Positions 1 to 64,000 of a stretch of DNA of 64,000 nucleotides are shown one piece after another. The notes under the pieces are model-generated. The model saw only the letters and a list, made by a program, of their open reading frames with translations, searched no databases and was not told the origin of the DNA. Within the stretch, counting starts at the first letter, position 1. Each line of letters begins with the position of its first letter. The stretch covers positions 87,200 through 151,199 of IMG/VR virus record IMGVR_UViG_3300018916_000001; one strand, 5' to 3'. Both the position numbers and the translations under genes were made by a program. This DNA is from a virus.

Positions 1-392
1 TTAGTAATATATCCATTAGTTTTAGTAACTTTTCTAGGATTTGAATATATATCTAACATATAAGAGACTGACATCCAACCCCAGTCAGGATTACTTTCAC
101 TTACAAGACGATCTGTTTTAAAATCTAATCGAAATAGACTTTCACCAATCCAACTTTCAGTGTCCCAAATTGTTCTACCATCTTCTTTATCGTATAGAGA
201 TATTCCTTTATCTTTGAAACCATTACGAATTCTATCAGCTTCTAAATAGTTCTTATTTTTTCTGGCGTCTTTTCGCTGTTCAATAAGCGACTCGATCTCT
301 TCTTTAGTTAAGATAGATTCAATTATCTTAGATTCATATCTAAATGGTAGAAGAAATCTAATCTTTTTATTGTCTCTAGTTAATTCAATCAT
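1..392 (-). CDS. Protein containing a cysteinyl-tRNA synthetase C-terminal-like segment (runs off the window edge; not in ORF track)
   Basis: ATG at 392 overlaps the TAA of the upstream gene (TAATG). Manual translation: MIELTRDNKK...EEIESLIEQRKDARKNKNYLEADRIRNGFKDKGISLYDKEDGRTIW...; open to position 1. Confidence 0.7.
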   Translation of the reverse strand, partial: MIELTRDNKKIRFLLPFRYESKIIESILTKEEIESLIEQRKDARKNKNYLEADRIRNGFKDKGISLYDKEDGRTIWDTESWIGESLFRLDFKTDRLVSESNPDWGWMSVSYMLDIYSNPRKVTKTNGYIT

Positions 393-2088
393 TATAGTAA
401 TCCATTAGCTTTCATTAATAACCTCATGAGATATTGAGCTTTTCTATCAGTAATACCAGCTCGATTAAGTCCTGCTGTTACTTCTGTAGGTGCGCCAAGA
501 AATGTATCATAGATGTCTTTTCCATCAGTAGCAAAATCTTTAGCCTTCTTAGTAATGTCTTGAATCTCAGGTTCCATTACTTTATTTATTCGTTTAGCTA
601 ACTCTCTTCTAGATAAAGTTCTATAATCTACTCCTTCTCCTTTAGTCATTAATTCATCGAAATTATCGTGAACTCTTTTAAGTCTTTCACTATAACTCTT
701 AGGATTATTAGGTTTAAAATTACCAGACCTAACTTCATCTAGCAATCTCTTTATAATTTTAGGTTTAACTACACGAGCATAGATAGCAGATTCAGTACCT
801 TTAGCTAATCCCCTGCCAGTAGCTTTAATCGCTCCTCTCCTACCTGATATTGCTTGAAGTGCTTTTTCCCATTCCTCAGCTTTTACTTCAATGCCAAGTT
901 TCTCTGCTTCAGGGTCTTTAGCTAATTTATTTATTCGTGCAATAGCTAATCCCATCGGACTTTTACGTTCGGCTATTGAAGAAATAGCTAAGTCTTTAAT
1001 CTTATCTTTTTCACTTACTACTTCTTTTACTTTATCGATACCAGTTATTTTTCTCCTAGATGCGTTAGGTACAATGTCATCTAGTAAAATATCACTTTCT
1101 CTTTTGAGTCGAGTTTTAACTTTACGAACTGCTTTATCTACTGGTTTATTTAATACAGCTTCAAAAGATGTTTTTTCTGGAGGTCTACCTAAACCACTTC
1201 TGCGAGTAGGATTTCTTAAAGCTTTCTCAATTTGAAGATTAACTTTCATCCCTAATGGGAGAGGCTCATATATATTCTTGTAATCACGTAAACCTTGTTG
1301 AGCTGGTGTTGTCTCTATTACTGGAATATTTACTCCTGCTTTAGAATTCGACTTAGGATTTTTAACTACGTCTTCTAATAAATAGTTATCTTGTGGTCTT
1401 TTTATTGTTTTTTTTTAGCAGGTGCAAGCAATTTGATTATTTTCTCTTCAGCTTTAGGTACTACCATATCTGGATTATTTATCTTAGTCTTAATAGGAGT
1501 AGTCCAGGGATCAGGAATATTATCTTTTCTACGAATTCTGTTTTGAGTTACTGGTTTTTTTACTGTCATCTTAGAACCTCTCACTCCTGATTTACTAGGA
1601 ATTGGAGTAGTCCAAGGATCTGGTAAAGGGTCAAAATTTTTCTTTATTTCTGTTGGTTTTTCAACTACTTTAGAAACTTCTGCTACAGGTTTAGTGTTTT
1701 CTACTACCACATCTTTAGGTTTTGTCGAAGTTGGAGTAGAAGCGGTTTTAGATTTTGGTGCAGAAGGAACTTTAAATTTTTCTAATGCTTCCTTATTAAA
1801 AGGATTTCCATCTCCAGGGCGAGGTGTAAGGTTTAGATTATCTACATCATCTACCTTAACCACCATACTCTTCTTTTTCTTAATTACCGATTTAAGATTA
1901 ATACCTTTCTTCTTTAAGAGTATTGCCGCTCCTAAACCAATGACCGCAGTAGTCCCTAACCCAATACCTATATTCCTATTTCGATCTTCATTTTTTTTCC
2001 TAAAGAAATCTTTAATTACAGTGACTTGAAATCCTTTTTTACCTTTAACTAATCTGTTGTGTCCTTTTACCTTATCTTTATTAAACAT
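392..2088 (-). CDS. Lys-rich, membrane-anchored hypothetical protein; ORFs 1402-2088 and 392-1249 are probably one gene joined by a -1 shift at an A9 tract
   Basis: The frame of 392-1249 is open upstream to 1414, overlapping the A9 tract (1408-1416) at the end of ORF 1402-2088. N-terminal hydrophobic helix IGIGLGTTAVIGLGAAILL; PDPWTTPI occurs twice. Confidence 0.6.
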
Positions 2089-2128
2089 ATTGAGATATTA
2101 TAGATATACATACCTATAATAGCAATAA

Positions 2129-2284
2129 ATGAAAGAAGAAGATTTAATTAAGAAACTCTTAGAGATATTAAAAAAAGAACCAATAACTATAAAAGGTAAC
2201 GTTCTCTCTATAGGTAATCAAAAAATAAAAATATCTAATAGAGGAAACAGTATTACTAACATAAGACCTATACAAATTCGTTAA
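2129..2284 (+). CDS. Small hypothetical protein (51 aa)
   Basis: Manual ORF MKEEDLIKKLLEILKKEP... directly before 2289; start resembles the N-terminus of 8401-11427 (MNDDLIVQKILKLLE). Confidence 0.5.
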   Translation: MKEEDLIKKLLEILKKEPITIKGNVLSIGNQKIKISNRGNSITNIRPIQIR

Positions 2285-2288
2285 ATCA

Positions 2289-4769
2289 ATGGCCGTTACT
2301 TACGCAAATAGCAGAATTATTTTACCTAGTAGTTGTTGGAATGTTACTTCTTCTACTGGAGGTCAATTATCATCTCAAAATTTATACTTCTCATTACAAG
2401 CAGAAAATAGAGTAGGTAGAAATTTATTACTTATCTCTTCTTTAATTTCTATACCTACATCGGGAAAAGTTACTTTCACTATTAATTCACAAGCTAAACT
2501 ACCTACTGAAGAAATATTTAATTATGTAATTGGTGCTTCTACCACTTCTAATCCAACTACTTTTAGTCAGTTATTCAAAATCCCAATTGATTCATCTACT
2601 ATATTTCCAATCACTTTAACTATTAGTAGAGATATTTTTCTTAAGAGAGGTTATATAACTTCTGACGATATTTCTAGTATCCCTTCTAGTGATTTACTTC
2701 ATGGAATGCTAATTGGATATAACGGAACAGGTTTAATTTATGAGTATGACTCTTTAGATTCTACTACTCCAATAGATAATGAACTAACACTTTTAGCTGG
2801 GTCTAATAAGCGATTTAAAGCTAGAGGAACCTTTTCAACTTATATATCTTCGGTTTATGATGTTGATGGCTCTAGACTCGATTTAAGAGAAGAAAATGAT
2901 ATTAGACCAATACTAAGAGATTATAATCCTAATGGTAGTGATTCTTCTTCTATTCGGTTATGGATAGATAATCCTAGTGGTTCTGTAGCGGTTGGTACTA
3001 GAATTACTTTAATAGTAAAATTAAATGAAAATATAAAGACTAACCTATTCGATAAGAAGATCCGTTACGTATTTGAAGGAATAGTAGATTTAAATACTTG
3101 TGTTCTTAGAACTACTAAGAGGGATGGAATTACACCTTTCGAGAAATTAGGAATCCCTTTAGTTTTTAATACTAACTCTCCAAACTTTGCATTAGAAGAA
3201 GATTTACTTATAGGAGAAGCTTTATCTTTTAGTTTCTACTTAAACTTTTTAGGAGCTGAAATAAACGATTTCATACCAGAGAAATCTATAATATCTATTT
3301 ACCCTTCTTTCGTTTCTAATGTTGGAAATTATGTTGCAGGTTCAGAAGTTATAGGAGATTGTATATTTGCAGAAGAAGGTAGACGAAGAATATTACCTTC
3401 TACTACTATTAGCGGATTAGAAGTTCTTTCTGGTAGTGGATTGATTAAGAACTATACATTTCCTTTATTACCTAAAACTACTATCTTAGGATTGATATCT
3501 AATCTAGATAATCAAAAAGTTTTTATTAGTAACTTAGGAAGCTGTTATCTTGCTCCTACTAACGTACCTAATAATTCAGCTATAAGAGCCTTTGTATCTA
3601 CTTTAAGTGGACAGACGAGTTCTAGTGCTTGGAGTAGCTATATCTCTATTACTCAAAATAGTAATTTTACTCTTAAACTTACTTTACCTACTTCTATTAG
3701 ATCTACTTATCCAGATGTAATTGCTAATACTACTTCTACTTTCTCTATAGCTAAATTTGTCATTTATGTACAAAGACAATCTAACTCTGAAATACGTAAA
3801 TTTGAAATTAACTATACTACAAATCTATCTACTATCACTTTATCTGATTGGAATGCTGGTACTATAGTTTCTTCTATACCAACTAATAGTAATAGTAGTT
3901 TCAATCTATACAACTTACCTTACTTCATAGTAGAGAACGGATTGGGAAGTGGATTTGTTATAGGTAATTATAGATTCTGTATTGCTTATTCATATGATGG
4001 AAATCAAGTAACATCAATAATACATGACGTAGCTAAAGGATGTATAGTAGAATTAGATATGCCACTTTCACAAGCTCTAAACAATATGAAATATTTAGGA
4101 GAACCTTTATTTAAGGAGCAATTAGTTTCACTAGATACTACTTATATCCCAGATGGACATAGAAGATCTCTTAAAGGAACTGATAGTAGTTACTTAGATT
4201 TAGTGTTCTATAAATATCAGACAGGTGCAGGTAATAATATAACTAGCTTTAAACCAGGTACTTTACCTTCTAGTTCTCCGGGTATTTGGAAAGAAAAAGA
4301 GTCAGGACTTAACTTAGACCAAGTAAGTGCTTATGTGTATTCTACTATATTTCCTAATTTATCTACTCTCAATGATTTAATTAGATCAGTAGATGATAGC
4401 ATGATTCCTTTGATACTAGCTTTAGGTGGTGGAGAAAGTTCTAGTAACGGTACTACTACATCTAGTTCTCCTACTTCATCTTCTCAATTACCTGTAGTGG
4501 TAAATGGGTCGTCTATTACTCCTAATCTAACTGAAGGAAACACTTATTTATTTAATAGTACGGGAACTCTTAGTCAAATAAACAATCCTTTGAATATAGT
4601 CGATGGTCAGAGGTTTGATATACAAGTAAACAATACAGGAACTTATAATTTTAGTAATCAATATCAGTTACCAGAAAGCTATACTTCTGTGTTTTTAGAT
4701 TCTAGAAGTACAATAAGAGCAGTAGACCGTGGTACATTAGTAGATATTATGATTTTTAGCGTGTGGTAA
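2289..4769 (+). CDS. Putative virion structural (tail/baseplate) protein
   Basis: 826 aa, Ser/Thr-rich beta-type composition, co-oriented upstream of the tail fibre. Confidence 0.5.
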   Translation: MAVTYANSRIILPSSCWNVTSSTGGQLSSQNLYFSLQAENRVGRNLLLISSLISIPTSGKVTFTINSQAKLPTEEIFNYVIGASTTSNPTTFSQLFKIPIDSSTIFPITLTISRDIFLKRGYITSDDISSIPSSDLLHGMLIGYNGTGLIYEYDSLDSTTPIDNELTLLAGSNKRFKARGTFSTYISSVYDVDGSRLDLREENDIRPILRDYNPNGSDSSSIRLWIDNPSGSVAVGTRITLIVKLNENIKTNLFDKKIRYVFEGIVDLNTCVLRTTKRDGITPFEKLGIPLVFNTNSPNFALEEDLLIGEALSFSFYLNFLGAEINDFIPEKSIISIYPSFVSNVGNYVAGSEVIGDCIFAEEGRRRILPSTTISGLEVLSGSGLIKNYTFPLLPKTTILGLISNLDNQKVFISNLGSCYLAPTNVPNNSAIRAFVSTLSGQTSSSAWSSYISITQNSNFTLKLTLPTSIRSTYPDVIANTTSTFSIAKFVIYVQRQSNSEIRKFEINYTTNLSTITLSDWNAGTIVSSIPTNSNSSFNLYNLPYFIVENGLGSGFVIGNYRFCIAYSYDGNQVTSIIHDVAKGCIVELDMPLSQALNNMKYLGEPLFKEQLVSLDTTYIPDGHRRSLKGTDSSYLDLVFYKYQTGAGNNITSFKPGTLPSSSPGIWKEKESGLNLDQVSAYVYSTIFPNLSTLNDLIRSVDDSMIPLILALGGGESSSNGTTTSSSPTSSSQLPVVVNGSSITPNLTEGNTYLFNSTGTLSQINNPLNIVDGQRFDIQVNNTGTYNFSNQYQLPESYTSVFLDSRSTIRAVDRGTLVDIMIFSVW

Positions 4770-4963
4770 TCAATATGCAAATAGAACAATCTACTTATCA
4801 ACAGACTCTAATAGAACACTATTACCAGCTTTGTGGGAAACAGTTAAACGATATTATATCTTTACAAGCTCAAGTGGACTTATTGATAAAAGAAATAGAG
4901 ATAAGAGATAAGAAAATAGCCGAATTAGAGGTATTAGATGTCAACACGAATACTGATACTTAA
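4763..4963 (+). CDS. Small coiled-coil hypothetical protein
   Basis: ORF overlaps both neighbours; heptad-like pattern. Confidence 0.5.
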   Translation: MVINMQIEQSTYQQTLIEHYYQLCGKQLNDIISLQAQVDLLIKEIEIRDKKIAELEVLDVNTNTDT

Positions 4964-6347
4964 AGATGGAGTTATTAAACCGGGTACTTCTTCTGATATA
5001 TCTCTAGTAGATTTAACAAGCAATCAGACTATAGGAGGTAATAAAACTTTTACAGGCACTATATCGGGGATAACACCTTTGATGGTAGGACTTGGAAATG
5101 TAAATAATACTTCTGACATTAATAAACCTGTTTCTACAGCTACTCAATCAGCTCTTAACCTAAAAGCTAATTTAAGCTCTCCCAACTTTACTGATATACC
5201 AACTGTTCCTACAGCGAGTAACGGAACGAATACTACTCAGATAGCAAATACAGCTTTTGTATCTACTGCTATTGCCAATCTAGTAGCTTCTTCTCCTTCT
5301 ACTCTAGATACTTTAAACGAGCTAGCTACTGCATTAGGTAACGACCCTAATTTTGCTACTACTATTAGTACGTTATTAGGGTTAAAAGCAAATATAGCAT
5401 CTCCTACTTTTACTGGGAATGTTGGTTTTAGTGGAACTTTAAGTTTACCTACTACTACAGGTACTACAATTGGAACTATTTGGCGTAACGGAAGCAATCT
5501 AGAATTTAAAGATACTTCTAACGTTACTCAGATAATTTTAAATAGTGCAGGTAACTTAAGCAACTTATCAGATAAACAACTATCTCTCAATAACTTAGTA
5601 GGAGCAGTTACATCAGGTAGTTATTTACGAGGTAATGGTACTAATGTTGTACTATCTGCTATTCAAGCTAGTGATGTTCCTACTTTAAATCAAAATACTA
5701 CGGGAACTGCTAGTAACATTACAGGTATTACTACTATAGCTAATGGTGGAACAGGAAGTAATACTAAGAATTTTGTAGATTTAACTACTAATCAAACTAT
5801 TGCAGGGATAAAAACCTTTAGTGATACTACGGAATCTACTAGCACAACTACAGGAAGTAATATTTACCTAGGAGGAGTGGCAATAACTAAAAACTTAGCA
5901 GTTGGAGGCAGAATAATACAATCTATTAACTATACTTTTAAAGGTGCTGCATCTGTATTACAAGCTATTCCAAATGCTGTTTTTACTAAAGTCACGTTAA
6001 ATTCTGAGATAAATGATACTAACAATCAGTACAACCCAACTTTATCTAGATTGACGGCTGTTACTTCTGAGGTATGGCAACTGAGTTTGTATATTACTTT
6101 GAGACTAACAGCATCTACTAGAATATTACTATCGGTCTTTAAAAACGGAACTGAGGTAGGAGGAATCTCTAGAATATTAGACACTGTTGCAAACACAGGA
6201 GACTTTGGTATTAATCTCTATATACCTGAATTTTCTTTAGTAGTTAACGACTATTTAGAAGTTTACTGTTATGCTACTCCTAGTATAAATGTTTTTGGAG
6301 ATTCTAGTTTGAATACTGTCTTTTGGAGCGGAAAGCGAATTAATTAA
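4938..6347 (+). CDS. Phage tail fibre protein
   Basis: Tail-fibre motif SPNFTDIPTVPTA..TNTTQIANTAFV..LVASSPSTLDTLNELATALGNDPNFATT; repeated VDLTxNQTIxGxKTF; C1q-like beta C-terminal domain. Confidence 0.85.
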   Translation: MSTRILILKDGVIKPGTSSDISLVDLTSNQTIGGNKTFTGTISGITPLMVGLGNVNNTSDINKPVSTATQSALNLKANLSSPNFTDIPTVPTASNGTNTTQIANTAFVSTAIANLVASSPSTLDTLNELATALGNDPNFATTISTLLGLKANIASPTFTGNVGFSGTLSLPTTTGTTIGTIWRNGSNLEFKDTSNVTQIILNSAGNLSNLSDKQLSLNNLVGAVTSGSYLRGNGTNVVLSAIQASDVPTLNQNTTGTASNITGITTIANGGTGSNTKNFVDLTTNQTIAGIKTFSDTTESTSTTTGSNIYLGGVAITKNLAVGGRIIQSINYTFKGAASVLQAIPNAVFTKVTLNSEINDTNNQYNPTLSRLTAVTSEVWQLSLYITLRLTASTRILLSVFKNGTEVGGISRILDTVANTGDFGINLYIPEFSLVVNDYLEVYCYATPSINVFGDSSLNTVFWSGKRIN

Positions 6348-6349
6348 TT

Positions 6350-6673
6350 ATGCCTATCATTATCACTGATTCAGATAATATCTCTACTATTAATACTGCT
6401 TCTAGATTACAAATTAATTTAGAGGTTGCTAACGAAATAGTAGAAGATATGGAAATAGAAGTCTTTTTTACTGTAGAAACCCAACTATCAAACGGCAGAC
6501 CTATCGGACAACCTTATTGGGATTCCGAACCTTTAAAACTTAACTGTAGAGGAAATCCTAAGCTTACGGAAGCAATGAGAGTTATTCAAGAAGCTATTGG
6601 TTATTATAGATATTTACAGCTTACAACTCCCAAAGAAGTAAGTATTACTCCTAAAAAACCTATACCTGAATAA
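6350..6673 (+). CDS. Hypothetical protein, possible tail-fibre chaperone
   Basis: Position immediately downstream of the tail fibre. Confidence 0.4.
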   Translation: MPIIITDSDNISTINTASRLQINLEVANEIVEDMEIEVFFTVETQLSNGRPIGQPYWDSEPLKLNCRGNPKLTEAMRVIQEAIGYYRYLQLTTPKEVSITPKKPIPE

Positions 6674-6675
6674 CT

Positions 6676-7059
6676 ATGCCAACAACTCTTCCACTAACAG
6701 AAACTATAAATCTTAATGTAGCCCCAACTACTCTATTTCAAGCTTCCACCTCGACTACTTATTTTATTGCTAAAGTATCTCTAAAAAATGAAAAATCTGA
6801 AGCTGCTAAAGTAACCGTCAGACTAAATAATTTAGAGATTGTCAAAGATTTGATTTTACCTATATTCAATCAAGAGCCATTAGAAATTAACTCTCTCTCG
6901 AAATTAATACTTAGAGGAACTGACAAATTAGAAATTACTGTCATACCTAACAGTTCAACTGGAGCTAGTGGAGGTACAGTAGGGGGGTTTCCTTGGTATA
7001 CCAACGTAGAATCAAATGCAGCTACAATAATAATGACTTATGTTAAACAAACTAATTAA
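6676..7059 (+). CDS. Putative virion protein
   Basis: Beta-rich ORF in the structural operon. Confidence 0.45.
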   Translation: MPTTLPLTETINLNVAPTTLFQASTSTTYFIAKVSLKNEKSEAAKVTVRLNNLEIVKDLILPIFNQEPLEINSLSKLILRGTDKLEITVIPNSSTGASGGTVGGFPWYTNVESNAATIIMTYVKQTN

Positions 7060-7071
7060 TAAATAAAAATT

Positions 7072-7638
7072 ATGCCATCTTATCAAGTTACTCCTGGTTC
7101 TGGTCTACGTATTGCTTGCGAAACATATTTAGAAGGTTCTGATACTGTTAATATCCCTATTATCACTAATAAAACAATTTCAGTTTCCAGTACAAATACA
7201 GGTGTTACAGCTACAGCTTATGCAGCAAACCAATTAATAGGAACTTCTGCATTTACGTTCTCTAATATCTCTCTAAAAGCTGGATTGGGAGGAGTAATAC
7301 AAAATGCTTCTTTATTTTGTGATGTACCTTCTACTGGTCAGTATTTATTAAGGCTGTTCGATAAACCTATTACTACTGCTTTCACTGATAAACTTCTTTA
7401 TTCTTCTTATGCTCTAACAGACCTTGAAGCTCAAAACTTTATAGGAGATATTGAATTTTCTTTCGGTTTAGCTAGCTCCCTCAACACTCTTTATGGTGTC
7501 AACGGAGTATCAATGGCTTTTACTACAGATTCTGCTGGTTCTCCTCATATTTACGGACTTCTACTAGCTAGAAATGCGCATACTATGACGGGAGTTAGTA
7601 CCTCAGGTCTTCGAGTTACTTTAGAAGCATTGCTATAA
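7072..7638 (+). CDS. Putative virion protein
   Basis: Beta-rich ORF in the structural operon. Confidence 0.45.
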   Translation: MPSYQVTPGSGLRIACETYLEGSDTVNIPIITNKTISVSSTNTGVTATAYAANQLIGTSAFTFSNISLKAGLGGVIQNASLFCDVPSTGQYLLRLFDKPITTAFTDKLLYSSYALTDLEAQNFIGDIEFSFGLASSLNTLYGVNGVSMAFTTDSAGSPHIYGLLLARNAHTMTGVSTSGLRVTLEALL

Positions 7639-7639
7639 A

Positions 7640-8122
7640 ATGAAAAGTCAGAATATAGCTAAGATAAATCCAATAATAGATATTACTTCTCCTGTACTTC
7701 TTCAATGTAAGAGTGGAGAATGCGGTAGTTGTCCTAACAATACTGGTAAAATGCTTTGGATACTAGGAGAGATAAGCAACATTGCTTTTAACTTTAGATA
7801 TAATTTCTTTGACAAAAGTGCAGAAAGTACAAGTAGTATTAGATATAACTTAGCTACTGGAACTATAAATGGTTCTAGCGTTAGTTACTCTAATAGACCG
7901 GATAAAGCTTGGGCAATAGCTAATACAACGATAACTTCTAGTCCAAATCTTACCCCATCTTCTATGTCTGGGTATTCTACTTTATCTCATTCCTTTGCTG
8001 TTCCTAGCAGTGGAGGATGGTTATTCTTCAGACAACCTAATCCAGCTATTAGTAACATTCATGACGCTTTATGTTTTGAATATAACCATGAAAGACGATT
8101 GATTACTTTTCGTTCGTTTTAA
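7640..8122 (+). CDS. Hypothetical protein
   Basis: ORF in the structural operon. Confidence 0.45.
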   Translation: MKSQNIAKINPIIDITSPVLLQCKSGECGSCPNNTGKMLWILGEISNIAFNFRYNFFDKSAESTSSIRYNLATGTINGSSVSYSNRPDKAWAIANTTITSSPNLTPSSMSGYSTLSHSFAVPSSGGWLFFRQPNPAISNIHDALCFEYNHERRLITFRSF

Positions 8123-8388
8123 CTACCATGTAAACTGTCCCAAATATCTACTTTTCTTTGTAGATTTAATAGGAGCTGAGTAGAAACTCCTAATCTAAGG
8201 TCAACCTCTACAGCTAAAAGATAAGTTATAGGTCTTGTACCTAGTAATACCTCTCTAAGTTTTAGGTTACTTTTACTAACCTCATTTATACTAATTCCTC
8301 TATCTTCTAGAATATCTACTAAAATAGAACCAGGATGTAGAGGTTTTACTTTTCTCTGCATTATGTTAGTTACAAAATTCACACACAT
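8119..8388 (-). CDS. higA: HigA-family (XRE HTH) antitoxin-like protein, orphan
   Basis: PLHPGSIL..ILEDRGIS..EVLLGTRPIT..LA..L..LGVSTQLLLNLQ..DIW matches the HigA/VapI pattern. Confidence 0.8.
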   Translation of the reverse strand: MCVNFVTNIMQRKVKPLHPGSILVDILEDRGISINEVSKSNLKLREVLLGTRPITYLLAVEVDLRLGVSTQLLLNLQRKVDIWDSLHGS

Positions 8389-8400
8389 AAATAATTTCCT

Positions 8401-11400
8401 ATGAATGACGACTTAATAGTTCAAAAGATTCTTAAGCTATTAGAGAACAACGCTGCTTTTATTGGTTATGCCCTTAACGGTGGAATTGGAACTAAGATAA
8501 ACGTCAGAAATACTGAGACAGGAAAAACTATTCAAGCTCTTAGTATTAATGTAGATTCTAGCGGGGAAGTTTTAGTTGTTAAAGATTCCGATGACGGTCA
8601 GTATAAAGCAGTTACATTCAAAGCAGCAGAACAAGTAACTGAAAGAATCATTCAGGTAAGAAAGACTAAGCCTGTGGATGACAAAAAAGTTATTGAATAT
8701 ACAGATTCAGATATTGAAGTGTTTTATCTCTTTATCAAATTAATAGATACTGGTAGTCCTGTTTCTACTCAACTAACTTCTACTTGGATTAGAAAAGGTA
8801 GCTCATGTACTCAATTTGTTGGAGCGTATGAGAGATGTAATTATGCTGCTAGAGATACTATTGAAGGAACTTCTTATATGGGTTTGCCTTATAAACCTTA
8901 CTCAAGTTTAAATGATTGTCTTAACGACGATTTAGGCAGAGATGCTAAAACTCCTCATGGGACAGGGGATGAGCAAGGTTTAGGAGCAGGATTTAAAATA
9001 TACTCTACTAGAATGACTTCGGATGCAGAACAAGCATTACAAGCTGCTTTAATCTCTCATGACAATTACTACGGAACTAATTTTAGAAAACTATTTGGTT
9101 ATGGAAGTATTTTAGAATGTTCTGGAGGAATGTTTGTTGTAGGATGGGAATCTGGATATGCAAGCCCAACACCAGAACAACAAGCTTTAGGTCAGTCAGG
9201 TACCTATTTTACTCGCTGCGAATTTAGTTATTTGCCTGGATACACAAATGATTGTACTATTGCACAACAAAATGCTAGATATTGCGATACAAGAGGGTTT
9301 ATTAATAGTAAAGCTCCTCTTTTTGGTCAAGAAGAACCTGGACAACCTAGTTTAAATCAAGTTGACAATACTTGGGGACATCAATATGGTTGGGTAGATT
9401 TGTCTTACGACTTTATGTATAAGAGACACTTTATACCTTCCTATGTTAATGGAGCTGCTGCACAAGGTAGCTTTTTAATCTTAGAAGTAAATGATGACCA
9501 AACACCTACTATTCCAGAAGGTTATTTCCCTTGGACTCCTGGTTGTCCTAGTAACTTAGGAGAAGGAGGCCCATATAATGGAAGTGGAGGTAACAGGTTT
9601 CCAGATGGCCCACCAAAACTAAAAAAAAGAGATATGAAACTCTCTACTCATAAAGCTGAAATTTGGTTGGGAAGCAGTAAAAAAGAAGAAGCAATTAAAC
9701 TATATGAGTTAGGTGCAAGTGACTTATTTTCTGGGATGTACAACGCCTTTATTTTAGCAGCTAACGAAACTCAAGTAGATATAGAAAATAGACTAAGAAG
9801 AAACTTTGCAATTAGTGAAGAAGACCAAGCAAAACATATTAAATTTTATGAAAACTGCAATAAAAACATTATTGATTTAAGAATTGACCCTAGAGTTTGG
9901 GTTTACATTTTAAATAACGTTCCTCTAAGTAACTATGTTACTCCTAGTATAGACGGAATTTTTACAGACCCTAGAAACCGTTCTTTACAACAAATCGTAG
10001 ATAACTTATATAACAGAACTATTAATTTAACAGTAGTAGATAATAAAACACAAGTTGTACATTTAAAACTAGGACTAGAACCAAAAAGTGTTCTTAGTAA
10101 TACTGATTGTAAAGGAACAAAGTCAGGTAATCTCCCTATAAGTGCTAACGATTTAACACCTAATCAAAGTTGGGAATATAGGAAATACGTAACTATAAAA
10201 ATAAAAAACTGGCAAATAGAATCTACTTCTAACACTTTAGATACTACTTTAATCCCAAATACAACGTGGAATAAACAGTATATAGAAAGGAAATTTTTTA
10301 CTTCTTTTGGGAGCCTTATTTACAATGCTAGTGGAGGAGTTGGTACTGGTAATAGCGAGAGAGATGTTGCAAATAATATATTGCTTAGACCTAATAACGA
10401 TATTTCTTTTATAGGCTTAACTTCTGGAAACAACTATGAACAATACAATTACAGTCAAGCTAATAATCCTACAAGTAGTAGCGTTTTTACCCCTATGATT
10501 TTCTTTGTTAATAGCAGCACTTTTTTAGCTAAAAATACTTCATCTGGGGATAGTCAACGACGAGTTTTACTATCTACTTCTAGTTGGTGGGCTTTATGGG
10601 ACAGAAGTATCTTAGACTCTACTAAAAAGAGATTAAGTTCTGTAGTAGGGTATGAGAGAAATATTTATCAAATACTTACAAGTTATGGGTTAGACCCTAA
10701 TTTAAACTACACAAGTATTAGTAATAACAGTCATATTAGTAATAGAACTTACTTTGATTATGTTCTTAACAGACCTAAACTATTAGTACCTTCTAATATT
10801 AAAAGTGTAAGAAATAAGCTAGTACCAGTAACTAATGATAATAGCTTTACAGCTTTATCTACTAGAAAAAATACTCTTAATGCTTACGGATTAAATTTCT
10901 ACTATACTTATCATCTTACTTCTTGGTCACAGTATCGTTTAAGTGGTAGATTAGATAATATTACGGTTCCTAACTTAGGTGTACTGTCTCCTTTTTATGG
11001 AAATTCTAATTTAAATACTCACAATACGAGAGAAAGTGTTTTGGCTATAAATACTGATTCTGGTAGTTATGTGTCCACTCGACGATTAGATACTAATCAA
11101 TGGTTTAATAATTTTTGGGCGCAATTAATATTTGACGGTTCTATTAAAGTAGATGTGGATTCTTATAAAAATGTAGAATTTAATCCTCCTACTAATCCAA
11201 CACGATATATTAAATACGCTACTAATCAACTTAATTCTAATAATGAGTATAGCTTTGTCTTAGATAAAGTACAAAATTTAGAAACCGTCCTTACTCCCGG
11301 AGTTCTAGATATTACTAAACAAGTTCCTATTAAAAAGCCCACTAATGTAGAGCTAGACCCTAATATGTCTTTCCTAGTGTATTTATTTCCATTCGTTTCT

Positions 11401-11427
11401 GTGACTAAGAAAAAGAAGGAGATATAA
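8401..11427 (+). CDS. Large putative virion/tail-associated protein
   Basis: 1008 aa, Asn/Ser/Thr-rich, last gene of the + strand block. Confidence 0.5.
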   Translation: MNDDLIVQKILKLLENNAAFIGYALNGGIGTKINVRNTETGKTIQALSINVDSSGEVLVVKDSDDGQYKAVTFKAAEQVTERIIQVRKTKPVDDKKVIEYTDSDIEVFYLFIKLIDTGSPVSTQLTSTWIRKGSSCTQFVGAYERCNYAARDTIEGTSYMGLPYKPYSSLNDCLNDDLGRDAKTPHGTGDEQGLGAGFKIYSTRMTSDAEQALQAALISHDNYYGTNFRKLFGYGSILECSGGMFVVGWESGYASPTPEQQALGQSGTYFTRCEFSYLPGYTNDCTIAQQNARYCDTRGFINSKAPLFGQEEPGQPSLNQVDNTWGHQYGWVDLSYDFMYKRHFIPSYVNGAAAQGSFLILEVNDDQTPTIPEGYFPWTPGCPSNLGEGGPYNGSGGNRFPDGPPKLKKRDMKLSTHKAEIWLGSSKKEEAIKLYELGASDLFSGMYNAFILAANETQVDIENRLRRNFAISEEDQAKHIKFYENCNKNIIDLRIDPRVWVYILNNVPLSNYVTPSIDGIFTDPRNRSLQQIVDNLYNRTINLTVVDNKTQVVHLKLGLEPKSVLSNTDCKGTKSGNLPISANDLTPNQSWEYRKYVTIKIKNWQIESTSNTLDTTLIPNTTWNKQYIERKFFTSFGSLIYNASGGVGTGNSERDVANNILLRPNNDISFIGLTSGNNYEQYNYSQANNPTSSSVFTPMIFFVNSSTFLAKNTSSGDSQRRVLLSTSSWWALWDRSILDSTKKRLSSVVGYERNIYQILTSYGLDPNLNYTSISNNSHISNRTYFDYVLNRPKLLVPSNIKSVRNKLVPVTNDNSFTALSTRKNTLNAYGLNFYYTYHLTSWSQYRLSGRLDNITVPNLGVLSPFYGNSNLNTHNTRESVLAINTDSGSYVSTRRLDTNQWFNNFWAQLIFDGSIKVDVDSYKNVEFNPPTNPTRYIKYATNQLNSNNEYSFVLDKVQNLETVLTPGVLDITKQVPIKKPTNVELDPNMSFLVYLFPFVSVTKKKKEI

Positions 11428-11433
11428 TTAAAA

Positions 11434-11504
11434 AGCGAATAAAGAGGCTCGAACTCTTGACTTCTAGTTGGAAGCTAGAAATATTACCACTATACTATAT
11501 TCGC
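11434..11504 (-). tRNA. tRNA-Gly(TCC)
   Basis: RC GCGAATATAGTATAGTGGTAATATTTCTAGCTTCCAACTAGAAGTCAAGAGTTCGAGCCTCTTTATTCGCT: 7-bp acceptor, TCTAG/CTAGA anticodon stem, TTCGA T-loop. Confidence 0.9.
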
Positions 11505-11509
11505 ATTAG

Positions 11510-11581
11510 CGCACAGAGCTAAGATTCGCACTTAGGATTCTAGTTTTGGAGACTAGCGTGTTCCTACTACACTATTCTGGC
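11510..11581 (-). tRNA. tRNA-Trp(CCA), atypical
   Basis: Anticodon arm CTAGT-CTCCAAA-ACTAG; D-stem GTGT/ACAC; T-arm CTAAG-TGCGAAT-CTTAG; imperfect acceptor. Confidence 0.7.
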
Positions 11582-11604
11582 GGATAAACTAAACCTAGCA
11601 CAAG

Positions 11605-11811
11605 CTAATCAGTATTGTCAACTTTAATACTAATATTAGTTATTGCAAACTCTATAGACTTATAAAAAGACTTATAAAACTCTATTTCTTCTTTTAGTCT
11701 ATTAGGAATATCATCTATAGTTTCTACATCAAAAATATGCTCAACACCTCCACTATTACCAGATAAACCAATAGTAGGAGCTTTAGCCTTGATAGTAGTT
11801 AAGTAGTTCAT
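11605..11811 (-). CDS. Hypothetical protein
   Basis: ORF track; operon-like spacing. Confidence 0.5.
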   Translation of the reverse strand: MNYLTTIKAKAPTIGLSGNSGGVEHIFDVETIDDIPNRLKEEIEFYKSFYKSIEFAITNISIKVDNTD

Positions 11812-11815
11812 TTAG

Positions 11816-12301
11816 TTATCTCTTTAATTGGCTATGAATCTTTTCGTCTTCTCTTATAGTAGATAATATTTTAATATCTAACTTATATAGAGAATTTTTA
11901 GTGATATAGCTTAGAAACTTAACTAGATACAAAAGAAGTGAGTAATATGAATAAGCTATCTTCTCTCCATTTTGTACAAATCTTAGTAAATCTCTTGTAG
12001 AATAGCTAGATGCAGTTTTTCCTCTAAAGATTATGTAAAATAATGGATTTCTTATAGATAACTTATTATTTACTTTCTTTTTCTCATTTTTATATTGTAT
12101 AGACTCTACTAGATATTTAGAGGGTATAATTTCCTCTCGTTTATCTAATAGAGAATACAACATCTTAGAGTGTTTCTTTTCTTCTATAGATAACTGATTA
12201 AAGAAGTTAGAATACTCATCATTTCTACTAGATATCTTTTTATAGAAGTTAGATAGTGCATATTCATAATTAGCTAGTTTTCGATATATAAGACTTAACA
12301 A
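11816..12301 (-). CDS. Ferritin-like (rubrerythrin-type) diiron protein
   Basis: Paired E..(x)..ExxH pattern: EYALSNFY..EEKKH / EKIAYSYY..DEKIH. Confidence 0.7.
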   Translation of the reverse strand: MLSLIYRKLANYEYALSNFYKKISSRNDEYSNFFNQLSIEEKKHSKMLYSLLDKREEIIPSKYLVESIQYKNEKKKVNNKLSIRNPLFYIIFRGKTASSYSTRDLLRFVQNGEKIAYSYYSLLLYLVKFLSYITKNSLYKLDIKILSTIREDEKIHSQLKR

Positions 12302-14060
12302 AACTTTTAAACTTATTAAAGATTACTCTCATTATAAATTTAAAGTCTAAATCTTGTATATTATCTAAACTAAAATTCTTAAAAGAAAGATAGTAACAGA
12401 ATAATCTAGTAAAACTCCTCTTGTATTCTTCTCTATCTACCACATATCTCTGAAGTATCTTTTTACCTATAGATACTAAATCTCTTTTATTACTGGAGAG
12501 TGAATCGTTTAGTCTTCTATAAGTTACTATATAGTCTTTCGTACATTTGAAAGTTGCTACTTGAGACAGTTGAATAAGAAAATCCCAATCTTCACATACA
12601 TTATAAGCTGTACAAAATTCTATATCATTCTCTCTAATTACTTCTGTTTTAATGAAGAGATTAGAACCACATCCTAAGAAGTTATATTGAATAGCATCTT
12701 TAAAGACATCTCCATTACAAATTTTAGCTTTACTTTTAGTTACTATATCTCCTCTCTTATCTAGAACTCTACTATAAACACAATCTACATAAGGATATCT
12801 CTTAAATGTCTCAACGGATTTCTCTACTAATTGAGAATCCCAAGTATCATCTGCATCACAAAATGAGATAATGTCTGTACATAAAGCTAATCCTTTATTT
12901 CGTATAAAAGAAACACCTTGATTACATTCATATTTAAGTAAAGAAAACCTATCTCTTATATCTTCACTTAAACAACCTATAAATCTCTGGGATATCTCAT
13001 AACTTCTATCTGTACTAGCATCATCTATAATTACTACTCTAATATTTTTATATGTTTGATTAGCTATAGAAGATAATGTTTCTTCTATATAATCTTCCTT
13101 ATTATAAAGAGGTACTACTACATAAACTTCAGGTATATAATCTTTTAAAGAACTATTTTTGACAACACCTTTATTTAGATAAAATTGATAATCTAACTTC
13201 TTTTTATTAACTACTAAATCATATATAGTTTCTTTAGTTATTGGATGCTCAAAGCAGTTCTTTATATAATCAAATCTTTCTCTATATCTTTTACTAAAGC
13301 CCTCTTCAATTTGTTTAGATATATTCTTATCTCTATTAGATTCGACTTCTTCTGTAGTTTTTAATATATTCTCGTGATGTTGTTCATTACCTATATTAGG
13401 AATTACTTTTAATGTGTTTTCTATCCTACCATTTATAAGATATTGAATGTCTGCTTCAATATACAGTGAGTTTAATAAAGATTCTAGAGTTTTATATGGA
13501 TTCTCAGTTAGTTCTCTATAAGTAATACAAAAACTATAAGGAATGATAGTCGTATCATTGTACCAACTTACTTTTACTGAGTTCTCTAGTATATCTTTGC
13601 CATATACATATTTCTTAACTATAGAAGTATTAGGTTCATTTCTCTTAGAGATTAAATGTATATATATTTCTACTAGAGATTCTTCGTACTTTTCACAAGC
13701 TCCTAGTAAATCCATTTCTCCAAATAGCTCTAAATTATCTTTACTAGCTTTTAATATAGATAATACAGTAGGTATAGGAGGTCTTACGATGTATATAACA
13801 TAAATATCTCTCTTACATAATTTTCTCAGTTTATCAATATCTTCTAGATAAAGAGCGTGGCAAGGTGTCTTCTCTATAAGTATTCCCTCATTAAAAGAAT
13901 CTAAATAAGTTGCTAACTCTTCTAATGTCTTTACTCTATTACTAAGAAGTTTACTCTCATATAAAATCTTAGTATTAGGTAATCCACACAAATAAGAAAG
14001 TAATAATGTACTTCCTGATCTACCCGCACCTACTATAAATATCAGTTTTTTGTTACTCAT
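12270..14060 (-). CDS. Sulfotransferase + GT2 glycosyltransferase fusion
   Basis: N-terminal IFIVGAGRSGSTLL..EKTP (PAPS-binding loop); C-terminal VVVPLYN..IIDDASTD..FCDADD..EDWDF. Confidence 0.85.
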   Translation of the reverse strand: MSNKKLIFIVGAGRSGSTLLLSYLCGLPNTKILYESKLLSNRVKTLEELATYLDSFNEGILIEKTPCHALYLEDIDKLRKLCKRDIYVIYIVRPPIPTVLSILKASKDNLELFGEMDLLGACEKYEESLVEIYIHLISKRNEPNTSIVKKYVYGKDILENSVKVSWYNDTTIIPYSFCITYRELTENPYKTLESLLNSLYIEADIQYLINGRIENTLKVIPNIGNEQHHENILKTTEEVESNRDKNISKQIEEGFSKRYRERFDYIKNCFEHPITKETIYDLVVNKKKLDYQFYLNKGVVKNSSLKDYIPEVYVVVPLYNKEDYIEETLSSIANQTYKNIRVVIIDDASTDRSYEISQRFIGCLSEDIRDRFSLLKYECNQGVSFIRNKGLALCTDIISFCDADDTWDSQLVEKSVETFKRYPYVDCVYSRVLDKRGDIVTKSKAKICNGDVFKDAIQYNFLGCGSNLFIKTEVIRENDIEFCTAYNVCEDWDFLIQLSQVATFKCTKDYIVTYRRLNDSLSSNKRDLVSIGKKILQRYVVDREEYKRSFTRLFCYYLSFKNFSLDNIQDLDFKFIMRVIFNKFKSFVKSYISKTS

Positions 14061-14061
14061 C

Positions 14062-14448
14062 TTAGAGAAAATCCTTATAATCTACTTTAAAATACTTACC
14101 TAAAACTTTAGCAATAGATCTATCTATCTCACGAATTTCATGTAAAATATCTCTAGTTAAACTATCACTTCCAATCACAGAAACTAAGTCTTCAAAAGTT
14201 AGCTCTAAATTTTCCATTAAAGCTTTTAAAAATTCTAAGGGTTCTAACTGTGGCAAAGGATAATGTTCATCTTCATACTCTTCGATTAAAAGAGATAAAA
14301 GATGTCCTACCATTTCATCTTCTTGAGTACGATTATCTCCAAATAGTAAAGATTCTACTAACTCTAAGTATTTGTCGTATTGTTCTTCAGATTCGATTTT
14401 CTTAGGAACAATCTCAGATAATTGAATGTATCTCTCTTGATAGAACAT
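14062..14448 (-). CDS. HigA-like (YgjM-type) antitoxin, orphan
   Basis: PKKIESEEQY..LLIEEYEDEHYP..PLEFLKALME..L..EDLVSVIGS..IL...R.I..AK.LG.YFKV. Confidence 0.8.
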   Translation of the reverse strand: MFYQERYIQLSEIVPKKIESEEQYDKYLELVESLLFGDNRTQEDEMVGHLLSLLIEEYEDEHYPLPQLEPLEFLKALMENLELTFEDLVSVIGSDSLTRDILHEIREIDRSIAKVLGKYFKVDYKDFL

Positions 14449-14452
14449 AAAA

Positions 14453-14848
14453 TTACTTCTTCCTAATAATCTTTGGATCTTCTGATTCTTCGTATCTACT
14501 AAATCCTAAGAAGTCACCTGAATCATGACTGAGATAAGGGTCAATCCAATTTACAAAGTTCTTTATCTCATTAGAATAGTTCTTTAAATTACAACGAATA
14601 CATAGAAAATACTGTTCTGCTATATCATCAAATCTTAGAGTAGAAATAGTATCAGCAGCAAAATAGTAACTATCACAAGTTAACATATATTGCCATCTCT
14701 CACTCTGACTAAATAAAGGATGTGAAGAAAGTGATATATTTACCTCCTCTATCTCGTGATAAATCATGTACTTTAGAATATCGATTATTCTCTTAGGAGT
14801 ATCTTTACGTAACCTAGCATTAAAATGAAACTCAGTGTACATTCCCAT
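14453..14848 (-). CDS. Phage hypothetical protein (MGMYTE start)
   Basis: ORF track; pattern familiar from phage hypothetical proteins. Confidence 0.5.
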   Translation of the reverse strand: MGMYTEFHFNARLRKDTPKRIIDILKYMIYHEIEEVNISLSSHPLFSQSERWQYMLTCDSYYFAADTISTLRFDDIAEQYFLCIRCNLKNYSNEIKNFVNWIDPYLSHDSGDFLGFSRYEESEDPKIIRKK

Positions 14849-15131
14849 AGTCTTAGTTCTCCAATATATAAACAGTTAAGTTCTCTAATACATCTGTGAA
14901 ATTACCAGAAAATAACACTTTATCTTTTTTCTTAATATCATAAGTATGTAAATTAGGAGAAAGCACTACTTTTGCATTTATCTTATTTGCTAGTATTTCT
15001 AAAGTTTCTTTTGGATATTCACTTCCCCAAGTAACATAATCTACTAGAAACCTAATTACTTCACGTTTAGATTTTTTCATAAATAGTAATATGTTAAACT
15101 TTTTAATAGATATAAATAATTATTAATACTA

Positions 15132-16427
15132 ATGAATCCAAATTTTCAAGAAGCTTTATATACAACTAATCATTCATCTAAAATCTCTAGACTTTCTCAA
15201 AATGTAGTACAAGAAATTAGTAGAGACGACCCTACTTCTCTTACTGAATATCTTAAAATGTTACATTCCGATCCTGTAGTAAAAGCTTGTGTAGATATCA
15301 AATGTCTACGAGCTTCTAATACTTTCGGAATTTATCAGCATACTAAATCTGAAATTACAGACTTTATGCAAGGAATGTTTGCTAATATGCGAGATACATT
15401 GAAGAAAAATGTAGGTGAGTTAGCAATATGTACTGCATTAGGCTTCTCTGTTGCTGAAATCAACTTTAAAATAGATAAGTCATATCTTGTATTAGATAGT
15501 ATTTATGCGCTTAATTTAGAAAGAGTAAAGTTTAAAGGTAGTAGAGGTTATATTGAGTACGTAATTTACTCAGATAATAAAAACACTAATATAGAAATTC
15601 CATATAAAAAAGTCATTCATATAACCAATTCATCTTCTACTACTTTTAATGACCCATTTGGAAGTGCAGAATGTAAAAGAGCTTATAAATATTCTCAAGC
15701 AAAGATGGCAATTTTATCTGATATGGTACTTTCAGGTAGAAATTTAGCAACTGGAATCTTAGTAGGTAAGGTGGATAGTAATATTAGCACTGTAATGATG
15801 GATATGTATGGTAATCCATTGATCGGAGCTAACGGTCAACCTGTTAAGAAAGGCGCTCATCAAGCATTATTCGAGAAGTTAATTGCTTTAGAGAATCATT
15901 CAGTATTAGTGACAGATAAAGCTAATGATATTATGCCTATCTCAGTACCAGATGGAAGTCAATTTTGGAACAATGCACTTCAACAATTAGATAAATATAT
16001 AATGAGGAGCTTTGGTGTACCTACATTAGTATTTGAGGAAGGTTCAGGTGCTTTAGGAGTAGCTACCTTATCTGTTAAACAATCAACTCTTTTAGACGCA
16101 ACAGTAGAAGTCATTGTAAATCAAATCCAAGACCAGATTATAGAGAAAGTCTGTAAACCCATTATCTTATGGAACTTTGGCAAACAAAAAGATTATGGTA
16201 AGTTCGCTATTGATTCTAGTTCTGACCCTGGAGTTGAAATGCAACAACTTCAAAATATATTCACTGCTATATCAATGGGTATATTTAGTGCAGATGACCC
16301 TGTAGTAAGCAATAGAATTAGAGGGGTACTTAATCTTCCAATTCAAACAGAGAAAGAGATTGAAGAAGCTAAAGCTCTAAAACAAATAGAACAACAAAGC
16401 CAAATGCAGCAACAACCTCCAATGTAA
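15132..16427 (+). CDS. Portal protein (DUF935 / Mu gp29-like)
   Basis: 431 aa; DPVVKAC, GFSVAEI, NDPFGS and QIIEKVCKPIILWNFG segments are typical of this portal family. Confidence 0.75.
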   Translation: MNPNFQEALYTTNHSSKISRLSQNVVQEISRDDPTSLTEYLKMLHSDPVVKACVDIKCLRASNTFGIYQHTKSEITDFMQGMFANMRDTLKKNVGELAICTALGFSVAEINFKIDKSYLVLDSIYALNLERVKFKGSRGYIEYVIYSDNKNTNIEIPYKKVIHITNSSSTTFNDPFGSAECKRAYKYSQAKMAILSDMVLSGRNLATGILVGKVDSNISTVMMDMYGNPLIGANGQPVKKGAHQALFEKLIALENHSVLVTDKANDIMPISVPDGSQFWNNALQQLDKYIMRSFGVPTLVFEEGSGALGVATLSVKQSTLLDATVEVIVNQIQDQIIEKVCKPIILWNFGKQKDYGKFAIDSSSDPGVEMQQLQNIFTAISMGIFSADDPVVSNRIRGVLNLPIQTEKEIEEAKALKQIEQQSQMQQQPPM

Positions 16428-16655
16428 TTAATTTAATAGCTCTATAACTGTGCCTTGGTAATACAGATTAAAATCCTCCTGATAGTCTCCGTTCTCTTGG
16501 CAATCTTCTCCTACATAAACTTTCCAATTACCATTAAGGTCTATAACACATCTCTACTAAAACTAAAGTTATTCTCTATAAAATCTTCTATAACAGCACT
16601 CAAATATGCTATAGAAGTATCTGTTTTTGTTTCAAGAATACTTTTAAAATCAGGA

Positions 16656-17342
16656 CTAATGAATACTCCTCTCATTTTCTTTCTCCAGTAATTCTTCTAA
16701 CCAAGACTTAAATTCTTCTTTACTAAGTTCATCAAAAAACTCTCTAACATCTTTAAATTCTCTAAGCTCAGATTTAGGTGTATTGTGAAATTCTTCTATA
16801 ATTTCTCTCAAATGAGCTTGAAATTTAAAGTCATTATTTTCAACTTCATTTAACTTCTCATCAATTTCTTGTTCATTGTTTAAATCTTGTACTCCAATAC
16901 TTAAGAGATAATTCTTCCACTTCTCTTCTTCTACTTGTTCTTTATAGAGTTTAGCTTTTACTATTCTCTCCGCCATTTCTCTATTTCTTAGCTGATCAGC
17001 TTCTTCTCCACAAATAGAAGAGAGTCCAGAAGGTATATGAGTTACTTGTGCGTAATACTCAACTCTAGCTGTTTTCTGGTCTTTACCTTCTTGAGTATCT
17101 ATAAACTTACATTTAAGTTCTTTTGGGTCTATATAGAAATCATCAGGTTCTTCGTATATAAGATTTTCATACTCTTGACTTTTCTCCAAAATAAGTTTGT
17201 AGATGTTAGAATCTTTACTTATTAAATAGATTATCTCTACTCCATTATCAGTAATTAGCTCTTGTACTGGTCTAAAATTATAGTCTGTTGAAAGATTAGG
17301 ATTTTTACTACTGAAACATTCTACAAATATAGTTTCTATCAT
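16656..17342 (-). CDS. Protein with a degenerate peptide-chain release factor (RF-1) domain
   Basis: IDPKELK....GKDQ....VTHIPSGL...C.EE.DQLRNRE.A..I.KAKLY aligns with RF domain 3 but lacks GGQ. Confidence 0.7.
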   Translation of the reverse strand: MIETIFVECFSSKNPNLSTDYNFRPVQELITDNGVEIIYLISKDSNIYKLILEKSQEYENLIYEEPDDFYIDPKELKCKFIDTQEGKDQKTARVEYYAQVTHIPSGLSSICGEEADQLRNREMAERIVKAKLYKEQVEEEKWKNYLLSIGVQDLNNEQEIDEKLNEVENNDFKFQAHLREIIEEFHNTPKSELREFKDVREFFDELSKEEFKSWLEELLEKENERSIH

Positions 17343-17350
17343 TTTTTCTA

Positions 17351-17854
17351 TTAGATATATTTAGCCCAACGATTTCTTTCTTCATCTATAAACCAATCAA
17401 GTTCATCTAGCAAAACTACATCTTCGAGAGATACAGCTATTGAATTCTTATTATACCCAAAATATAATTTATCTTCTACTATATCTATTAAACATCTAGG
17501 TTCATAACTTAAAAGAATTCTCATACCTTCTAATACTTGAAAGGTAGAATTCATTTTTACATCTTCTATAATTACTTGTGTCATTTAATAATTTATATTA
17601 GATAAATACCAGCCATACTCATATTTCCAAGAGAAAGTAGTAATAGAATTTTCTACCTTACTAAACTCCCATCCCCATTCTTTCAAATTTTTTACATCTT
17701 GTTCACTTATCTCTTTATCATCTGTATATAGAAGATAATATTGAGTTACACTTTCACAATATAAATGAAGGTTTGGATAATATCTTAGTAGAATTGAGAA
17801 CCCTCTTAGTAAACATTCAGTATCAAAGTTTTGAGGTTGAGGTATTTGAATCAT
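17351..17854 (-). CDS. Two tandem paralogous small proteins (17351-17584, 17585-17854)
   Basis: Shared LxGxxILLxYxP...SxxDVxxLxExxW pattern. Confidence 0.55.
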
Positions 17855-17874
17855 TTATCTAACTCCTATAAAAA

Positions 17875-17973
17875 TGTCCTACTCACGAATCGAACGTGAA
17901 TACTACCTCATATAAGAGGCTGCTCTGACCCAAAGGACTGTGTTTATCAGATCTTCCGTTGAGCTAGTAGGAC
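17875..17973 (-). tRNA. tRNA-like gene (Ile/TAT-like) with a large D-loop insertion
   Basis: Perfect acceptor GTCCTAC/GTAGGAC-A, D-stem GCTC/GAGC, T-arm TCACG-TTCGATT-CGTGA; D-loop about 35 nt; anticodon loop irregular. Confidence 0.7.
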
Positions 17974-18458
17974 TTACAAACTAATTAGTCTTTTGTATCC
18001 TCACTATTTTATTCTTTTTCTCTTCCTCTTTACGTTTTTCGTAATCACTTATGTGTTCCCCAGTCCACGACTCGTATAGTTCTTCTCTAATTAAAAGACC
18101 TCCAGTTACACAAGCAGCATTATAAGCAATAAAAAATCCAGTACCAATTATACTCATAGGTTCCATAATCTTTTTACCTCTAGTTTTATTTTTCTTCTAT
18201 AAATCATACATTAACTCTTCAACTCTTTCGTAACAATCATCGTAATACTTAGCTTCTCTTTCATCTACTACTTCTTCTATCTTTTCAATAACTACTCTAA
18301 ATCTTGTCCCTGTAGAAAAATCTCTAAGAAGTTTTTCAAGTTCTAGATACTCCTTTTCATTTAAAGTGAAAGCGTAAGAGATAAGTAGAGATAATACAGA
18401 ATAATTATCTGTTAACTCTTTATCTTTTATATCATCCCACCATTTTATAGTATTCAAT

Positions 18459-19040
18459 TCAATCATTCTTTTCTTCTAACTCTCTTAGCTCTTTTTGTCT
18501 ATATCTAGGTAATTCATCATTATCGAAATTAACTTCATCACTGTAAAGACCCTCCAAGTGTTCCCATAAGTCAATAATTATTCTATCTTTCTCATTTTCT
18601 CTATATAAAAGCTTCCTAAATCTAGGAAACTCTTTCTTATACATTTTATAGAGCTTAAGATTATTATCAATGCTAAACTCTGTATTTACAATTCTATCGG
18701 CTAATTTAATAGTCAAAGCTGCATAATTCTCTCTAGTTTTTGGAGCTGTCTTCTCAAGTATTTCTTCTCTATTTTTACCTGGTTCATTGGTTAAATCAAA
18801 TACCATATCTGCTACTTCACTACCAAATACTGATTTAAGAAGCTCGTAAGTAACAGGAGTATCTTCTAATGAATCATGTAACCAAGCACCAGAAAGTACA
18901 ATACCATCTTTTATACCAAACTCCTGTAAAGTTAGAACTACCTCTTCTAGATGTTTTGTATAAGGTAACTCCCCATAAAACTGATTTTTATGTACCAATC
19001 TAGCAAATAACTCTGCTTGTTCACTTAATAGCATTTTCAT
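18459..19040 (-). CDS. Small alarmone hydrolase (RelA/SpoT HD domain, Mesh1-like)
   Basis: H.NQ...PY..HL.EV, WLHDSLEDT, FGSEVADMV..LT, IKLADRI.N. Confidence 0.85.
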   Translation of the reverse strand: MKMLLSEQAELFARLVHKNQFYGELPYTKHLEEVVLTLQEFGIKDGIVLSGAWLHDSLEDTPVTYELLKSVFGSEVADMVFDLTNEPGKNREEILEKTAPKTRENYAALTIKLADRIVNTEFSIDNNLKLYKMYKKEFPRFRKLLYRENEKDRIIIDLWEHLEGLYSDEVNFDNDELPRYRQKELRELEEKND

Positions 19041-19323
19041 TTAATTTCTCTATATCTAATAACTTTGTGTTCAAGTAATCTAAACTGCACTTAGTTTGCT
19101 TTATTTGTCTTTCTAAATATTCCTTCTCTCTTATAAGAAAAACATCTACCTCTTTCTTCATCTTATCTATTAGCTGTTCTACTGTATCAGCGTAATGTCT
19201 ATAAATATAGTAGTAAATATCTGAATTATAAATCTTACTATATAACGTACCTATTAACTTTTGGTTTTTCTTACTTTGACAAATAGTTATATAAAAGCCT
19301 TTATAGTTAATTTGAGTTCGCAT
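19021..19323 (-). CDS. HicB-like domain protein
   Basis: NYKGFYITI..LIG..ADTVEQLIDKMKKEVDVFL. Confidence 0.6.
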   Translation of the reverse strand: MRTQINYKGFYITICQSKKNQKLIGTLYSKIYNSDIYYYIYRHYADTVEQLIDKMKKEVDVFLIREKEYLERQIKQTKCSLDYLNTKLLDIEKLNENAIK

Positions 19324-19325
19324 AG

Positions 19326-19697
19326 TTAACCTCCTACATTTTCCCTATTCATCCAATTAAGACAGTTAATAATTATATCTCCATGACACTTCTCATCTTC
19401 CTTACACCAACAGACTAATTTCAATGGTTCATGACCTAATTCCTCTCTAAATCTAATATCAGCTAATAACCAATCAAGAGTTTGTTTAGCTTCAGTATTA
19501 GCTTGAATTTGATTCCATAACCAACGTCTATATTTCTGTACTACCTCTTCTCTTGTACTGTCTTTACCAATCTTATACGGATTAGCTAATGTAGATTGAG
19601 GTAAACCAATATACTTACTGCCACGACCTATATAAAAACAATCTTTGTCAAACTCTATATCTTTTATGCAAACTCTTTTGACATTTAGCTTATTCAT
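19326..19697 (-). CDS. DUF4326 family protein
   Basis: YIGRGS..LANPY.IG..REEVV.KYR.WL..LVCWCK..CHGDII. Confidence 0.8.
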   Translation of the reverse strand: MNKLNVKRVCIKDIEFDKDCFYIGRGSKYIGLPQSTLANPYKIGKDSTREEVVQKYRRWLWNQIQANTEAKQTLDWLLADIRFREELGHEPLKLVCWCKEDEKCHGDIIINCLNWMNRENVGG

Positions 19698-19910
19698 TAG
19701 TTATCTCTACTACTCTAGAATAATTTTGTGCTATCTCTAGTAGAAGTTCTGAGTTTTCTAACAACCAAATAGCTGCTTTTCTATTTTTATCTAAAAAACT
19801 ATAATCTGTTTCTATAGGTAATTGAGGATTATCCCACCAATCAGGATTACGTCTAGCTACATAAGGAAACTCTCTAAGTAATACTTTTATTTCGTCTTTA
19901 TTTATTTTCA

Positions 19911-20495
19911 TTAGATAATCCCTAAACTTCTTAAGTCTTCTATATCACATCTCATAGCTAACTTAGAAAATAATCTATGACCAATATGAACTTTCCCTAA
20001 CTTACTCATTACTTGGTTCCATTTATAGAAATCCTGACCTAAATAGAACATTACTACTGGAAATGGTGAAGAATCTTTATTGCTCGTATTCTCAAATTTA
20101 ACCCTTTTATCTAACTCACAAAAGGGATAAGGATAAAGTAACTTATACTTCTGAGTAGATACATCAGACTTAATCAATATAACTGCTTTTTCTACTTTAC
20201 CCTTTTCATAAGACTCGATTAATTTAGGAATTGCTAATTTAGATAGTGAGAAAGGCGGATTTAACCATACTCTTCCATACCAATCTTTAGTTAATCCATC
20301 ATCTTCTTTAGTGTAGATATTACTAGCTTTTATTGTTTTATTAGCTATTAGATTAGTCATTGGGTCTAAATCAATCCCACCCATAACTTCTCTAGCAGCT
20401 TCAATTAAATAGCTAGGAGTATTATGTTCGTCGGAGTTCTTAGACGTGAGAGTCTTTAATGTTTTCTTAGAGCTAGTAGAATCAATAATAATCAT
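19911..20495 (-). CDS. Phage DNA N6-adenine methyltransferase
   Basis: DEHNTP, IDLDP, DGL..DWYGRVWLNPPF. Confidence 0.85.
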   Translation of the reverse strand: MIIIDSTSSKKTLKTLTSKNSDEHNTPSYLIEAAREVMGGIDLDPMTNLIANKTIKASNIYTKEDDGLTKDWYGRVWLNPPFSLSKLAIPKLIESYEKGKVEKAVILIKSDVSTQKYKLLYPYPFCELDKRVKFENTSNKDSSPFPVVMFYLGQDFYKWNQVMSKLGKVHIGHRLFSKLAMRCDIEDLRSLGII

Positions 20496-20502
20496 AAAGT
20501 TA

Positions 20503-20934
20503 CTAATTCCTCTCTACTACTCTATTATCTATTTCAGTGTATATCTTAGGTGGAGGTAACAATTCCGGTACATAACCTATAACTCTTAAATCAACATTAT
20601 ATTTTTTAGCATTATCGATTGTATGTTTTGTACCTTTACTCGTCCCATTCCAGAAACAAATACAGTGAGTAGCATATTTCAACATTTCAATATTTCTTAC
20701 CATTCCAGCGCTTTTACCTTTTTCCCAATCAGGTATAAATTTCTTTACTTTATAATCTCTACTTTTAGCATAAGCTTCTCCTAACCTATCTGCACCTCTA
20801 GCACCACCAGATACAATTTCTACTTCACATTCTTCTTTTAAAATTTCTTCTAGATATCTATCAACTTCTCTATCTAATAGTTCTGGATTATTAAAATCTC
20901 TAGAACCTGCAATAATCAATTTTATGTCTACCAT
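20503..20934 (-). CDS. SLOG/YspA-like (DUF2493) protein
   Basis: IIAGSRDF, IVSGGARGADRLGE.YA, AGMVRN, FWNGTSKGT. Confidence 0.8.
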   Translation of the reverse strand: MVDIKLIIAGSRDFNNPELLDREVDRYLEEILKEECEVEIVSGGARGADRLGEAYAKSRDYKVKKFIPDWEKGKSAGMVRNIEMLKYATHCICFWNGTSKGTKHTIDNAKKYNVDLRVIGYVPELLPPPKIYTEIDNRVVERN

Positions 20935-21380
20935 TGTTTACCACTTTTATTGTAATTAACTAATTGATAATGAATATTCACTTGTTCTAATAGTTTATCA
21001 ATGTACTTCTCAAAAGAAGCTCTAACTCTTTCTATATTCTGTCCTTTAAAAGTAGGAGCTGCCATATTAGTACCAGGTAAACTACCTATTAATTTTCCAG
21101 AACTATCTTTACTAACTCTTAATTTAAAGTCTTTATAGGTAAGAATTATACTATTGCTTTTCTCTAACTCTTTCTGTTTCTCATAGTATTCCTTTAAGCC
21201 TTCATCTACTTTCTTTTCAAACACTTCTCTTAATTCTTTTACGGTTACTCCAGATACATCGTAATAAACACCACTAGCTACAGGAAAATATTTATTCTTT
21301 CTAATTCTTCCTATTAAATAATCATCAGAATGAACATAAACATCTAAAATAAAACCTAGATACTCTAATGTATTACTCAT
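20928..21380 (-). CDS. Tandem HicB-like domain protein
   Basis: LEYLGF..LIGRI..SGVTVKELREVFEKKVD and LTYKDF..LIGSL..FKGQNIERVRASFEKYID. Confidence 0.7.
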   Translation of the reverse strand: MSNTLEYLGFILDVYVHSDDYLIGRIRKNKYFPVASGVYYDVSGVTVKELREVFEKKVDEGLKEYYEKQKELEKSNSIILTYKDFKLRVSKDSSGKLIGSLPGTNMAAPTFKGQNIERVRASFEKYIDKLLEQVNIHYQLVNYNKSGKQW

Positions 21381-21399
21381 TTTTCTTTTCCTATAGAAG

Positions 21400-21424
21400 A
21401 AAAAGGGAGCTATTAAAACTCCCT
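21400..21424 (-). terminator. Intrinsic terminator
   Basis: RC AGGGAG-TTTTAATAG-CTCCCT-TTTT just after the stop of 21435-22295. Confidence 0.65.
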
Positions 21425-21434
21425 CATAAACTAC

Positions 21435-22295
21435 TTATTTACTATAATATCTATCGAAATAATCTTTCTTTACGTCTAATCTACTTAAATAGAGTAAATC
21501 TCCAAATAACTGATAAATATCTTCTAACTTTTCACTTAATGTACTAGCACTAAAATTAAGACTCACATCTTTCTCATATAATATATCTAAATGTTTTTGA
21601 TATTGTTGCAATTCTGGTTCATGTATTTCTTCTTGCTTCACTTTCTCTACTACATTTTCAATATCTTCTATTCCTTCTGGAGATTCTATATTAATCAATC
21701 TTAATTTACTAGAATGACTACTATCATGTATAAATATAGGAGATAAATCTATATCTACATAACTAGCATTTTTATATTGATTGCTGTTAGTAATAAGTCT
21801 TAGATAACAAGTAATACCATTACTATGCTTAATAATATATAAGAGAACTTTCTTCGGTGTATTATTAGATACATTAAGGTAGTTTAGAAAAGATCTAAAA
21901 TATTCATCTTTAATTAGCGCATATCTATACTCAAAAGAATTATCAACATACTCACTATATTCGGAAGACCTATAGTAGAGGTTAAATTTAATTTGAGTTG
22001 GATCATCATCTCTAAAATCTCTAAACACTAGATTCTTGAATGCAAGAGTAATAATTTCACTTGTTGGATAAGATTTTTTATCTTCCATAGTATTTTCTTC
22101 TTTCTTAAGCTCAATGTTCATGATATATCCTAACTTACTAAAGATTTCGATTAGTGTTTCTACAGTCGGTACATTTTTGCCAGACTCAATTTTAGAAAGA
22201 TAAGGTTGTTCAATGCCAATAATCTTAGAGAACTGAACTTGAGTTAAACCTAAATCTTTCCTTATCTTAGTGATTTCTTTTGCAATGTTGAACAT
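21435..22295 (-). CDS. XRE-family HTH protein fused to an unknown domain
   Basis: IRKDLGLTQVQFSKIIGIEQPYLSKIESGKNVPTVETL. Confidence 0.8.
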   Translation of the reverse strand: MFNIAKEITKIRKDLGLTQVQFSKIIGIEQPYLSKIESGKNVPTVETLIEIFSKLGYIMNIELKKEENTMEDKKSYPTSEIITLAFKNLVFRDFRDDDPTQIKFNLYYRSSEYSEYVDNSFEYRYALIKDEYFRSFLNYLNVSNNTPKKVLLYIIKHSNGITCYLRLITNSNQYKNASYVDIDLSPIFIHDSSHSSKLRLINIESPEGIEDIENVVEKVKQEEIHEPELQQYQKHLDILYEKDVSLNFSASTLSEKLEDIYQLFGDLLYLSRLDVKKDYFDRYYSK

Positions 22296-22350
22296 AAAAT
22301 TAAAGACTCCCTAATATTAGTAGAGAGTCATAGCTTTTACATCTTAGATA

Positions 22351-22503
22351 TTACTTAGTCTTATCATTAAAACCAAAAATATCCTCGTAGTTTTTAGCAG
22401 CTTTCTTAAGCGATTCATTAGGTTCGGGTGAGTTTTCTATAATTTCCCATAGTTGTTCTGCATCTTCTCTACTCAACCTAATAGACTTACTAGACTTTTC
22501 CAT
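22351..22503 (-). CDS. DUF1778 (TacA-type antitoxin) C-terminal fragment, 50 aa (not in ORF track)
   Basis: MEKSSKSIRLSREDAEQLWEIIENSPEPNESLKKAAKNY matches the DUF1778 tail (I.LS..D.......LENPPEPN..L..AA..Y). Confidence 0.7.
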   Translation of the reverse strand: MEKSSKSIRLSREDAEQLWEIIENSPEPNESLKKAAKNYEDIFGFNDKTK

Positions 22504-22606
22504 TTTTGGAGTTCGAGCAATTAGATTAAACTTGAGAGCTGTACGAGCTAACTATTGTCTAAATCCCATAATAAGTATCTCCTGTAAACGTTATATTTTA
22601 CTTCTA

Positions 22607-23071
22607 CTAATTACTATTTCTAAGATATGTACAATACGTTAACTCCTCTCTAGTTTGTTGCCTACTTAATATCCACTTACTATAATCAATATTCAAGTAA
22701 CAATCTCCAATAAAAGATCTATGTATATGAGTAATCACCATCATATTCGCCAAAGGTAAAAATAATTCATATATAGTTTTACCACCTATAACCCAAAAAT
22801 CCCTATTAGTTTTTATTATTTCTTCTACACTTTTAGAAATTTTAACTTGAGTATAGTCTAGACTGTTCAATTTAGAACTTAAAACTATATTAGTTCTTCC
22901 TTTTAAAGGTTCTGAATTTAAATCATGTAAAAAGGTAGTAGCTCCCATGACTACTGTAGAATTAACGGTTAGTTCCTTAAATCTTTTTAAATCTTCGGAA
23001 TAATACCAAGGTAACTTGTTTTTATTACCTATTACATTGTTGAGGCTAATAGCACTAATTAGCTTTATCAT
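22607..23071 (-). CDS. folA: Dihydrofolate reductase
   Basis: VIGNKNKLPW..EDLKRFKELT..VVMG..T..PLKGRTNIVLS..VIGG..IY. Confidence 0.9.
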   Translation of the reverse strand: MIKLISAISLNNVIGNKNKLPWYYSEDLKRFKELTVNSTVVMGATTFLHDLNSEPLKGRTNIVLSSKLNSLDYTQVKISKSVEEIIKTNRDFWVIGGKTIYELFLPLANMMVITHIHRSFIGDCYLNIDYSKWILSRQQTREELTYCTYLRNSN

Positions 23072-23993
23072 AACCCCCTACAACGGTCAACGGAATGATA
23101 ATTGCGTCATTTGGTTTATAATTACTTATTTCAAAATCTTCAAATACAAAATCAGTTAAATAGTTTTGCCCTTTATCTTTCATATTTAGCTGTGGAAAAG
23201 GACTAGGAGTACGCTCTAATTGTTTTTGCAGTGGTTCAATCTGGTCGGAATATATGTGAACATCATCTAACATAACAATCAACTCTCCTGGTTCATAGTT
23301 ACAACATTTAGAATACAGATGAGTTAATAATCCGTACTGAGCAATATTAAACCCTAGTCCCGTACCTATATCTGAACTCCTAAATTTAACACTTAGACTT
23401 AATCTACTATTAGATACATTTACTGTGTAAGTGAAACCACAAGCAGGTAGTAATACACTCTCCCTACCACATTCATCTGCCATTGAGTATACTTCTTCTG
23501 GATTCCAATAACTAACCACATAACTTTTTCTGTCTGGGTTTTTCTTAATACTATCAATTACCCATTTAGTTTGGTCTAAATAACCAGAATCAAATCTCCA
23601 TTTAGTGCTATTACTGTAATGGGTTGGAATAGTGAACACTTTACGTTTTAGTAAAATTTCTTCTACAAACTCTTCTAAAGAGATATTAGAATCAATATAA
23701 TTTTGTTGGTAGTATTTATATGCAAATTCATTCCAAATGTTTACTCTTTGCTGAGCTAGTTCTGCTACATTATTAGTTCCAGATAAAAACCATAGTATTT
23801 CTTTAAATGCGCCTTTCCAGAATAGTTTCTTAGTTGTAAGAATAGGAATACTATGGTTAGCCAGATTAAATCTAAGTAGCCTTCCAAATACAGAAAGAAT
23901 ATATTTGTCTTCTACTCCATAAATAGCTTTTTTAGTACCATTAATCAAAACATCTCTAATTAAATCTAAATACTGCTGTTCTTCTAAATTCAT
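23055..23993 (-). CDS. thyA: Thymidylate synthase ThyA
   Basis: EQQYLDL, PILTTKK, EILWFLSG, LPAC, RSSD..G..FNIAQY, DVHIY; overlaps DHFR. Confidence 0.85.
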   Translation of the reverse strand: MNLEEQQYLDLIRDVLINGTKKAIYGVEDKYILSVFGRLLRFNLANHSIPILTTKKLFWKGAFKEILWFLSGTNNVAELAQQRVNIWNEFAYKYYQQNYIDSNISLEEFVEEILLKRKVFTIPTHYSNSTKWRFDSGYLDQTKWVIDSIKKNPDRKSYVVSYWNPEEVYSMADECGRESVLLPACGFTYTVNVSNSRLSLSVKFRSSDIGTGLGFNIAQYGLLTHLYSKCCNYEPGELIVMLDDVHIYSDQIEPLQKQLERTPSPFPQLNMKDKGQNYLTDFVFEDFEISNYKPNDAIIIPLTVVGGYDKAN

Positions 23994-24000
23994 AATATTA

Positions 24001-24699
24001 TTAATTTGATTGGTTTAATAAATAATGTTGAAAATCTAAGTCATTAGATAAATAATTTTCTGTACCGTAAAATCTATCCCAATGTTCTTCATAAAAGTTA
24101 AACATATTAGTGAGTAATTTACTATTCAACTCTTCGAGGTCTAGAGTAATTAGTTCTTGTAAAAGTTGTCCATAAATTTGCTGTGTTTCTTCCACCTTCT
24201 CTGTTAAAATTTCTAGCTCCAATAAATAACCATAACCAGCATTTAGGTCGATAGTTGCAGTAACATCATCTTTAATAAATGTTTCTCTTTGTCTGCCCCA
24301 TTTACTACTATAAGTTAAACCTGCATTTAACAATAAATTGTCTAAAGTAATAAAGGATATATCTAATAGAACTTCATACTCCTTACGAATAGTTCCATTA
24401 CTACTATTCTCGTCAAATATTGAGTATTTAATAATAAAAAAACTTTCTCTATTATCTATACATCTAGTTCTAATACTAAACTTGTCACCTCTACCTATTA
24501 CGTTACTTAACTCTAATTCTTGATCTGTTGTTAAATAATCTCTTAAAATATCAAATAAATAAGCAAGAGAATAATCACTATAATTAAAATAATGATTTAA
24601 CTGAGTTTCTCTACTTATATAAATATAACCTTTCTCTAATAGCTTAGACTTAGTTATATTGTAATCTGGTATTAAAGCCTTAACTTCTACTTCAAACAT
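24001..24699 (-). CDS. CYTH (triphosphate tunnel metalloenzyme) domain protein
   Basis: N-terminal EVEVK, IRTR, RKEYE, R.RETF, LLELE. Confidence 0.8.
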   Translation of the reverse strand: MFEVEVKALIPDYNITKSKLLEKGYIYISRETQLNHYFNYSDYSLAYLFDILRDYLTTDQELELSNVIGRGDKFSIRTRCIDNRESFFIIKYSIFDENSSNGTIRKEYEVLLDISFITLDNLLLNAGLTYSSKWGRQRETFIKDDVTATIDLNAGYGYLLELEILTEKVEETQQIYGQLLQELITLDLEELNSKLLTNMFNFYEEHWDRFYGTENYLSNDLDFQHYLLNQSN

Positions 24700-24721
24700 T
24701 TTTCTTTCTCTCTAAAATAAT

Positions 24722-24746
24722 AAAAGGGCAGCTATTACACTACCCT
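24722..24746 (-). terminator. Intrinsic terminator
   Basis: RC AGGGTAG-TGTAATAG-CTGCCCT-TTT after 24766. Confidence 0.6.
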
Positions 24747-24765
24747 ATAACTAAACGACTATTGA

Positions 24766-25218
24766 CTACAAATCTTTCAGCTCAGCTTTCAATTTCTCTA
24801 ACTCAGCTTTCAACTCTTCAGTTGCTTTACTAGCTGTTTCTTGGTACTCTTTCTCGTACACAATCCTTTCTAGATTTTGAGCGCGTTGTAATTTCTCTGT
24901 TCTAATGTTAGCTTTCTCCTTAGCTTTTTCTTCTTCCTCTAAGCGAGTCTCTAAGATATACTTAGCAATATCAAACTTGAGTTGAGTTAGATAATTAGTA
25001 AGATTAGGCTTCTTAAGAAAAGTAATTTGAGTAGAACTTTGCAATTCAGTGTATAAGTCTACTGTTACTTTATCTAAACTACCTAAATCTACATCCCACA
25101 AATCTTCAATACTCCAAAACCCAGAAGGCTTAGTCTTATCTCGATTCTCTACTTTATAACGTACTTTCTTACGTGTACCTTCAGCAATTCGATTAGTGTC
25201 AGTCATATTCTTATCCAC
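24766..25218 (-). CDS. Phage coiled-coil protein, partner of the upstream gene
   Basis: SIEDLWD.DL..LD..LKFDIAKYI motif. Confidence 0.55.
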   Translation of the reverse strand: MDKNMTDTNRIAEGTRKKVRYKVENRDKTKPSGFWSIEDLWDVDLGSLDKVTVDLYTELQSSTQITFLKKPNLTNYLTQLKFDIAKYILETRLEEEEKAKEKANIRTEKLQRAQNLERIVYEKEYQETASKATEELKAELEKLKAELKDL

Positions 25219-25228
25219 TGTATTTTGT

Positions 25229-27403
25229 TTACTTACTTACTACTTTAAAAATTCTAGTGCTTCCATTACTCTCTACTTTAGCATAGAAAGTTGGATTACT
25301 AGAAAGTGAAAAACCCAATCCACTTAGCTGTTCTTGTCCATCATCTTCTACCTCTAATTTATGAGTTAACATCTCAAAGACTCTTTTATGGTTCCTATAC
25401 AAATCATCTTTTAGAAATTCATTAAAGAATCCATTAGCTTTAGGGCTTCTACATTTATCTAAGATAAAGAATAAATGCTTATTACCAATCTCTACACTAT
25501 CCCAATAATTAGGAGAATAAAGAATCATGTTCACTTTCTGAAACTTATTAGTATCAATCTCCCATATTTTAGTAGATTGTACTTGAGAAGTCTTAGGTTC
25601 TGTGGGAAATACTACTCCATCTTTCTTAGTATAAGTAAACTTAGTGACAATTACACTTTTTCTACTAGAAATAATCTCTTGAGAGTCAAATGTATATACT
25701 TCTCCATTAAATTCTAGTTCTACTGTGTAATTCCTAGTAACAGCACGATTTGTATAATTATGTACTGTAACAACGTATGTACCTTCTAAAAGATTAGAAT
25801 CATGAGAGTAAATAATATTCTCTACAGGTTGTTCAGTTGTAGGAAATACGTTTTGATCTACGTCTAAATGACCTTTAGTTTTATAAGAGCGCTTATTTCC
25901 ATAATAAATCTCATTGCCGTCAGGTTCAATCACATGAAGGTCGAGGTCTGTATAATTGTCCCAAGCTAGTGAGATTCTTAACTTACCATCTATCTTCCCA
26001 CCTGCTTTCTTAACCTTCTCTTTAATTGAATCTGCTACTCCATTGTTATAACTCCAAGAGAAATGATTATCCCATTTAAATAAAGAAGGAGCTTCAGAGT
26101 TAACAGCAGTAACAAGACTTACTAAGTTATTCTCCTTACTCTTCTCAAATAAGATAGAGATTGAATCAGCTTTAGGTATTTCATCATTCAAAAACTTATC
26201 TAAAGTAATCTCTTGTACATTCTTCAAGCTCTTAGGACTAACTGGAATTTCTTCTTTTAACTTATTGAAGAGAACTTTAGTTTTGTTTTCAGAATTAGCA
26301 GTAGTTCTAGAATCTCCACGATTGAGATATATTGTATTATTGACCTTAACATCAGTATAATTAGCAAACCTACGAGCTAAAGAGTCTTCATAGCCCAACT
26401 CGATGACAGTTTGAAGTGCATCATCCACCATTCTTTGAGTAGGAGCCACCTTAACACGTTTATAGTTATTAGGGTCTACTACCGAACCATACTTATTAAC
26501 TGCTGTCTCAATATCAGTGTCATTACTTAAATCGATTAGTAACGTGCCAATAGCAGAGTTTCTAATTCTTGCTCCTAACTTCTGACAATTAACCCAAGCA
26601 AAATTATCTTTTTTCTGCTCCAAAACTACACTAATACTATTTTCAGCTATCAATCTTCTATACTCATCTTGAAGTTTCTGAAATGATTTAACAACAGCAA
26701 TAAACTCACTACCACGATAGAGATTTCCTTCTTTCTCCAAATCAATTACCGATTGAACTGCATAAGGAGTAATTTCATCCAAAGCTCTTTTAAAGACATT
26801 CTTAGTATCTCTATAAGAAGCTTGAGTAGGAGTAATATCTTTCTCAGCATTTACCTTCTGATATTCTTCTCTATTCAAATGATAGTAAAAATGATCCCAG
26901 CGAATTACACCAGTAGACAATACATCAACTTCTGGAGTTTCAAAATTAAAATCAGTTCCTAGCTTAGGTTGATTGTTGACAAATACATCTCGAATATTAG
27001 AGCGAAATACTAATTCACTCAAATTATCTACTACTTTCTGGTACATCTCATCTGGAACTTCAAAATTCCAAAGAGTAGTTAACGACATATTTTCTTGATT
27101 GACTTTGACTAATCCACCATAAGATTTAATAAATTGACGGCAAGAATTACAGTTAAAGCTTTGACGTAAATCTTCAGGAAAAGAATTGAGATAAGTATCC
27201 CACAGCTCATCTTTACTTACATCACTAATAAAAATAACTCCTTTATCTACAGAAGACATTAATTTAGCAACATGAGCTTGGAATATAGACTTAAATTGAT
27301 TGAACAACATAAATAATTCCTCAGTGTGAATAAAGATAATATCAAAGGAGCAGTAATACCCACTCCTTATCTTAAAATCAATGTCTTTTAGCAGAAGCTT
27401 CAA
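25229..27403 (-). CDS. Large phage protein with a YfaP/DUF2135-like domain (true start probably the second Met)
   Basis: NCNSCRQF; LRISLAW..DLDLHVIEPDG.EIYY..LDVD..PVENI. Confidence 0.65.
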   Translation of the reverse strand: MKLLLKDIDFKIRSGYYCSFDIIFIHTEELFMLFNQFKSIFQAHVAKLMSSVDKGVIFISDVSKDELWDTYLNSFPEDLRQSFNCNSCRQFIKSYGGLVKVNQENMSLTTLWNFEVPDEMYQKVVDNLSELVFRSNIRDVFVNNQPKLGTDFNFETPEVDVLSTGVIRWDHFYYHLNREEYQKVNAEKDITPTQASYRDTKNVFKRALDEITPYAVQSVIDLEKEGNLYRGSEFIAVVKSFQKLQDEYRRLIAENSISVVLEQKKDNFAWVNCQKLGARIRNSAIGTLLIDLSNDTDIETAVNKYGSVVDPNNYKRVKVAPTQRMVDDALQTVIELGYEDSLARRFANYTDVKVNNTIYLNRGDSRTTANSENKTKVLFNKLKEEIPVSPKSLKNVQEITLDKFLNDEIPKADSISILFEKSKENNLVSLVTAVNSEAPSLFKWDNHFSWSYNNGVADSIKEKVKKAGGKIDGKLRISLAWDNYTDLDLHVIEPDGNEIYYGNKRSYKTKGHLDVDQNVFPTTEQPVENIIYSHDSNLLEGTYVVTVHNYTNRAVTRNYTVELEFNGEVYTFDSQEIISSRKSVIVTKFTYTKKDGVVFPTEPKTSQVQSTKIWEIDTNKFQKVNMILYSPNYWDSVEIGNKHLFFILDKCRSPKANGFFNEFLKDDLYRNHKRVFEMLTHKLEVEDDGQEQLSGLGFSLSSNPTFYAKVESNGSTRIFKVVSK

Positions 27404-27788
27404 GTTCTAGTCTCATTAGTCCAGACTTTTCTGATGCTTCTTTCTCTAACTTTTTAATTGTTTCTATCATATCTTCCACTAAAGAATGATAACTACAAAT
27501 TGTCCCTTCTGGAGAATCATAACCTTCTGCATTTAAAATCTCTCCGAACTCTTTTTGATATTCCTCTGCTTTACTGCTCATTCTCTCTATCCTTTGTCAG
27601 TCTCTTTTCTTCACTATAGGCAACAAAAGCAATTCCACCTAATACACTACTCCCTAAAATTAAAGGAGATGGATTTCCACCTGTTAATAGTAAAACTCCT
27701 GCGAAACCCAACCCTACTTGAGCCATCTGTTTAACTAATGACGACAGACTAGACTTAGACTCTTCATATAAGCTTTTTCTTCTCATAT

Positions 27789-28484
27789 TTAAAACTCCGG
27801 TGGATTATAACTACCTATTTTAGCTTCCCATACATTTTCATCTAAATTGAGCTTCAAAGTTGAATATCTACTAATCCAAAATAAATACGTACTTATCCGA
27901 TTTAATAAAGCTGAGGTATCCAATCTAGCTCCTTCCATCTTCTTCAACCCATAAAGAGTAAAGTACCAGAGAGTATAAGTAGTCTCTAATATACGAAAAG
28001 CTAATCGAGCTAAATCTATACTTAAAAGGCGTCCATCAGTAAAAGAAAGAAAATCTTGACAATCTCCTAAACTCTTACCGTTTACTTCTGTAGTTTGTAA
28101 ATACTCAATTCGTTTATCTATAGTGTCTAGAACTTCAATAGGAAATATGTGATTAATAGAGTCATCACTTCCCCAATTAAAACAAAATGCTCCTAAAGAA
28201 TGTAGATTCTCAATAAACCATTGTAATTGATAAACCTCAAACTCTTCTAGAAACGGAGATTTAGTGTGATGAAGAAGAATCTTGCTACAACACCATTTAC
28301 TAAATTCCAATGCGCTATAAACTAAGTGAGCTGGAGAGTGTTTAGGTAGACGAATACCTTTAATAAATTCACTGGTTCCATCATCTCCTCTACTATAATG
28401 TCTAATACCAGACTTAATTCTAGGAGTTACTTTCTTTTGATTGACTAAAAGACTGAGGTTATAAAGTAATTGATTAATGTTCAT
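27789..28484 (-). CDS. PduO-type ATP:cob(I)alamin adenosyltransferase-like protein
   Basis: YSRGDDGTS (cf. YTRTGDxGxT), LARLAFRILE (cf. ARTVCRRAER), LNRISTYLFWISR (cf. LNRLSDYLFxLAR). Confidence 0.7.
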   Translation of the reverse strand: MNINQLLYNLSLLVNQKKVTPRIKSGIRHYSRGDDGTSEFIKGIRLPKHSPAHLVYSALEFSKWCCSKILLHHTKSPFLEEFEVYQLQWFIENLHSLGAFCFNWGSDDSINHIFPIEVLDTIDKRIEYLQTTEVNGKSLGDCQDFLSFTDGRLLSIDLARLAFRILETTYTLWYFTLYGLKKMEGARLDTSALLNRISTYLFWISRYSTLKLNLDENVWEAKIGSYNPPEF

Positions 28485-28788
28485 TACTAATCTCCAAATA
28501 AATCTATCTCTTCTACTAAAACTCTAAAATCAGTCAACTCTCCCTCACAATTATTTTGTATTTTCATATTTTCATCTAAAAATACTGGATAATCCTCGTA
28601 ATTAGCAATTAACTCAATCTTATTCCAAAAACAAAAATACCGTACTACATTAAATATAGAAGTAGTAGAAGTAGAGATCTTATATTCTAACTTCTCTTTA
28701 TCTTCTAAAAACTTCTTTAATGATTGAATTACTTTATATTCAGAATGAGGTAAGCTATCTCTTTTATAGTAGAAGTGGATTACTTTCT

Positions 28789-29202
28789 TCATCCCAATCT
28801 CTTAGCTAATTTTTCTTGTTCCATTCGTAATTGCTCTTTATACATATCACATTGCAATCTATACCCTTCGAGTTGCCAGAGTTGATTCATAGCGTGCAAC
28901 CTACACATCTTACGACCAATACCAACATCAAACTTTTTGTGATTTACTACTGCTGACCTACCCAAGACAGTGAACCCATTTTGTAATCTATAAGAGATAG
29001 TCATTGAAATAGGTGGGTCGTGTTGAAATTGCTCTACTTTTTCCACTGCATTATCCAATAAAGATGCAATGTGTTCCTCAGTTGTAAAGTAAGGGTTATC
29101 CTTGTGATGTTCTTTAATTTCTTCTTCTAAAGTCTTGTTCATAATTGCGAGATACTTAATGATAAAAACGACATAATCATTATCCATGAGAGTAACACCC
29201 AA
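28789..29202 (-). CDS. N4 gp49/Sf6 gp66 family protein (candidate nucleotide-signal sponge)
   Basis: LQNGFTVLGRSAVV....FD..IGRK....AMNQLWQLEGY. Confidence 0.75.
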   Translation of the reverse strand: MGVTLMDNDYVVFIIKYLAIMNKTLEEEIKEHHKDNPYFTTEEHIASLLDNAVEKVEQFQHDPPISMTISYRLQNGFTVLGRSAVVNHKKFDVGIGRKMCRLHAMNQLWQLEGYRLQCDMYKEQLRMEQEKLAKRLG

Positions 29203-29778
29203 AATCTTAATTCAGTCTTAATATTCACTACATATCTTCCTCAATAAACGTATCTACATACCAAAGTACAAAGAGTACCATAAATGCTATAAATCCAATA
29301 GTAGATAATAAAATATTTATAATGGTCATAACTTCTCCATATTCCAAAGTAGACCAATAATAATACCGTTAATATAAGTACAACCAATTAATACTGCTAC
29401 TAATACACTAAGACTTCCACTCATAAGTAGAATTGCGTGTAAAGTAATAAACATTAAAACTAAAAACTTTGCTACTTTCTTAGGATTATTCATTATAATA
29501 ACTCCTTCAATACTTCTTGAACTTGATCGGCAGTTAGTAGAGTGTATTTCCTATCATCTATACTATCTCCTACTATATCAAAACAATCATCTTCACTAAT
29601 ATCTTCAATAATAGTATTTATTTTTAGAAGACTTTTATCTTCAAATTGATCTTTTAAGATTTCAATAGGATAGTAATTATCTTCTTCTATATACTCAACT
29701 AAATCAAAATCTTCACTACATTTTCGGATATAGATATTTCCACGATTAACTTGGATATAGTACATAATATCTTTCTAC

Positions 29779-40234: not shown

Positions 40235-40492
40235 TTATTCTTTATTATTCCTTTTATCCAATTTCAAAATCTTATCTACACTTCTTTTCATTCTTCCTTT
40301 TAGATATTCAATTTCACACAATTCAATTTCTAACTTAGCTGACTCAAATAGTTCTTTAGGATTAGAACCTCCGACTATAATTTCTATGTCATTACATTCA
40401 GAGCCAAAGATATCAGCTAACCATAAGTGAGGAAAACTAGGTGTTCTTATACAATTTCTATCTATAATTACTTCATAGTTTTTATATAGCAT
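40235..40492 (-). CDS. HicB-like domain protein
   Basis: MLYKNYEVII..WLADI..VGGSNPKELFESAKLEIE. Confidence 0.55.
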   Translation of the reverse strand: MLYKNYEVIIDRNCIRTPSFPHLWLADIFGSECNDIEIIVGGSNPKELFESAKLEIELCEIEYLKGRMKRSVDKILKLDKRNNKE

Positions 40493-40734
40493 TCTCTAGC
40501 TCAAGATTTAATGTCTATACTAAATCTAAATGAAGAGATTCTACAAACTTAATATCTTTACTCTGTTTTGAGATATCTTCTTCTTTCATTACTTCTTCAT
40601 TTATATAGAGACTTAACTCATTCTCTCGTTTTAAACTCGTTAAACCATCAATAATATATCTTAACTCTTCAATAGTTACAGAAATTTTCACTTGTCTTTT
40701 CTTATCACTGTAAAATCCTTCATCTTCTAGAAAT

Positions 40735-41187
40735 TCAGTTAATTCTCTCATTATTTTCACCTTCTAGAATTTTATCTATATACTTTTCTCTTTCTCTTAG
40801 AGATATTGTGTATTCTATTTCTTCTTCTGATTTATCCAATCGAACTAATAAATCTCTTAGATTTTGCTTATTAAAAATACCAAACATATCTAAGCCTAGA
40901 GTTAAACTACTTGATTTATAAATATGTACAGCTTTATCTATATTCTCGATATCTTCTTCACTTAAATCGTCTATATAAATTCTTTTACTTAAAGATTTTT
41001 CTAAGTAATCAGAAACTTCTTTACTATCTTCTAAAACTACATCTGTAAGAAAATAATCTGTTTTATATAGAGAAATATAATCTGCAAGGCACAAAATCTT
41101 ATAAATATCTCTTTTATCTATATCCACTACATAATAAATCTCTTCCCATAGATAGGAAGATGCAGCTAACAATTTGGTCTTATTCAT
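40735..41187 (-). CDS. Panacea (DUF4065/SocA)-like antitoxin, internally shortened
   Basis: KTKLLAA..YL..IDK..IYKILCLADYISL..LT....LSEEDIENIDKAV..Y. Confidence 0.55.
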   Translation of the reverse strand: MNKTKLLAASSYLWEEIYYVVDIDKRDIYKILCLADYISLYKTDYFLTDVVLEDSKEVSDYLEKSLSKRIYIDDLSEEDIENIDKAVHIYKSSSLTLGLDMFGIFNKQNLRDLLVRLDKSEEEIEYTISLREREKYIDKILEGENNERIN

Positions 41188-43358
41188 TTTTTCTCATTCC
41201 AATTAGTAAAAGTTAAATGATTTGGATCAAAATCTACGTCTACCGGAATACTTTTAATCCAATAGCCTAGTTCTTGATGTAAAATCCTCATTACACAACT
41301 ATTAATTTCATAGCTATATTTTCTTAATCCAATCCAGTTAAGCTCATCATGGCAGTTGTTACAAAAACGAGCTTTCCAATGAGGATTCTTATAAAACTCA
41401 ATTAATATTCGACCTTGAGCGAACTTTAATATATCTGCTTCACCACAAAGCCAGATGAGAGAAATAGATTCTGTATAAGGAATCTCAAACTTAGTTCCCC
41501 AATCACTTATCTTTTCTTGTTTCTTTAAATGGACAGTACGATTAGTAAAAGTCTTACATTTACCATAAACTCCTTCAGTAGGTTGTCCATAGAGATTGTA
41601 AAAAGGGAATTGTATATTATAAGAGTTTGATTCTTTTATATAGTTTTGAATAAATTGATCTAATCTTTTATAAGTTTCTTTATATGCCTTCTTAATTAAT
41701 TTAGCTTGGTCAAGTGTAATATCTACTCCCCAACCTTTAAATGTCTGCTGTAACTTATAAGCTCCGGCTTGATTGAGTCCTGAATAATTAGCTATCTTCC
41801 CCCATTTTCTATAAGAATCTACTTGACTATCTTTCTCTTCTTTATATAATCTTTGAAACTCATCAAAAGAAACGCTACTACCATTAAGCTTGATTATTGT
41901 ATGCGCCATAATTAAATGGGCATCTTTATCATTTAAATAAATATCTAGTAGAACTGGGTCTTGAGAAAGTTCAGTACAAATTCTATAGTGAGACGCAGAT
42001 AAATCAATAATCCCTAAAAAATAATCATCGGGAGCAGCAAAGAAAGTTCTAAACGCTGGTAAACCTTCCTCTTTAAACCAACTAGGAGTTTTAGCTGGAT
42101 TTTGAAGTTGAGTACCAATATCTACTTTCTTTCTACTACCTTTACTATTTTTAAAACTTAAAGTACCAGTACAACTACTTCTTCCACTACCCGACGCTGA
42201 GATTTGATTATAAATTGTTCGTACTGAATAAAAATCCTCATTCTTATTCTTCCAAGATGTATTATTAATTCCCTCCATATAGTTGATAAGAACATTTAAC
42301 GTTCTCATTCTAAGTAGAGCTTCAGCTTCAGGATATTGAACTGATTTTAAAGCTTCATCATTCATTGATCCTAAATTAAGTTCTGGCCATTTAGTGTTAA
42401 AAGCTTGTCTTAATAACTCTACTTGTCCCCAATTTATACCTGGAAAGCTGTCAGTAATTATTTTGTTATATTCTTCAAATTTAGTTTTGCATAAAGCTAT
42501 ATTTGTCTCTAATAAACTCTTATCTATAGGAAATCCATAAACTTCCATTTGAATAAAAGCAGATAACGCTAAACATTCTGCCATTACGGAGTAGTATAAG
42601 TTCTCTCTTACTACTAACTCTTGAATATATGGATAAAGTTGAAGAGGTAGTATTGAGTCATTACCTGAATAATTATATTTTGAATTAGTTATCCTCCATC
42701 CCCAATCTTCTTTCTGTTCTGTCTTATCTACAGTGAAAATAGTAGAGAATAATATATTGACTCTTTCGGTAATAGCTTTAAGTGAATGTCCCAACAAACA
42801 TCTATCACTTCTAGCTTTAACTCTAGAACTTCCAGATATCGTCTTTTCTTTTGTACTAATAACTTCAATACCTGCCCACAACACTTGAGAGCAAAGCATT
42901 AAATCTCTACAATTAAGTAGTTGAATATCAAAGTGATAAAGTAAGAATCCTCCATCAAACTTTAAATTCTGTCCTACTACTGGAACGTCTATGTCTTCAC
43001 ATTTAATCTTGAGTAATCTGTAAAATCTAGAACTAAGAAACTCTTCTCTCTTCTTCTCTATATCGTCTAAGTTACCTCCTAAATCATATACAAGAGCGTA
43101 ATATTCAAACTCATTCTCTCTTACTTCTACTTTAATAGATACAGATATTAAACGTATTAAACCAAATCTAAAATATAATGCAGAATATTCCTCTTCTCCA
43201 TGAGTTTCAAGGTCTAATCCGAATATAGTAGAAGATTCAAATAAGTCTAAATATTTATCCCATTCTTTCGGAGCTACTTTATTTTCTACTATAATATTTT
43301 CTTCTAGAGGAACATCTACTTCTAAGATATCTCTCCATGTAAGTTGTCTAGTTTTCAT
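41184..43358 (-). CDS. Family A DNA polymerase with 3'-5' exonuclease
   Basis: ExoI LDLET, ExoII QNLKFD, ExoIII YSGND; SGRSS..LQN; motif A DLSASHYR, motif B RKWGKIANY, motif C HDEL. Confidence 0.9.
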   Translation of the reverse strand: MKTRQLTWRDILEVDVPLEENIIVENKVAPKEWDKYLDLFESSTIFGLDLETHGEEEYSALYFRFGLIRLISVSIKVEVRENEFEYYALVYDLGGNLDDIEKKREEFLSSRFYRLLKIKCEDIDVPVVGQNLKFDGGFLLYHFDIQLLNCRDLMLCSQVLWAGIEVISTKEKTISGSSRVKARSDRCLLGHSLKAITERVNILFSTIFTVDKTEQKEDWGWRITNSKYNYSGNDSILPLQLYPYIQELVVRENLYYSVMAECLALSAFIQMEVYGFPIDKSLLETNIALCKTKFEEYNKIITDSFPGINWGQVELLRQAFNTKWPELNLGSMNDEALKSVQYPEAEALLRMRTLNVLINYMEGINNTSWKNKNEDFYSVRTIYNQISASGSGRSSCTGTLSFKNSKGSRKKVDIGTQLQNPAKTPSWFKEEGLPAFRTFFAAPDDYFLGIIDLSASHYRICTELSQDPVLLDIYLNDKDAHLIMAHTIIKLNGSSVSFDEFQRLYKEEKDSQVDSYRKWGKIANYSGLNQAGAYKLQQTFKGWGVDITLDQAKLIKKAYKETYKRLDQFIQNYIKESNSYNIQFPFYNLYGQPTEGVYGKCKTFTNRTVHLKKQEKISDWGTKFEIPYTESISLIWLCGEADILKFAQGRILIEFYKNPHWKARFCNNCHDELNWIGLRKYSYEINSCVMRILHQELGYWIKSIPVDVDFDPNHLTFTNWNEKK

Positions 43359-43635
43359 TATTACTAGCTAAATAACTATCTACCGTTCTCCAAAAATCTC
43401 TAGCATATTGATAAGGTGACTCTCCTATTACAAATAGATCTAAATCTTCTTCATTCAAATAGATATATCCTGAATAAGGAGCATTATAACCATCATATAT
43501 TTTTTCGATTTTACAAGTAAACCCTTTATAATATAAATCTTGATTATGAAAGTTCTTTTGCCATTCTTCTCTTTCTTGCCAAGTCAAACTTATTAAATAT
43601 TCAAAAACATCTGTAGATTCTAAGTTCTTATTCAT
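43348..43635 (-). CDS. HicB-like domain protein
   Basis: YYKGFTCKIE..YSGYI..VIGESP....DFWRTVDSYL. Confidence 0.6.
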   Translation of the reverse strand: MNKNLESTDVFEYLISLTWQEREEWQKNFHNQDLYYKGFTCKIEKIYDGYNAPYSGYIYLNEEDLDLFVIGESPYQYARDFWRTVDSYLASNNEN

Positions 43636-43697
43636 ATCTTATATAAGAAAAGATATCTCCTATAATAAAAACTTACTATAAGAGATACACTATATAT

Positions 43698-44087
43698 TTA
43701 ACTTAAAAATTGTTGCTCTAAGATATCTGCTATTTGATTAAAAGATAATCTATAGAAATCATTTAACTCTACTAAAGTTACTCTTTTAATGTTTCTATAC
43801 CCAGGATATAACTTACTTATATCTACAGGAATTTGTATATATCCAATATCTATACCTATAAGATCAGCTATTTTTAATGGAATGTTTGTATGTCTATTAT
43901 CTATCTCATATCTATTTCCATCTTCTTTTAATACCCAATCTAAACCTAATTCATCTTTAGCTATATCACAAAGAACTCCTAAACAACAAAATTGATTAGA
44001 GATATTTCTAAGAGATAATCTTCCTTGTTGATACTCACCACTTCTTAGTGCTTCTATCCAACGTTTTATTAGCTCTTTATTTATCAT
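43698..44087 (-). CDS. Phage hypothetical protein
   Basis: WIEALRSGEYQQG..L..FCCLGVLCD..LND..SFNQIAD motif. Confidence 0.6.
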   Translation of the reverse strand: MINKELIKRWIEALRSGEYQQGRLSLRNISNQFCCLGVLCDIAKDELGLDWVLKEDGNRYEIDNRHTNIPLKIADLIGIDIGYIQIPVDISKLYPGYRNIKRVTLVELNDFYRLSFNQIADILEQQFLS

Positions 44088-44726
44088 AGTTTTTTATACA
44101 CCAGTTATAAACTCTTTCTAAGATTTTAATTAGTAGTAAATTTTCTACCATAGATATTGCAATCCATAAGCGACCTATTATCTCATCTTTTTCCTGTTTG
44201 GTGAAAGAACTCCAATTAAGTCTATTGGCTAATATAGCTAAAGGTAACTGTAATAATAATCTAAGTTCACGAAAACTAATTTTCATATAATTAAAAGCTA
44301 TAGAGGTTAATAGTATTAATGTATCAACAACCAGTGATATAATTCATCTACTTCAAAAATCAACTCATCAAACTCTCCATATTCATTTTCTTCTCTTAGT
44401 TTAGAAAGTTCCTTTTCTATTGTTGATATTGTTGCGTCTTTCTTCTTTCTACTATAAAAACGATATTTAACTTTTAAGAGAAAAGTACCAAAGTGAAAAA
44501 TAAGGAATTGTTCTAATGTCACGATAACTCCTTTACTTATTCGAGAGTTTATATAGTAAATTACCTATCTCTACTTGTTGAAAATAATCTTGTCTTCTAA
44601 ATCTAAGAACTTCTTGCCAAGTATATAAATCTTGTAATATCTCTTTCTGACTATCTTTAGGTAAGAACTTCCATATTAGAGGTAATAGAAATCTAATCAC
44701 TTGAAACCAATTATAGTCTAGTTTAG

Positions 44727-45131
44727 TCATAAAATCTCCTCACTTTTATTTTGTAGCTCATTCCAAAAACGTGCAGACTCTTCCAATCCATTTATGTACT
44801 CTACAAACTGACGAACAATATCATCTGATGAATCCCCGCTAAATACCCATCCTCGACTAAAAGGTAAATATCCATACCAATCATTACTACCACCTTCTTT
44901 ACTAAGTTCTAGAGTCGCATTCTTATAATAAAAAACTTCTCTCTTTTGTTCTAAAAATTCATCGATATACTCCTCAAAATCATTAGCTAAATCAGTGAAA
45001 CTATCACTACCGATTTCTAATTCTAGGTCTTTGAAGTTCTCATTAGGTACTACTTTACCTAATATTACTAAGCAATCAGTATCTAAACTAACTTGTAATT
45101 GAAATCCTCTATAACTAATAATGTTTTCCAT
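44727..45131 (-). CDS. Tandem HicB-like domain protein
   Basis: ISYRGF..VSLDTD..VILGKV..SDSFTDLANDFEEYIDEFL and YYKNA..WYGYL..FSGDSSDDIVRQFVEYIN. Confidence 0.7.
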   Translation of the reverse strand: MENIISYRGFQLQVSLDTDCLVILGKVVPNENFKDLELEIGSDSFTDLANDFEEYIDEFLEQKREVFYYKNATLELSKEGGSNDWYGYLPFSRGWVFSGDSSDDIVRQFVEYINGLEESARFWNELQNKSEEIL

Positions 45132-45179
45132 GATTTCTCCAAGATTTACGAGAGTTAGTTACCTCCTCTCATATTTAAA

Positions 45180-45896
45180 TTACTTATTCTTCATCTCTGC
45201 TACTTCAGCTAATAACTCATTAGCAATCACCCCTAACTGAGCAACACTTAATGCTAGATGAATCGATTTATCTGCTTCTCTACCTAATAAAGAACAAGAC
45301 TCAATGATAGACTTAATTCGTATCCATTTAGGAGATTCTTTAATAGTTTTCTTGTCTTCTATATCTTCCCTAGTGTATAGACGTAATCCTAAACCAGTAT
45401 AAAGTGCTATTGCTTTTACTCCTCCTCTAGCTTTAGCATCATTAATATCTCTTGCGTCTGGGCTAATAATCGCATTATTCTTATTGTCCATTACAGGAAA
45501 GAAGAGAGAAGGTGTCTTCAATCCTGTTTCTCTATCTACTAGATAAGGGAGAACATACCAACCTCTATTATCAAATACTAGACTTTGAAGTTCCTCTTCT
45601 AATTTATTCTTAGCTTTCCAATCAGTGACAGTTTCTAATTGTTCTTGTTTTTGCTTTATGAACTCAAGAATATTTTCTCTTAGTTCTGTGGCTAATCCAG
45701 TTTTTATCTTATGTGCAAAAGAACCATCTTTATCTCTCTCAAATTCAACTATTAACTCTGGAAAAAATTGGTTAAGTAGTTTATTTGCATTAGACCATGA
45801 GAGATATTCTAAATCTACTTTCTTAGATACTCCAGGAATAAATCTGTAATCGTTATACGCAGCAGTAAACCTTTCTTTATCAATGTTTAAATACAT
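45180..45896 (-). CDS. Sak3/DUF1071-like single-strand annealing protein
   Basis: YLSWS.A, PVMDNKNNAI, DIND...R..VKAIA..GLGL.LY.ED. Confidence 0.75.
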   Translation of the reverse strand: MYLNIDKERFTAAYNDYRFIPGVSKKVDLEYLSWSNANKLLNQFFPELIVEFERDKDGSFAHKIKTGLATELRENILEFIKQKQEQLETVTDWKAKNKLEEELQSLVFDNRGWYVLPYLVDRETGLKTPSLFFPVMDNKNNAIISPDARDINDAKARGGVKAIALYTGLGLRLYTREDIEDKKTIKESPKWIRIKSIIESCSLLGREADKSIHLALSVAQLGVIANELLAEVAEMKNK

Positions 45897-45927
45897 ATCT
45901 CTTATCTTTTAGTTTTATATAGATGAA

Positions 45928-47475
45928 TTAAGATACTAAAATTTCTTGTACTCTAATTCTATGTTCTTCTGGGAGAAGTGAGAATATAACTTCTTTATCT
46001 TCATCAGAAGTGTTCTTAAAACATTTTAATACTTGTTTTTTGTTAAATGCAGTTTGTAAAAGAATAGATCTTATACGGTTTTTATGCTCATCACTTAAAA
46101 GACTCCAAACAGTATCTTTATCTATTTCTGATAAATCTTTAAACGCATCATTTACCTCCTCTTTAGTAGTAGCAGTTTGTAATAGAACTGAAATATCTTG
46201 GTGTTTTATCTCTAAAACTTCTACTCTACCTAATACACCTAAAGAACTATATAAATCTAATATGTAATTGGGAATATAGTAATAGTCTTTACCTTTAGAC
46301 CTAATAGAATCTATAAATGAACTTTCTTGTAATCTTTCTAATACTAAAACTAAATTTTCAGTAGACTCTAAATCTAAATAATCTGCTATTTCCTCAATAG
46401 TTGTACCTAAATTCACTGTTCCCTCTCTATATTCATCTTGCTTCAATAAATGTAGCACTCTTACTTCTAAAGATAAAACTTCATTAGAGACACCTTCTTC
46501 TTTTAGTAACTCTAGAGACTCATTCTTACCTCTCCTTTTACCTTGAATAATAAAGCTAGTTGCAGTTCCATCTCTAGGTAAAGTTTTTAATATTAAAGCT
46601 TTATGACTATATTCCGGATCTTTGTTGCTATGTAACTCCATCAATTGATTAGCATAACCTCTTAACGCACTGGTTCCTGCTGGATTACCTTGTGCATTCA
46701 TGTGATGAAGTATGATAACAGCTATGTTGTGTCTATTACCAAAACTCTGTAATTGTGCAGTAGGTATAGCCCAATCAGCCGAGACTTCCGATATAGTAGA
46801 ATTACTCATAGCTTGACGTAGACTATCAATAATAATTAAATCTACTCTATTCTTCTTACCAAAAGCTTTAACGTCTTTCTTTATTTGATTAATACCACCC
46901 GATATGTCTAAGTCTCTAATAATAACTATCTGGTCACTCTCAAATGCTTGAAGTACGTCTTCATTCTCAGTGTCATCTAACTGACTATTTATAAGTCTTT
47001 TCTTAACTGTAGTAGTAGATTCTTCTAACTGATAGAACAAAATAGTACCTACACGTCTAGTAGGAAACCCTAAAAACTCTTTAGTTATGATTAGTGACCT
47101 AAGTAGAAAGTAGATAAACCTGCTTTTACCTTTTTTAGCTGCACCAAATAAGAAGTTTACACCTGTAGTAATTATTCTAGGTACAATAGACCCTGATAAG
47201 TCTGTGTTCCTATACTGAATAATTTCTTTTAGTGTATATGCTCTTACTGTATCTAGTGTTGGTGTAGCTCTAGTTAAATAGTGGCTTTCTGTATCTTTAA
47301 TAGAGAATTTAAAAGGAAATCCATAGAGATCATTTATAACATTTAATTTTGCTTTTAACTCTATAGGTTGAAGATTCTTTTCTTCTGCTTCTATCTGTAA
47401 ATCATCTAAAGATCTAAGATATATTTGCAAAGCACCTTCATTCTCTTTATTAGTCTGAATGTTTTCTAAATTCAT
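45928..47475 (-). CDS. AAA/RecA-type (RepA-like) helicase
   Basis: Walker A GAAKKGKS, LEE, Walker B LIIIDSL, ILHH, GTSAL. Confidence 0.8.
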   Translation of the reverse strand: MNLENIQTNKENEGALQIYLRSLDDLQIEAEEKNLQPIELKAKLNVINDLYGFPFKFSIKDTESHYLTRATPTLDTVRAYTLKEIIQYRNTDLSGSIVPRIITTGVNFLFGAAKKGKSRFIYFLLRSLIITKEFLGFPTRRVGTILFYQLEESTTTVKKRLINSQLDDTENEDVLQAFESDQIVIIRDLDISGGINQIKKDVKAFGKKNRVDLIIIDSLRQAMSNSTISEVSADWAIPTAQLQSFGNRHNIAVIILHHMNAQGNPAGTSALRGYANQLMELHSNKDPEYSHKALILKTLPRDGTATSFIIQGKRRGKNESLELLKEEGVSNEVLSLEVRVLHLLKQDEYREGTVNLGTTIEEIADYLDLESTENLVLVLERLQESSFIDSIRSKGKDYYYIPNYILDLYSSLGVLGRVEVLEIKHQDISVLLQTATTKEEVNDAFKDLSEIDKDTVWSLLSDEHKNRIRSILLQTAFNKKQVLKCFKNTSDEDKEVIFSLLPEEHRIRVQEILVS

Positions 47476-48373
47476 TTTCTAATATACTCACTAAGTTAAC
47501 ATCCCTATTTTCACTAATATAATCTGCGATGTCATAACCTTTCTTAAAATCTAAGGACTTTAATAACTTACTCCTGATATCGAATATCTTACAAGGAATT
47601 CCTATAGACCAAGATGCTTTCTGAAATACTATACTTTTTTTCATTCCTACTACATCTAAGTCTGGTATATATAGGAATTGAGTGAGATTTGGTATAAGTT
47701 CTGTACTTTCCTCTATAGCTAACTTCACATTTTCAATAGATGTAGTATAGGAATTGAGAACATTTACACTTTCTATTTCTAAACTCTGAAGATAATCAAC
47801 ACATTTCTCTCCTTCTACTACTACTATTAACTCTCCTTTTAATATTCTCCATCCTGTATAAAGTGGGAAAATATCGTTTCCTCTACCACTAACCCATCCT
47901 CTATCGGTTAACACTTGAGGAAATACTTTCTTTCTCTTATTTCCTTTATCATCTATAAAATGTACTCTTAACGTCTGTTGAGTAGGTGAATAAGGATAAG
48001 TTATACGAGCAAGAGGATTAGAATACAAATCTTCTAGATCTTGAAAAAATAGTAGGTTATGAAGAAGTATTGGAGAATCTATAAGAGATAATTCAACATC
48101 TATTTTGTTCGGTACTTCTTTTATAAGTAGAGGAATTTCTTGAAGAACTTCTTTCTTTGTATAACCTGAGCCTTTAAAAACTAATCTAGTAATTCTCTTA
48201 GTATCGCAATTACAATTCCAGTTCTTATACTTACCATTTATCTTATTGAGTTTAACTGTACCTGAGTTACAAATAGGACATTGATACCAGTTCTCTGTTG
48301 CATGAGATTCTCTAAGACTTAGACGTTCATTGAAAAATTCTATAATATCCATCGTTACCTCTAGAGATGACAA
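47450..48373 (-). CDS. DNA primase (Zn-finger + TOPRIM)
   Basis: CPIC..C; VVVEGEKCVD; IPDLD..G; GYDIADY. Confidence 0.8.
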   Translation of the reverse strand: MSSLEVTMDIIEFFNERLSLRESHATENWYQCPICNSGTVKLNKINGKYKNWNCNCDTKRITRLVFKGSGYTKKEVLQEIPLLIKEVPNKIDVELSLIDSPILLHNLLFFQDLEDLYSNPLARITYPYSPTQQTLRVHFIDDKGNKRKKVFPQVLTDRGWVSGRGNDIFPLYTGWRILKGELIVVVEGEKCVDYLQSLEIESVNVLNSYTTSIENVKLAIEESTELIPNLTQFLYIPDLDVVGMKKSIVFQKASWSIGIPCKIFDIRSKLLKSLDFKKGYDIADYISENRDVNLVSILENEFRKHSD

Positions 48374-49186
48374 ATTAGCCCTATAGATAAAGGTAGTACA
48401 GAGCTAATCAACTAAATTATTTCAACTTCCAAGAAAAAGTGAGTTTAAGAGAATTAATCAGTATAAGAAAGGTAACTACTACAAATATCTGTAACTTAGT
48501 TTGATATACTCCCCAAAGTAATAAAAGAAGTAATTGTGCAAGTGAAGTAACTATATAGCTACCACTAGCTACTAACAAAAGAATACCTAAGAAAGCAAAA
48601 ACTCCATTGTGTTTCTTTCTACCTGAAATGATACGGTTAATCTCTCTAAGTTCTTCTTTACTATTAGACATAAACTTTTACTCTTTATCGTATTATTTCC
48701 AAATCTAACTCTTTTCGATACTGTTTTATGTGTGCCAATACCTCATCGTATTGCGGATCGTTTTCATCCTTACCAGCTAACCTCACCCAAGGATTGTTCT
48801 TTTTAAGAATCTCAAGTAAATCATCTACAAAGAAGTAGAGAATTAAATAAGTAACATCATAAAACTTTAATGTCCTAGATTTTACGATCTTTCTTAACTC
48901 TTTATACTCCCTATAACTTCCATTGAAATTGAGTAGATCTAATGTCTTTTCTATTAAATCAAAATCACTTAGCTCTAATTCAGACACTTCAGTATAATCA
49001 CCATAATCCATTAAGTGATGCTTAGCAATTTCAATGTGTTGCTCAATTCTTGCGTTATTATCTCCTAATCGAAAGGTTCTATCATACTTAGGTAATCCAT
49101 TGTCGTCACCAGAAAGTAAAATATGTAAGTCGCTATACTTCTCAAGATAATCATATTCTAAACCTAAGTATTGCTTTTCTAAGTTA

Positions 49187-50032
49187 CTAAAACTCTGATA
49201 ATTCATTAGTTTCTTTTCCTCTAAGTTCTATTCGGTCAGGTAGAAAGTTATTCGGTGCAATTCGTGGATAACCTCGATCATCTTCAAATACACCTAATCT
49301 CTCCTTTAACTTCTTCCAATCATATTTCTGATTAGCGTAATATCCAGCTAACAATTGCTTATAAAGACTCCAATACACACCTAACTTCATAGGGTTGAGA
49401 TAATAGTAAGAGGTCATTCTAGGACTTACTATTACTAACATTGCTTTATTTACTCCATAAGTTAGTAAAGTAGAAAAGTTAAATGCTGCACAATACGCTG
49501 CTAACTGAAGACAGTACGATATTAAATGTACTGGTTGTTTTGCTTTATTAGGATTTTTATAGTCAATTATGAAATATTCTTCAGGTTTAGTAAATACAGG
49601 AGTATCTGTTTTATAATAAACGAAATTTCTAGTATCTAAGATTGATACGTTATCTACTTTACCACCCACACCAAATCCAGTATCTTTCTCTATATAAGCA
49701 ACTGGAACTTCTAAGTATAGAGGAGCAGTAGTAATTTGTATTAAATCATTATACTTACTTAAATATTCACTTTCTTCTTTGCTAAGTTCTTTTTCTATAG
49801 TCTTAAATTTAGCTCTGTCAGTGTGATAAGAGTACAAAGCTTTATGTATTCTAGTTCCTCTTAGTCTAGCAGAAGTAGAAGTAACATCAGCTTTTAATGG
49901 ATTTTTTCCCTTCCATTCATTTAAAATTTTTTTATCTTCATGAAAAGAAATGATTTGGGTAACTGACGGACATTTGACATCGTTTACCTTGTAATATCTT
50001 TCCCAACCTTTATCTATTAACTCAATTTTCAT
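49187..50032 (-). CDS. PD-(D/E)XK exonuclease
   Basis: PSVTQI, RGTRIH, LEVP, GKVD, IIDYK, LQLAAY. Confidence 0.8.
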   Translation of the reverse strand: MKIELIDKGWERYYKVNDVKCPSVTQIISFHEDKKILNEWKGKNPLKADVTSTSARLRGTRIHKALYSYHTDRAKFKTIEKELSKEESEYLSKYNDLIQITTAPLYLEVPVAYIEKDTGFGVGGKVDNVSILDTRNFVYYKTDTPVFTKPEEYFIIDYKNPNKAKQPVHLISYCLQLAAYCAAFNFSTLLTYGVNKAMLVIVSPRMTSYYYLNPMKLGVYWSLYKQLLAGYYANQKYDWKKLKERLGVFEDDRGYPRIAPNNFLPDRIELRGKETNELSEF

Positions 50033-50402
50033 CTATTCATATGTTTACTCTCCTTCTTTATTGTAGTTCTAGTACGATCGATTACACTACCTTCTCCTAA
50101 GAAACTTTCTATATACTCAATTAAATCGGGTATAAAAACCTTCTCATCTAAACATAAAGATATTGAAATCTCTAAGATATTTAATGTCTCATCGATAATA
50201 GAACAGTTAAACCCTCTTTTTCTTAAAATATCTCTAAGATAAAGTGGAGTTAATATATTATCTATAGAACTAAACCATACTCTTATAGAATTACCTACTA
50301 TATAAACTGTCGCAGGTTTTAAATAATCACTAATATCCTTCATAATAAAATAGCTACGCCAACTATTCATCGACGTAGCTTACAACTAAATTACTGTATC
50401 AA

Positions 50403-50834
50403 TTAGAAAGGAGCATTAAAACGTCCTTCTTTATCTTGAGGGATATGCTTATCTTCTTTAAAGTCATCAGTAGAAGTCTCATCCTCAGATTTAACTTCTT
50501 TCTTTTCATAAGACCCGAAAAAGATATTAAATGCTTCCCATTGACAAGATGCTGATTTCTTTTTGCTCTTAGGGTCAACACTTAGAGGTACAAATGTGGT
50601 TTCTTTTAAAGTATAAGAAGGTTTTGATACTACTACTACACTAGAACCTTTTTTACATCTACTTAATATTGGATGATCTGCTGAACCAGAAAAAACAAAG
50701 TTATACCAAGTTGCCATATCGTCTTTGTGATTTTGTGGAATAGAAAAAGTCCAATAACCACCTTTCTCATTTTCATTGAATTTAGGGTCAGAGGACAAAG
50801 TACCAATCGTAGTCAAAATGTTGGAAGTAGTCAT
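50403..50834 (-). CDS. ssb: Single-stranded DNA-binding protein
   Basis: IGTLSSDP, TWYN, KKGS.V.V, acidic tail ending in PF. Confidence 0.7.
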   Translation of the reverse strand: MTTSNILTTIGTLSSDPKFNENEKGGYWTFSIPQNHKDDMATWYNFVFSGSADHPILSRCKKGSSVVVVSKPSYTLKETTFVPLSVDPKSKKKSASCQWEAFNIFFGSYEKKEVKSEDETSTDDFKEDKHIPQDKEGRFNAPF

Positions 50835-53027
50835 GATTAAAATTTTCCTTTTATGTTACTTGTTATATTGTAGCTTAAATTAACCTGGAATCTTAAACTC
50901 ATCTTCTACATCTTTCTCATCTTCGTCTTCCTCTACTTGATTTTTAACTTTTAGATAATTCTCTCTAGTCTTAGAACCTCCAGAAGAAAGAGTAAGTATT
51001 CTTCCAAATATTCCTAAAAGAGTTTTAAATGACTGCTGAATAGATAAATTCTTTAAGTGAGGTTCAATCTTCTCATTCCATTCATCTACTAACTCCTGAT
51101 TGATTTCTCCTAATAGCTGGGAATACTCATACATCTTATTAATTAAGAATCTCTGAATATCGGTTACTTCTAACCCTCCCTTCAACTTATCTCGGAATAG
51201 GTTATGTGTCTTTCTACTTATTGCACCTGAACTTAGAATCTTTGGTCGAGAAGAAGAAATAATTGGAGCTATATTTTCCCATTCCGCATCTAAAGATTCA
51301 GGAGTAATGTCTTTCATAGTTAACATACTATCTCTAAACTCTTCAAAATGCTCATTGTCAGTAAAATCGTGAGAACGGTCAGGATATTGCAGTTTATAGT
51401 AATATTGTACTTTTGTTGTCATGATTAAAAATAAAAAAAAAAACTACTCAGCTATACAAGATAACCGAGTAGAAACATTAAGGAGGAAAAATTATTGCAT
51501 CCAGTCAGACCTTTTACCGCTCCAAATTGGAGTACGAGTAGAAGTTATCTTTGGTTCAGTTTCGTGACATCCTTCCATAAACTTCTGGTTAGACTTATGA
51601 ATCTCACATAACACTCTACCAAGATGGGCAGCTACAATCATGTGAGCGTCTTGCCCTGGAATACCTAAATCTGGAACTTTAGGAAGTAAACCAGCAGAAT
51701 AACCTAGAAGATAAGAAGGCCAAAGATAAGCTTCATGCGGGTCTTTATATATTTCATTAAATCTCGCTTCAATGTCTGAGATATTCAATGAGATAGGAGT
51801 CATACACAGGTTTTTGAAACACTGTATTTATTATACCTTAATCTTCACTAATATCTCGGTTAATTAAATATTCGGTCAATGGAGCCATAAGACTAACAAT
51901 CTTTTCTTCTGCTGATATTAAATCTGTATCTTCCGAAAATAATAGATTACCTAAATCATATAAATATTGTCCTAAAGTCTGTGCATAAAGATTCTGTTTA
52001 CTTTTTAATCTTAATTCTTGTACTAGATTCTTAAGAGCTTCTTTAAATTGTAGATAAATTTCTTCACTTACGCCAAACTTATCATTCTTTAACATTCTAA
52101 TAATAATTCTCTATAAGCTAACTCATGTGCTTCGTCAATTCTCATTCTATGTTTTAACTCTCTTGTAATCTCTGGTTGATAATTTTCATCTTCATAAGGT
52201 ACTCTCATTAATTTCTTCTTATAATCCTCAACAGCTAATAAAAGCAATAAATCTTCTTTACTAAATGATCTATATATATGGAGGAAACTTATTGCCATTA
52301 ATAGAGTTATTAAGTCTGGTGGTTCATTGTTATACATAATTTTAGTGAGGGATGCAGCTCTTAACCACATCCCTAGAAACTACAATCTATTTAGCAGCTT
52401 CAACTACATATCTCGCAATCCTAGTATTCTTCTTATCCAGATTGAAAGGAACATAGTATTTTTTCCCAGTTACCGGGTCAATCTTATTACGTAAAAATTG
52501 ACGAAAATCTTCATTCTTAGCTAAGAGAAGAAGTCCGTGAGCTTTACGAGTGAATTGATACGCACCTCCACTTACGTATCCAGACTCAGTATGAATTTTA
52601 CGGCACTGCTCTTTAGTCTGTTCTCCTTCATCATATACAGCAGCAAGATTCTCGCTCAGCAAATTCTTACTCTCTACTTTCAAATCTTCGTTAAGACCGG
52701 AGATAAAATTTCTAGTCTTCTTATAATTCTTAGGTTCTTTACTACCAAATGAATAGTAGGATAAATCACCTAGAGTATACTTAAAAGGTACGAAAAACGC
52801 CCACTTCTGAGTAATGGTAAACTCCTCAATTAAGTTCCGAACATACTCCATTTCAGTCGGTTCATTAGACAAGAACAATTCAATGATAGAAGCAGCAGGC
52901 AAAGTGTTAGTTGTCATGATAAATAAAACTCCAAGTTGTTGGTTGTTGAATGGGCAGATTAATAACAGCTTCCACAAGAGTACAATCAGGTTGTGGCTTA
53001 CCGTTATAGATTGGTGTAACTATTGTA

Positions 53028-53765
53028 TTATCGGAGCGTACTAACTCCAACTTCCTTTCTTTTTCCATTGAGATATACAAAACCTCTATCAACTACTATT
53101 GGACATATTCCTCCTAACTTACTAATCTCACTAGAAATGCTCTTGCTCTTAAAAGCTCTCTCTAGAGTTGTCATGTGAATTGGTTTACTCATTGACCAAA
53201 GATACTTGAGGATTTTAATGTAATCTTCTTGTATCTCAATTCCTAACCATTTAGACATCTCCATCAAGAAAGAGAATAGAGATTTATTTCCTTTAGTAAC
53301 GTCTAGGTAAACAACTCCGGGAGCCACATAACTATCTGCTACTTTAGGTAGCTTCTCTCGCTCGTACTCTGACCGTCCTATACCATAGGGGTCTAAGTCT
53401 TTACCTAACCATTTATCCTCATATTGTCTAGCTCTGAATAATGAACTTTTAGTCTGAAAACAAAGAGCTTTTTCTTTGTAAATAATCACAACGTCTACCT
53501 TGAGGTATAAGTTAAAGATAGAGTTGAGTTTAGTATTGATCACTCTGTCAGCGTTCAAAAATCGACATATGTTCCAAACTTTTTTCTCTGTAGTTAGAGT
53601 AGGGTGATTATTGTCAGAGAGTAAAAAATAAACTTCATCTTCTTCTCCTGCTGTAAATCCTCTAATTATCTTACCTCCTTCAATCACACTCAAACTAGCT
53701 AAGACTTCATATTCCTCTAAATCTAAAATCAGAGGTGAACCAATAAATCCGTAACTAACTCCCAT
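53028..53765 (-). CDS. Possible PD-(D/E)XK-fold nuclease
   Basis: VDVVI....LCFQTKSS pattern. Confidence 0.35.
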   Translation of the reverse strand: MGVSYGFIGSPLILDLEEYEVLASLSVIEGGKIIRGFTAGEEDEVYFLLSDNNHPTLTTEKKVWNICRFLNADRVINTKLNSIFNLYLKVDVVIIYKEKALCFQTKSSLFRARQYEDKWLGKDLDPYGIGRSEYEREKLPKVADSYVAPGVVYLDVTKGNKSLFSFLMEMSKWLGIEIQEDYIKILKYLWSMSKPIHMTTLERAFKSKSISSEISKLGGICPIVVDRGFVYLNGKRKEVGVSTLR

Positions 53766-54480
53766 TGTTTCCTCCTTAAAAACTAAAAAGACTTAGCACG
53801 ATTAAGTAACTAAGCCGTTGTATACTTTCAACTCACTAACTAGGTACTTCAAATCTCTCTAGATAATAGGAGATTGCGTCATCCGGTACTTTCCCTTTAG
53901 TATTAGGGACTTGATTAAAGGGAGAATCTGATTTATCAAACTCGCTTCCATAATCCATCATCCAAGTAGAGTAATCTGGGTAATCTCTCTGCAAGTGCAT
54001 TGGAACACTACAATCTTGAGGAACTTTAATCTCACTTAACTCTACTAAAATATCAATCAACGAACCTCTTAAAGAAAGAATCTCACTTGTATTCCAAAGC
54101 TGAGTATCTAAACCCAAAATATCTGCGTAAAGCCTCTGTTCATGTTCATCTACTATCTGAACCCAAATTTCTAACTTATCTAGGAAGTTCTCAATACCTT
54201 CAACAGTACAAGACTCAGGAGATAGGAGAAAAAGAATCACTTGCTGAGTCAACCCTTTAGCTGGTAAACTATTGGTTAAAAATCGATAATCCTCACACGC
54301 TTTCTCTAACTGCTTTTTAACGTTATCTCCTAGCAACGAGAAACTTTGAAGCGTTAATTGAGCTTGTCTTAACTCTGCCTCATTGAAGATAGCAAATTGA
54401 TTGATTATCATGATTTTGTCCTCTAATGAATTGTACTACTTAAAAGGTTAACTCAGTAGTGTTTAGTTTAACCTATGAAT

Positions 54481-54672
54481 TTACTCTTCAATTCTACCTA
54501 CTAATTCTTTCTCCATTTTTTGGAGTAATAGTTTTCTTAGAGCGGAACTCTGTTGAAACAAACTAATCGCAATATCTCACACAGCTTCAAAGTCACTAGG
54601 GGTTGCTTTCTTCAGTAACTCCAAGATTTTACGTCTTTCTAGTTCAGATTGAAACTCTTTAGATAAACTCAT
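54481..54672 (-). pseudogene. Small helical ORF with an in-frame TGA
   Basis: MSLSKEFQSELERRKILELLKKATPSDFEAV*DIAISLFQQSSALRKLLLQKMEKELVGRIEE; TGA at 54577-54579; ATG overlaps the upstream stop. Confidence 0.5.
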
Positions 54673-55504
54673 TGGCTTTCCCTCAATATTAAGTTTAAAT
54701 CGTTATCAAACAACGGTGCGTACTCATCCCATTTAATTTCTTCTAGTGGGTCTAAATAGTTCCACAATATCACTTCTCGGTTTTTTCCAATCTTGTCTTG
54801 GTAGTCAATTACAAAATGTTCTTCTGCTTCTTTTACCGCTAAATCAAATTCTTTCTTCCAATATGCTATCCAAAGCTCATCGTTACCTCTAAATATCTCT
54901 TTTTGAAACTTTAGTCTTTGTGAAGTAAGGTACGGTGAGTGAGGATAAATACAAGTCGTTGGCTGTGGTACAGGTGTATTCGGGTGAATCTCTACTAATG
55001 CAAGTCTATCTGCACTTAATCTCAAGAAACGATATTTGATAGAGACAATCATGTGAACCTCCAGTAAATGAGTAAATTGTGCTAGACTAATCGATTACTT
55101 GTTTTACAGTTCTGACTTTACCATCAGCTCCTAAAAACTTACGTACAGAAAACTCTTTATCTCTCTTTTCTAGACCAGAATAGATTAATTGTTCCTCATT
55201 GATATTCTTCCAAATTCGTTCTTCCCAGTCAAGATATAAATCTTCATGACCAATTATAAGGCAGTCATTTACATGGATATCTGAGACATCTTCTAGAGGC
55301 ACACGATAGATTCTATTAGGAAGAACAATCGTTATATCTACAGTGACATCTATCTCTACATAAGAATAAATATCTAACACTTTTCTCTCCATTAGTTCTT
55401 CCTCCAAAATATCTGACAAAGCATTCCAACCACCTTCAATCCAATGCTGTTGTAGCACTTGAGAATCTTGTAGAGCTTTTTGGACATCTGTAAGAGTGAA
55501 CATT

Positions 55505-56150
55505 TTAACCTCCTAATACTACTTCTTGCTTGAAATACTGACTGTAGAAACTAATCTGATACTCAGGTAAATTCTCTTTCAATCTCCATAAAAGATCAAA
55601 TCCTACCTTATCAAAAAAGAATTGTTCCTCTTTCGTTTTAAAACCACTAGAACCTGGGCCATCATCTAGAAAAGTAGCATCCAAAGTATTCTGCCAAAGT
55701 TTTAAATCTAAGATCAGTTCAGTATCTAAATGAAGAACATCTCTCAACTCTTGGTAATCAAAATCTCCCTTGTCTACGTCTCCCCAAACTGGATTACAGT
55801 GATATTCAGCAGAAAGTCTTAGTTTCTTTTTACTCATAACTTTCATCTAGCAAATAATCTTGGAATAAATCACTATAATAATGAACCTTGTGTTTATCCC
55901 TTAACTCTTTTCGTAATTTTAATAAAAGCTCTAAACCACGAATCTCAAATTGGATGGGATATCTTTCTGTATAAGAATTTAGCCAAGTTTTTAAGTCTAG
56001 TAATAGAAATCTACTAAGCTTTAATTCTGTCTCTAAATATTCCCAAGATACTTCCTCTCCCCAAATATCTACGTCCGTATCAATATAGAAAAGAGGAGTG
56101 TTTTTAATTTTTTCATCAACATCTTTAACAGATAATATTAAATCTTTCAT
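55505..56150 (-). CDS. Two tandem paralogs (55505-55846, 55830-56150), candidate immunity-type proteins
   Basis: Shared WG....L...L.L...L.LDLK.W....F...G.(D/E)LL..L...L.....(F/Y)YS..F. Confidence 0.5.
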
Positions 56151-56401
56151 TTCTTAGCTCCTAATCTTTCTAGTAATACCAAACTTTTCTTCCCGAACTT
56201 AGGGTTGTTGATATAAGCATTAGTAAAATCCGCTTTGTTAAACTTCCTCTTCAATCTCTTCTCACAACAACCAATACAAATCATCCCAAATTTACTAGGA
56301 TGTATCTTCTTCCAAATCTTGTCTTTAAGAAAAAAATGCTCGTATTGTGTGTTCTGATTACAATACAAGCAGTTCCATTTACTTTTCTTACGAGTAGACA
56401 T
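56147..56401 (-). CDS. Small Zn-binding phage protein
   Basis: CLYC..W..CIGCCEKRL.R....DF. Confidence 0.55.
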   Translation of the reverse strand: MSTRKKSKWNCLYCNQNTQYEHFFLKDKIWKKIHPSKFGMICIGCCEKRLKRKFNKADFTNAYINNPKFGKKSLVLLERLGAKK

Positions 56402-56404
56402 GAC

Positions 56405-56887
56405 TTATACTTCTAGTAGATTATCATTTAAAAAAAGGTGTAACTTAGCTTCTTCTGCTAACCATTGAGAAAAAGGAATACCAAGAGATTCACTCATAGG
56501 ATCTTCTCCTTCAGTATATTGGCACACTATAGGATCTGTATTATCAGGTGATAGTAAAGAGAAACACCAAAAAGTATAACCTTGGTGCATAAGAAAAGTG
56601 AAACAATACCACTCATGTCTTTCATCTTCTGGATAAGCTTCCTCTATTAGCTCCCAACTCCAATCTTGGATATCAATTATTTTGGGATATAAAAAATCAG
56701 AACCTCGAAGAAATCCTCCTGAATCTTTACCCATCCACAAAAGAAACTCTTTATAAGACTCGGGTAGAAAGACATTTAACTTTTTTTCTAGCTCTTGTAT
56801 CTCTTCCTCTGTACAACCTATAGTATTTAAGTCTTTTAAGAGATTCTTAGTCGTTTGTAAGTAAGTCATTCTAATCACCAAGGACAA
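56405..56887 (-). CDS. SMI1/KNR4 (SUKH) immunity-family protein
   Basis: GCTEEEIQELEKKLNVFLPESYKEFL..G; FLMHQGY; DP.V; FSQWL. Confidence 0.85.
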   Translation of the reverse strand: MSLVIRMTYLQTTKNLLKDLNTIGCTEEEIQELEKKLNVFLPESYKEFLLWMGKDSGGFLRGSDFLYPKIIDIQDWSWELIEEAYPEDERHEWYCFTFLMHQGYTFWCFSLLSPDNTDPIVCQYTEGEDPMSESLGIPFSQWLAEEAKLHLFLNDNLLEV

Positions 56888-57026
56888 TTAGGTTTATCAC
56901 AAATAGAACCATCACAATATTCACTTTCACATTCCGAACAATATAGGAAAGGAGTTTTAGGTTCTGTTTCTACTTTTTCTACTTTTCCATCTTCATCTGT
57001 AGCTTCATATTCTAATTTTTCTTCAT

Positions 57027-57500
57027 TCATAGATAAATCTCCACATCATAAGGTTTATCAGCAAAATTACGGACTAAAATCTCTACTACATCTTTTTTAT
57101 CTAAGTTCCCACATCCACAACCTAACATTGGAATAGCTAGTAGTGGAGTAGGATACCAATCTTCATTATATTTTTCTTCTAATATCTCAACTAATTTCTT
57201 TACTCCTTTTTCTATCCACTCCAATTTACTATCTTGTGCTACTACCTCCTTAGTACAGAAATTAATAATATCTCTACTACCTTTAATTGCTTCTTCTGGT
57301 TTAGCTATATAGAAAATCAAATCGCCACCTTTAGGAGTAGAGACTTTACAATACTCATGATAATACTTAAAGTTAATTGGAAATCTATTCTTAAAGTCTA
57401 GAGCAAGTCCTTTACCTGAAATTCCTTTAGTATTTACAGGATTGACTAAATATTGAGCAGTAGAATCAAATATGTCACAGTTGTTCTTGTAGATAATCAT
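57027..57500 (-). CDS. Macro domain protein (DarG-like ADP-ribosyl hydrolase)
   Basis: DIFDS.AQYLVNPVNTKG.SGKGLA.DFK.RFP; IINF.TK; AIP.LGCG.GNL. Confidence 0.85.
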   Translation of the reverse strand: MIIYKNNCDIFDSTAQYLVNPVNTKGISGKGLALDFKNRFPINFKYYHEYCKVSTPKGGDLIFYIAKPEEAIKGSRDIINFCTKEVVAQDSKLEWIEKGVKKLVEILEEKYNEDWYPTPLLAIPMLGCGCGNLDKKDVVEILVRNFADKPYDVEIYL

Positions 57501-58018
57501 TTAAATCCTCTTTTAGTTTTTCAATACGTTTTGTAGTAGAAGCTAGCTTTCCATCTATACACCAGTCACAATGACATTTATAAATAAATCTAGTTACCTT
57601 ATTCTTGAAGAACTTATTAGATATTTCATAACTATCAGTAGACTTATAGAAAGTATTTTCTCTCCAATTTTTTCTATCTTTCTCTCTTCTCTTACCTGCT
57701 AGTAGTTTTCCATATACTATATTGGCTATCTTCTGTGGAATTACTTTCTTCATAATACTCCTCGAATAATATGGCTATATCAGAACTTCTAATCTTCTCA
57801 ATAGTTCTTATATACCAATCTTTCTTAGTCTTGCTTATAAACTTACTAGGATGGTTTTTGAATAATCTATTATTTAAGGCAACTGTCCCTGGCTTATACA
57901 ACATATCCAGAGACAAATTCTTTCCTGTCTCATTTCCATTAAGAGGTCGTTTTCTCTTGAGTTCTTTAATAGTAGAAGATATTTTATTGATTCGACTTTC
58001 TGGTATAGTCTTTCTCAT
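57475..58018 (-). CDS. Two tandem basic paralogs (57475-57753, 57692-58018)
   Basis: MxKxIP..I..I; YK; N(K/R)xFKN....FI shared. Confidence 0.5.
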
Positions 58019-58064
58019 GATAATCTCCTTAAATTGAGTATAGTTGATAACTGAAAAATACTAC

Positions 58065-58430
58065 CTAGTCTTCAAAATCCTCTATTGGCTCGTCAAAATT
58101 TTCTGATATTGAAATAACCTCTCTATCACTACCAAATAAAGGTTTTCTACGTTTTTTACTTTCTTCTATCTTTTGTCTCATTAAGTCATTCCATAAGTCA
58201 CGTTCTTCATCCGATTCAAAACAATCCATATCGTCGTCTCCCCATTCTCTAACTTCTATTTTTCTACGCCATTCTAAGTTTTTTTCTAGAGATTTGAATT
58301 CTTCTAATATTTTTTCCAGTAAGTCGTCATAACTTCTAAGTAAGGATAGTTGATAAAAATAATCAGAAGCTTCAGTTACCTCTCGTTTAAGATTTTCTCT
58401 TTTCTCTTGAAATTCTTGATATTTAGTCAT
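58065..58430 (-). CDS. Coiled-coil protein ending in a DUF2281/Phd-type antitoxin tail
   Basis: C-terminus KKRRKPLFGSDREVISISENFDEPIEDFED. Confidence 0.65.
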   Translation of the reverse strand: MTKYQEFQEKRENLKREVTEASDYFYQLSLLRSYDDLLEKILEEFKSLEKNLEWRRKIEVREWGDDDMDCFESDEERDLWNDLMRQKIEESKKRRKPLFGSDREVISISENFDEPIEDFED

Positions 58431-59275
58431 TGTTTTAGTGGTTGTAAGGGTATAACTGACTTACTAATAGAAGTAATATACCTCCGGTTAGTATTTGAAC
58501 TAAACTATCAATAGAATAGTCATGGATGATAGCGTTTATAGTTCTATCACCCATACCAAAGATTATCGAAGCTACAATTATCCAGAAACATCGAAGCTTA
58601 TCCATTTCCAGAATTCCTTCAATTCTTGATTATGGTTGAGATGTAAACTATTTCCTCTGATTTGTTGAGATTCCACAATTGCTACGTATTCAATTACGTT
58701 CCCTCTGACACTTACTTGATACTTCCGTTCTCTGTTACGCCAATCTAACACAATACATTCGTCTTCTCTGTCAAAACTGATATGTGGGTCTTGCCAATAC
58801 TTAAATCGAGTAGAAACAGCAAATAAAGCATTTACTAAGCTATCTACTGTTCTAAGTGTTGTTGTATCACATTGAGGAAATCGTTGGTCTAGGTTTAATT
58901 TTCTTAGTTTGGTCATGAACATGGTGTCTCCTTGGTTAATTGAATGTGTACTGAAAACTTAAATATCAAAACCTTCTAATAGTATGGATCTATAAGGAAT
59001 AGCATCTTTAATAAGTCCTATTAATTCCTTCCTTAATTGTTCAATAGATTCTTGACTTTCATGACTAATAGGAAGATATAAAATCCAATATTGTCTATCT
59101 AGTTCATAAGATATATCTATAGTTGTACCTTCTAATGTCCACACATAATTCCAGAGAACTATATTTAAATTACTAACTTCCTCTTTAGATAGTTTTGAAG
59201 CATCTAGTGTTACTGTACTACACACGTTGTAGTCTCTATCAAGTTCTAGAGTAAGTGGTTCTCTTGTTTGCTCAA

Positions 59276-59734
59276 TCATAGTTTTCTATCAACTAAGTAA
59301 AGTGCTATTGCATCTATAGTATCTAACTCTTTTTTAGGAATCTTAGATACATCTATACTCTTACTGACCCAAAATCTTACATCGTCCTTACTAGCATTTC
59401 CTTTACCAGTAAGCTTGAACTTCATAGACTTAGGTGAAATCGTTCTATAAGTAATAGAGTTTAAATAGCAAAGTTCTTCTGCTATTCCTACTACTTTAGA
59501 AAGATTAGATCCATTAAATCCAGCTAATACTGGTAACTCAATTAGACAATCGTTTATCTCATATTCAGTTACAAGATTAGATAAAAAAGTCCTAATAGAA
59601 TGCAATCTCTCCCCATTACATTCTTTAGGAGTAGTGATGAATGTTCCGTATTTAAGGAGAGTAGAGTTTTGAGATATAGCCCATCCTAATTTGGAAAGAC
59701 CAATATCCAAGTAGATCGTCGAGGTATTGACCAT
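59276..59734 (-). CDS. ruvC: RuvC-like Holliday junction resolvase
   Basis: LDIG...GWAI, ERL..I, LIE, P..MK..LTGKGNASKDDV, D.IDAIA. Confidence 0.85.
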   Translation of the reverse strand: MVNTSTIYLDIGLSKLGWAISQNSTLLKYGTFITTPKECNGERLHSIRTFLSNLVTEYEINDCLIELPVLAGFNGSNLSKVVGIAEELCYLNSITYRTISPKSMKFKLTGKGNASKDDVRFWVSKSIDVSKIPKKELDTIDAIALYLVDRKL

Positions 59735-59781
59735 GTTACAATTTTTTTTATTTCATCATAACATGATCAATTTCTAATCCT

Positions 59782-60366
59782 CTACACTTTCTTTAATACC
59801 TCTAGAGCTTCTTTTGCAGATGTTTTTAGCTGAGCTTCATCAATATCAAACTCAGGATCGAATAAATCAGAATCGCCACAATAAGCATCTACATTACCAA
59901 ACAACTTGTCTAAAATTTGGAACTCTCTTTCTGAGTCGAAACTCTTATCACTCTTAAATAATTGTAGAAATTGTTGTTCAAATTCACTTGTAGTAATACG
60001 ATCAGCAAGAAAGTCTTCTAGTAAATTAATATACTTAGTCATATCTGTTTTTCCTCTCTTTACTACTATTAAACCTTGAAAGATGCACTCTAATTTCTCA
60101 TTAATATAGTCAACCATATAATCTGGAATGACCATTTGATTCCTTCCAGTATGAATGTTCTCTTCCCTGAAATCAATACCTCTTAGCTTATAGTTCTCCT
60201 CACAGATTTTAATGTACTCATTGATAATCCCAGTAAATTCAAGAAATGGATGACATTGAGTATTAGCAGCTAATCTGTAGAATGTATTACTAGCTTCTTT
60301 CATTAGCTCAATAGATTGTTCAGGAGTTAAAGTTAGATTAATTGAGTTCTCTTTTTTATTTAGCAT
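59782..60366 (-). CDS. Fusion: phage hypothetical domain + colicin D immunity-like domain
   Basis: C-terminal KYINLLEDFL..I...EFEQQFLQLFK....ILDKLF..VDAY..D....IDEAQL..A..L; internal ATG at 60042 with GAGGA upstream. Confidence 0.7.
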   Translation of the reverse strand: MLNKKENSINLTLTPEQSIELMKEASNTFYRLAANTQCHPFLEFTGIINEYIKICEENYKLRGIDFREENIHTGRNQMVIPDYMVDYINEKLECIFQGLIVVKRGKTDMTKYINLLEDFLADRITTSEFEQQFLQLFKSDKSFDSEREFQILDKLFGNVDAYCGDSDLFDPEFDIDEAQLKTSAKEALEVLKKV

Positions 60367-60368
60367 TA

Positions 60369-60884
60369 TTATTCTCCTCTACTTTTATTACCAAAATAAG
60401 CGACTTCTTCATCATAATTATGAAAACGTGGCTCACTAATACCTTCAGAAAGTATCTTATATCTGATTCCCTTAACCTCTGACACAGTAATAACACCTTT
60501 AGAATAAGGAAGAATTACTATATCTCCTACTTCTAATTCATCTATTCTTTTTGTTTTCTGCTCTTTCTTTTTAGAAAGTTCTAGTAAATTCTCACAAAGA
60601 GTAAGTAAATCATAGACTTGGTCAGTACCAAAAAACACTGCGGGTTCCTTCTCTAGTAGAGTTTTTAAGCGATTTAACTCTTTCTCTGGGTCTGATGTGG
60701 GAACTTTATTGCTCATAATTTCGTCTACAAACTTCTGAAAATCTTCTAGTGTTTCATCCCAAGTAATTAATTCACCTCTAGAAAAGCTTAACTCCTCACA
60801 TTCAGCTTTGACTAAAACCCCTCCTCTTTCTTCTGGAATTAAGACAAAACTTCTATATTCAACGGGTCGAAGATTATTTACCAT
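60369..60884 (-). CDS. HicB-like N-domain + SH3-like C-domain protein
   Basis: VEYRSFVL..AECEEL..TWDETLEDFQKFVDE; ELEVGDIV. Confidence 0.5.
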   Translation of the reverse strand: MVNNLRPVEYRSFVLIPEERGGVLVKAECEELSFSRGELITWDETLEDFQKFVDEIMSNKVPTSDPEKELNRLKTLLEKEPAVFFGTDQVYDLLTLCENLLELSKKKEQKTKRIDELEVGDIVILPYSKGVITVSEVKGIRYKILSEGISEPRFHNYDEEVAYFGNKSRGE

Positions 60885-60939
60885 TGACTTTCTCCTTATG
60901 TTTACAATACATCAATAGTCTCTAGCTTATTGCTACTAA

Positions 60940-62079
60940 CTATTTCTTGCTATCATATTCCATGTTCATAATCTTGCAACTTAATTTGTTATTATTTTTA
61001 GTCCTAACTACAATACCTTCTATTATCCAATTCTCAGTTTGTTTATAATTTTCAAATATCTCATTAGCTTTTGATATTAGTTCGTCGTAATTAGACGCGC
61101 TGATAGGTATTGGAGCTAGATAACTAATATCCATTTCCTCACAAATTTTCTTTACGTCATCTGGTAACAATCGAACTGCTCTACCAGTGTCTAAGTCGTC
61201 AATACCAAATATTTTAATAGACGGACGCATATGAGAATGTGGATTTAATTTGTTACCTGAACCTTTAGTAACTTCTAATCCATACATCTCACCTCTAAAA
61301 GCTAATTGTCTATTATTTTCTCTACAGAATTTCATTCCACGATCATATAAGCCAGTTGAGTGAGATAACCTAACCCATCTATCATCATTGTTTGGGTCGT
61401 CTACATCTTTCTTCTCTAAAACTCTACTGCAAATACCAGTAACTAATTCTCCTTCACTCTTCCTAAAATATTGAGTAAAAGAAGATCCATCTATTTTTAA
61501 AGTATAAACTAATTCTTCTCCAGCTTCTAATAAACGATTAATGTAAGATTTTATGTTAGCTGCGTTTTCCTCATCTGTTTTATATAGGAAACCAGGAAGA
61601 TTACCTTTAACTCTTCCGTTACCAAATCGTTCAGGTTCTTCATATTTCGTAATACTTAAGAATTCGGCTTTATCTTCTATATCATCTGGAATATTGGCTT
61701 CTTCAAAAGGTAATAAAATTCCGTTTGAATAGATGATGTCACAGCTATCCTCTCTAGTAAAATTAAATTTAATTGCTTTAATTCGGTTATTCTTTCCTAA
61801 CTTAGATTTCTTAGGATCACCATTTGGGGCAATGAAACTAGAGAATAATTTAGTATCCGGAACACAATAATCAGGTTGAATGTAAACTGCTTTATCTCCT
61901 ATTTGATATAAATCTTTCTGAGATACGATATTAAACCCACATTCATCGGTATAATTATTCTCTTCAGGGTTAAAGAAAGAGAAATTAATAAGCTCAATGT
62001 TAGTAGCGGGTTCTCCTGTACCTTTCTTGAATAATGGAGTTTTTGTAGTGATATTAACGATTTCTACTGGATTAATCAT
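60940..62079 (-). CDS. RNA ligase (DRB0094/Rnl2-like)
   Basis: KTDEE, motif I KIDGSS, CSR, FRGEMYG, EGIVVR, K at the C-terminus; N-terminal YQIGD.AVYI.PD. Confidence 0.85.
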   Translation of the reverse strand: MINPVEIVNITTKTPLFKKGTGEPATNIELINFSFFNPEENNYTDECGFNIVSQKDLYQIGDKAVYIQPDYCVPDTKLFSSFIAPNGDPKKSKLGKNNRIKAIKFNFTREDSCDIIYSNGILLPFEEANIPDDIEDKAEFLSITKYEEPERFGNGRVKGNLPGFLYKTDEENAANIKSYINRLLEAGEELVYTLKIDGSSFTQYFRKSEGELVTGICSRVLEKKDVDDPNNDDRWVRLSHSTGLYDRGMKFCRENNRQLAFRGEMYGLEVTKGSGNKLNPHSHMRPSIKIFGIDDLDTGRAVRLLPDDVKKICEEMDISYLAPIPISASNYDELISKANEIFENYKQTENWIIEGIVVRTKNNNKLSCKIMNMEYDSKK

Positions 62080-62401
62080 AGTTCTTAGTCTCCGTTAAAT
62101 TAAACTAAATAAGCTTTTACAGAGTTAATTAATTGTTCGCAACTTAATGATTGAAGTAGAGTATTAGCAGCTTGTACTCCTCTTTCTCCTGCATATTCCA
62201 ATTTCCTTGCACTATAATACGGATTTTCTTTCTTTAGCATAGAGATTGTATTAGCTGGTCTTTGTAGGAAGATATCTCTACTCTCATCTTCAAAAGCTCC
62301 TATATAAACTCCTTCATCATTATAAATAGAGATAGAAGTTATATATTCATTAGTCTCTACTACAAAAGAGTAAGCAATATCATCTACTACTATACTTCTT
62401 C

Positions 62402-62587
62402 TCATACAGGATAACTCCTATTTAATATATCTCTTAGATTTTCTATCTTCTGAATTATCTTTGGAGTAAAATGAATCTTCTTACACTTCTCACATACAAA
62501 ACCAGAAATCTTAAAGTTTCTACTAGATATCTTCTTTAATACTGATTTTTGTAGTAATGTACCTCCACAAGTAGAACATAAGCTCAT
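62402..62587 (-). CDS. YgiT/MqsA-type Zn-finger domain, stand-alone
   Basis: CSTCGG.L....ISGFVCEKC....FTP....KIE. Confidence 0.6.
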   Translation of the reverse strand: MSLCSTCGGTLLQKSVLKKISSRNFKISGFVCEKCKKIHFTPKIIQKIENLRDILNRSYPV

Positions 62588-62916
62588 ATCGTAATTTTTT
62601 TAAAAGTATTCTCAATCTTCTCTATATTATTTAAGACAGTGTATAGAAACGAACTATTTAAAGCTTCTTCTCCACCACAACTATCAATCGCAAACTCCCA
62701 TGCTAGATGGACTATCTCTAAGTGAAATCCTCTAGATAATAAATCATCATAAAAAAGAGTCTTAACTTGTGCTACTAACTTTACTTTCTCGGCTAATGGA
62801 GTAGGTTCTTCTATCTCTTTATCATAAATTCCCCACTCAATTAGTTCTCTTACTTCATTTAACTTACTCATTATCTTCATCTCTATAATTAAGAATGTCT
62901 TTTAAACTGTACGCTC

Positions 62917-63816
62917 TTATTCCTCTTCAACATCTCCTATAAGAAAGTTATCCACTAAAGAAACAGTATTAGCTATATTATCTACCCACTTTTCATGTAT
63001 TTCTTCTCCTATATCTTCAACTTCATAAATATCTTCTAGATTTTCTTCTTCACTTAGTATTTCTCTTGAAGATACTACTTCTATTAACTTTGAGTTTATT
63101 AAAGAGATTTCTACAGGAAGTTCTATATACCAGATATTTAATCTCCCACCATATACACTCTTAAAATCACCTTTATCACTAGAAATTGTTGAATATACAA
63201 GAGGTAGTTCTATCTCCGTATCATCAAAAGAATCTAAATTTACTGATATAGGAAACTTATTATCTTGTAAACTTCCATATATAAAGAAATCTTCTAAATA
63301 ATCTATTACTTGCTTATCTAATGTCTCAACTTCTCTTAGAGGTAATTCTAATATATATAGCTTACCTATCTCAGCTTCTCTTTTCTCTCCTCTTTTTAAC
63401 TTAACTTTTGGTTTCTCTTTATCTTTTACAATAGTGTCTTCAAAATGTATGAAAATTTTATCTTCTTGTATAGTTAATCTAATAGAAGCTTTTTTCGAGC
63501 AGAGAACTCTTAGATAAACAATAAATGATAGAGGTAATTCTTTCAGTAAGTTTTCACTCTGATAATCCATCTCTAAAGTAAGACGTAATAGAGAAGAATC
63601 TAATATATAGTAAATTGTACATAAACTATCTTTAGCCTCTATTAATACTGATTTAAGAGTTTTTTGTATTCCAATATCTTCTAAAATAAAGAAATCTTTG
63701 TAATCTTTAGGGTTAGATATAGTGAGAGAATTATCTTCATCTAGTTTTTGATACTCGTAAACCAATCCACCTAACGTTTCTCTCTTCTTTTCTATTTGTT
63801 CTAATACACTTGCCAT
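62917..63816 (-). CDS. Acidic hypothetical protein
   Basis: ORF track only. Confidence 0.5.
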   Translation of the reverse strand: MASVLEQIEKKRETLGGLVYEYQKLDEDNSLTISNPKDYKDFFILEDIGIQKTLKSVLIEAKDSLCTIYYILDSSLLRLTLEMDYQSENLLKELPLSFIVYLRVLCSKKASIRLTIQEDKIFIHFEDTIVKDKEKPKVKLKRGEKREAEIGKLYILELPLREVETLDKQVIDYLEDFFIYGSLQDNKFPISVNLDSFDDTEIELPLVYSTISSDKGDFKSVYGGRLNIWYIELPVEISLINSKLIEVVSSREILSEEENLEDIYEVEDIGEEIHEKWVDNIANTVSLVDNFLIGDVEEE

Positions 63817-64000
63817 AAATTAAAGTATAAGTTGTTTTCCAATATTTCCTAAATTACGTTCTAATTCACTTAACTCTTTTGTAGATATCTTACTTAGAAT
63901 TAAGTTCTGATATTTGGGAGAAAGGTTTTTATATACTGTAGAATTAGCAACTACAGTTAGTAAGTTAAATGAATAACTAACATATTTATAATTCTTTGGA

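Follow-up and report, generated by a model that had tools for sequence, protein, structure and literature searches.

Toxin-less antitoxin and immunity homologs of at least ten families in an uncultured phage: a probable counter-defence set

Why would one phage carry antitoxin and immunity homologs of many families, with no toxin beside any of them? This question is raised by IMGVR_UViG_3300018916_000001, the 151,199-nt record of an uncultured 151-kb phage, of which we analysed a 64-kb stretch (64,000 nt; hereafter the window). A sequence-only reading had counted about 28 such genes and proposed that host antitoxins were collected and trimmed into a broad counter-defence library. Most of the described gene content holds up: about 23 genes are supported by computational tools (Table 1), and among the members outside the HicB-like group ten have sequence-level support, a Panacea-like protein is weakly assigned, and an MqsA zinc finger and an XRE-antitoxin N-helix fall away. 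At least ten distinct antitoxin and immunity families are present in this one phage, all toxin-less, and the genes are intact open reading frames (ORFs), closely packed and co-oriented in one block. We consider it somewhat probable, at roughly 55%, that the phage disarms host suicide or defence toxins with about two dozen of these homologs.

Table 1 Features of the window, with sequence or structure support and comparison with a sister phage (amino acid identity; dN/dS)
Positions	Strand	Feature	Support	Sister phage
8119..8388	-	HigA-1, orphan HigA-family HTH antitoxin homolog, 89 aa	TIGR02607 E 1.8e-9 (under curated cut-off); PDB 3CEC E 1.4e-12; phrog_1381	55%; 0.46
14062..14448	-	HigA-2, E. 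coli K-12-type HigA homolog, 128 aa	PDB 5IFG/5YCL E 0.0018 (residues 17-122 of 128); phrog_1373 E 2.4e-7	not found
16656..17342	-	Context: RF-1 (GGQ peptidyl-tRNA hydrolase) domain protein	PF00472 E 4.9e-9	
18459..19040	-	Stand-alone small alarmone hydrolase (RelA/SpoT HD domain), 193 aa	TIGR00691 E 1.4e-11; HD_4 E 3.7e-6 (exactly at cut-off); phrog_990 E 1e-34	93%; 0.18
19021..19323	-	HicB-N-like, divergent member	hhalign vs family profile A3 P 1.1e-5; hmmsearch E 0.058	
20928..21380	-	HicB-N-like, two divergent copies	hmmsearch full-sequence E 6.6e-5; hhalign P 4.9e-6	
22351..22503	-	TacA/DUF1778 C-terminal (toxin-binding) tail only, 50 aa	Pfam TacA1 E 1.1e-6 (profile positions 44-79 of 80 only)	78%; 0.27
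29779..30258	-	HicB-N-like domain protein	domain E 1.2e-11	
30272..31021	-	Context: Thg1-like 3'-5' nucleotidyltransferase	PF04446 E 2.6e-30; Thg1C E 2.3e-12	
31026..31187	-	HicB-N-like, single domain, 53 aa	domain E 4.8e-16	
31198..31530	-	HicB-N-like, tandem double, 110 aa	two domains, E 2e-14 and 4.5e-12; no match in Pfam, NCBIfam or PHROG	
31609..31776	-	HicB-N-like, single domain, 55 aa, modelled member	AF2 and structure matches	
32667..32903	-	Claimed XRE-antitoxin N-helix	not supported	94%
33785..34336	-	HicB-N-like, double with helical C-terminus, 183 aa	two domains, E about 1e-15 each	not found
34494..34709	-	HicB-N-like, divergent, 71 aa; BLAST paralog of 33785..34336	hmmsearch E 8.6e-4; hhalign P 1.6e-5	
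34739..35035	-	HicB-N-like, marginal, 98 aa	hhalign vs A3 P 1.9e-4	
34995..35276	-	Colicin E3/cloacin immunity-like protein, 93 aa	PF03513 E 9.6e-8; DUF7683 E 1.3e-6	single copy elsewhere, 36%
35447..35686	-	Cloacin immunity-like paralog, 79 aa	DUF7683 E 3.5e-4; BLAST paralog of 34995..35276	
40735..41187	-	Possible Panacea (SocA/DUF4065)-like protein, 150 aa	Atlas and hhalign	kept
43348..43635	-	HicB-N-like, marginal, 95 aa	hhalign vs A3 P 3.7e-5	
44727..45131	-	HicB-N-like, double divergent, 134 aa	hmmsearch E 5.4e-8; hhalign P 1.5e-7	84%; 0.10
56405..56887	-	SUKH-1 (SMI1/KNR4) immunity-type protein, 160 aa	PF09346 E 1.7e-13; SUKH_6 E 2.5e-10	67%; 0.29
57027..57500	-	DarG-type macrodomain without DarT-binding domain (AdfM-like), 157 aa	NF048014 E 1.3e-34 (profile 4-146 of 338); PDB 5M3I E 3e-17, 5M31 E 1.7e-14	92%; 0.12
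58065..58430	-	VapB (DUF2281-type) C-terminal tail on unrelated acidic helical N-part, 121 aa	NCBIfam NF050009 E 1.8e-7 (residues 85-121 on profile 24-63 of 65) and Pfam DUF2281 E 0.004, both under curated cut-off	residues 1-82 only
59782..60366	-	Phage-specific N-domain with colicin D immunity domain, 194 aa	PF09204 E 2.6e-17 (residues 111-191); N-part phrog_37280 E 1.3e-26	C-terminus 85%
60369..60884	-	HicB-N-like with C-terminal extension, 171 aa	domain E 2.6e-11	
60940..62079	-	Context: RNA ligase	PF09414 E 3.9e-10	
62402..62587	-	Claimed MqsA zinc finger, a generic zinc ribbon	CxxC...CxxC	

The earlier statement that no toxin lies beside the antitoxins extends to the entire record for 11 toxin families. 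A six-frame HMM search at E ≤ 1 gave no match anywhere in the record to HicA, DarT, GNAT, RelA_SpoT synthetase or ParE/RelE, nor to two HigB families, PIN, colicin D or the colicin E3 cytotoxic domain, and Pfam scans run ORF by ORF on about 100 ORFs of the window returned no toxin family. Cognate toxins are missing from the phage record, a statement that applies strictly to these 151 kb, for which CheckV gives a completeness of 49% although the record ends are identical. The same searches bear on a different explanation, in which the proteins are self-immunity partners of novel-fold toxins of the phage itself, such as effectors packaged in the head or injected, or toxins for superinfection exclusion, and would form complete pairs. 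Many small ORFs adjoining the modules have no recognisable family in the Pfam scans, and in both this phage and its sister (about 85-95% amino acid identity) the TacA tail gene stands directly upstream of an HTH_3 gene, whose 286-aa product has no assigned family over its C-terminal 230 residues. Nevertheless, we regard such pairs as improbable, since the genome has no homolog of a cognate toxin family and the modules are scattered without consistent pairing. Furthermore, the gene directly upstream of HigA-2 encodes a 131-aa phage protein of wide conservation, whose model is ferredoxin-like and matches no RelE-like fold, and in the sister phage, relative to which HigA-2 is an insertion, this gene adjoins a glycosyltransferase gene and no HigA intervenes.

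The DarG-like macrodomain and the alarmone hydrolase were both recognised correctly from sequence. The macrodomain aligns its VNxVN and TK motifs with the PDB structures, and here the idea that the toxin-binding part was kept is reversed, the enzyme domain being retained and the toxin-binding domain lost. Enzymes of this type would undo the product of a toxin, the macrodomain by taking ADP-ribose off DNA and the hydrolase by degrading (p)ppGpp or (p)ppApp, or by dephosphorylating tRNA. Both macrodomains and HD hydrolases are also active outside defence, and the set as a whole could be a mixture of ordinary accessory genes whose roles are unrelated, these two serving nucleotide metabolism or host takeover. 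We hold this alternative to be possible but doubtful: ten or more antitoxin and immunity families, all without toxin, occur in one phage, and three of the module types are experimentally proven counter-defences in other viruses. Phage macrodomain AdfM counters DarTG2 (PMC13309987), stand-alone phage alarmone hydrolases neutralise every tested toxSAS toxin (PMC7229694), and SMV1 gp44, an orphan viral Phd homolog, neutralises host Doc (PMC11065993). In addition, the orphan NADAR protein AdfN counters DarTG1 (PMC11825919).

The sequence-only reading had also held that many members lost the DNA-binding domain and kept the part that contacts the toxin. This is correct for both tails (TacA and VapB) and for the HicB-N-like domains, but not for either HigA protein or the DarG-like protein. 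Both proposed tails, DUF1778 and DUF2281, were recovered by profile searches. The TacA tail protein contains no RHH domain, aligns with the C-terminal parts of the DUF1778 antitoxins in PDB entries 7ZG5, 6GTQ, 6AJM, 1Y9B and 5ZGN, and has the same tail-only form in the sister phage; the alignment of the VapB-tail protein with its sister-phage homolog leaves the VapB tail itself unaligned. Minimal toxin-binding pieces of this kind, including the HicB-N-like domains, often in tandem arrays, could fill toxin active sites without binding DNA. Two members that consist of a toxin-binding tail only would be incapable of a regulator role, which argues against a mere mixture of accessory genes.

The two predicted HigA proteins are indeed HigA homologs, of two different types, and both are essentially full length. 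HigA-1 matches a phage protein group annotated 'plasmid antitoxin with HTH domain', and its bacterial homologs (40-42% identity) are directly preceded by a HigB ORF. Its HTH region is four residues shorter than that of 3CEC, a form shared with the sister phage. HigA-like HTH proteins in phages may be plain transcription regulators, as the unrelated-roles alternative would have it: the group matched by HigA-2 is annotated 'transcriptional regulator', and HigA-1 is a lone minus-strand gene within the plus-strand late-gene block.

All proposed immunity-type proteins, namely two colicin E3-type, one colicin D-type and one SUKH, which had been named without positions, were located and verified. The 93-aa colicin E3-type gene lies in a block missing from the sister phage, and the colicin D-type C-terminus has its 85% identical counterpart at the end of the sister contig. 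To our knowledge, colicin-type and SUKH immunity proteins have no established link to anti-phage defence. Describing the set as a decoy against toxin-antitoxin systems is therefore too narrow, because these proteins belong to interbacterial toxin systems. These families are defined by such systems, and bacteria carry orphan immunity sets (PMC3482391), which is consistent with a role, among otherwise unrelated ones, in shielding the infected cell when neighbouring bacteria use bacteriocins or contact-dependent toxins, comparable to orphan or poly-immunity loci.

The thirteen proposed HicB-like genes are a genuine paralog family, represented in the window by 12 ORFs with a domain of about 50 aa, one of them immediately upstream of the gene with the colicin D immunity domain, and fold and profile-profile comparison point to a likeness to HicB. 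The family has no sequence match in Pfam, PHROG or PDB. A profile of 113 copies aligned with 30 bona fide HicB N-domains over 47 colinear columns (hhalign probability 75%, P 2.5e-5; 16 shuffled or reversed controls, all P ≥ 0.086), a modest link that indicates a remote relation. The AF2 model of the 55-aa member (pLDDT 92; strand-strand-strand-strand-helix) resembles 2YZT (TM 0.71), HicB 6G1N (TM 0.67, rmsd 1.8) and 6G1C (VIA Z 5.3), with Atlas matches to HicB and DUF1902 clusters. Although HicB, UPF0150 and DUF1902 are among the best structural matches in PDB and Atlas, Z is just 5-7, and small alpha/beta folds of this arrangement are common. Double-stranded RNA-binding domains, RF-1 domains and phage inhibitor proteins appear at similar Z, as might be expected if the family does something else, for instance binds RNA or proteins during host takeover.

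Three further assignments fared less well. The proposed Panacea-like protein weakly fits that family: it has no match in Pfam or NCBIfam, but its Atlas feature score is 0.95, clusters carrying PF13274 make up 24 of its 30 hits, and hhalign against 36 PF13274 domains is colinear with P 0.0084 (shuffled controls P ≥ 0.14). No Pfam or NCBIfam family scored above chance for the supposed XRE-antitoxin N-helix. MqsA identity is not supported for the zinc ribbon, for which DUF7479, LIM and ECs_2282 score best (MqsA E 0.037; YgiT finger E 0.021).

Comparison with the sister phage shows that the set is partly conserved and partly variable, with presence/absence variation between the two. HigA-1, the TacA tail, the hydrolase, the macrodomain, SUKH, the colicin D immunity domain and the Panacea-like protein are kept in the sister, while HigA-2, the VapB tail and the block 33785-35276 are not found there. 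The set genes are under purifying selection, with dN/dS of 0.12-0.46 (portal, helicase and Sak: 0.03-0.08). These values bear on whether the genes are decaying remnants of captured toxin-antitoxin or immunity cassettes with no present function, as the truncated members (the TacA and VapB tails) and the four-residue deletion in the HigA-1 HTH might suggest. We think this highly improbable given the dN/dS values, the intact and tightly packed genes, and the retention of the tail-only TacA and shortened HigA-1 forms in the sister phage. The GC content of the genes equals the phage mean, which speaks against decay and gives no sign of recent capture from a host.

Gene content, toxin absence, selection and precedents for three module types lend partial support to a broad counter-defence library, from which the MqsA and XRE N-helix candidates drop out. 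Counter-defence is a plausible reading, for which published precedents exist; we infer both its targets, host defence toxins, and binding or neutralisation as such. The early/middle gene block encodes stand-alone homologs of antitoxins and immunity proteins from many families, which, made during infection, would neutralise host toxins that otherwise abort it. Besides the enzymes and the minimal toxin-binding pieces, whole binding proteins would act as stoichiometric inhibitors, namely both HigA types, the immunity domains of the colicin D and colicin E3 kinds, SUKH-1 and perhaps Panacea. Since tRNA, rRNA or mRNA is the target of most matching toxins, and genes for an RNA ligase, a Thg1-like protein and an RF-1 domain share the block, protection of the translation apparatus may be the common theme.

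As the sequence-only reading had proposed, no toxin was found near the antitoxin-like genes of this phage, and a whole-genome HMM search was empty for all families searched. Six-frame searches of the entire record (E <= 1) gave no match to HicA (PF07927), DarT (PF14487), GNAT (PF00583), RelA_SpoT synthetase, ParE/RelE, two HigB families, PIN (PF01850), colicin D (PF11429) or the colicin E3 cytotoxic domain (PF09000). Identical searches gave matches in control genomes, and scans of approximately 100 single ORFs against Pfam, with key ORFs also compared with NCBIfam, PHROGs and PDB sequences, detected no toxin family. This absence holds for the 151,199-nt record, rated 49% complete by CheckV, and for the toxin families just named, GNAT being represented by PF00583. 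Self-immunity, in which the genes would protect the phage against toxins of its own of an unrecognised kind, is a less likely explanation of the set.

The window covers bases 87,200-151,199 of this IMG/VR virus record, which has a G+C content of approximately 31% and carries identical 127-nt ends (genome positions 1-127 and 151073-151199); these look like an assembler overlap and, despite the CheckV estimate, suggest a complete genome that is circular or terminally redundant. From approximately 11.6 kb to the end of the window almost every gene is short, closely spaced with its neighbours and encoded on the minus strand, and genes of replication and nucleotide metabolism are interspersed, namely those for DNA polymerase A, ThyA, DHFR, Dam, RuvC and a Sak annealing protein. 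No close relative was found among cultured phages using megablast and tblastn, the DNA polymerase I being only about 21% identical to those of Gordonia and Nodularia phages. A related virus, here termed the sister phage, is represented by two contigs (65 kb and 34 kb) from JGI sample 3300000095 that are syntenic with positions 1-60 kb of the window at a protein identity of approximately 85-95%.

Antitoxin-like and immunity-like ORFs (all on the minus strand) and the genes lying among them (window positions), with their matches and the state of each in the sister phage
Feature	Position	Match	Sister phage
HigA-1	8119-8388	TIGR02607, E 1.8e-9, 37.3 bits (cut-off 47.7); PDB 3CEC, E 1.4e-12, residues 11-87	55% identity
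Rubrerythrin-like protein	11816-12301
Sulfotransferase-like/glycosyltransferase protein, 596 aa	12270-14060
HigA-2	14062-14448	PDB 5IFG/5YCL, E 0.0018	Missing
Conserved 131-aa protein	14453-14848		Present
RF-1/GGQ domain protein	16656-17342
Alarmone hydrolase	18459-19040	TIGR00691, E 1.4e-11, N-terminal hydrolase part; HD_4 at cut-off; phrog_990, E 1e-34	93% identity
DUF4326, Dam methyltransferase, SLOG/YAcAr cluster	19326-20934		Retained
HTH_3 protein, 286 aa	21435-22295	HTH_3, E 4.6e-12	Present
TacA tail, 50 aa	22351-22503	PF08681 (TacA1/DUF1778), E 1.1e-6, 28.9 bits (cut-off 21)	78% identity
ThyA, DHFR and CYTH protein	22607-24699		Thy1 (ThyX) and dUTPase instead
CYTH domain protein	24001-24699
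Thg1-like 3'-5' nucleotidyltransferase	30272-31021
Proposed XRE-antitoxin N-helix	32667-32903	No Pfam or NCBIfam support
HicB-like proteins and cloacin immunity gene (block)	33785-35276		Missing
Cloacin/colicin E3 immunity-like	34995-35276	PF03513, E 9.6e-8, 32.7 bits (cut-off 25)	One gene, 36% identity, other location
Paralog of 34995-35276	35447-35686	DUF7683, E 3.5e-4, and BLAST only
Ribonucleotide reductase-like, one end	36345-36908		Part of a 1166-aa ORF
Ribonucleotide reductase-like, other end	38309-40027		Part of a 1166-aa ORF
Panacea-like lead	40735-41187	No Pfam match at E <= 1	87% identity
SUKH-1 (SMI1/KNR4)	56405-56887	PF09346, E 1.7e-13, 51.7 bits (cut-off 25.4)	67% identity
DarG-type macrodomain, 157 aa	57027-57500	NF048014, E 1.3e-34, positions 4-146 of 338; Mtb DarG 5M3I, E 3e-17; Pfam Macro above cut-off	92% identity
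VapB-tail protein, 121 aa	58065-58430	NF050009, E 1.8e-7, 31.6 bits (cut-off 60); Pfam DUF2281, E 0.004, below cut-off	Tail missing
Colicin D immunity-like	59782-60366	PF09204, residues 111-191, E 2.6e-17, 63.6 bits (cut-off 22)	C-terminus retained
RNA ligase	60940-62079
Zinc ribbon, 61 aa	62402-62587	TIGR03830, E 0.037; TIGR03831, E 0.021; both far under cut-offs

Profile or PDB matches supported the assignment of the two HigA-like proteins (HigA-1 and HigA-2), the TacA and VapB tails, the DarG-type macrodomain and the RelA/SpoT-type hydrolase. HigA-1 has an HTH four residues shorter than that of 3CEC, and each of its two closest bacterial homologs (40-42% identity; from MAGs of Oscillatoriales and Blastocatellia) is immediately preceded by a canonical HigB ORF of 90-92 aa. 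In the phage genome HigA-1 is without a HigB partner, PF05015, PF05016 and PF09907 giving no six-frame match. HigA-2 resembles the HigA of E. coli K-12 type at a modest score, the alignment being nearly full length (residues 17-122 against 20-131) and comprising a helical N-terminal part and a C-terminal HTH. The 131-aa gene immediately upstream of HigA-2 was rejected as a hidden HigB-like toxin: it has no RelE-like match, and in the sister phage it is followed by the glycosyltransferase gene with no HigA in between. Its product is a widely conserved phage protein, with over 400 homologs in metagenomes at approximately 60% identity and many invariant residues, and the confident AF2 model (pLDDT 91) has only weak ferredoxin-like/ABM matches. 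In the same region, the 596-aa protein joins a sulfotransferase-like N-terminus to a family-2 glycosyltransferase domain and adjoins the rubrerythrin-like protein; the sister phage has an additional R2K ATP-grasp gene here.

It had also been proposed that many of the antitoxins were trimmed to the part that contacts the toxin, which holds for the TacA and VapB tails and for the HicB-like family but not for the two HigA proteins. The TacA tail covers only positions 44-79 of the 80-position profile, the RHH domain (positions 1-43) is missing, and all DUF1778 antitoxins in the PDB align to it through their C-terminal parts. It lacks a GNAT partner in the genome (PF00583), its neighbours being DHFR and the HTH_3 protein, and a predicted complex with Salmonella TacT1, a stand-in toxin from Swiss-Prot, scored 0.03, a value that speaks neither for nor against binding. 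The HTH_3 protein consists of an N-terminal XRE HTH and a 230-aa C-terminal part of no assigned family; its gene (275-286 aa) lies directly downstream of the TacA tail in both phages. In the VapB-tail protein it is the last 37 residues that match a DUF2281-type VapB tail, and PIN (PF01850) gave no match that could represent VapC in the genome.

For the DarG-like protein the trimming is reversed, the enzyme domain being kept and the toxin-binding domain lost. Its catalytic-region motifs align with those of Mtb and Taq DarG, the C-terminal DarT-binding domain is absent from the 157-aa protein, and DarT (PF14487) is without a match in the genome. A comparable protein is AdfM, a DarG2-like macrodomain of chimalliviruses that strips DarT2 marks from phage DNA (PMC13309987). 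Here too, a stand-alone phage macrodomain is closest to bacterial DarG and has neither a DarT gene nor the DarT-binding domain; it fits the AdfM pattern rather than that of DarG2. It differs from AdfM in belonging to an unrelated phage lineage, in having a putative activity on ADP-ribosylated DNA, and in being one member of a far larger set. The hydrolase is a stand-alone RelA/SpoT-type HD protein with no RelA_SpoT synthetase (toxSAS) in the genome. Stand-alone small alarmone hydrolases of phages PVP-SE1 and SSU5, which neutralise every toxSAS toxin tested (PMC7229694), are likewise single-domain and lack a synthetase; the same activity is predicted here.

The proposed immunity proteins, namely the two colicin E3 immunity-like proteins, the colicin D immunity-like protein and the SUKH protein, were all located. 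The colicin D toxin (PF11429) has no match in the genome and the colicin E3 cytotoxic domain (PF09000) is absent from it. The Panacea-like assignment of 40735-41187 stands as a lead: a language-model feature match links it to clusters bearing Panacea (PF13274; Atlas score 0.95, 24/30 matches), and hhalign against 36 bacterial Panacea (SocA/DUF4065) domains gave a weak colinear alignment (P 0.0084, probability 5%; shuffles P >= 0.14), but there is no Pfam match. A word-index homolog search returned only itself and the sister copy. Two further claims fell away. The proposed MqsA zinc finger is a generic zinc ribbon, for which generic families score better and which has no HTH, and the XRE-antitoxin N-helix found no counterpart in Pfam or NCBIfam.

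Thirteen HicB-like genes had been counted in the window. What stands is a real family, recovered by BLAST and iterated local HMM searches, of a domain of approximately 50 aa with the consensus Y-x-G-Y-x-L-x-I ... G-x-C-x-E-L ... F-K-x-x-V-D, which occurs singly, as tandem doubles and, in one protein beyond the window, five times. When 1.84 billion representative proteins were searched exhaustively, only about 88 clusters with the domain emerged, many with 2-5 copies. A wider profile of 113 copies built from them placed it in 12 window ORFs (eight control ORFs, P >= 0.013). Pfam, NCBIfam and PHROGs gave no match, and the 17-copy and 113-copy profiles gave only chance matches to PDB sequences.

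The confident AlphaFold2 model of the domain (pLDDT 92) consists of four strands and then a single helix. It resembles the UPF0150 protein 2YZT (TM 0.71), B. pseudomallei HicB 6G1N (TM 0.67, rmsd 1.8, 48 columns) and the HicB N-domain 6G1C (VIA Z 5.3), with several further HicB/UPF0150 entries; in the ESM Atlas the similar clusters include HicB, DUF1902 and PF05534 (TM 0.63-0.71). Small alpha/beta domains of no relation match equally well (Z 5-7), and a Z below 8 can reflect a common arrangement. A direct profile-profile comparison by hhalign with 30 bona fide PF15919 HicB N-domains gathered from bacterial genomes aligned 47 columns colinearly, with a probability of 75% and P 2.5e-5, all controls (one reversed and 15 column-shuffled) having P >= 0.086. 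The modelled fold is HicB-N-like, and remote homology to the HicB N-domain is likely but not proven. Both share a strand-strand-strand-helix core (6G1C/6G1N; PF15919/PF05534; UPF0150/DUF1902), whereas the phage domain has an additional N-terminal strand, no fourth strand after the helix, a signature of Y-x-G-Y, a conserved Cys and F-x-x-x-V-D, up to five copies per protein and no Pfam-level match. Also unlike HicB, it has no detectable C-terminal RHH/HTH DNA-binding domain and no HicA partner (PF07927, no match in the genome); that it binds HicA is only our inference.

The sister phage retains part of this set (see the table). The homolog of the VapB-tail protein aligns over its N-terminal part only, and HigA-1 keeps the same shortened HTH. 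Pairwise dN/dS was 0.12-0.46 for the antitoxin-like and immunity-like genes, compared with 0.03-0.08 for portal, helicase and Sak, and the GC content of the former equals the phage mean. These values and the sister comparison therefore indicate functional, faster-evolving accessory genes that undergo turnover, neither fresh captures nor debris; decay of captured cassettes is accordingly unlikely. Other genes also differ between the two phages. For the thymidylate pathway, the sister phage has Thy1 (ThyX) and a dUTPase (L088 2864-3436 and L087 3272-3979, both stretches of sister sequence) in place of the ThyA, DHFR and CYTH genes of the window. The sister ribonucleotide reductase-like gene (L007 1257-4757) is a single ORF of 1166 aa that includes intein and LAGLIDADG domains; separate ORFs in the window match its two ends. 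The DUF4326, Dam and SLOG/YAcAr cluster is kept in both; these families are tied to nucleotide or ADP-ribose conflict systems.

Several of these modules have relatives among viral counter-defences. The orphan-antitoxin idea was stated explicitly for AdfN, antitoxin-like NADAR proteins of T-even phages (PMC11825919), with which the present set has in common the concept of a phage antitoxin homolog that lacks its toxin and reverses TA defence. The fold is different and no NADAR protein was identified here; furthermore, that work is limited to an enzymatic antitoxin of type IV, to which the present phage adds type II pieces of the binding type. SMV1 gp44, a viral orphan Phd antitoxin, neutralises the host Doc, and T4 Dmd is a further toxin-less viral antitoxin against TA-based abortive infection (both in PMC11065993). 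As virus-encoded, toxin-less, protein-binding antitoxins acting on host TA abortive infection they offer a candidate parallel, from which the present case differs in its families (HigA, TacA, VapB, HicB-like), in two members that are a C-terminal tail alone and in one family arranged in tandem arrays.

Three of the module types, namely DarG2-like macrodomains, stand-alone alarmone hydrolases and an orphan Phd, have been demonstrated experimentally to act as counter-defences of viruses. By analogy, three modes are proposed. The macrodomain and the hydrolase would undo the products of toxins; the TacA tail, VapB tail and HicB-N-like domains would block the active sites of toxins and have no role in binding DNA; and stoichiometric binding of toxins would fall to the full-length HigA proteins, the colicin-immunity and SUKH proteins and possibly the Panacea-like protein. 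A counter-defence role for the set is plausible on this basis, with several family scores below curated cut-offs. The genes may instead form a heterogeneous set with separate roles: HigA-like proteins could be plain regulators, the HicB-like domain could have another role, and the immunity proteins could shield the infected cell from the bacteriocins of its neighbours. Orphan and poly-immunity loci of polymorphic toxin systems are known in bacteria (PMC3482391), and SUKH, colicin D immunity and colicin E3/cloacin immunity genes occur without toxins here too, albeit in a phage genome rather than a bacterial chromosome and dispersed rather than arrayed. The targets of the immunity domains may be defence effectors or rival bacteria.

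Nearly all of the matching toxins attack tRNA, rRNA or mRNA. Interspersed with the antitoxin-like genes are others of an RNA-repair or translation-rescue type, which encode an RF-1/GGQ domain protein, a Thg1-like nucleotidyltransferase, an RNA ligase and a CYTH domain protein and could form a kit for the repair of tRNA or ribosomes hit by nuclease toxins; the toxin targets, together with the RNA ligase, Thg1-like and RF-1-domain genes of the block, fit what we infer to be a translation-protection theme. A broader and rather doubtful extension is that the lineage runs a general anti-abortive-infection shield, combining a modular library of minimal toxin-binding peptides, tandem HicB-N-derived multivalent sponges for diverse translation-targeting toxins, product-reversing enzymes and RNA-repair enzymes. 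Were this true, the peptide library and the sponges would be new kinds of viral counter-defence, and one virus would be pre-armed against a wide range of effectors (TA, Abi and nuclease) simultaneously.

Taken singly, the elements are new members of kinds already known. The novelty lies in their combination in one phage lineage: approximately ten unrelated antitoxin or immunity families, naturally occurring tail-only antitoxins of type II, immunity domains of the bacteriocin type and a private, tandemly arrayed HicB-N-like family. Our literature search found no published description of such a multi-family set. To date, orphan antitoxins have been established as phage counter-defence singly, namely DarG-like enzymes, alarmone hydrolases and an archaeal viral Phd. 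Tail-only forms would reveal the smallest natural unit for neutralisation, and the set would supply a panel of small natural inhibitors against TacT-, VapC-, HigB-, HicA-, colicin D/E3-, DarT- and toxSAS-type toxins. Approximately ten unrelated families in a single phage would suggest that neutralisation of toxin effectors is a major and multiplexed component of anti-defence.

Follow-up and report, generated by a model that had tools for sequence, protein, structure and literature searches.

A putative non-catalytic phage protein built on a release-factor body and carrying an acidic helical domain

Release factors (RFs) are among the most conserved proteins of translation, and in them the RF body mimics the acceptor arm of a tRNA. 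Plant PrfB3 is an organellar protein with an RF domain that is non-catalytic. The two glycines of the GGQ motif are essential for peptidyl-tRNA hydrolysis, according to the studies listed under PMC6514570 (Frolova 1999; Mora 2003). The same work, which surveyed bacterial RF hydrolase domains in 2019 and makes no mention of phages, gives RF1, RF2, ArfB and PrfH all with the glutamine, lists the mitochondrial ribosomal protein MRPS35 as the only inactive one, and describes PrfH as lacking domain 1 and occurring in conflict-related contexts (PMC6514570). ArfB keeps the GGQ motif and anchors its basic C-terminal extension in the empty mRNA channel, and its isolated GGQ domain does not bind ribosomes and remains in the soluble fraction (PMC3950681). 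No description of phage RF domains devoid of GGQ was found in the published literature. Here, a phage gene is analyzed that belongs to this last kind: a whole clade of phages keeps genes derived from RF1 that do not encode GGQ.

The window, the whole stretch of DNA analyzed, takes up the right-hand 64 kb of an IMG/VR phage record that is 151,199 bp long, has direct terminal repeats and shows a G+C content of 31%. Open reading frames translated with table 11, the sole code applied, span most of it. The gene of interest, whose product is hereafter called P0001, is the final one of a long minus-strand block of early and metabolic genes, among them Dam, DUF4326 and an alarmone-hydrolase-like HD_4 gene; it is convergent with a Mu-type portal gene (15132-16427). 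The features of the gene and its immediate surroundings are the following.

16656..17342, minus strand: RF1-derived gene encoding P0001, an ORF of 687 bases and 228 aa (ORF list and translation)
17148..17342, minus strand: domain 2 remnant, aa 1-65, comprising the first strand and part of the sheet, with the stop-codon-recognition loop deleted
16893..17147, minus strand: RF domain 3, aa 66-150, with the RF-1/GGQ domain fold including the long helix alpha7
17076..17084, minus strand: K87-D88-Q89 at the catalytic GGQ position (AAA GAC CAG codons read directly; HMMER alignment)
16659..16931, minus strand: acidic helical C-terminal domain, aa 138-228, with the pattern W..YLLSIGV..LN...EI..KL..VE ... 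WLE.L
16440..16675, minus strand: small downstream gene whose start overlaps the P0001 stop codon, homologue of an 85-aa gene of the related contig L012

The 85-aa protein of L012 matches this downstream gene by tblastn in two pieces lying in different frames, 16675-16550 and 16544-16440, and the sole open ORF there has 44 codons' worth of protein (44 aa); the split gene is apparently a frameshifted pseudogene or an assembly error. On the upstream side, where related phages have thyX, 17351-18466 on the minus strand is taken up by four small ORFs without a known family (77, 89, 61 and 89 aa); ThyX is absent from the whole genome. Next comes the HD_4 gene (18459-19040, minus strand), a stand-alone gene of the RelA/SpoT hydrolase type located four genes upstream of P0001 in the same strand block. 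Its Pfam score, 27.2 bits, equals the cut-off exactly, it matches phrog_990 at 1.5e-34, and related phages keep the gene in this neighbourhood. A hairpin followed by a T run at 17880-17902 (minus strand) does not exceed chance expectation, Rfam gave no tRNA match at E<=1 at 17875-17973, and scans for promoters and terminators performed no better than on shuffled sequences.

ARAGORN and Rfam together revealed only two tRNAs, tRNA-Gly(UCC) and tRNA-Trp(CCA). The latter (11510-11581, minus strand) adjoins tRNA-Gly, was missed by ARAGORN but scored 44.9 bits with Rfam, and has an acceptor stem with non-standard pairs and a bulge. The idea of stop-codon recoding or suppression is not supported, since neither program found a suppressor tRNA.

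Release-factor homology and the GGQ position

P0001 matches Pfam RF-1 (PF00472) over aa 69-143 with an E-value of 4.9e-9 and 36.6 bits, just above the gathering cut-off of 35 bits, and this is the single match to the family across the 151-kb genome. A weak second match, at genome positions 21169-21426, falls inside a protein longer than 729 aa and was put down to chance. In phmmer searches against PDB chains, P0001 retrieved mtRF1 (2e-8), RF2 (about 5e-7) and RF1 (about 2e-6). The original prediction, which placed an RF domain 3 at aa 71-133 (16944-17132) and proposed the PF00472 profile as a check, was correct in its motif string and its coordinates and agrees with the Pfam and PDB-chain matches, to which a structural match described below is added. 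PCRF (PF03462) gave no Pfam match in P0001. The NCBIfam prfA models matched at positions 206-289 only, with 32-37 bits against cut-offs of 400-423, and the prfB models matched the same stretch of P0001, far under the equivalog cut-offs. Among PHROGs, P0001 matched phrog_19918 over aa 88-141 only (E=8.3e-7) and phrog_20323 weakly (E=0.0011).

In the phmmer alignments, GAGGQH of mtRF1 and RF2 pairs with EGKDQK of P0001, which sets the GGQ position at K87-D88-Q89 and bears out the earlier reading of EGKDQ at this site. The glutamine is thus retained and both glycines are lost. Five close homologues of P0001, with 67-79% identity, were found in metagenomic protein collections, and in six close homologues the GGQ position reads G-[KR]-[DEH]-Q. 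A profile search extended the family by 13 further relatives at E<=4.5e-24, separated by a wide gap from the canonical RFs, which begin at E=2.5e-9, and an additional paralogue, P0185, was read from a related contig. These relatives come from metagenomic phages. In one and the same alignment, GGQ was absent from 20/20 family members and present in 40/40 canonical RFs. Whether homologues would also lack the motif had been raised at the outset; they do, and the core of the original prediction, a catalytically dead domain 3 incapable of GGQ chemistry, holds and extends to every relative found. The position is occupied in the subfamilies as listed here.

Window type and P0015: G-[KR]-[DEH]-Q
P0078: DRVQ
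183-aa type: [GD]R[GN][MI]
P0014 group: GAYGG-like
P0185: loop deleted

The best conserved positions of the family belong to the domain 3 core (H102, P104, C111, E114, N120 and A124). Members of the 183-aa type score above the Pfam cut-offs for both PCRF and RF-1, and the P0014 group falls under the cut-off. The 183-aa relatives match the prfA profile over positions 112-287 with E-values as low as 2e-26; prfB fits them less well and prfH far less well, and this prfA-best match indicates that the family derives from RF1 domains 2-3. One of them, the 183-aa paralogue P0017, matched phrog_19918 at 3.6e-22. A scan of viral contigs with the family alignment yielded no relatives. GenBank phages, searched by megablast with the region and by tblastn with P0001, gave few matches, all to unannotated records and to aa 68-141 only, which we take to resemble host release-factor genes; tblastn of P0017 retrieved mostly bacterial prfA within contaminated or unannotated "phage" records.

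Since Gln89 is kept in eight family members, residual or altered catalysis is thinkable, and P0001 could be a surviving peptidyl-tRNA hydrolase or release factor that uses this residue within a variant loop. None of the six close homologues varies at Gln89 or Gly86, P0015 has both residues too, and related phage proteins are labelled release factor or peptidyl-tRNA hydrolase in databases. We nevertheless regard such an activity as very improbable: both glycines, which the references given under PMC6514570 report as required for catalysis, are changed to charged residues, sister subfamilies have M, I or no loop at the GGQ position, the protein has no decoding or anchoring module, and its NCBIfam prfA score is 36.8 bits where the cut-off is 400. 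As it has neither the glycines nor the decoding loop, and neither domain 1 nor domain 4, P0001 cannot be a release factor.

Domain architecture and predicted fold

Domains 1 and 4 of release factors are absent from P0001, and an acidic helical domain of about 90 residues follows alpha7, in place of domain 4. In alignments, P0001 has a gap where P0015 and P0017 retain a GxQR..VP..T-like segment and where canonical RFs also have their recognition segment. The C-terminal domain (91 residues) has a net charge of -14 and a pI of 4.5.

An AlphaFold model was obtained from an alignment of 64 sequences, comprising the phage family, stand-alone C-domains and 40 canonical RFs, with a pLDDT of 84.5 and a pTM of 0.71; a run on the six close homologues alone reached a pLDDT of 41, and the 64-sequence run was used instead. 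By Foldseek and VIA-align, aa 1-150 of the model superpose on RF domains 2 and 3 of 1zbt (Z 10.6, 137 residues) and 2ihr (Z 10.3, 147 residues), which are RF1 and RF2 in the free, closed form. VIA-align of model aa 66-150 with domain 3 of ribosome-bound RF1 and RF2 gave Z values of 9-10. As the canonical RFs in the alignment shape the model, these superpositions are supportive of the fold and not independent evidence for it.

The acidic domain belongs to no family in Pfam, PHROGs or the PDB as judged by sequence search, the best PDB profile match having an E-value of 0.09. Its sole PHROG match is a marginal one to phrog_3445 "toxin" (E=0.0048), for the relative P0035 only; matches in the ESM Atlas stayed under meaningful scores, and a word-based search for short stand-alone C-domain proteins returned 0 candidates. 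A likeness of the C-terminus to RelB/DinJ antitoxin tails had been proposed and was not upheld: Pfam at E<=10 gave only RF-1 and a weak FANCL_d1, the PDB profile search with the C-domain alignment found nothing below E=0.09, and the tail in question, EFKDVREFFDEL, falls within a distinct, conserved acidic domain of 70-90 residues. PADLOC gave marginal matches only, to UzuA for P0001 (E=0.02) and to TmtA for its relative P0016 (E=0.0017).

A possible, if doubtful, role is that of a ribosome-directed blocker or modulator. The dead domain 3 would enter the 50S A site or the peptidyl-transferase cleft and compete there with RF1/RF2, ArfB or tRNA, so delaying termination or rescue on host messages or on selected phage messages. 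That the core motifs of domain 3 (H.PTG....C..E....N.EMA..I.KAK) are what the family conserves best, and that the net charge of this domain resembles that of canonical RFs, would fit such a role. However, every known ribosome anchor is absent; P0001 has neither domain 1 nor domain 4, and neither a codon-recognition loop nor a switch loop; its tail is acidic, not basic; and the segment following GGQ (VN.T.SAVR), which is located in the PTC, is replaced. The solubility of the ArfB GGQ domain by itself (PMC3950681) and a genome with only tRNA-Gly and tRNA-Trp, and no suppressor tRNA, speak against it as well. The loss of domain 1, the codon-recognition loop and domain 4, together with an acidic C-terminal extension, weighs against canonical A-site binding.

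The slot in related phages, selection and evolutionary rate

Nine related contigs, several of them of about 150 kb like this genome, share an arrangement in which Dam, DUF4326, HD_4 and ThyX genes are followed by a slot corresponding to the P0001 gene and then by a convergent Mu-like portal gene, past which lie sulfotransferase-glycosyltransferase and R2K genes. Their portal proteins are 68-97% identical to that of the window. The content of the slot varies as follows.

Window, L002, L003, L012 and L013: fused gene of 223-228 aa
L007: degenerate fused form (P0014)
L011: RF-like gene and, 12 nt later, a separate 71-aa acidic-domain gene (6570-6785)
L008: acidic domain alone (P0022)
L010: acidic domain with an unrelated N-terminus (P0016)
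L005: 183-aa RF-like gene without the acidic domain
L013: paralogues of 183 aa and 227 aa side by side, the former at 2237-2788 with the GGQ loop deleted
L003: besides the fused gene, a 63-aa fragment of RF domain 3 (7186-7377) that starts after the loop

Stand-alone or differently fused acidic domains were collected as P0019, P0020, P0022, P0035, P0016 and P0187. This traffic of fusion and fission between the RF-like body and the acidic domain indicates that the two are functionally linked. Complex prediction for the split pair, P0075 and its adjacent 71-aa domain, scored 0.00 and was counted neither for nor against. Directly downstream of the slot, three contigs carry a gene for a Gad2-like nucleotidyltransferase (GGAPRDW motif; Pfam Gad2), at 8665-9177 in L003, 8724-9392 in L007 and 6410-7021 in L010.

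Selection was assessed by Nei-Gojobori dN/dS over five orthologues, comparing the window gene with the other four. Whole-gene values of 0.14-0.31 indicate that the gene is maintained. Broken down by region, dN/dS ranged over 0.09-0.39 in the N-terminal part, 0.20-0.41 in domain 3 and 0.08-0.36 in the acidic domain; noisy, relaxed values came only from the short stretch of the former GGQ loop.

Because the RF part is degenerate, truncated or absent in some related phages where the acidic domain persists, it may be dispensable, and the protein could be an exapted scaffold or a decaying remnant in which the acidic domain is the functional unit and the RF part a passenger being lost in the clade. 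Occurrence of the acidic domain in the same slot either alone (P0022 of L008) or behind an unrelated N-terminus (P0016 of L010), the 63-aa RF fragment of L003, a P0014 group that falls under the Pfam cut-off and the relaxed, if noisy, dN/dS of the former loop are in line with decay. Yet the N-terminal and domain 3 regions of window-type genes have dN/dS of 0.09-0.41, frames are intact in five orthologues, and 183-aa forms without the acidic domain persist too; this reading is deemed unlikely.

The pace of change was compared between the window and L002. The P0001 gene shows 69% identity, with a dN of 0.19 and an omega of 0.23, whereas the portal gene shows 97% identity, with a dN of 0.02 and an omega of 0.04; the former evolves about 10 times faster. 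A gene that is maintained but changes fast follows a pattern typical of accessory, host-interaction genes, which is not proof of such a role.

These traits bear on a further alternative, which we hold to be rather unlikely: that P0001 acts as a decoy or adaptor for a partner other than the ribosome, for example a factor recognizing RF domain 3, such as the PrmC methyltransferase, or a host defence or toxin protein that targets the translation apparatus, with the acidic domain serving in anti-defence or in mimicry of nucleic acid. The variable accessory slot and a rate some ten times that of the portal would fit such a gene. It would also agree with the Gad2-like gene immediately downstream in three related loci, the nearby HD_4 alarmone-hydrolase-like gene, the conservation of Gln89 in the window-type subfamily and the net charge of -6 to -13 of stand-alone acidic domains. 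Against it, there was no PADLOC match of note, a Gad2 homologue is absent from this genome, and the glutamine is lost in other subfamilies, which have M, I or a deleted loop; mimicry of a PrmC substrate cannot for this last reason be general.

Proposed role, the wider class and comparison with known systems

The reading that we prefer, and consider fairly probable, is that P0001 is a putative non-catalytic binding protein on an RF body, that is, a catalytically dead descendant of RF1 that is selectively maintained. Of RF1 it retains a stump of domain 2 and the complete fold of domain 3; domains 1 and 4, the loop that reads codons and both GGQ glycines are gone. Domain 4 is replaced by a small, strongly acidic helical domain, which also exists as a separate gene in related phages. 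Such a protein would work through binding and not through catalysis. Its RF-derived body may bind some part of the translation apparatus, or else a factor recognizing RF domain 3, and the acidic domain may add another contact or imitate a nucleic acid. Action in the early or middle phase of infection would be expected.

RF domains devoid of GGQ are also found in cultured phages. Fold matches in BFVD and tblastn with domain 3 of a family member retrieved many short phage proteins, labelled "RF-1 domain peptide chain release factor", "peptide chain release factor 1" or "putative peptidyl-tRNA hydrolase". Four of these short RF-1 domain proteins from cultured phages were examined, and 0/4 contain GGQ.

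Acinetobacter phage KARL-1 gp136 (L015, 1504-1740): SGARRW at the GGQ position
Pseudomonas phage phiPsa347 gp006 (L016, 1489-1884): GAGGM at the GGQ position
Vibrio phage K354_0233 (L017, 1489-1833): no GGQ
Clostridium phage CDMH1 gp77 (L018, 1327-1665): GGQ loop deleted

The release factor and peptidyl-tRNA hydrolase labels carried by the short phage RF-1 domain proteins are, judging from these motifs, probably wrong. The lineage of the window is a separate, larger architecture among phage dead RF-domain proteins. It is conceivable, though we would put this forward only tentatively, that it represents one lineage of a widespread phage class of dead RF domains that either act on termination or rescue or decoy immune effectors with which the host targets the ribosomal A site or release factors. 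The acidic domain would then be a separable anti-host module, fused or adjacent to the RF-like body and often beside a Gad2-like anti-defence gene.

Whichever role applies, GGQ-less RF domains are present, as shorter proteins, in cultured phages of four other host genera besides the clade studied here. Binding to the ribosome or to a partner of release factors, if true, would be a new way for viruses to control termination or rescue; decoys, if that is what these proteins are, would indicate that some host defences involve the termination machinery. At the minimum, the present database annotations are misleading.

Compared with the systems outlined at the beginning, P0001 resembles RF1 (PrfA) in domain 3 and in part of domain 2, both by sequence and by predicted fold. 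It differs in being phage-encoded and 228 aa long, against about 355 aa, in having no domain 1, PxT-type loop or domain 4, in reading KDQ in place of GGQ, and in its added acidic helical domain. PrfH (RF-H), the RtcB-linked rescue factor for damaged ribosomes, is likewise an RF homologue without domain 1, and the model of P0001 superposes on 9mor with a Z of 7.8. PrfH, however, retains GGQ and domain 4 and pairs with RtcB, and none is encoded in the P0001 genome; identity with PrfH was rejected on a TIGR03072 score of 15.8 bits against a cut-off of 166.65, together with the lack of RtcB and of GGQ. ArfB/YaeJ and ICT1 resemble P0001 in that a GGQ-type domain is followed by a helical C-terminal extension. 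Equating P0001 with ArfB was rejected as well, because it has no GGQ and its extension is acidic (net -14, pI 4.5). Organellar non-catalytic RF-domain proteins such as MRPS35 and plant PrfB3 set a precedent for an RF hydrolase domain that loses its catalytic motif and takes on a structural or RNA-binding role; they are eukaryotic and carry other added domains. The short phage RF-1 domain proteins (PHROG 20323) are, like P0001, phage-encoded RF domains 3 without GGQ. They have 78-131 aa and consist of domain 3 only or bear other tails, whereas the lineage of the window has a domain 2 remnant, an acidic domain of its own and a place next to the portal gene.

Follow-up and report, generated by a model that had tools for sequence, protein, structure and literature searches.

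An uncultured phage has a 151,199-bp genome with direct terminal repeats, in the right part of which lies a series of small genes. These raise the question of whether one phage carries a whole family of antitoxin-like domains and what such a family could be for. An earlier note had described a recurring unit of ~50 amino acids in about 13 genes with about 18 domains, five of the genes being tandem doubles, and had likened it to the HicA-binding N-terminal domain of HicB antitoxins. The window analysed comprises 64,000 nucleotides (positions 87,200-151,199 of IMGVR_UViG_3300018916_000001). Coordinates refer to the window unless given as genome positions, and genes are named by their first coordinate. 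All 13 ORFs were present where the note had placed them, on the minus strand.

The 18 proposed units aligned in register on the pattern Y.GY.L...G.C/V...L...F..VD, bearing out the recurring unit. Membership was assessed with leave-one-gene-out HMMs (shuffled-ORF maxima 8-12 bits), with an external HMM that drew its units solely from other contigs (decoy maximum 10.6 bits) and with hhalign, for which eight control ORFs gave E values of 0.07-0.33. The leave-one-out HMMs recovered, at 15-36 bits, both units of 20928, 31198, 33785 and 44727, unit A of 29779, and the units of 31026, 31609 and 34739. Each of these, plus unit B of 29779, was found by the external HMM at 29-62 bits. The copies are highly diverged, as had been claimed: the median paralog identity within the genome was 21%, the surfaces were extremely diverged and only the core residues Y7, L12, G25 and F46 were conserved.

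All five tandem doubles were confirmed, with HMM support for both units of each. Gene 20928 (20928..21380, 150 aa, units 1-63 and 78-133) scored 18.2 and 21.6 bits with the leave-one-out HMM and 20.6 and 28.4 bits with an HMM made from genuine HicB N-domains, and matched PHROG 9151 'HicB-like antitoxin' (E 2.9e-5). The units of 29779 (29779..30258, 159 aa, units 10-61 and 88-145 with a coiled-coil linker between them) scored 40.9 and 46.0 bits with the external HMM. The leave-one-out scores were 29.3 and 32.9 bits for 31198 (31198..31530, 110 aa, units 1-56 and 60-110), 26.1 and 18.5 bits for 33785 (33785..34336, 183 aa, units 1-58 and 58-112), and 36.3 and 15.3 bits for 44727 (44727..45131, 134 aa, units 1-62 and 66-118, with a C-terminal helix). 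The 70-aa tail of 33785 gave no match in a Pfam search.

Five further genes carry one robust unit each. Gene 31026 (31026..31187, 53 aa) scored 28.8, 50.8 and 20.7 bits with the leave-one-out, external and genuine-HicB HMMs, respectively, and 31609 (31609..31776, 55 aa) scored 26.6 bits with the leave-one-out HMM and was 84% identical to one external unit. The copy nearest to genuine HicB N-domains was 34739 (34739..35035, 98 aa, unit 24-75; 31.9 bits with the genuine-HicB HMM), whose subfamily extends over nine other contigs at 50-74% identity. Gene 19021 (19021..19323, 100 aa, unit 1-62 followed by a helical tail) scored 24.0 bits with the external HMM, and hhalign gave it 92.9% probability; for 43348 (43348..43635, 95 aa, unit 34-90) the robust-unit HMM gave 14.7 bits, the external HMM 20.7 bits and hhalign 93.3% probability.

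The remaining three genes were less clear: besides the 10 robust genes with 15 units, the window has two probable members, 34494 and 60369, and a doubtful one, 40235. The cysteine-rich gene 34494 (34494..34709, 71 aa) is probably a degenerate unit. Its match to the external HMM was partial (10.4 bits) and hhalign gave only E 2e-3, but the N-terminus of 33785 was 49% identical to it over 41 aa, and at E<1e-4 it fell into one BLAST cluster with 33785 and two genes outside the window, g37577 and g38603. Gene 60369 (60369..60884, 171 aa) has a probable unit (9-60) and an unassigned 110-aa part at the C-terminus; its HMM scores were marginal (6.8-9.8 bits), and hhalign gave 59% probability and E 9e-5. 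The HMM scores of 40235 (40235..40492, 85 aa) were at or below decoy level (3.0-6.7 bits; external HMM 6.3), and hhalign, run with it and its ortholog in the related contig L009, gave 43% probability and E 2.5e-4, with large gaps. The degenerate look of 34494 and the uncertain assignment of 40235 could suggest that the copies are decaying duplicates or selfish filler ORFs with no function. This is very improbable for the family, since the L009 ortholog of 44727 is 84% identical with a dN/dS of 0.09, and many paralogs are closer to their orthologs in other phage contigs, kept at 50-96% identity, than to the other copies in the genome. These observations indicate that the unit genes are real and selected, and the confident fold predictions described below likewise speak against decay.

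As a measure of the full family the earlier count was too low because the family extends beyond the window. Five more unit genes with 11-12 units were found there: a 5-unit gene (genome 14037-15092), three single-unit genes (genome 15156-15548, 34114-34524 and, for g38603, 38603-39217) and the 4-unit gene g37577 (genome 37577-38599). The whole genome thus encodes 15-18 genes with 27-30 units, arranged as singles, tandem doubles and concatemers of four or five, and these genes account for about 6-7% of all its ORFs.

A profile of 13 robust units, run against a library of 1.84 billion proteins (1.84e9), reached proteins with the ribbon-helix-helix (RHH) part of Pfam HicB (PF05534) at E values of 5e-5 to 1e-3, one of them encoded directly after a HicA_toxin gene. 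In the reverse direction, the HMM made only from genuine HicB N-domains gave scores of 12-32 bits to 10 phage units, with shuffled sequences reaching 6.2 bits at most. Alignment of the phage units with these N-domains by hhalign gave 98.5% probability, although the curated HicB models of Pfam and NCBIfam stayed below threshold on every unit. The proposed likeness to the HicA-binding domain was thus upheld by profile hits, reverse HMM, hhalign and, as described below, comparisons with predicted and solved structures, but not by the curated models. Domain searches found no RHH or HTH domain in any unit gene, in agreement with the earlier note, and no hicA was found in the 151-kb genome. In this phage the toxin-binding N-terminal domain of HicB forms a multigene family that lacks the DNA-binding part.

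The closest known relatives are 'YKGY'-type HicB antitoxins, partners of HicA mRNA interferases, in which the N-domain is followed by the PF05534 RHH part. Their N-domain is homologous to the phage units in sequence and predicted shape, and shares with them the motif Y-K-G-Y ... G.V ... F..xVD.YL. Unlike these antitoxins, the phage units have no RHH/HTH and no adjacent or distant hicA, occur in 27-30 copies with concatemers of up to five, and in many cases have G.C.EL where HicB has G.V. According to Gerdes 2024 (PMC10865869), HicB blocks HicA via helix alpha1 of the N-domain, whatever the DNA-binding domain. The same paper describes compact class 1/2 hicAB modules, one of them phage-borne, whose HicB is a small HicB-fold protein like the phage units; there it is paired with a cognate hicA, whereas the phage units are toxin-less and multiplied.

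AlphaFold (AF2) models (pLDDT 93 and 88) predicted a beta-beta-beta-beta-alpha order for the units, two such units in the 44727 model (pLDDT 93), instead of the beta-beta-beta-alpha expected in the earlier note. As modelled, the unit combines the beta-beta-beta-alpha core of HicB, a partial RNase H fold, with an extra N-terminal 'YKGY' strand. The nearest shapes in the ESM Atlas were HicB clusters (three of five rows). Solved HicB-type structures, namely TTHA1013 (1wv8), 2yzt, TTHA0281 (2dsy), Burkholderia pseudomallei HicB (6g1c, 6g1n) and SWOL_0700 (3k6q), are beta-beta-beta-alpha-beta; the phage unit instead has an additional strand ahead of the core, and no strand follows its helix. The solved structures had Z values of 4.3-5.2, weak alone, and superposed with an rmsd of 1.6-3.2 A over 48-57 residues (residues 8-64, the core without the first strand). 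Their sequence identities were 14-24%, those of 1wv8, 2yzt, 6g1c, 2dsy and 3k6q being the highest in the structural-search list. By themselves, Z values in this range do not establish kinship.

This small fold is a common one, and in the structural search other proteins scored equal to or above HicB: the best neighbours (Z 5.5-6.7) were inhibitor proteins, namely MMOD, T7 Gp1.2 in complex with dGTPase and two AcrIF entries. By analogy with Gp1.2, which blocks dGTPase, and with anti-CRISPR proteins blocking Cas complexes, the HicB-N fold may have been reused as a general binding module, most paralogs inhibiting host proteins other than HicA (defence or metabolic enzymes). The extreme surface divergence agrees with this. 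A typical genome has far fewer hicA loci than 27-30, so that the units far outnumber plausible HicA targets and many of them may have others. On the other hand, the sequence relationship is specific to HicB N-domains. Gp1.2 and AcrIF (7u65_G, 7dtr_A, 7elm_U; Z 5.5-5.8) are small phage inhibitors with a similar sheet-plus-helix but are encoded by single-copy genes, and their likeness is at fold level only, with 7-12% identity and no detectable sequence relationship; the structural tool itself warns that a Z below 8 may reflect a common arrangement. We regard general binding as possible but on the unlikely side.

The top PDB rows of a Foldseek search with a double were Pur-alpha repeats I-II (E 9e-3), which share the beta-beta-beta-beta-alpha order, and dsRBDs of Dicer, DCL1, TARBP2 and STAU1 appeared at Z 4.2-5.0. 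Runs of 2-5 repeats are a typical feature of RNA-binding proteins, and the units might be PUR/Whirly- or dsRBD-like modules that bind nucleic acid, for example shielding phage transcripts or tRNAs. This seems improbable: the PUR rows had a TM of only 0.22-0.26 and an rmsd of 16-19 A, the low pTM (0.40) of the 5-unit model argues against a fixed PUR-like pairing, and the sequence homology leads to HicB rather than to PUR or dsRBD. Most of the units are acidic or neutral (median pI 5.0; below 6 in 19 of 30, above 8 in only five), which tells against nucleic-acid binding and favours a role as toxin inhibitors.

Only 85 matches to the unit profile were found in the 1.84e9-protein library, and none in 50,697 GenBank phage records or in four phage records sharing a common marker protein at about 40% identity, which supports the view that the expansion is unusual. 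Among relatives at 77-92% nucleotide identity, five of seven unit genes were missing or replaced compared with 13 of 54 other genes (Fisher p 0.02, with only seven unit genes). In the relative L001, 20928 was absent or replaced and the 19021 allele was only 38% identical within flanks of 92-97% nucleotide identity. L009 lacked 33785, 34494 and 34739, and showed a clean presence/absence difference for 43348, between DUF8296 and the DNA polymerase gene. These losses and the diverged allele point to accessory, arms-race-like behaviour. The sole measurable retained ortholog, 44727, is under purifying, not diversifying, selection.

This variation also bears on a possible role within the phage, in which the units would regulate or neutralise phage nucleases (homing endonucleases, for instance) or act as accessory factors of assembly or replication. 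The unit genes lie in the replication and nucleotide-metabolism region, the genome has three GIY-YIG paralogs, and CcdA/HicB-like antitoxins of 'moraphages' are reported to be associated with homing endonucleases (PMC12619734). However, none of the unit genes in the window adjoins a homing endonuclease gene, the nearest lying at 37563-38180. Close relatives with conserved core genes differ in their unit genes, and the family is not essential to the core life cycle since the phages with the same marker protein have no units. We consider such a role improbable.

The neighbours of the unit genes are, judging from their sequences, putative toxin inhibitors or counter-defence candidates. The start of 34739 is overlapped by a 93-aa orphan homolog of colicin E3/cloacin immunity proteins (34995..35276, minus strand; Pfam Cloacin_immun, E 9.6e-8, 32.7 bits, cut-off 25), which matched Im3 (1e44_A) over nearly its whole length (phmmer E 4.7e-4) and is absent from L009. 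A 79-aa paralog (35447..35686, minus strand) paired with it at E<1e-4 in a genome-wide all-against-all BLAST. Gene 60369 lies directly upstream of 59782..60366 (minus strand, 194 aa), the C-terminal half of which is a colicin D-type immunity domain (Colicin_immun, PF09204, E 2.6e-17, 63.6 bits, cut-off 22), and phage G006 has a unit gene and a Colicin_immun homolog in the same order. Gene 29779 adjoins a Thg1-like gene, and the 5-unit protein of contig L010 is encoded in the same position; the genome also encodes an RNA ligase, another RNA-repair enzyme. Other neighbours were HD_4, DUF4326, Dam, YAcAr and MazG. Such varied counter-defence candidates, not just RNase inhibitors, would also suit general binders; the company of toxin inhibitors and the order recurring in G006 favour toxin inhibition.

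As the most likely reading, we tentatively infer that the stripped HicB-N family is a kit of stoichiometric inhibitors against host toxins such as RNases, or against other host proteins. This reading is favoured by the homology to genuine HicB N-domains and by the loss of the parts of a toxin-antitoxin module (DNA-binding domain and hicA). It is weakened by the curated models staying below threshold, by the commonness of the small fold and by the purifying selection on 44727. Free-standing phage antitoxins, noted as orphan genes in large phages, have been proposed as counter-defence (PMC12619734, PMC11594946). T4 Dmd is a toxin-less phage inhibitor of RnlA/LsoA. Dmd and the orphan antitoxins follow the same proposed logic, a phage-supplied antitoxin-like binder for surviving activation of host toxin-antitoxin systems. 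Dmd, however, is encoded by one gene and has no relationship to the antitoxin of the host, whereas here a genuine antitoxin domain has been expanded into a family.

According to this proposal of a toxin-inhibitor kit, the unit proteins would be made during infection and would bind host toxin proteins stoichiometrically, covering and neutralising them; the chief targets would be HicA-type RNases freed as labile antitoxins of the host decay. The diverged paralogs would each suit a separate target, and the concatemers would serve as polyvalent antidotes. The units may work beside the toxin-less colicin E3- and D-type immunity homologs, the Thg1-like enzyme and the RNA ligase. From one related phage to the next the repertoire would be reshuffled as genes are gained or lost and alleles replaced.

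All 13 ORFs listed as HicB-like in the window by the earlier note were present as described, and the 18 proposed units lined up in register, an invariant Tyr being followed by Y.GY.L, G.C or G.V, and L...F...VD. (Unit genes are named by their first window position; A and B indicate the first and the second unit of a tandem double.) To avoid the circularity of an HMM that is tested on its own training members, membership was judged by three independent tests. Leave-one-gene-out HMMs, with 3,820 shuffled ORFs as decoys (maxima 8-12 bits), recovered both units of 20928, 31198, 33785 and 44727, unit A of 29779, and the units of 31026, 31609 and 34739 at 15-36 bits. An HMM built exclusively from 119 units of proteins encoded on other contigs (decoy maximum 10.6 bits) gave 29-62 bits for every unit recovered in this way, 46 bits for unit B of 29779, 24.0 bits for 19021 and 20.7 bits for 43348. 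In hhalign comparisons with the family profile, in which eight control ORFs stayed below 1% probability (E 0.07-0.33), 19021 and 43348 reached 92.9% and 93.3%, respectively, and 60369 reached 59% (E 9e-5). The probability was 43%, with large gaps, for 40235 and its ortholog, and 13% (E 2e-3) for 34494, which clusters by plain BLAST with 33785 and two members outside the window. The window thus holds ten robust genes with 15 units and two probable genes, and the 13th, 40235, is doubtful; the five tandem doubles (20928, 29779, 31198, 33785 and 44727) were all confirmed. The ORF at 27378-27581 was rejected as a member: its 12.5 bits under the first, circular HMM fell to 2.8 bits when the robust HMM was used. 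The TTG start listed for 34739 (window 34739-35035, minus strand) creates a 20-residue leader and a 41-nt overlap with the neighbouring Im3-like gene. In orthologs such as the external protein P0020 the start is approximately 10 residues later, and the true start of 34739 may lie downstream of this TTG.

As a count for the whole family, the earlier figure proved too low, since the same profiles matched five further genes to the left of the window. These are located at genome positions 14037-15092 (351 aa, five units), 15156-15548 (one unit), 34114-34524 (one unit), 37577-38599 (340 aa, four units) and 38603-39217 (one unit). Of the ~255 ORFs of the genome, 15 carry a total of 27 well-supported units; the upper limit is 18 ORFs with 30 units. 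Unit genes occupy ~6.9 kb (4.6% of the genome), and all other paralog families in the genome have at most three members. AlphaFold2 modelled the 351-aa protein (pLDDT 88) as five beta-beta-beta-beta-alpha units in a row, one of them scoring only 8.7 bits by HMM, with a long helix and then a small domain at the C-terminus. The pTM of 0.40 suggests beads on a string and not a fixed array. The five-unit protein and the adjoining one-unit protein have in common a C-terminal extension of ~75 aa (genome 14040-14261 and 15159-15386, both minus strand), modelled as a long helix and a small beta-beta-alpha-beta domain, for which no Pfam match was found. The same extension is carried by the external protein P0068, and P0073 shares the unit but has another tail.

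The relationship to HicB was not apparent in the domain libraries. When the 13 proteins were compared with Pfam, no HicB match (PF15919 or PF05534) was obtained at E<=1; in NCBIfam there was likewise no HicB match, and none of the proteins reached the curated HicB threshold. The sole library match was that of 20928 to PHROG 9151, 'HicB-like antitoxin' (E 2.9e-5). A profile of 13 robust units found only 85 proteins at E<=1e-3 among 1.84 billion representative proteins. The top matches were phage-like proteins with one to six units each, and the tail consisted of ordinary bacterial antitoxins with a C-terminal PF05534 domain (the RHH region), whose N-terminal 55-60 residues matched the unit. The PF05534-bearing matches had E values of 5e-5 to 1e-3 in the 1.84e9 sequences, and one of them directly follows a HicA_toxin gene. 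In the genuine HicB proteins tested, PF05534 spans the RHH region and leaves the N-domain uncovered. Conversely, an HMM from 14 genuine HicB N-domains, a set itself picked from the matches of the unit profile, gave 12-32 bits for ten phage units (decoy maximum 6.2), and profile-profile alignment (hhalign) of the units with this set gave 98.5% probability (E 1.8e-15). The proposed kinship to the HicB N-domain is therefore backed by significant two-way sequence similarity to PF05534-bearing proteins. A profile search of PDB sequences yielded nothing meaningful (best E 0.19), and Pfam searches with seven C-terminal extensions and with three N- or C-terminal parts of external homologs were uninformative.

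The 44727 double was modelled by AlphaFold2 (pLDDT 93) as two beta-beta-beta-beta-alpha units. The predicted beta-beta-beta-alpha core was present, but in the models an additional strand precedes the core and no strand follows the helix. A shape search of the ESM Atlas with this model returned HicB clusters in three of the five rows shown (TM 0.60, 0.74 and 0.48), and feature searches gave 0.76-0.84, which is lead level only. An exhaustive structural search found six solved HicB-type chains (Z 4.3-5.2) with the highest sequence identities of the list (14-24%), all aligned from residue 8. This alignment suggests that, as modelled, the unit is the HicB core with an additional N-terminal strand, which replaces the strand following the helix in solved HicBs. 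MMOD, T7 Gp1.2 and AcrIF proteins ranked slightly above the HicB chains (Z 5.5-6.7), so the fold alone would not decide kinship, and it is the sequence evidence that decides for HicB. Foldseek gave no match at E<=1e-3 against PDB and BFVD. Pur-alpha occupied the top Foldseek rows against PDB (E 9e-3), but with a TM of 0.22-0.26 and an rmsd of 16-19 A these rows were not taken to define the fold. The exhaustive search also listed dsRBDs (Z 4.2-5.0), whose order of elements differs and whose N-terminal helix the unit does not have. Net charge, which is only a proxy for the surface, speaks against a basic face for nucleic acid: the median unit pI is 5.0, and 19 of the 30 units have a pI below 6 and five a pI above 8, 44727 providing an acidic and unit B of 20928 a basic example. 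Given the prevailing acidity of the units and the poor PUR match, nucleic acid binding of a PUR/Whirly-like or dsRBD-like kind is a less likely reading. Still less likely, in our view, are a function within the phage itself and a complete lack of function.

The absence of a C-terminal RHH/HTH was borne out: none occurred among the Pfam matches of the unit proteins or their extensions, and beyond the units the models of 44727 and the 351-aa protein contain only helical tails without RHH/HTH. When the entire 151-kb genome was searched in six frames for hicA (PF07927), nothing was found at E<=1, and 12 of 14 control genomes gave a signal. In a type II HicAB module hicA adjoins hicB and the C-terminal RHH/HTH autoregulates, whereas the phage unit genes have neither; the units are therefore the toxin-binding half only, and not toxin-antitoxin modules.

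The units are highly diverged, as had been noted, with a median identity of 21% within the genome and a maximum of 51%. Many resemble units of other contigs far more closely (up to 96% identity); the expansion is therefore old, and the individual paralogs have been kept. Across nine contigs the 34739 subfamily shows 50-74% identity, and dN/dS of a 44727 ortholog pair is 0.09. Two other phage genomes or contigs of ~146.5 kb have at least 12 units each. No units were found in four larger or partial phage records sharing a 724-aa marker protein (~40% identity), no match among GenBank phages by tblastn with 34739 and the five-unit protein, and no relative of the 34739 subfamily in a pattern scan of 185,579 species genomes. 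The gene context on the short contigs encoding P0003, P0042, P0017 and P0063 was uninformative. When the genome was compared with two close relatives (77-92% nucleotide identity), 20928, 43348 and the island 33785-34494-34739 were gone or replaced, and one relative has a different unit gene at the island. The change affected five of seven unit genes but 13 of 54 among the other genes (gene-wise p 0.02; p 0.04 if the island is counted as one event). The 19021 allele is 38% identical inside flanks that are 92-97% identical. Turnover of unit genes between these close relatives is thus rapid.

The genome (an IMG/VR virus record of 151,199 bp, direct terminal repeats, GC ~30%), of which the window represents bases 87200-151199, seems to have no close cultured phage: megablast with 7 kb found no match in GenBank phages, and the best relatives of the DNA polymerase there are only 21-23% identical. 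Across the span of the unit genes the minus strand holds almost all genes, and the functions encoded are those of replication and nucleotide metabolism (DNA polymerase A, ribonucleotide reductase (RNR), thymidylate synthase, a primase/helicase-like protein, exonuclease, a Thg1-like enzyme and RNA ligase). The RNR gene appears split into a 572-aa ORF (window 38309-40027, minus strand) and a start-less open frame (36345-37442, minus strand). Both pieces (36345-40042) align to the single, intein-containing 1166-aa RNR gene of the close relative L009, and a GIY-YIG plus HTH homing endonuclease gene (37563-38180) sits between them; an Rfam search of 37300-38450 for an intron gave no match. Thymidylate synthase and two neighbours (22585-24714; the neighbours at 22607-23071 and, weakly CYTH-like, at 24001-24699) are replaced by ~570 bp of unrelated sequence in L001, an 88%-identical relative. 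For an 89-aa ORF (8119-8388, minus strand) no Pfam family was found at E<=1e-3, leaving a HigA-like reading without Pfam support.

Among the neighbours of unit genes are several toxin inhibitors or counter-defence candidates. An orphan homolog of the colicin E3/cloacin immunity protein Im3 (window 34995-35276, minus strand; Pfam E 9.6e-8, PDB 1e44_A E 4.7e-4) overlaps 34739, with no nuclease toxin nearby. A small paralog of it lies beside 34739 (35447-35686, minus strand), and both are absent from L009. Directly downstream of 60369 a 194-aa protein with a colicin D-type immunity domain is encoded (59782-60366, minus strand; PF09204 E 2.6e-17). The same adjacency occurs in the unit-carrying phage G006 (L020:515-1009, plus strand), where a 152-aa protein with a near-canonical YKGY HicB N-domain at its C-terminal end is followed by a 164-aa Colicin_immun protein and a leucine-rich-repeat ORF; the Colicin_immun gene is missing from relatives without units. 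In the block at window 18459-21380 (minus strand), 19021 and 20928 are interleaved with HD_4, DUF4326, Dam methyltransferase and YAcAr SLOG-domain genes, which are candidate counter-defence genes. The HD_4 match is exactly at the Pfam cut-off, and the gene is possibly an alarmone hydrolase. YAcAr and HD_4 are likewise found near units on another phage contig (L010). A MazG-like pyrophosphohydrolase gene (genome 37051-37539, minus strand; Pfam E 1.1e-5) lies directly downstream of the four-unit gene.

In HicAB, HicA is blocked by helix alpha1 of the HicB N-domain, which packs against it irrespective of the DNA-binding domain (PMC10865869), and free-standing phage antitoxins have been proposed to serve counter-defence (PMC12619734, PMC11594946). 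Homology, architecture, the lack of a toxin and of a DNA-binding domain, selection and accessory behaviour are established for the family; beyond these, we infer the mechanism from HicAB. By this analogy we tentatively favour, at slightly less than even chances, that the units inhibit host toxin RNases stoichiometrically. Each unit would bind and inhibit such an RNase, HicA-type enzymes being the likeliest targets; paralogs would differ in the target to which they are tuned, and concatemers would act polyvalently. Retargeting of the units to host proteins other than HicA is a strong rival, because the units outnumber any plausible HicA repertoire; we rate it somewhat below the inhibitor proposal. 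A complex prediction for unit 34739 and a metagenomic HicA (the partner of the external protein P0059) scored 0.02 and was counted neither way for binding. As an extension of the inhibitor proposal, the family could form a combinatorial library of antitoxin decoys, each unit directed against another host RNase toxin (HicA variants, perhaps others), with concatemers of two to five units as polyvalent antidotes and with related phages swapping units by recombination and so tracking host toxin repertoires; this fuller version we hold to be doubtful.

This phage lineage devotes 15-18 of ~255 ORFs to toxin-less, regulator-less copies of the toxin-binding domain of an antitoxin. These copies have orphan immunity genes of the colicin type as neighbours and, compared with other genes, are found more frequently in variable regions. 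Orphan HicB-like genes are known in phages. We found no literature report of a HicB-like family on the scale of 27-30 domains, of concatemers of four to five (up to six in relatives) antitoxin toxin-binding domains, or of such units linked with colicin-type immunity homologs. Toxin-antitoxin modules are now regarded as common anti-phage defences, and to our knowledge the phage countermeasures against them are few and consist of single genes. If the units are inhibitors, they would amount to a set of natural binders that is ready for use and has a clear assay in the rescue of cells from toxin expression; they would test whether HicAB truly defends against phages, and would exemplify a small fold diversifying and concatenating under conflict. 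If other targets are bound, the family would be a source of new anti-defence proteins. Should the decoy library prove real, it would be a strategy of counter-defence that is so far undescribed for toxin-antitoxin immunity.
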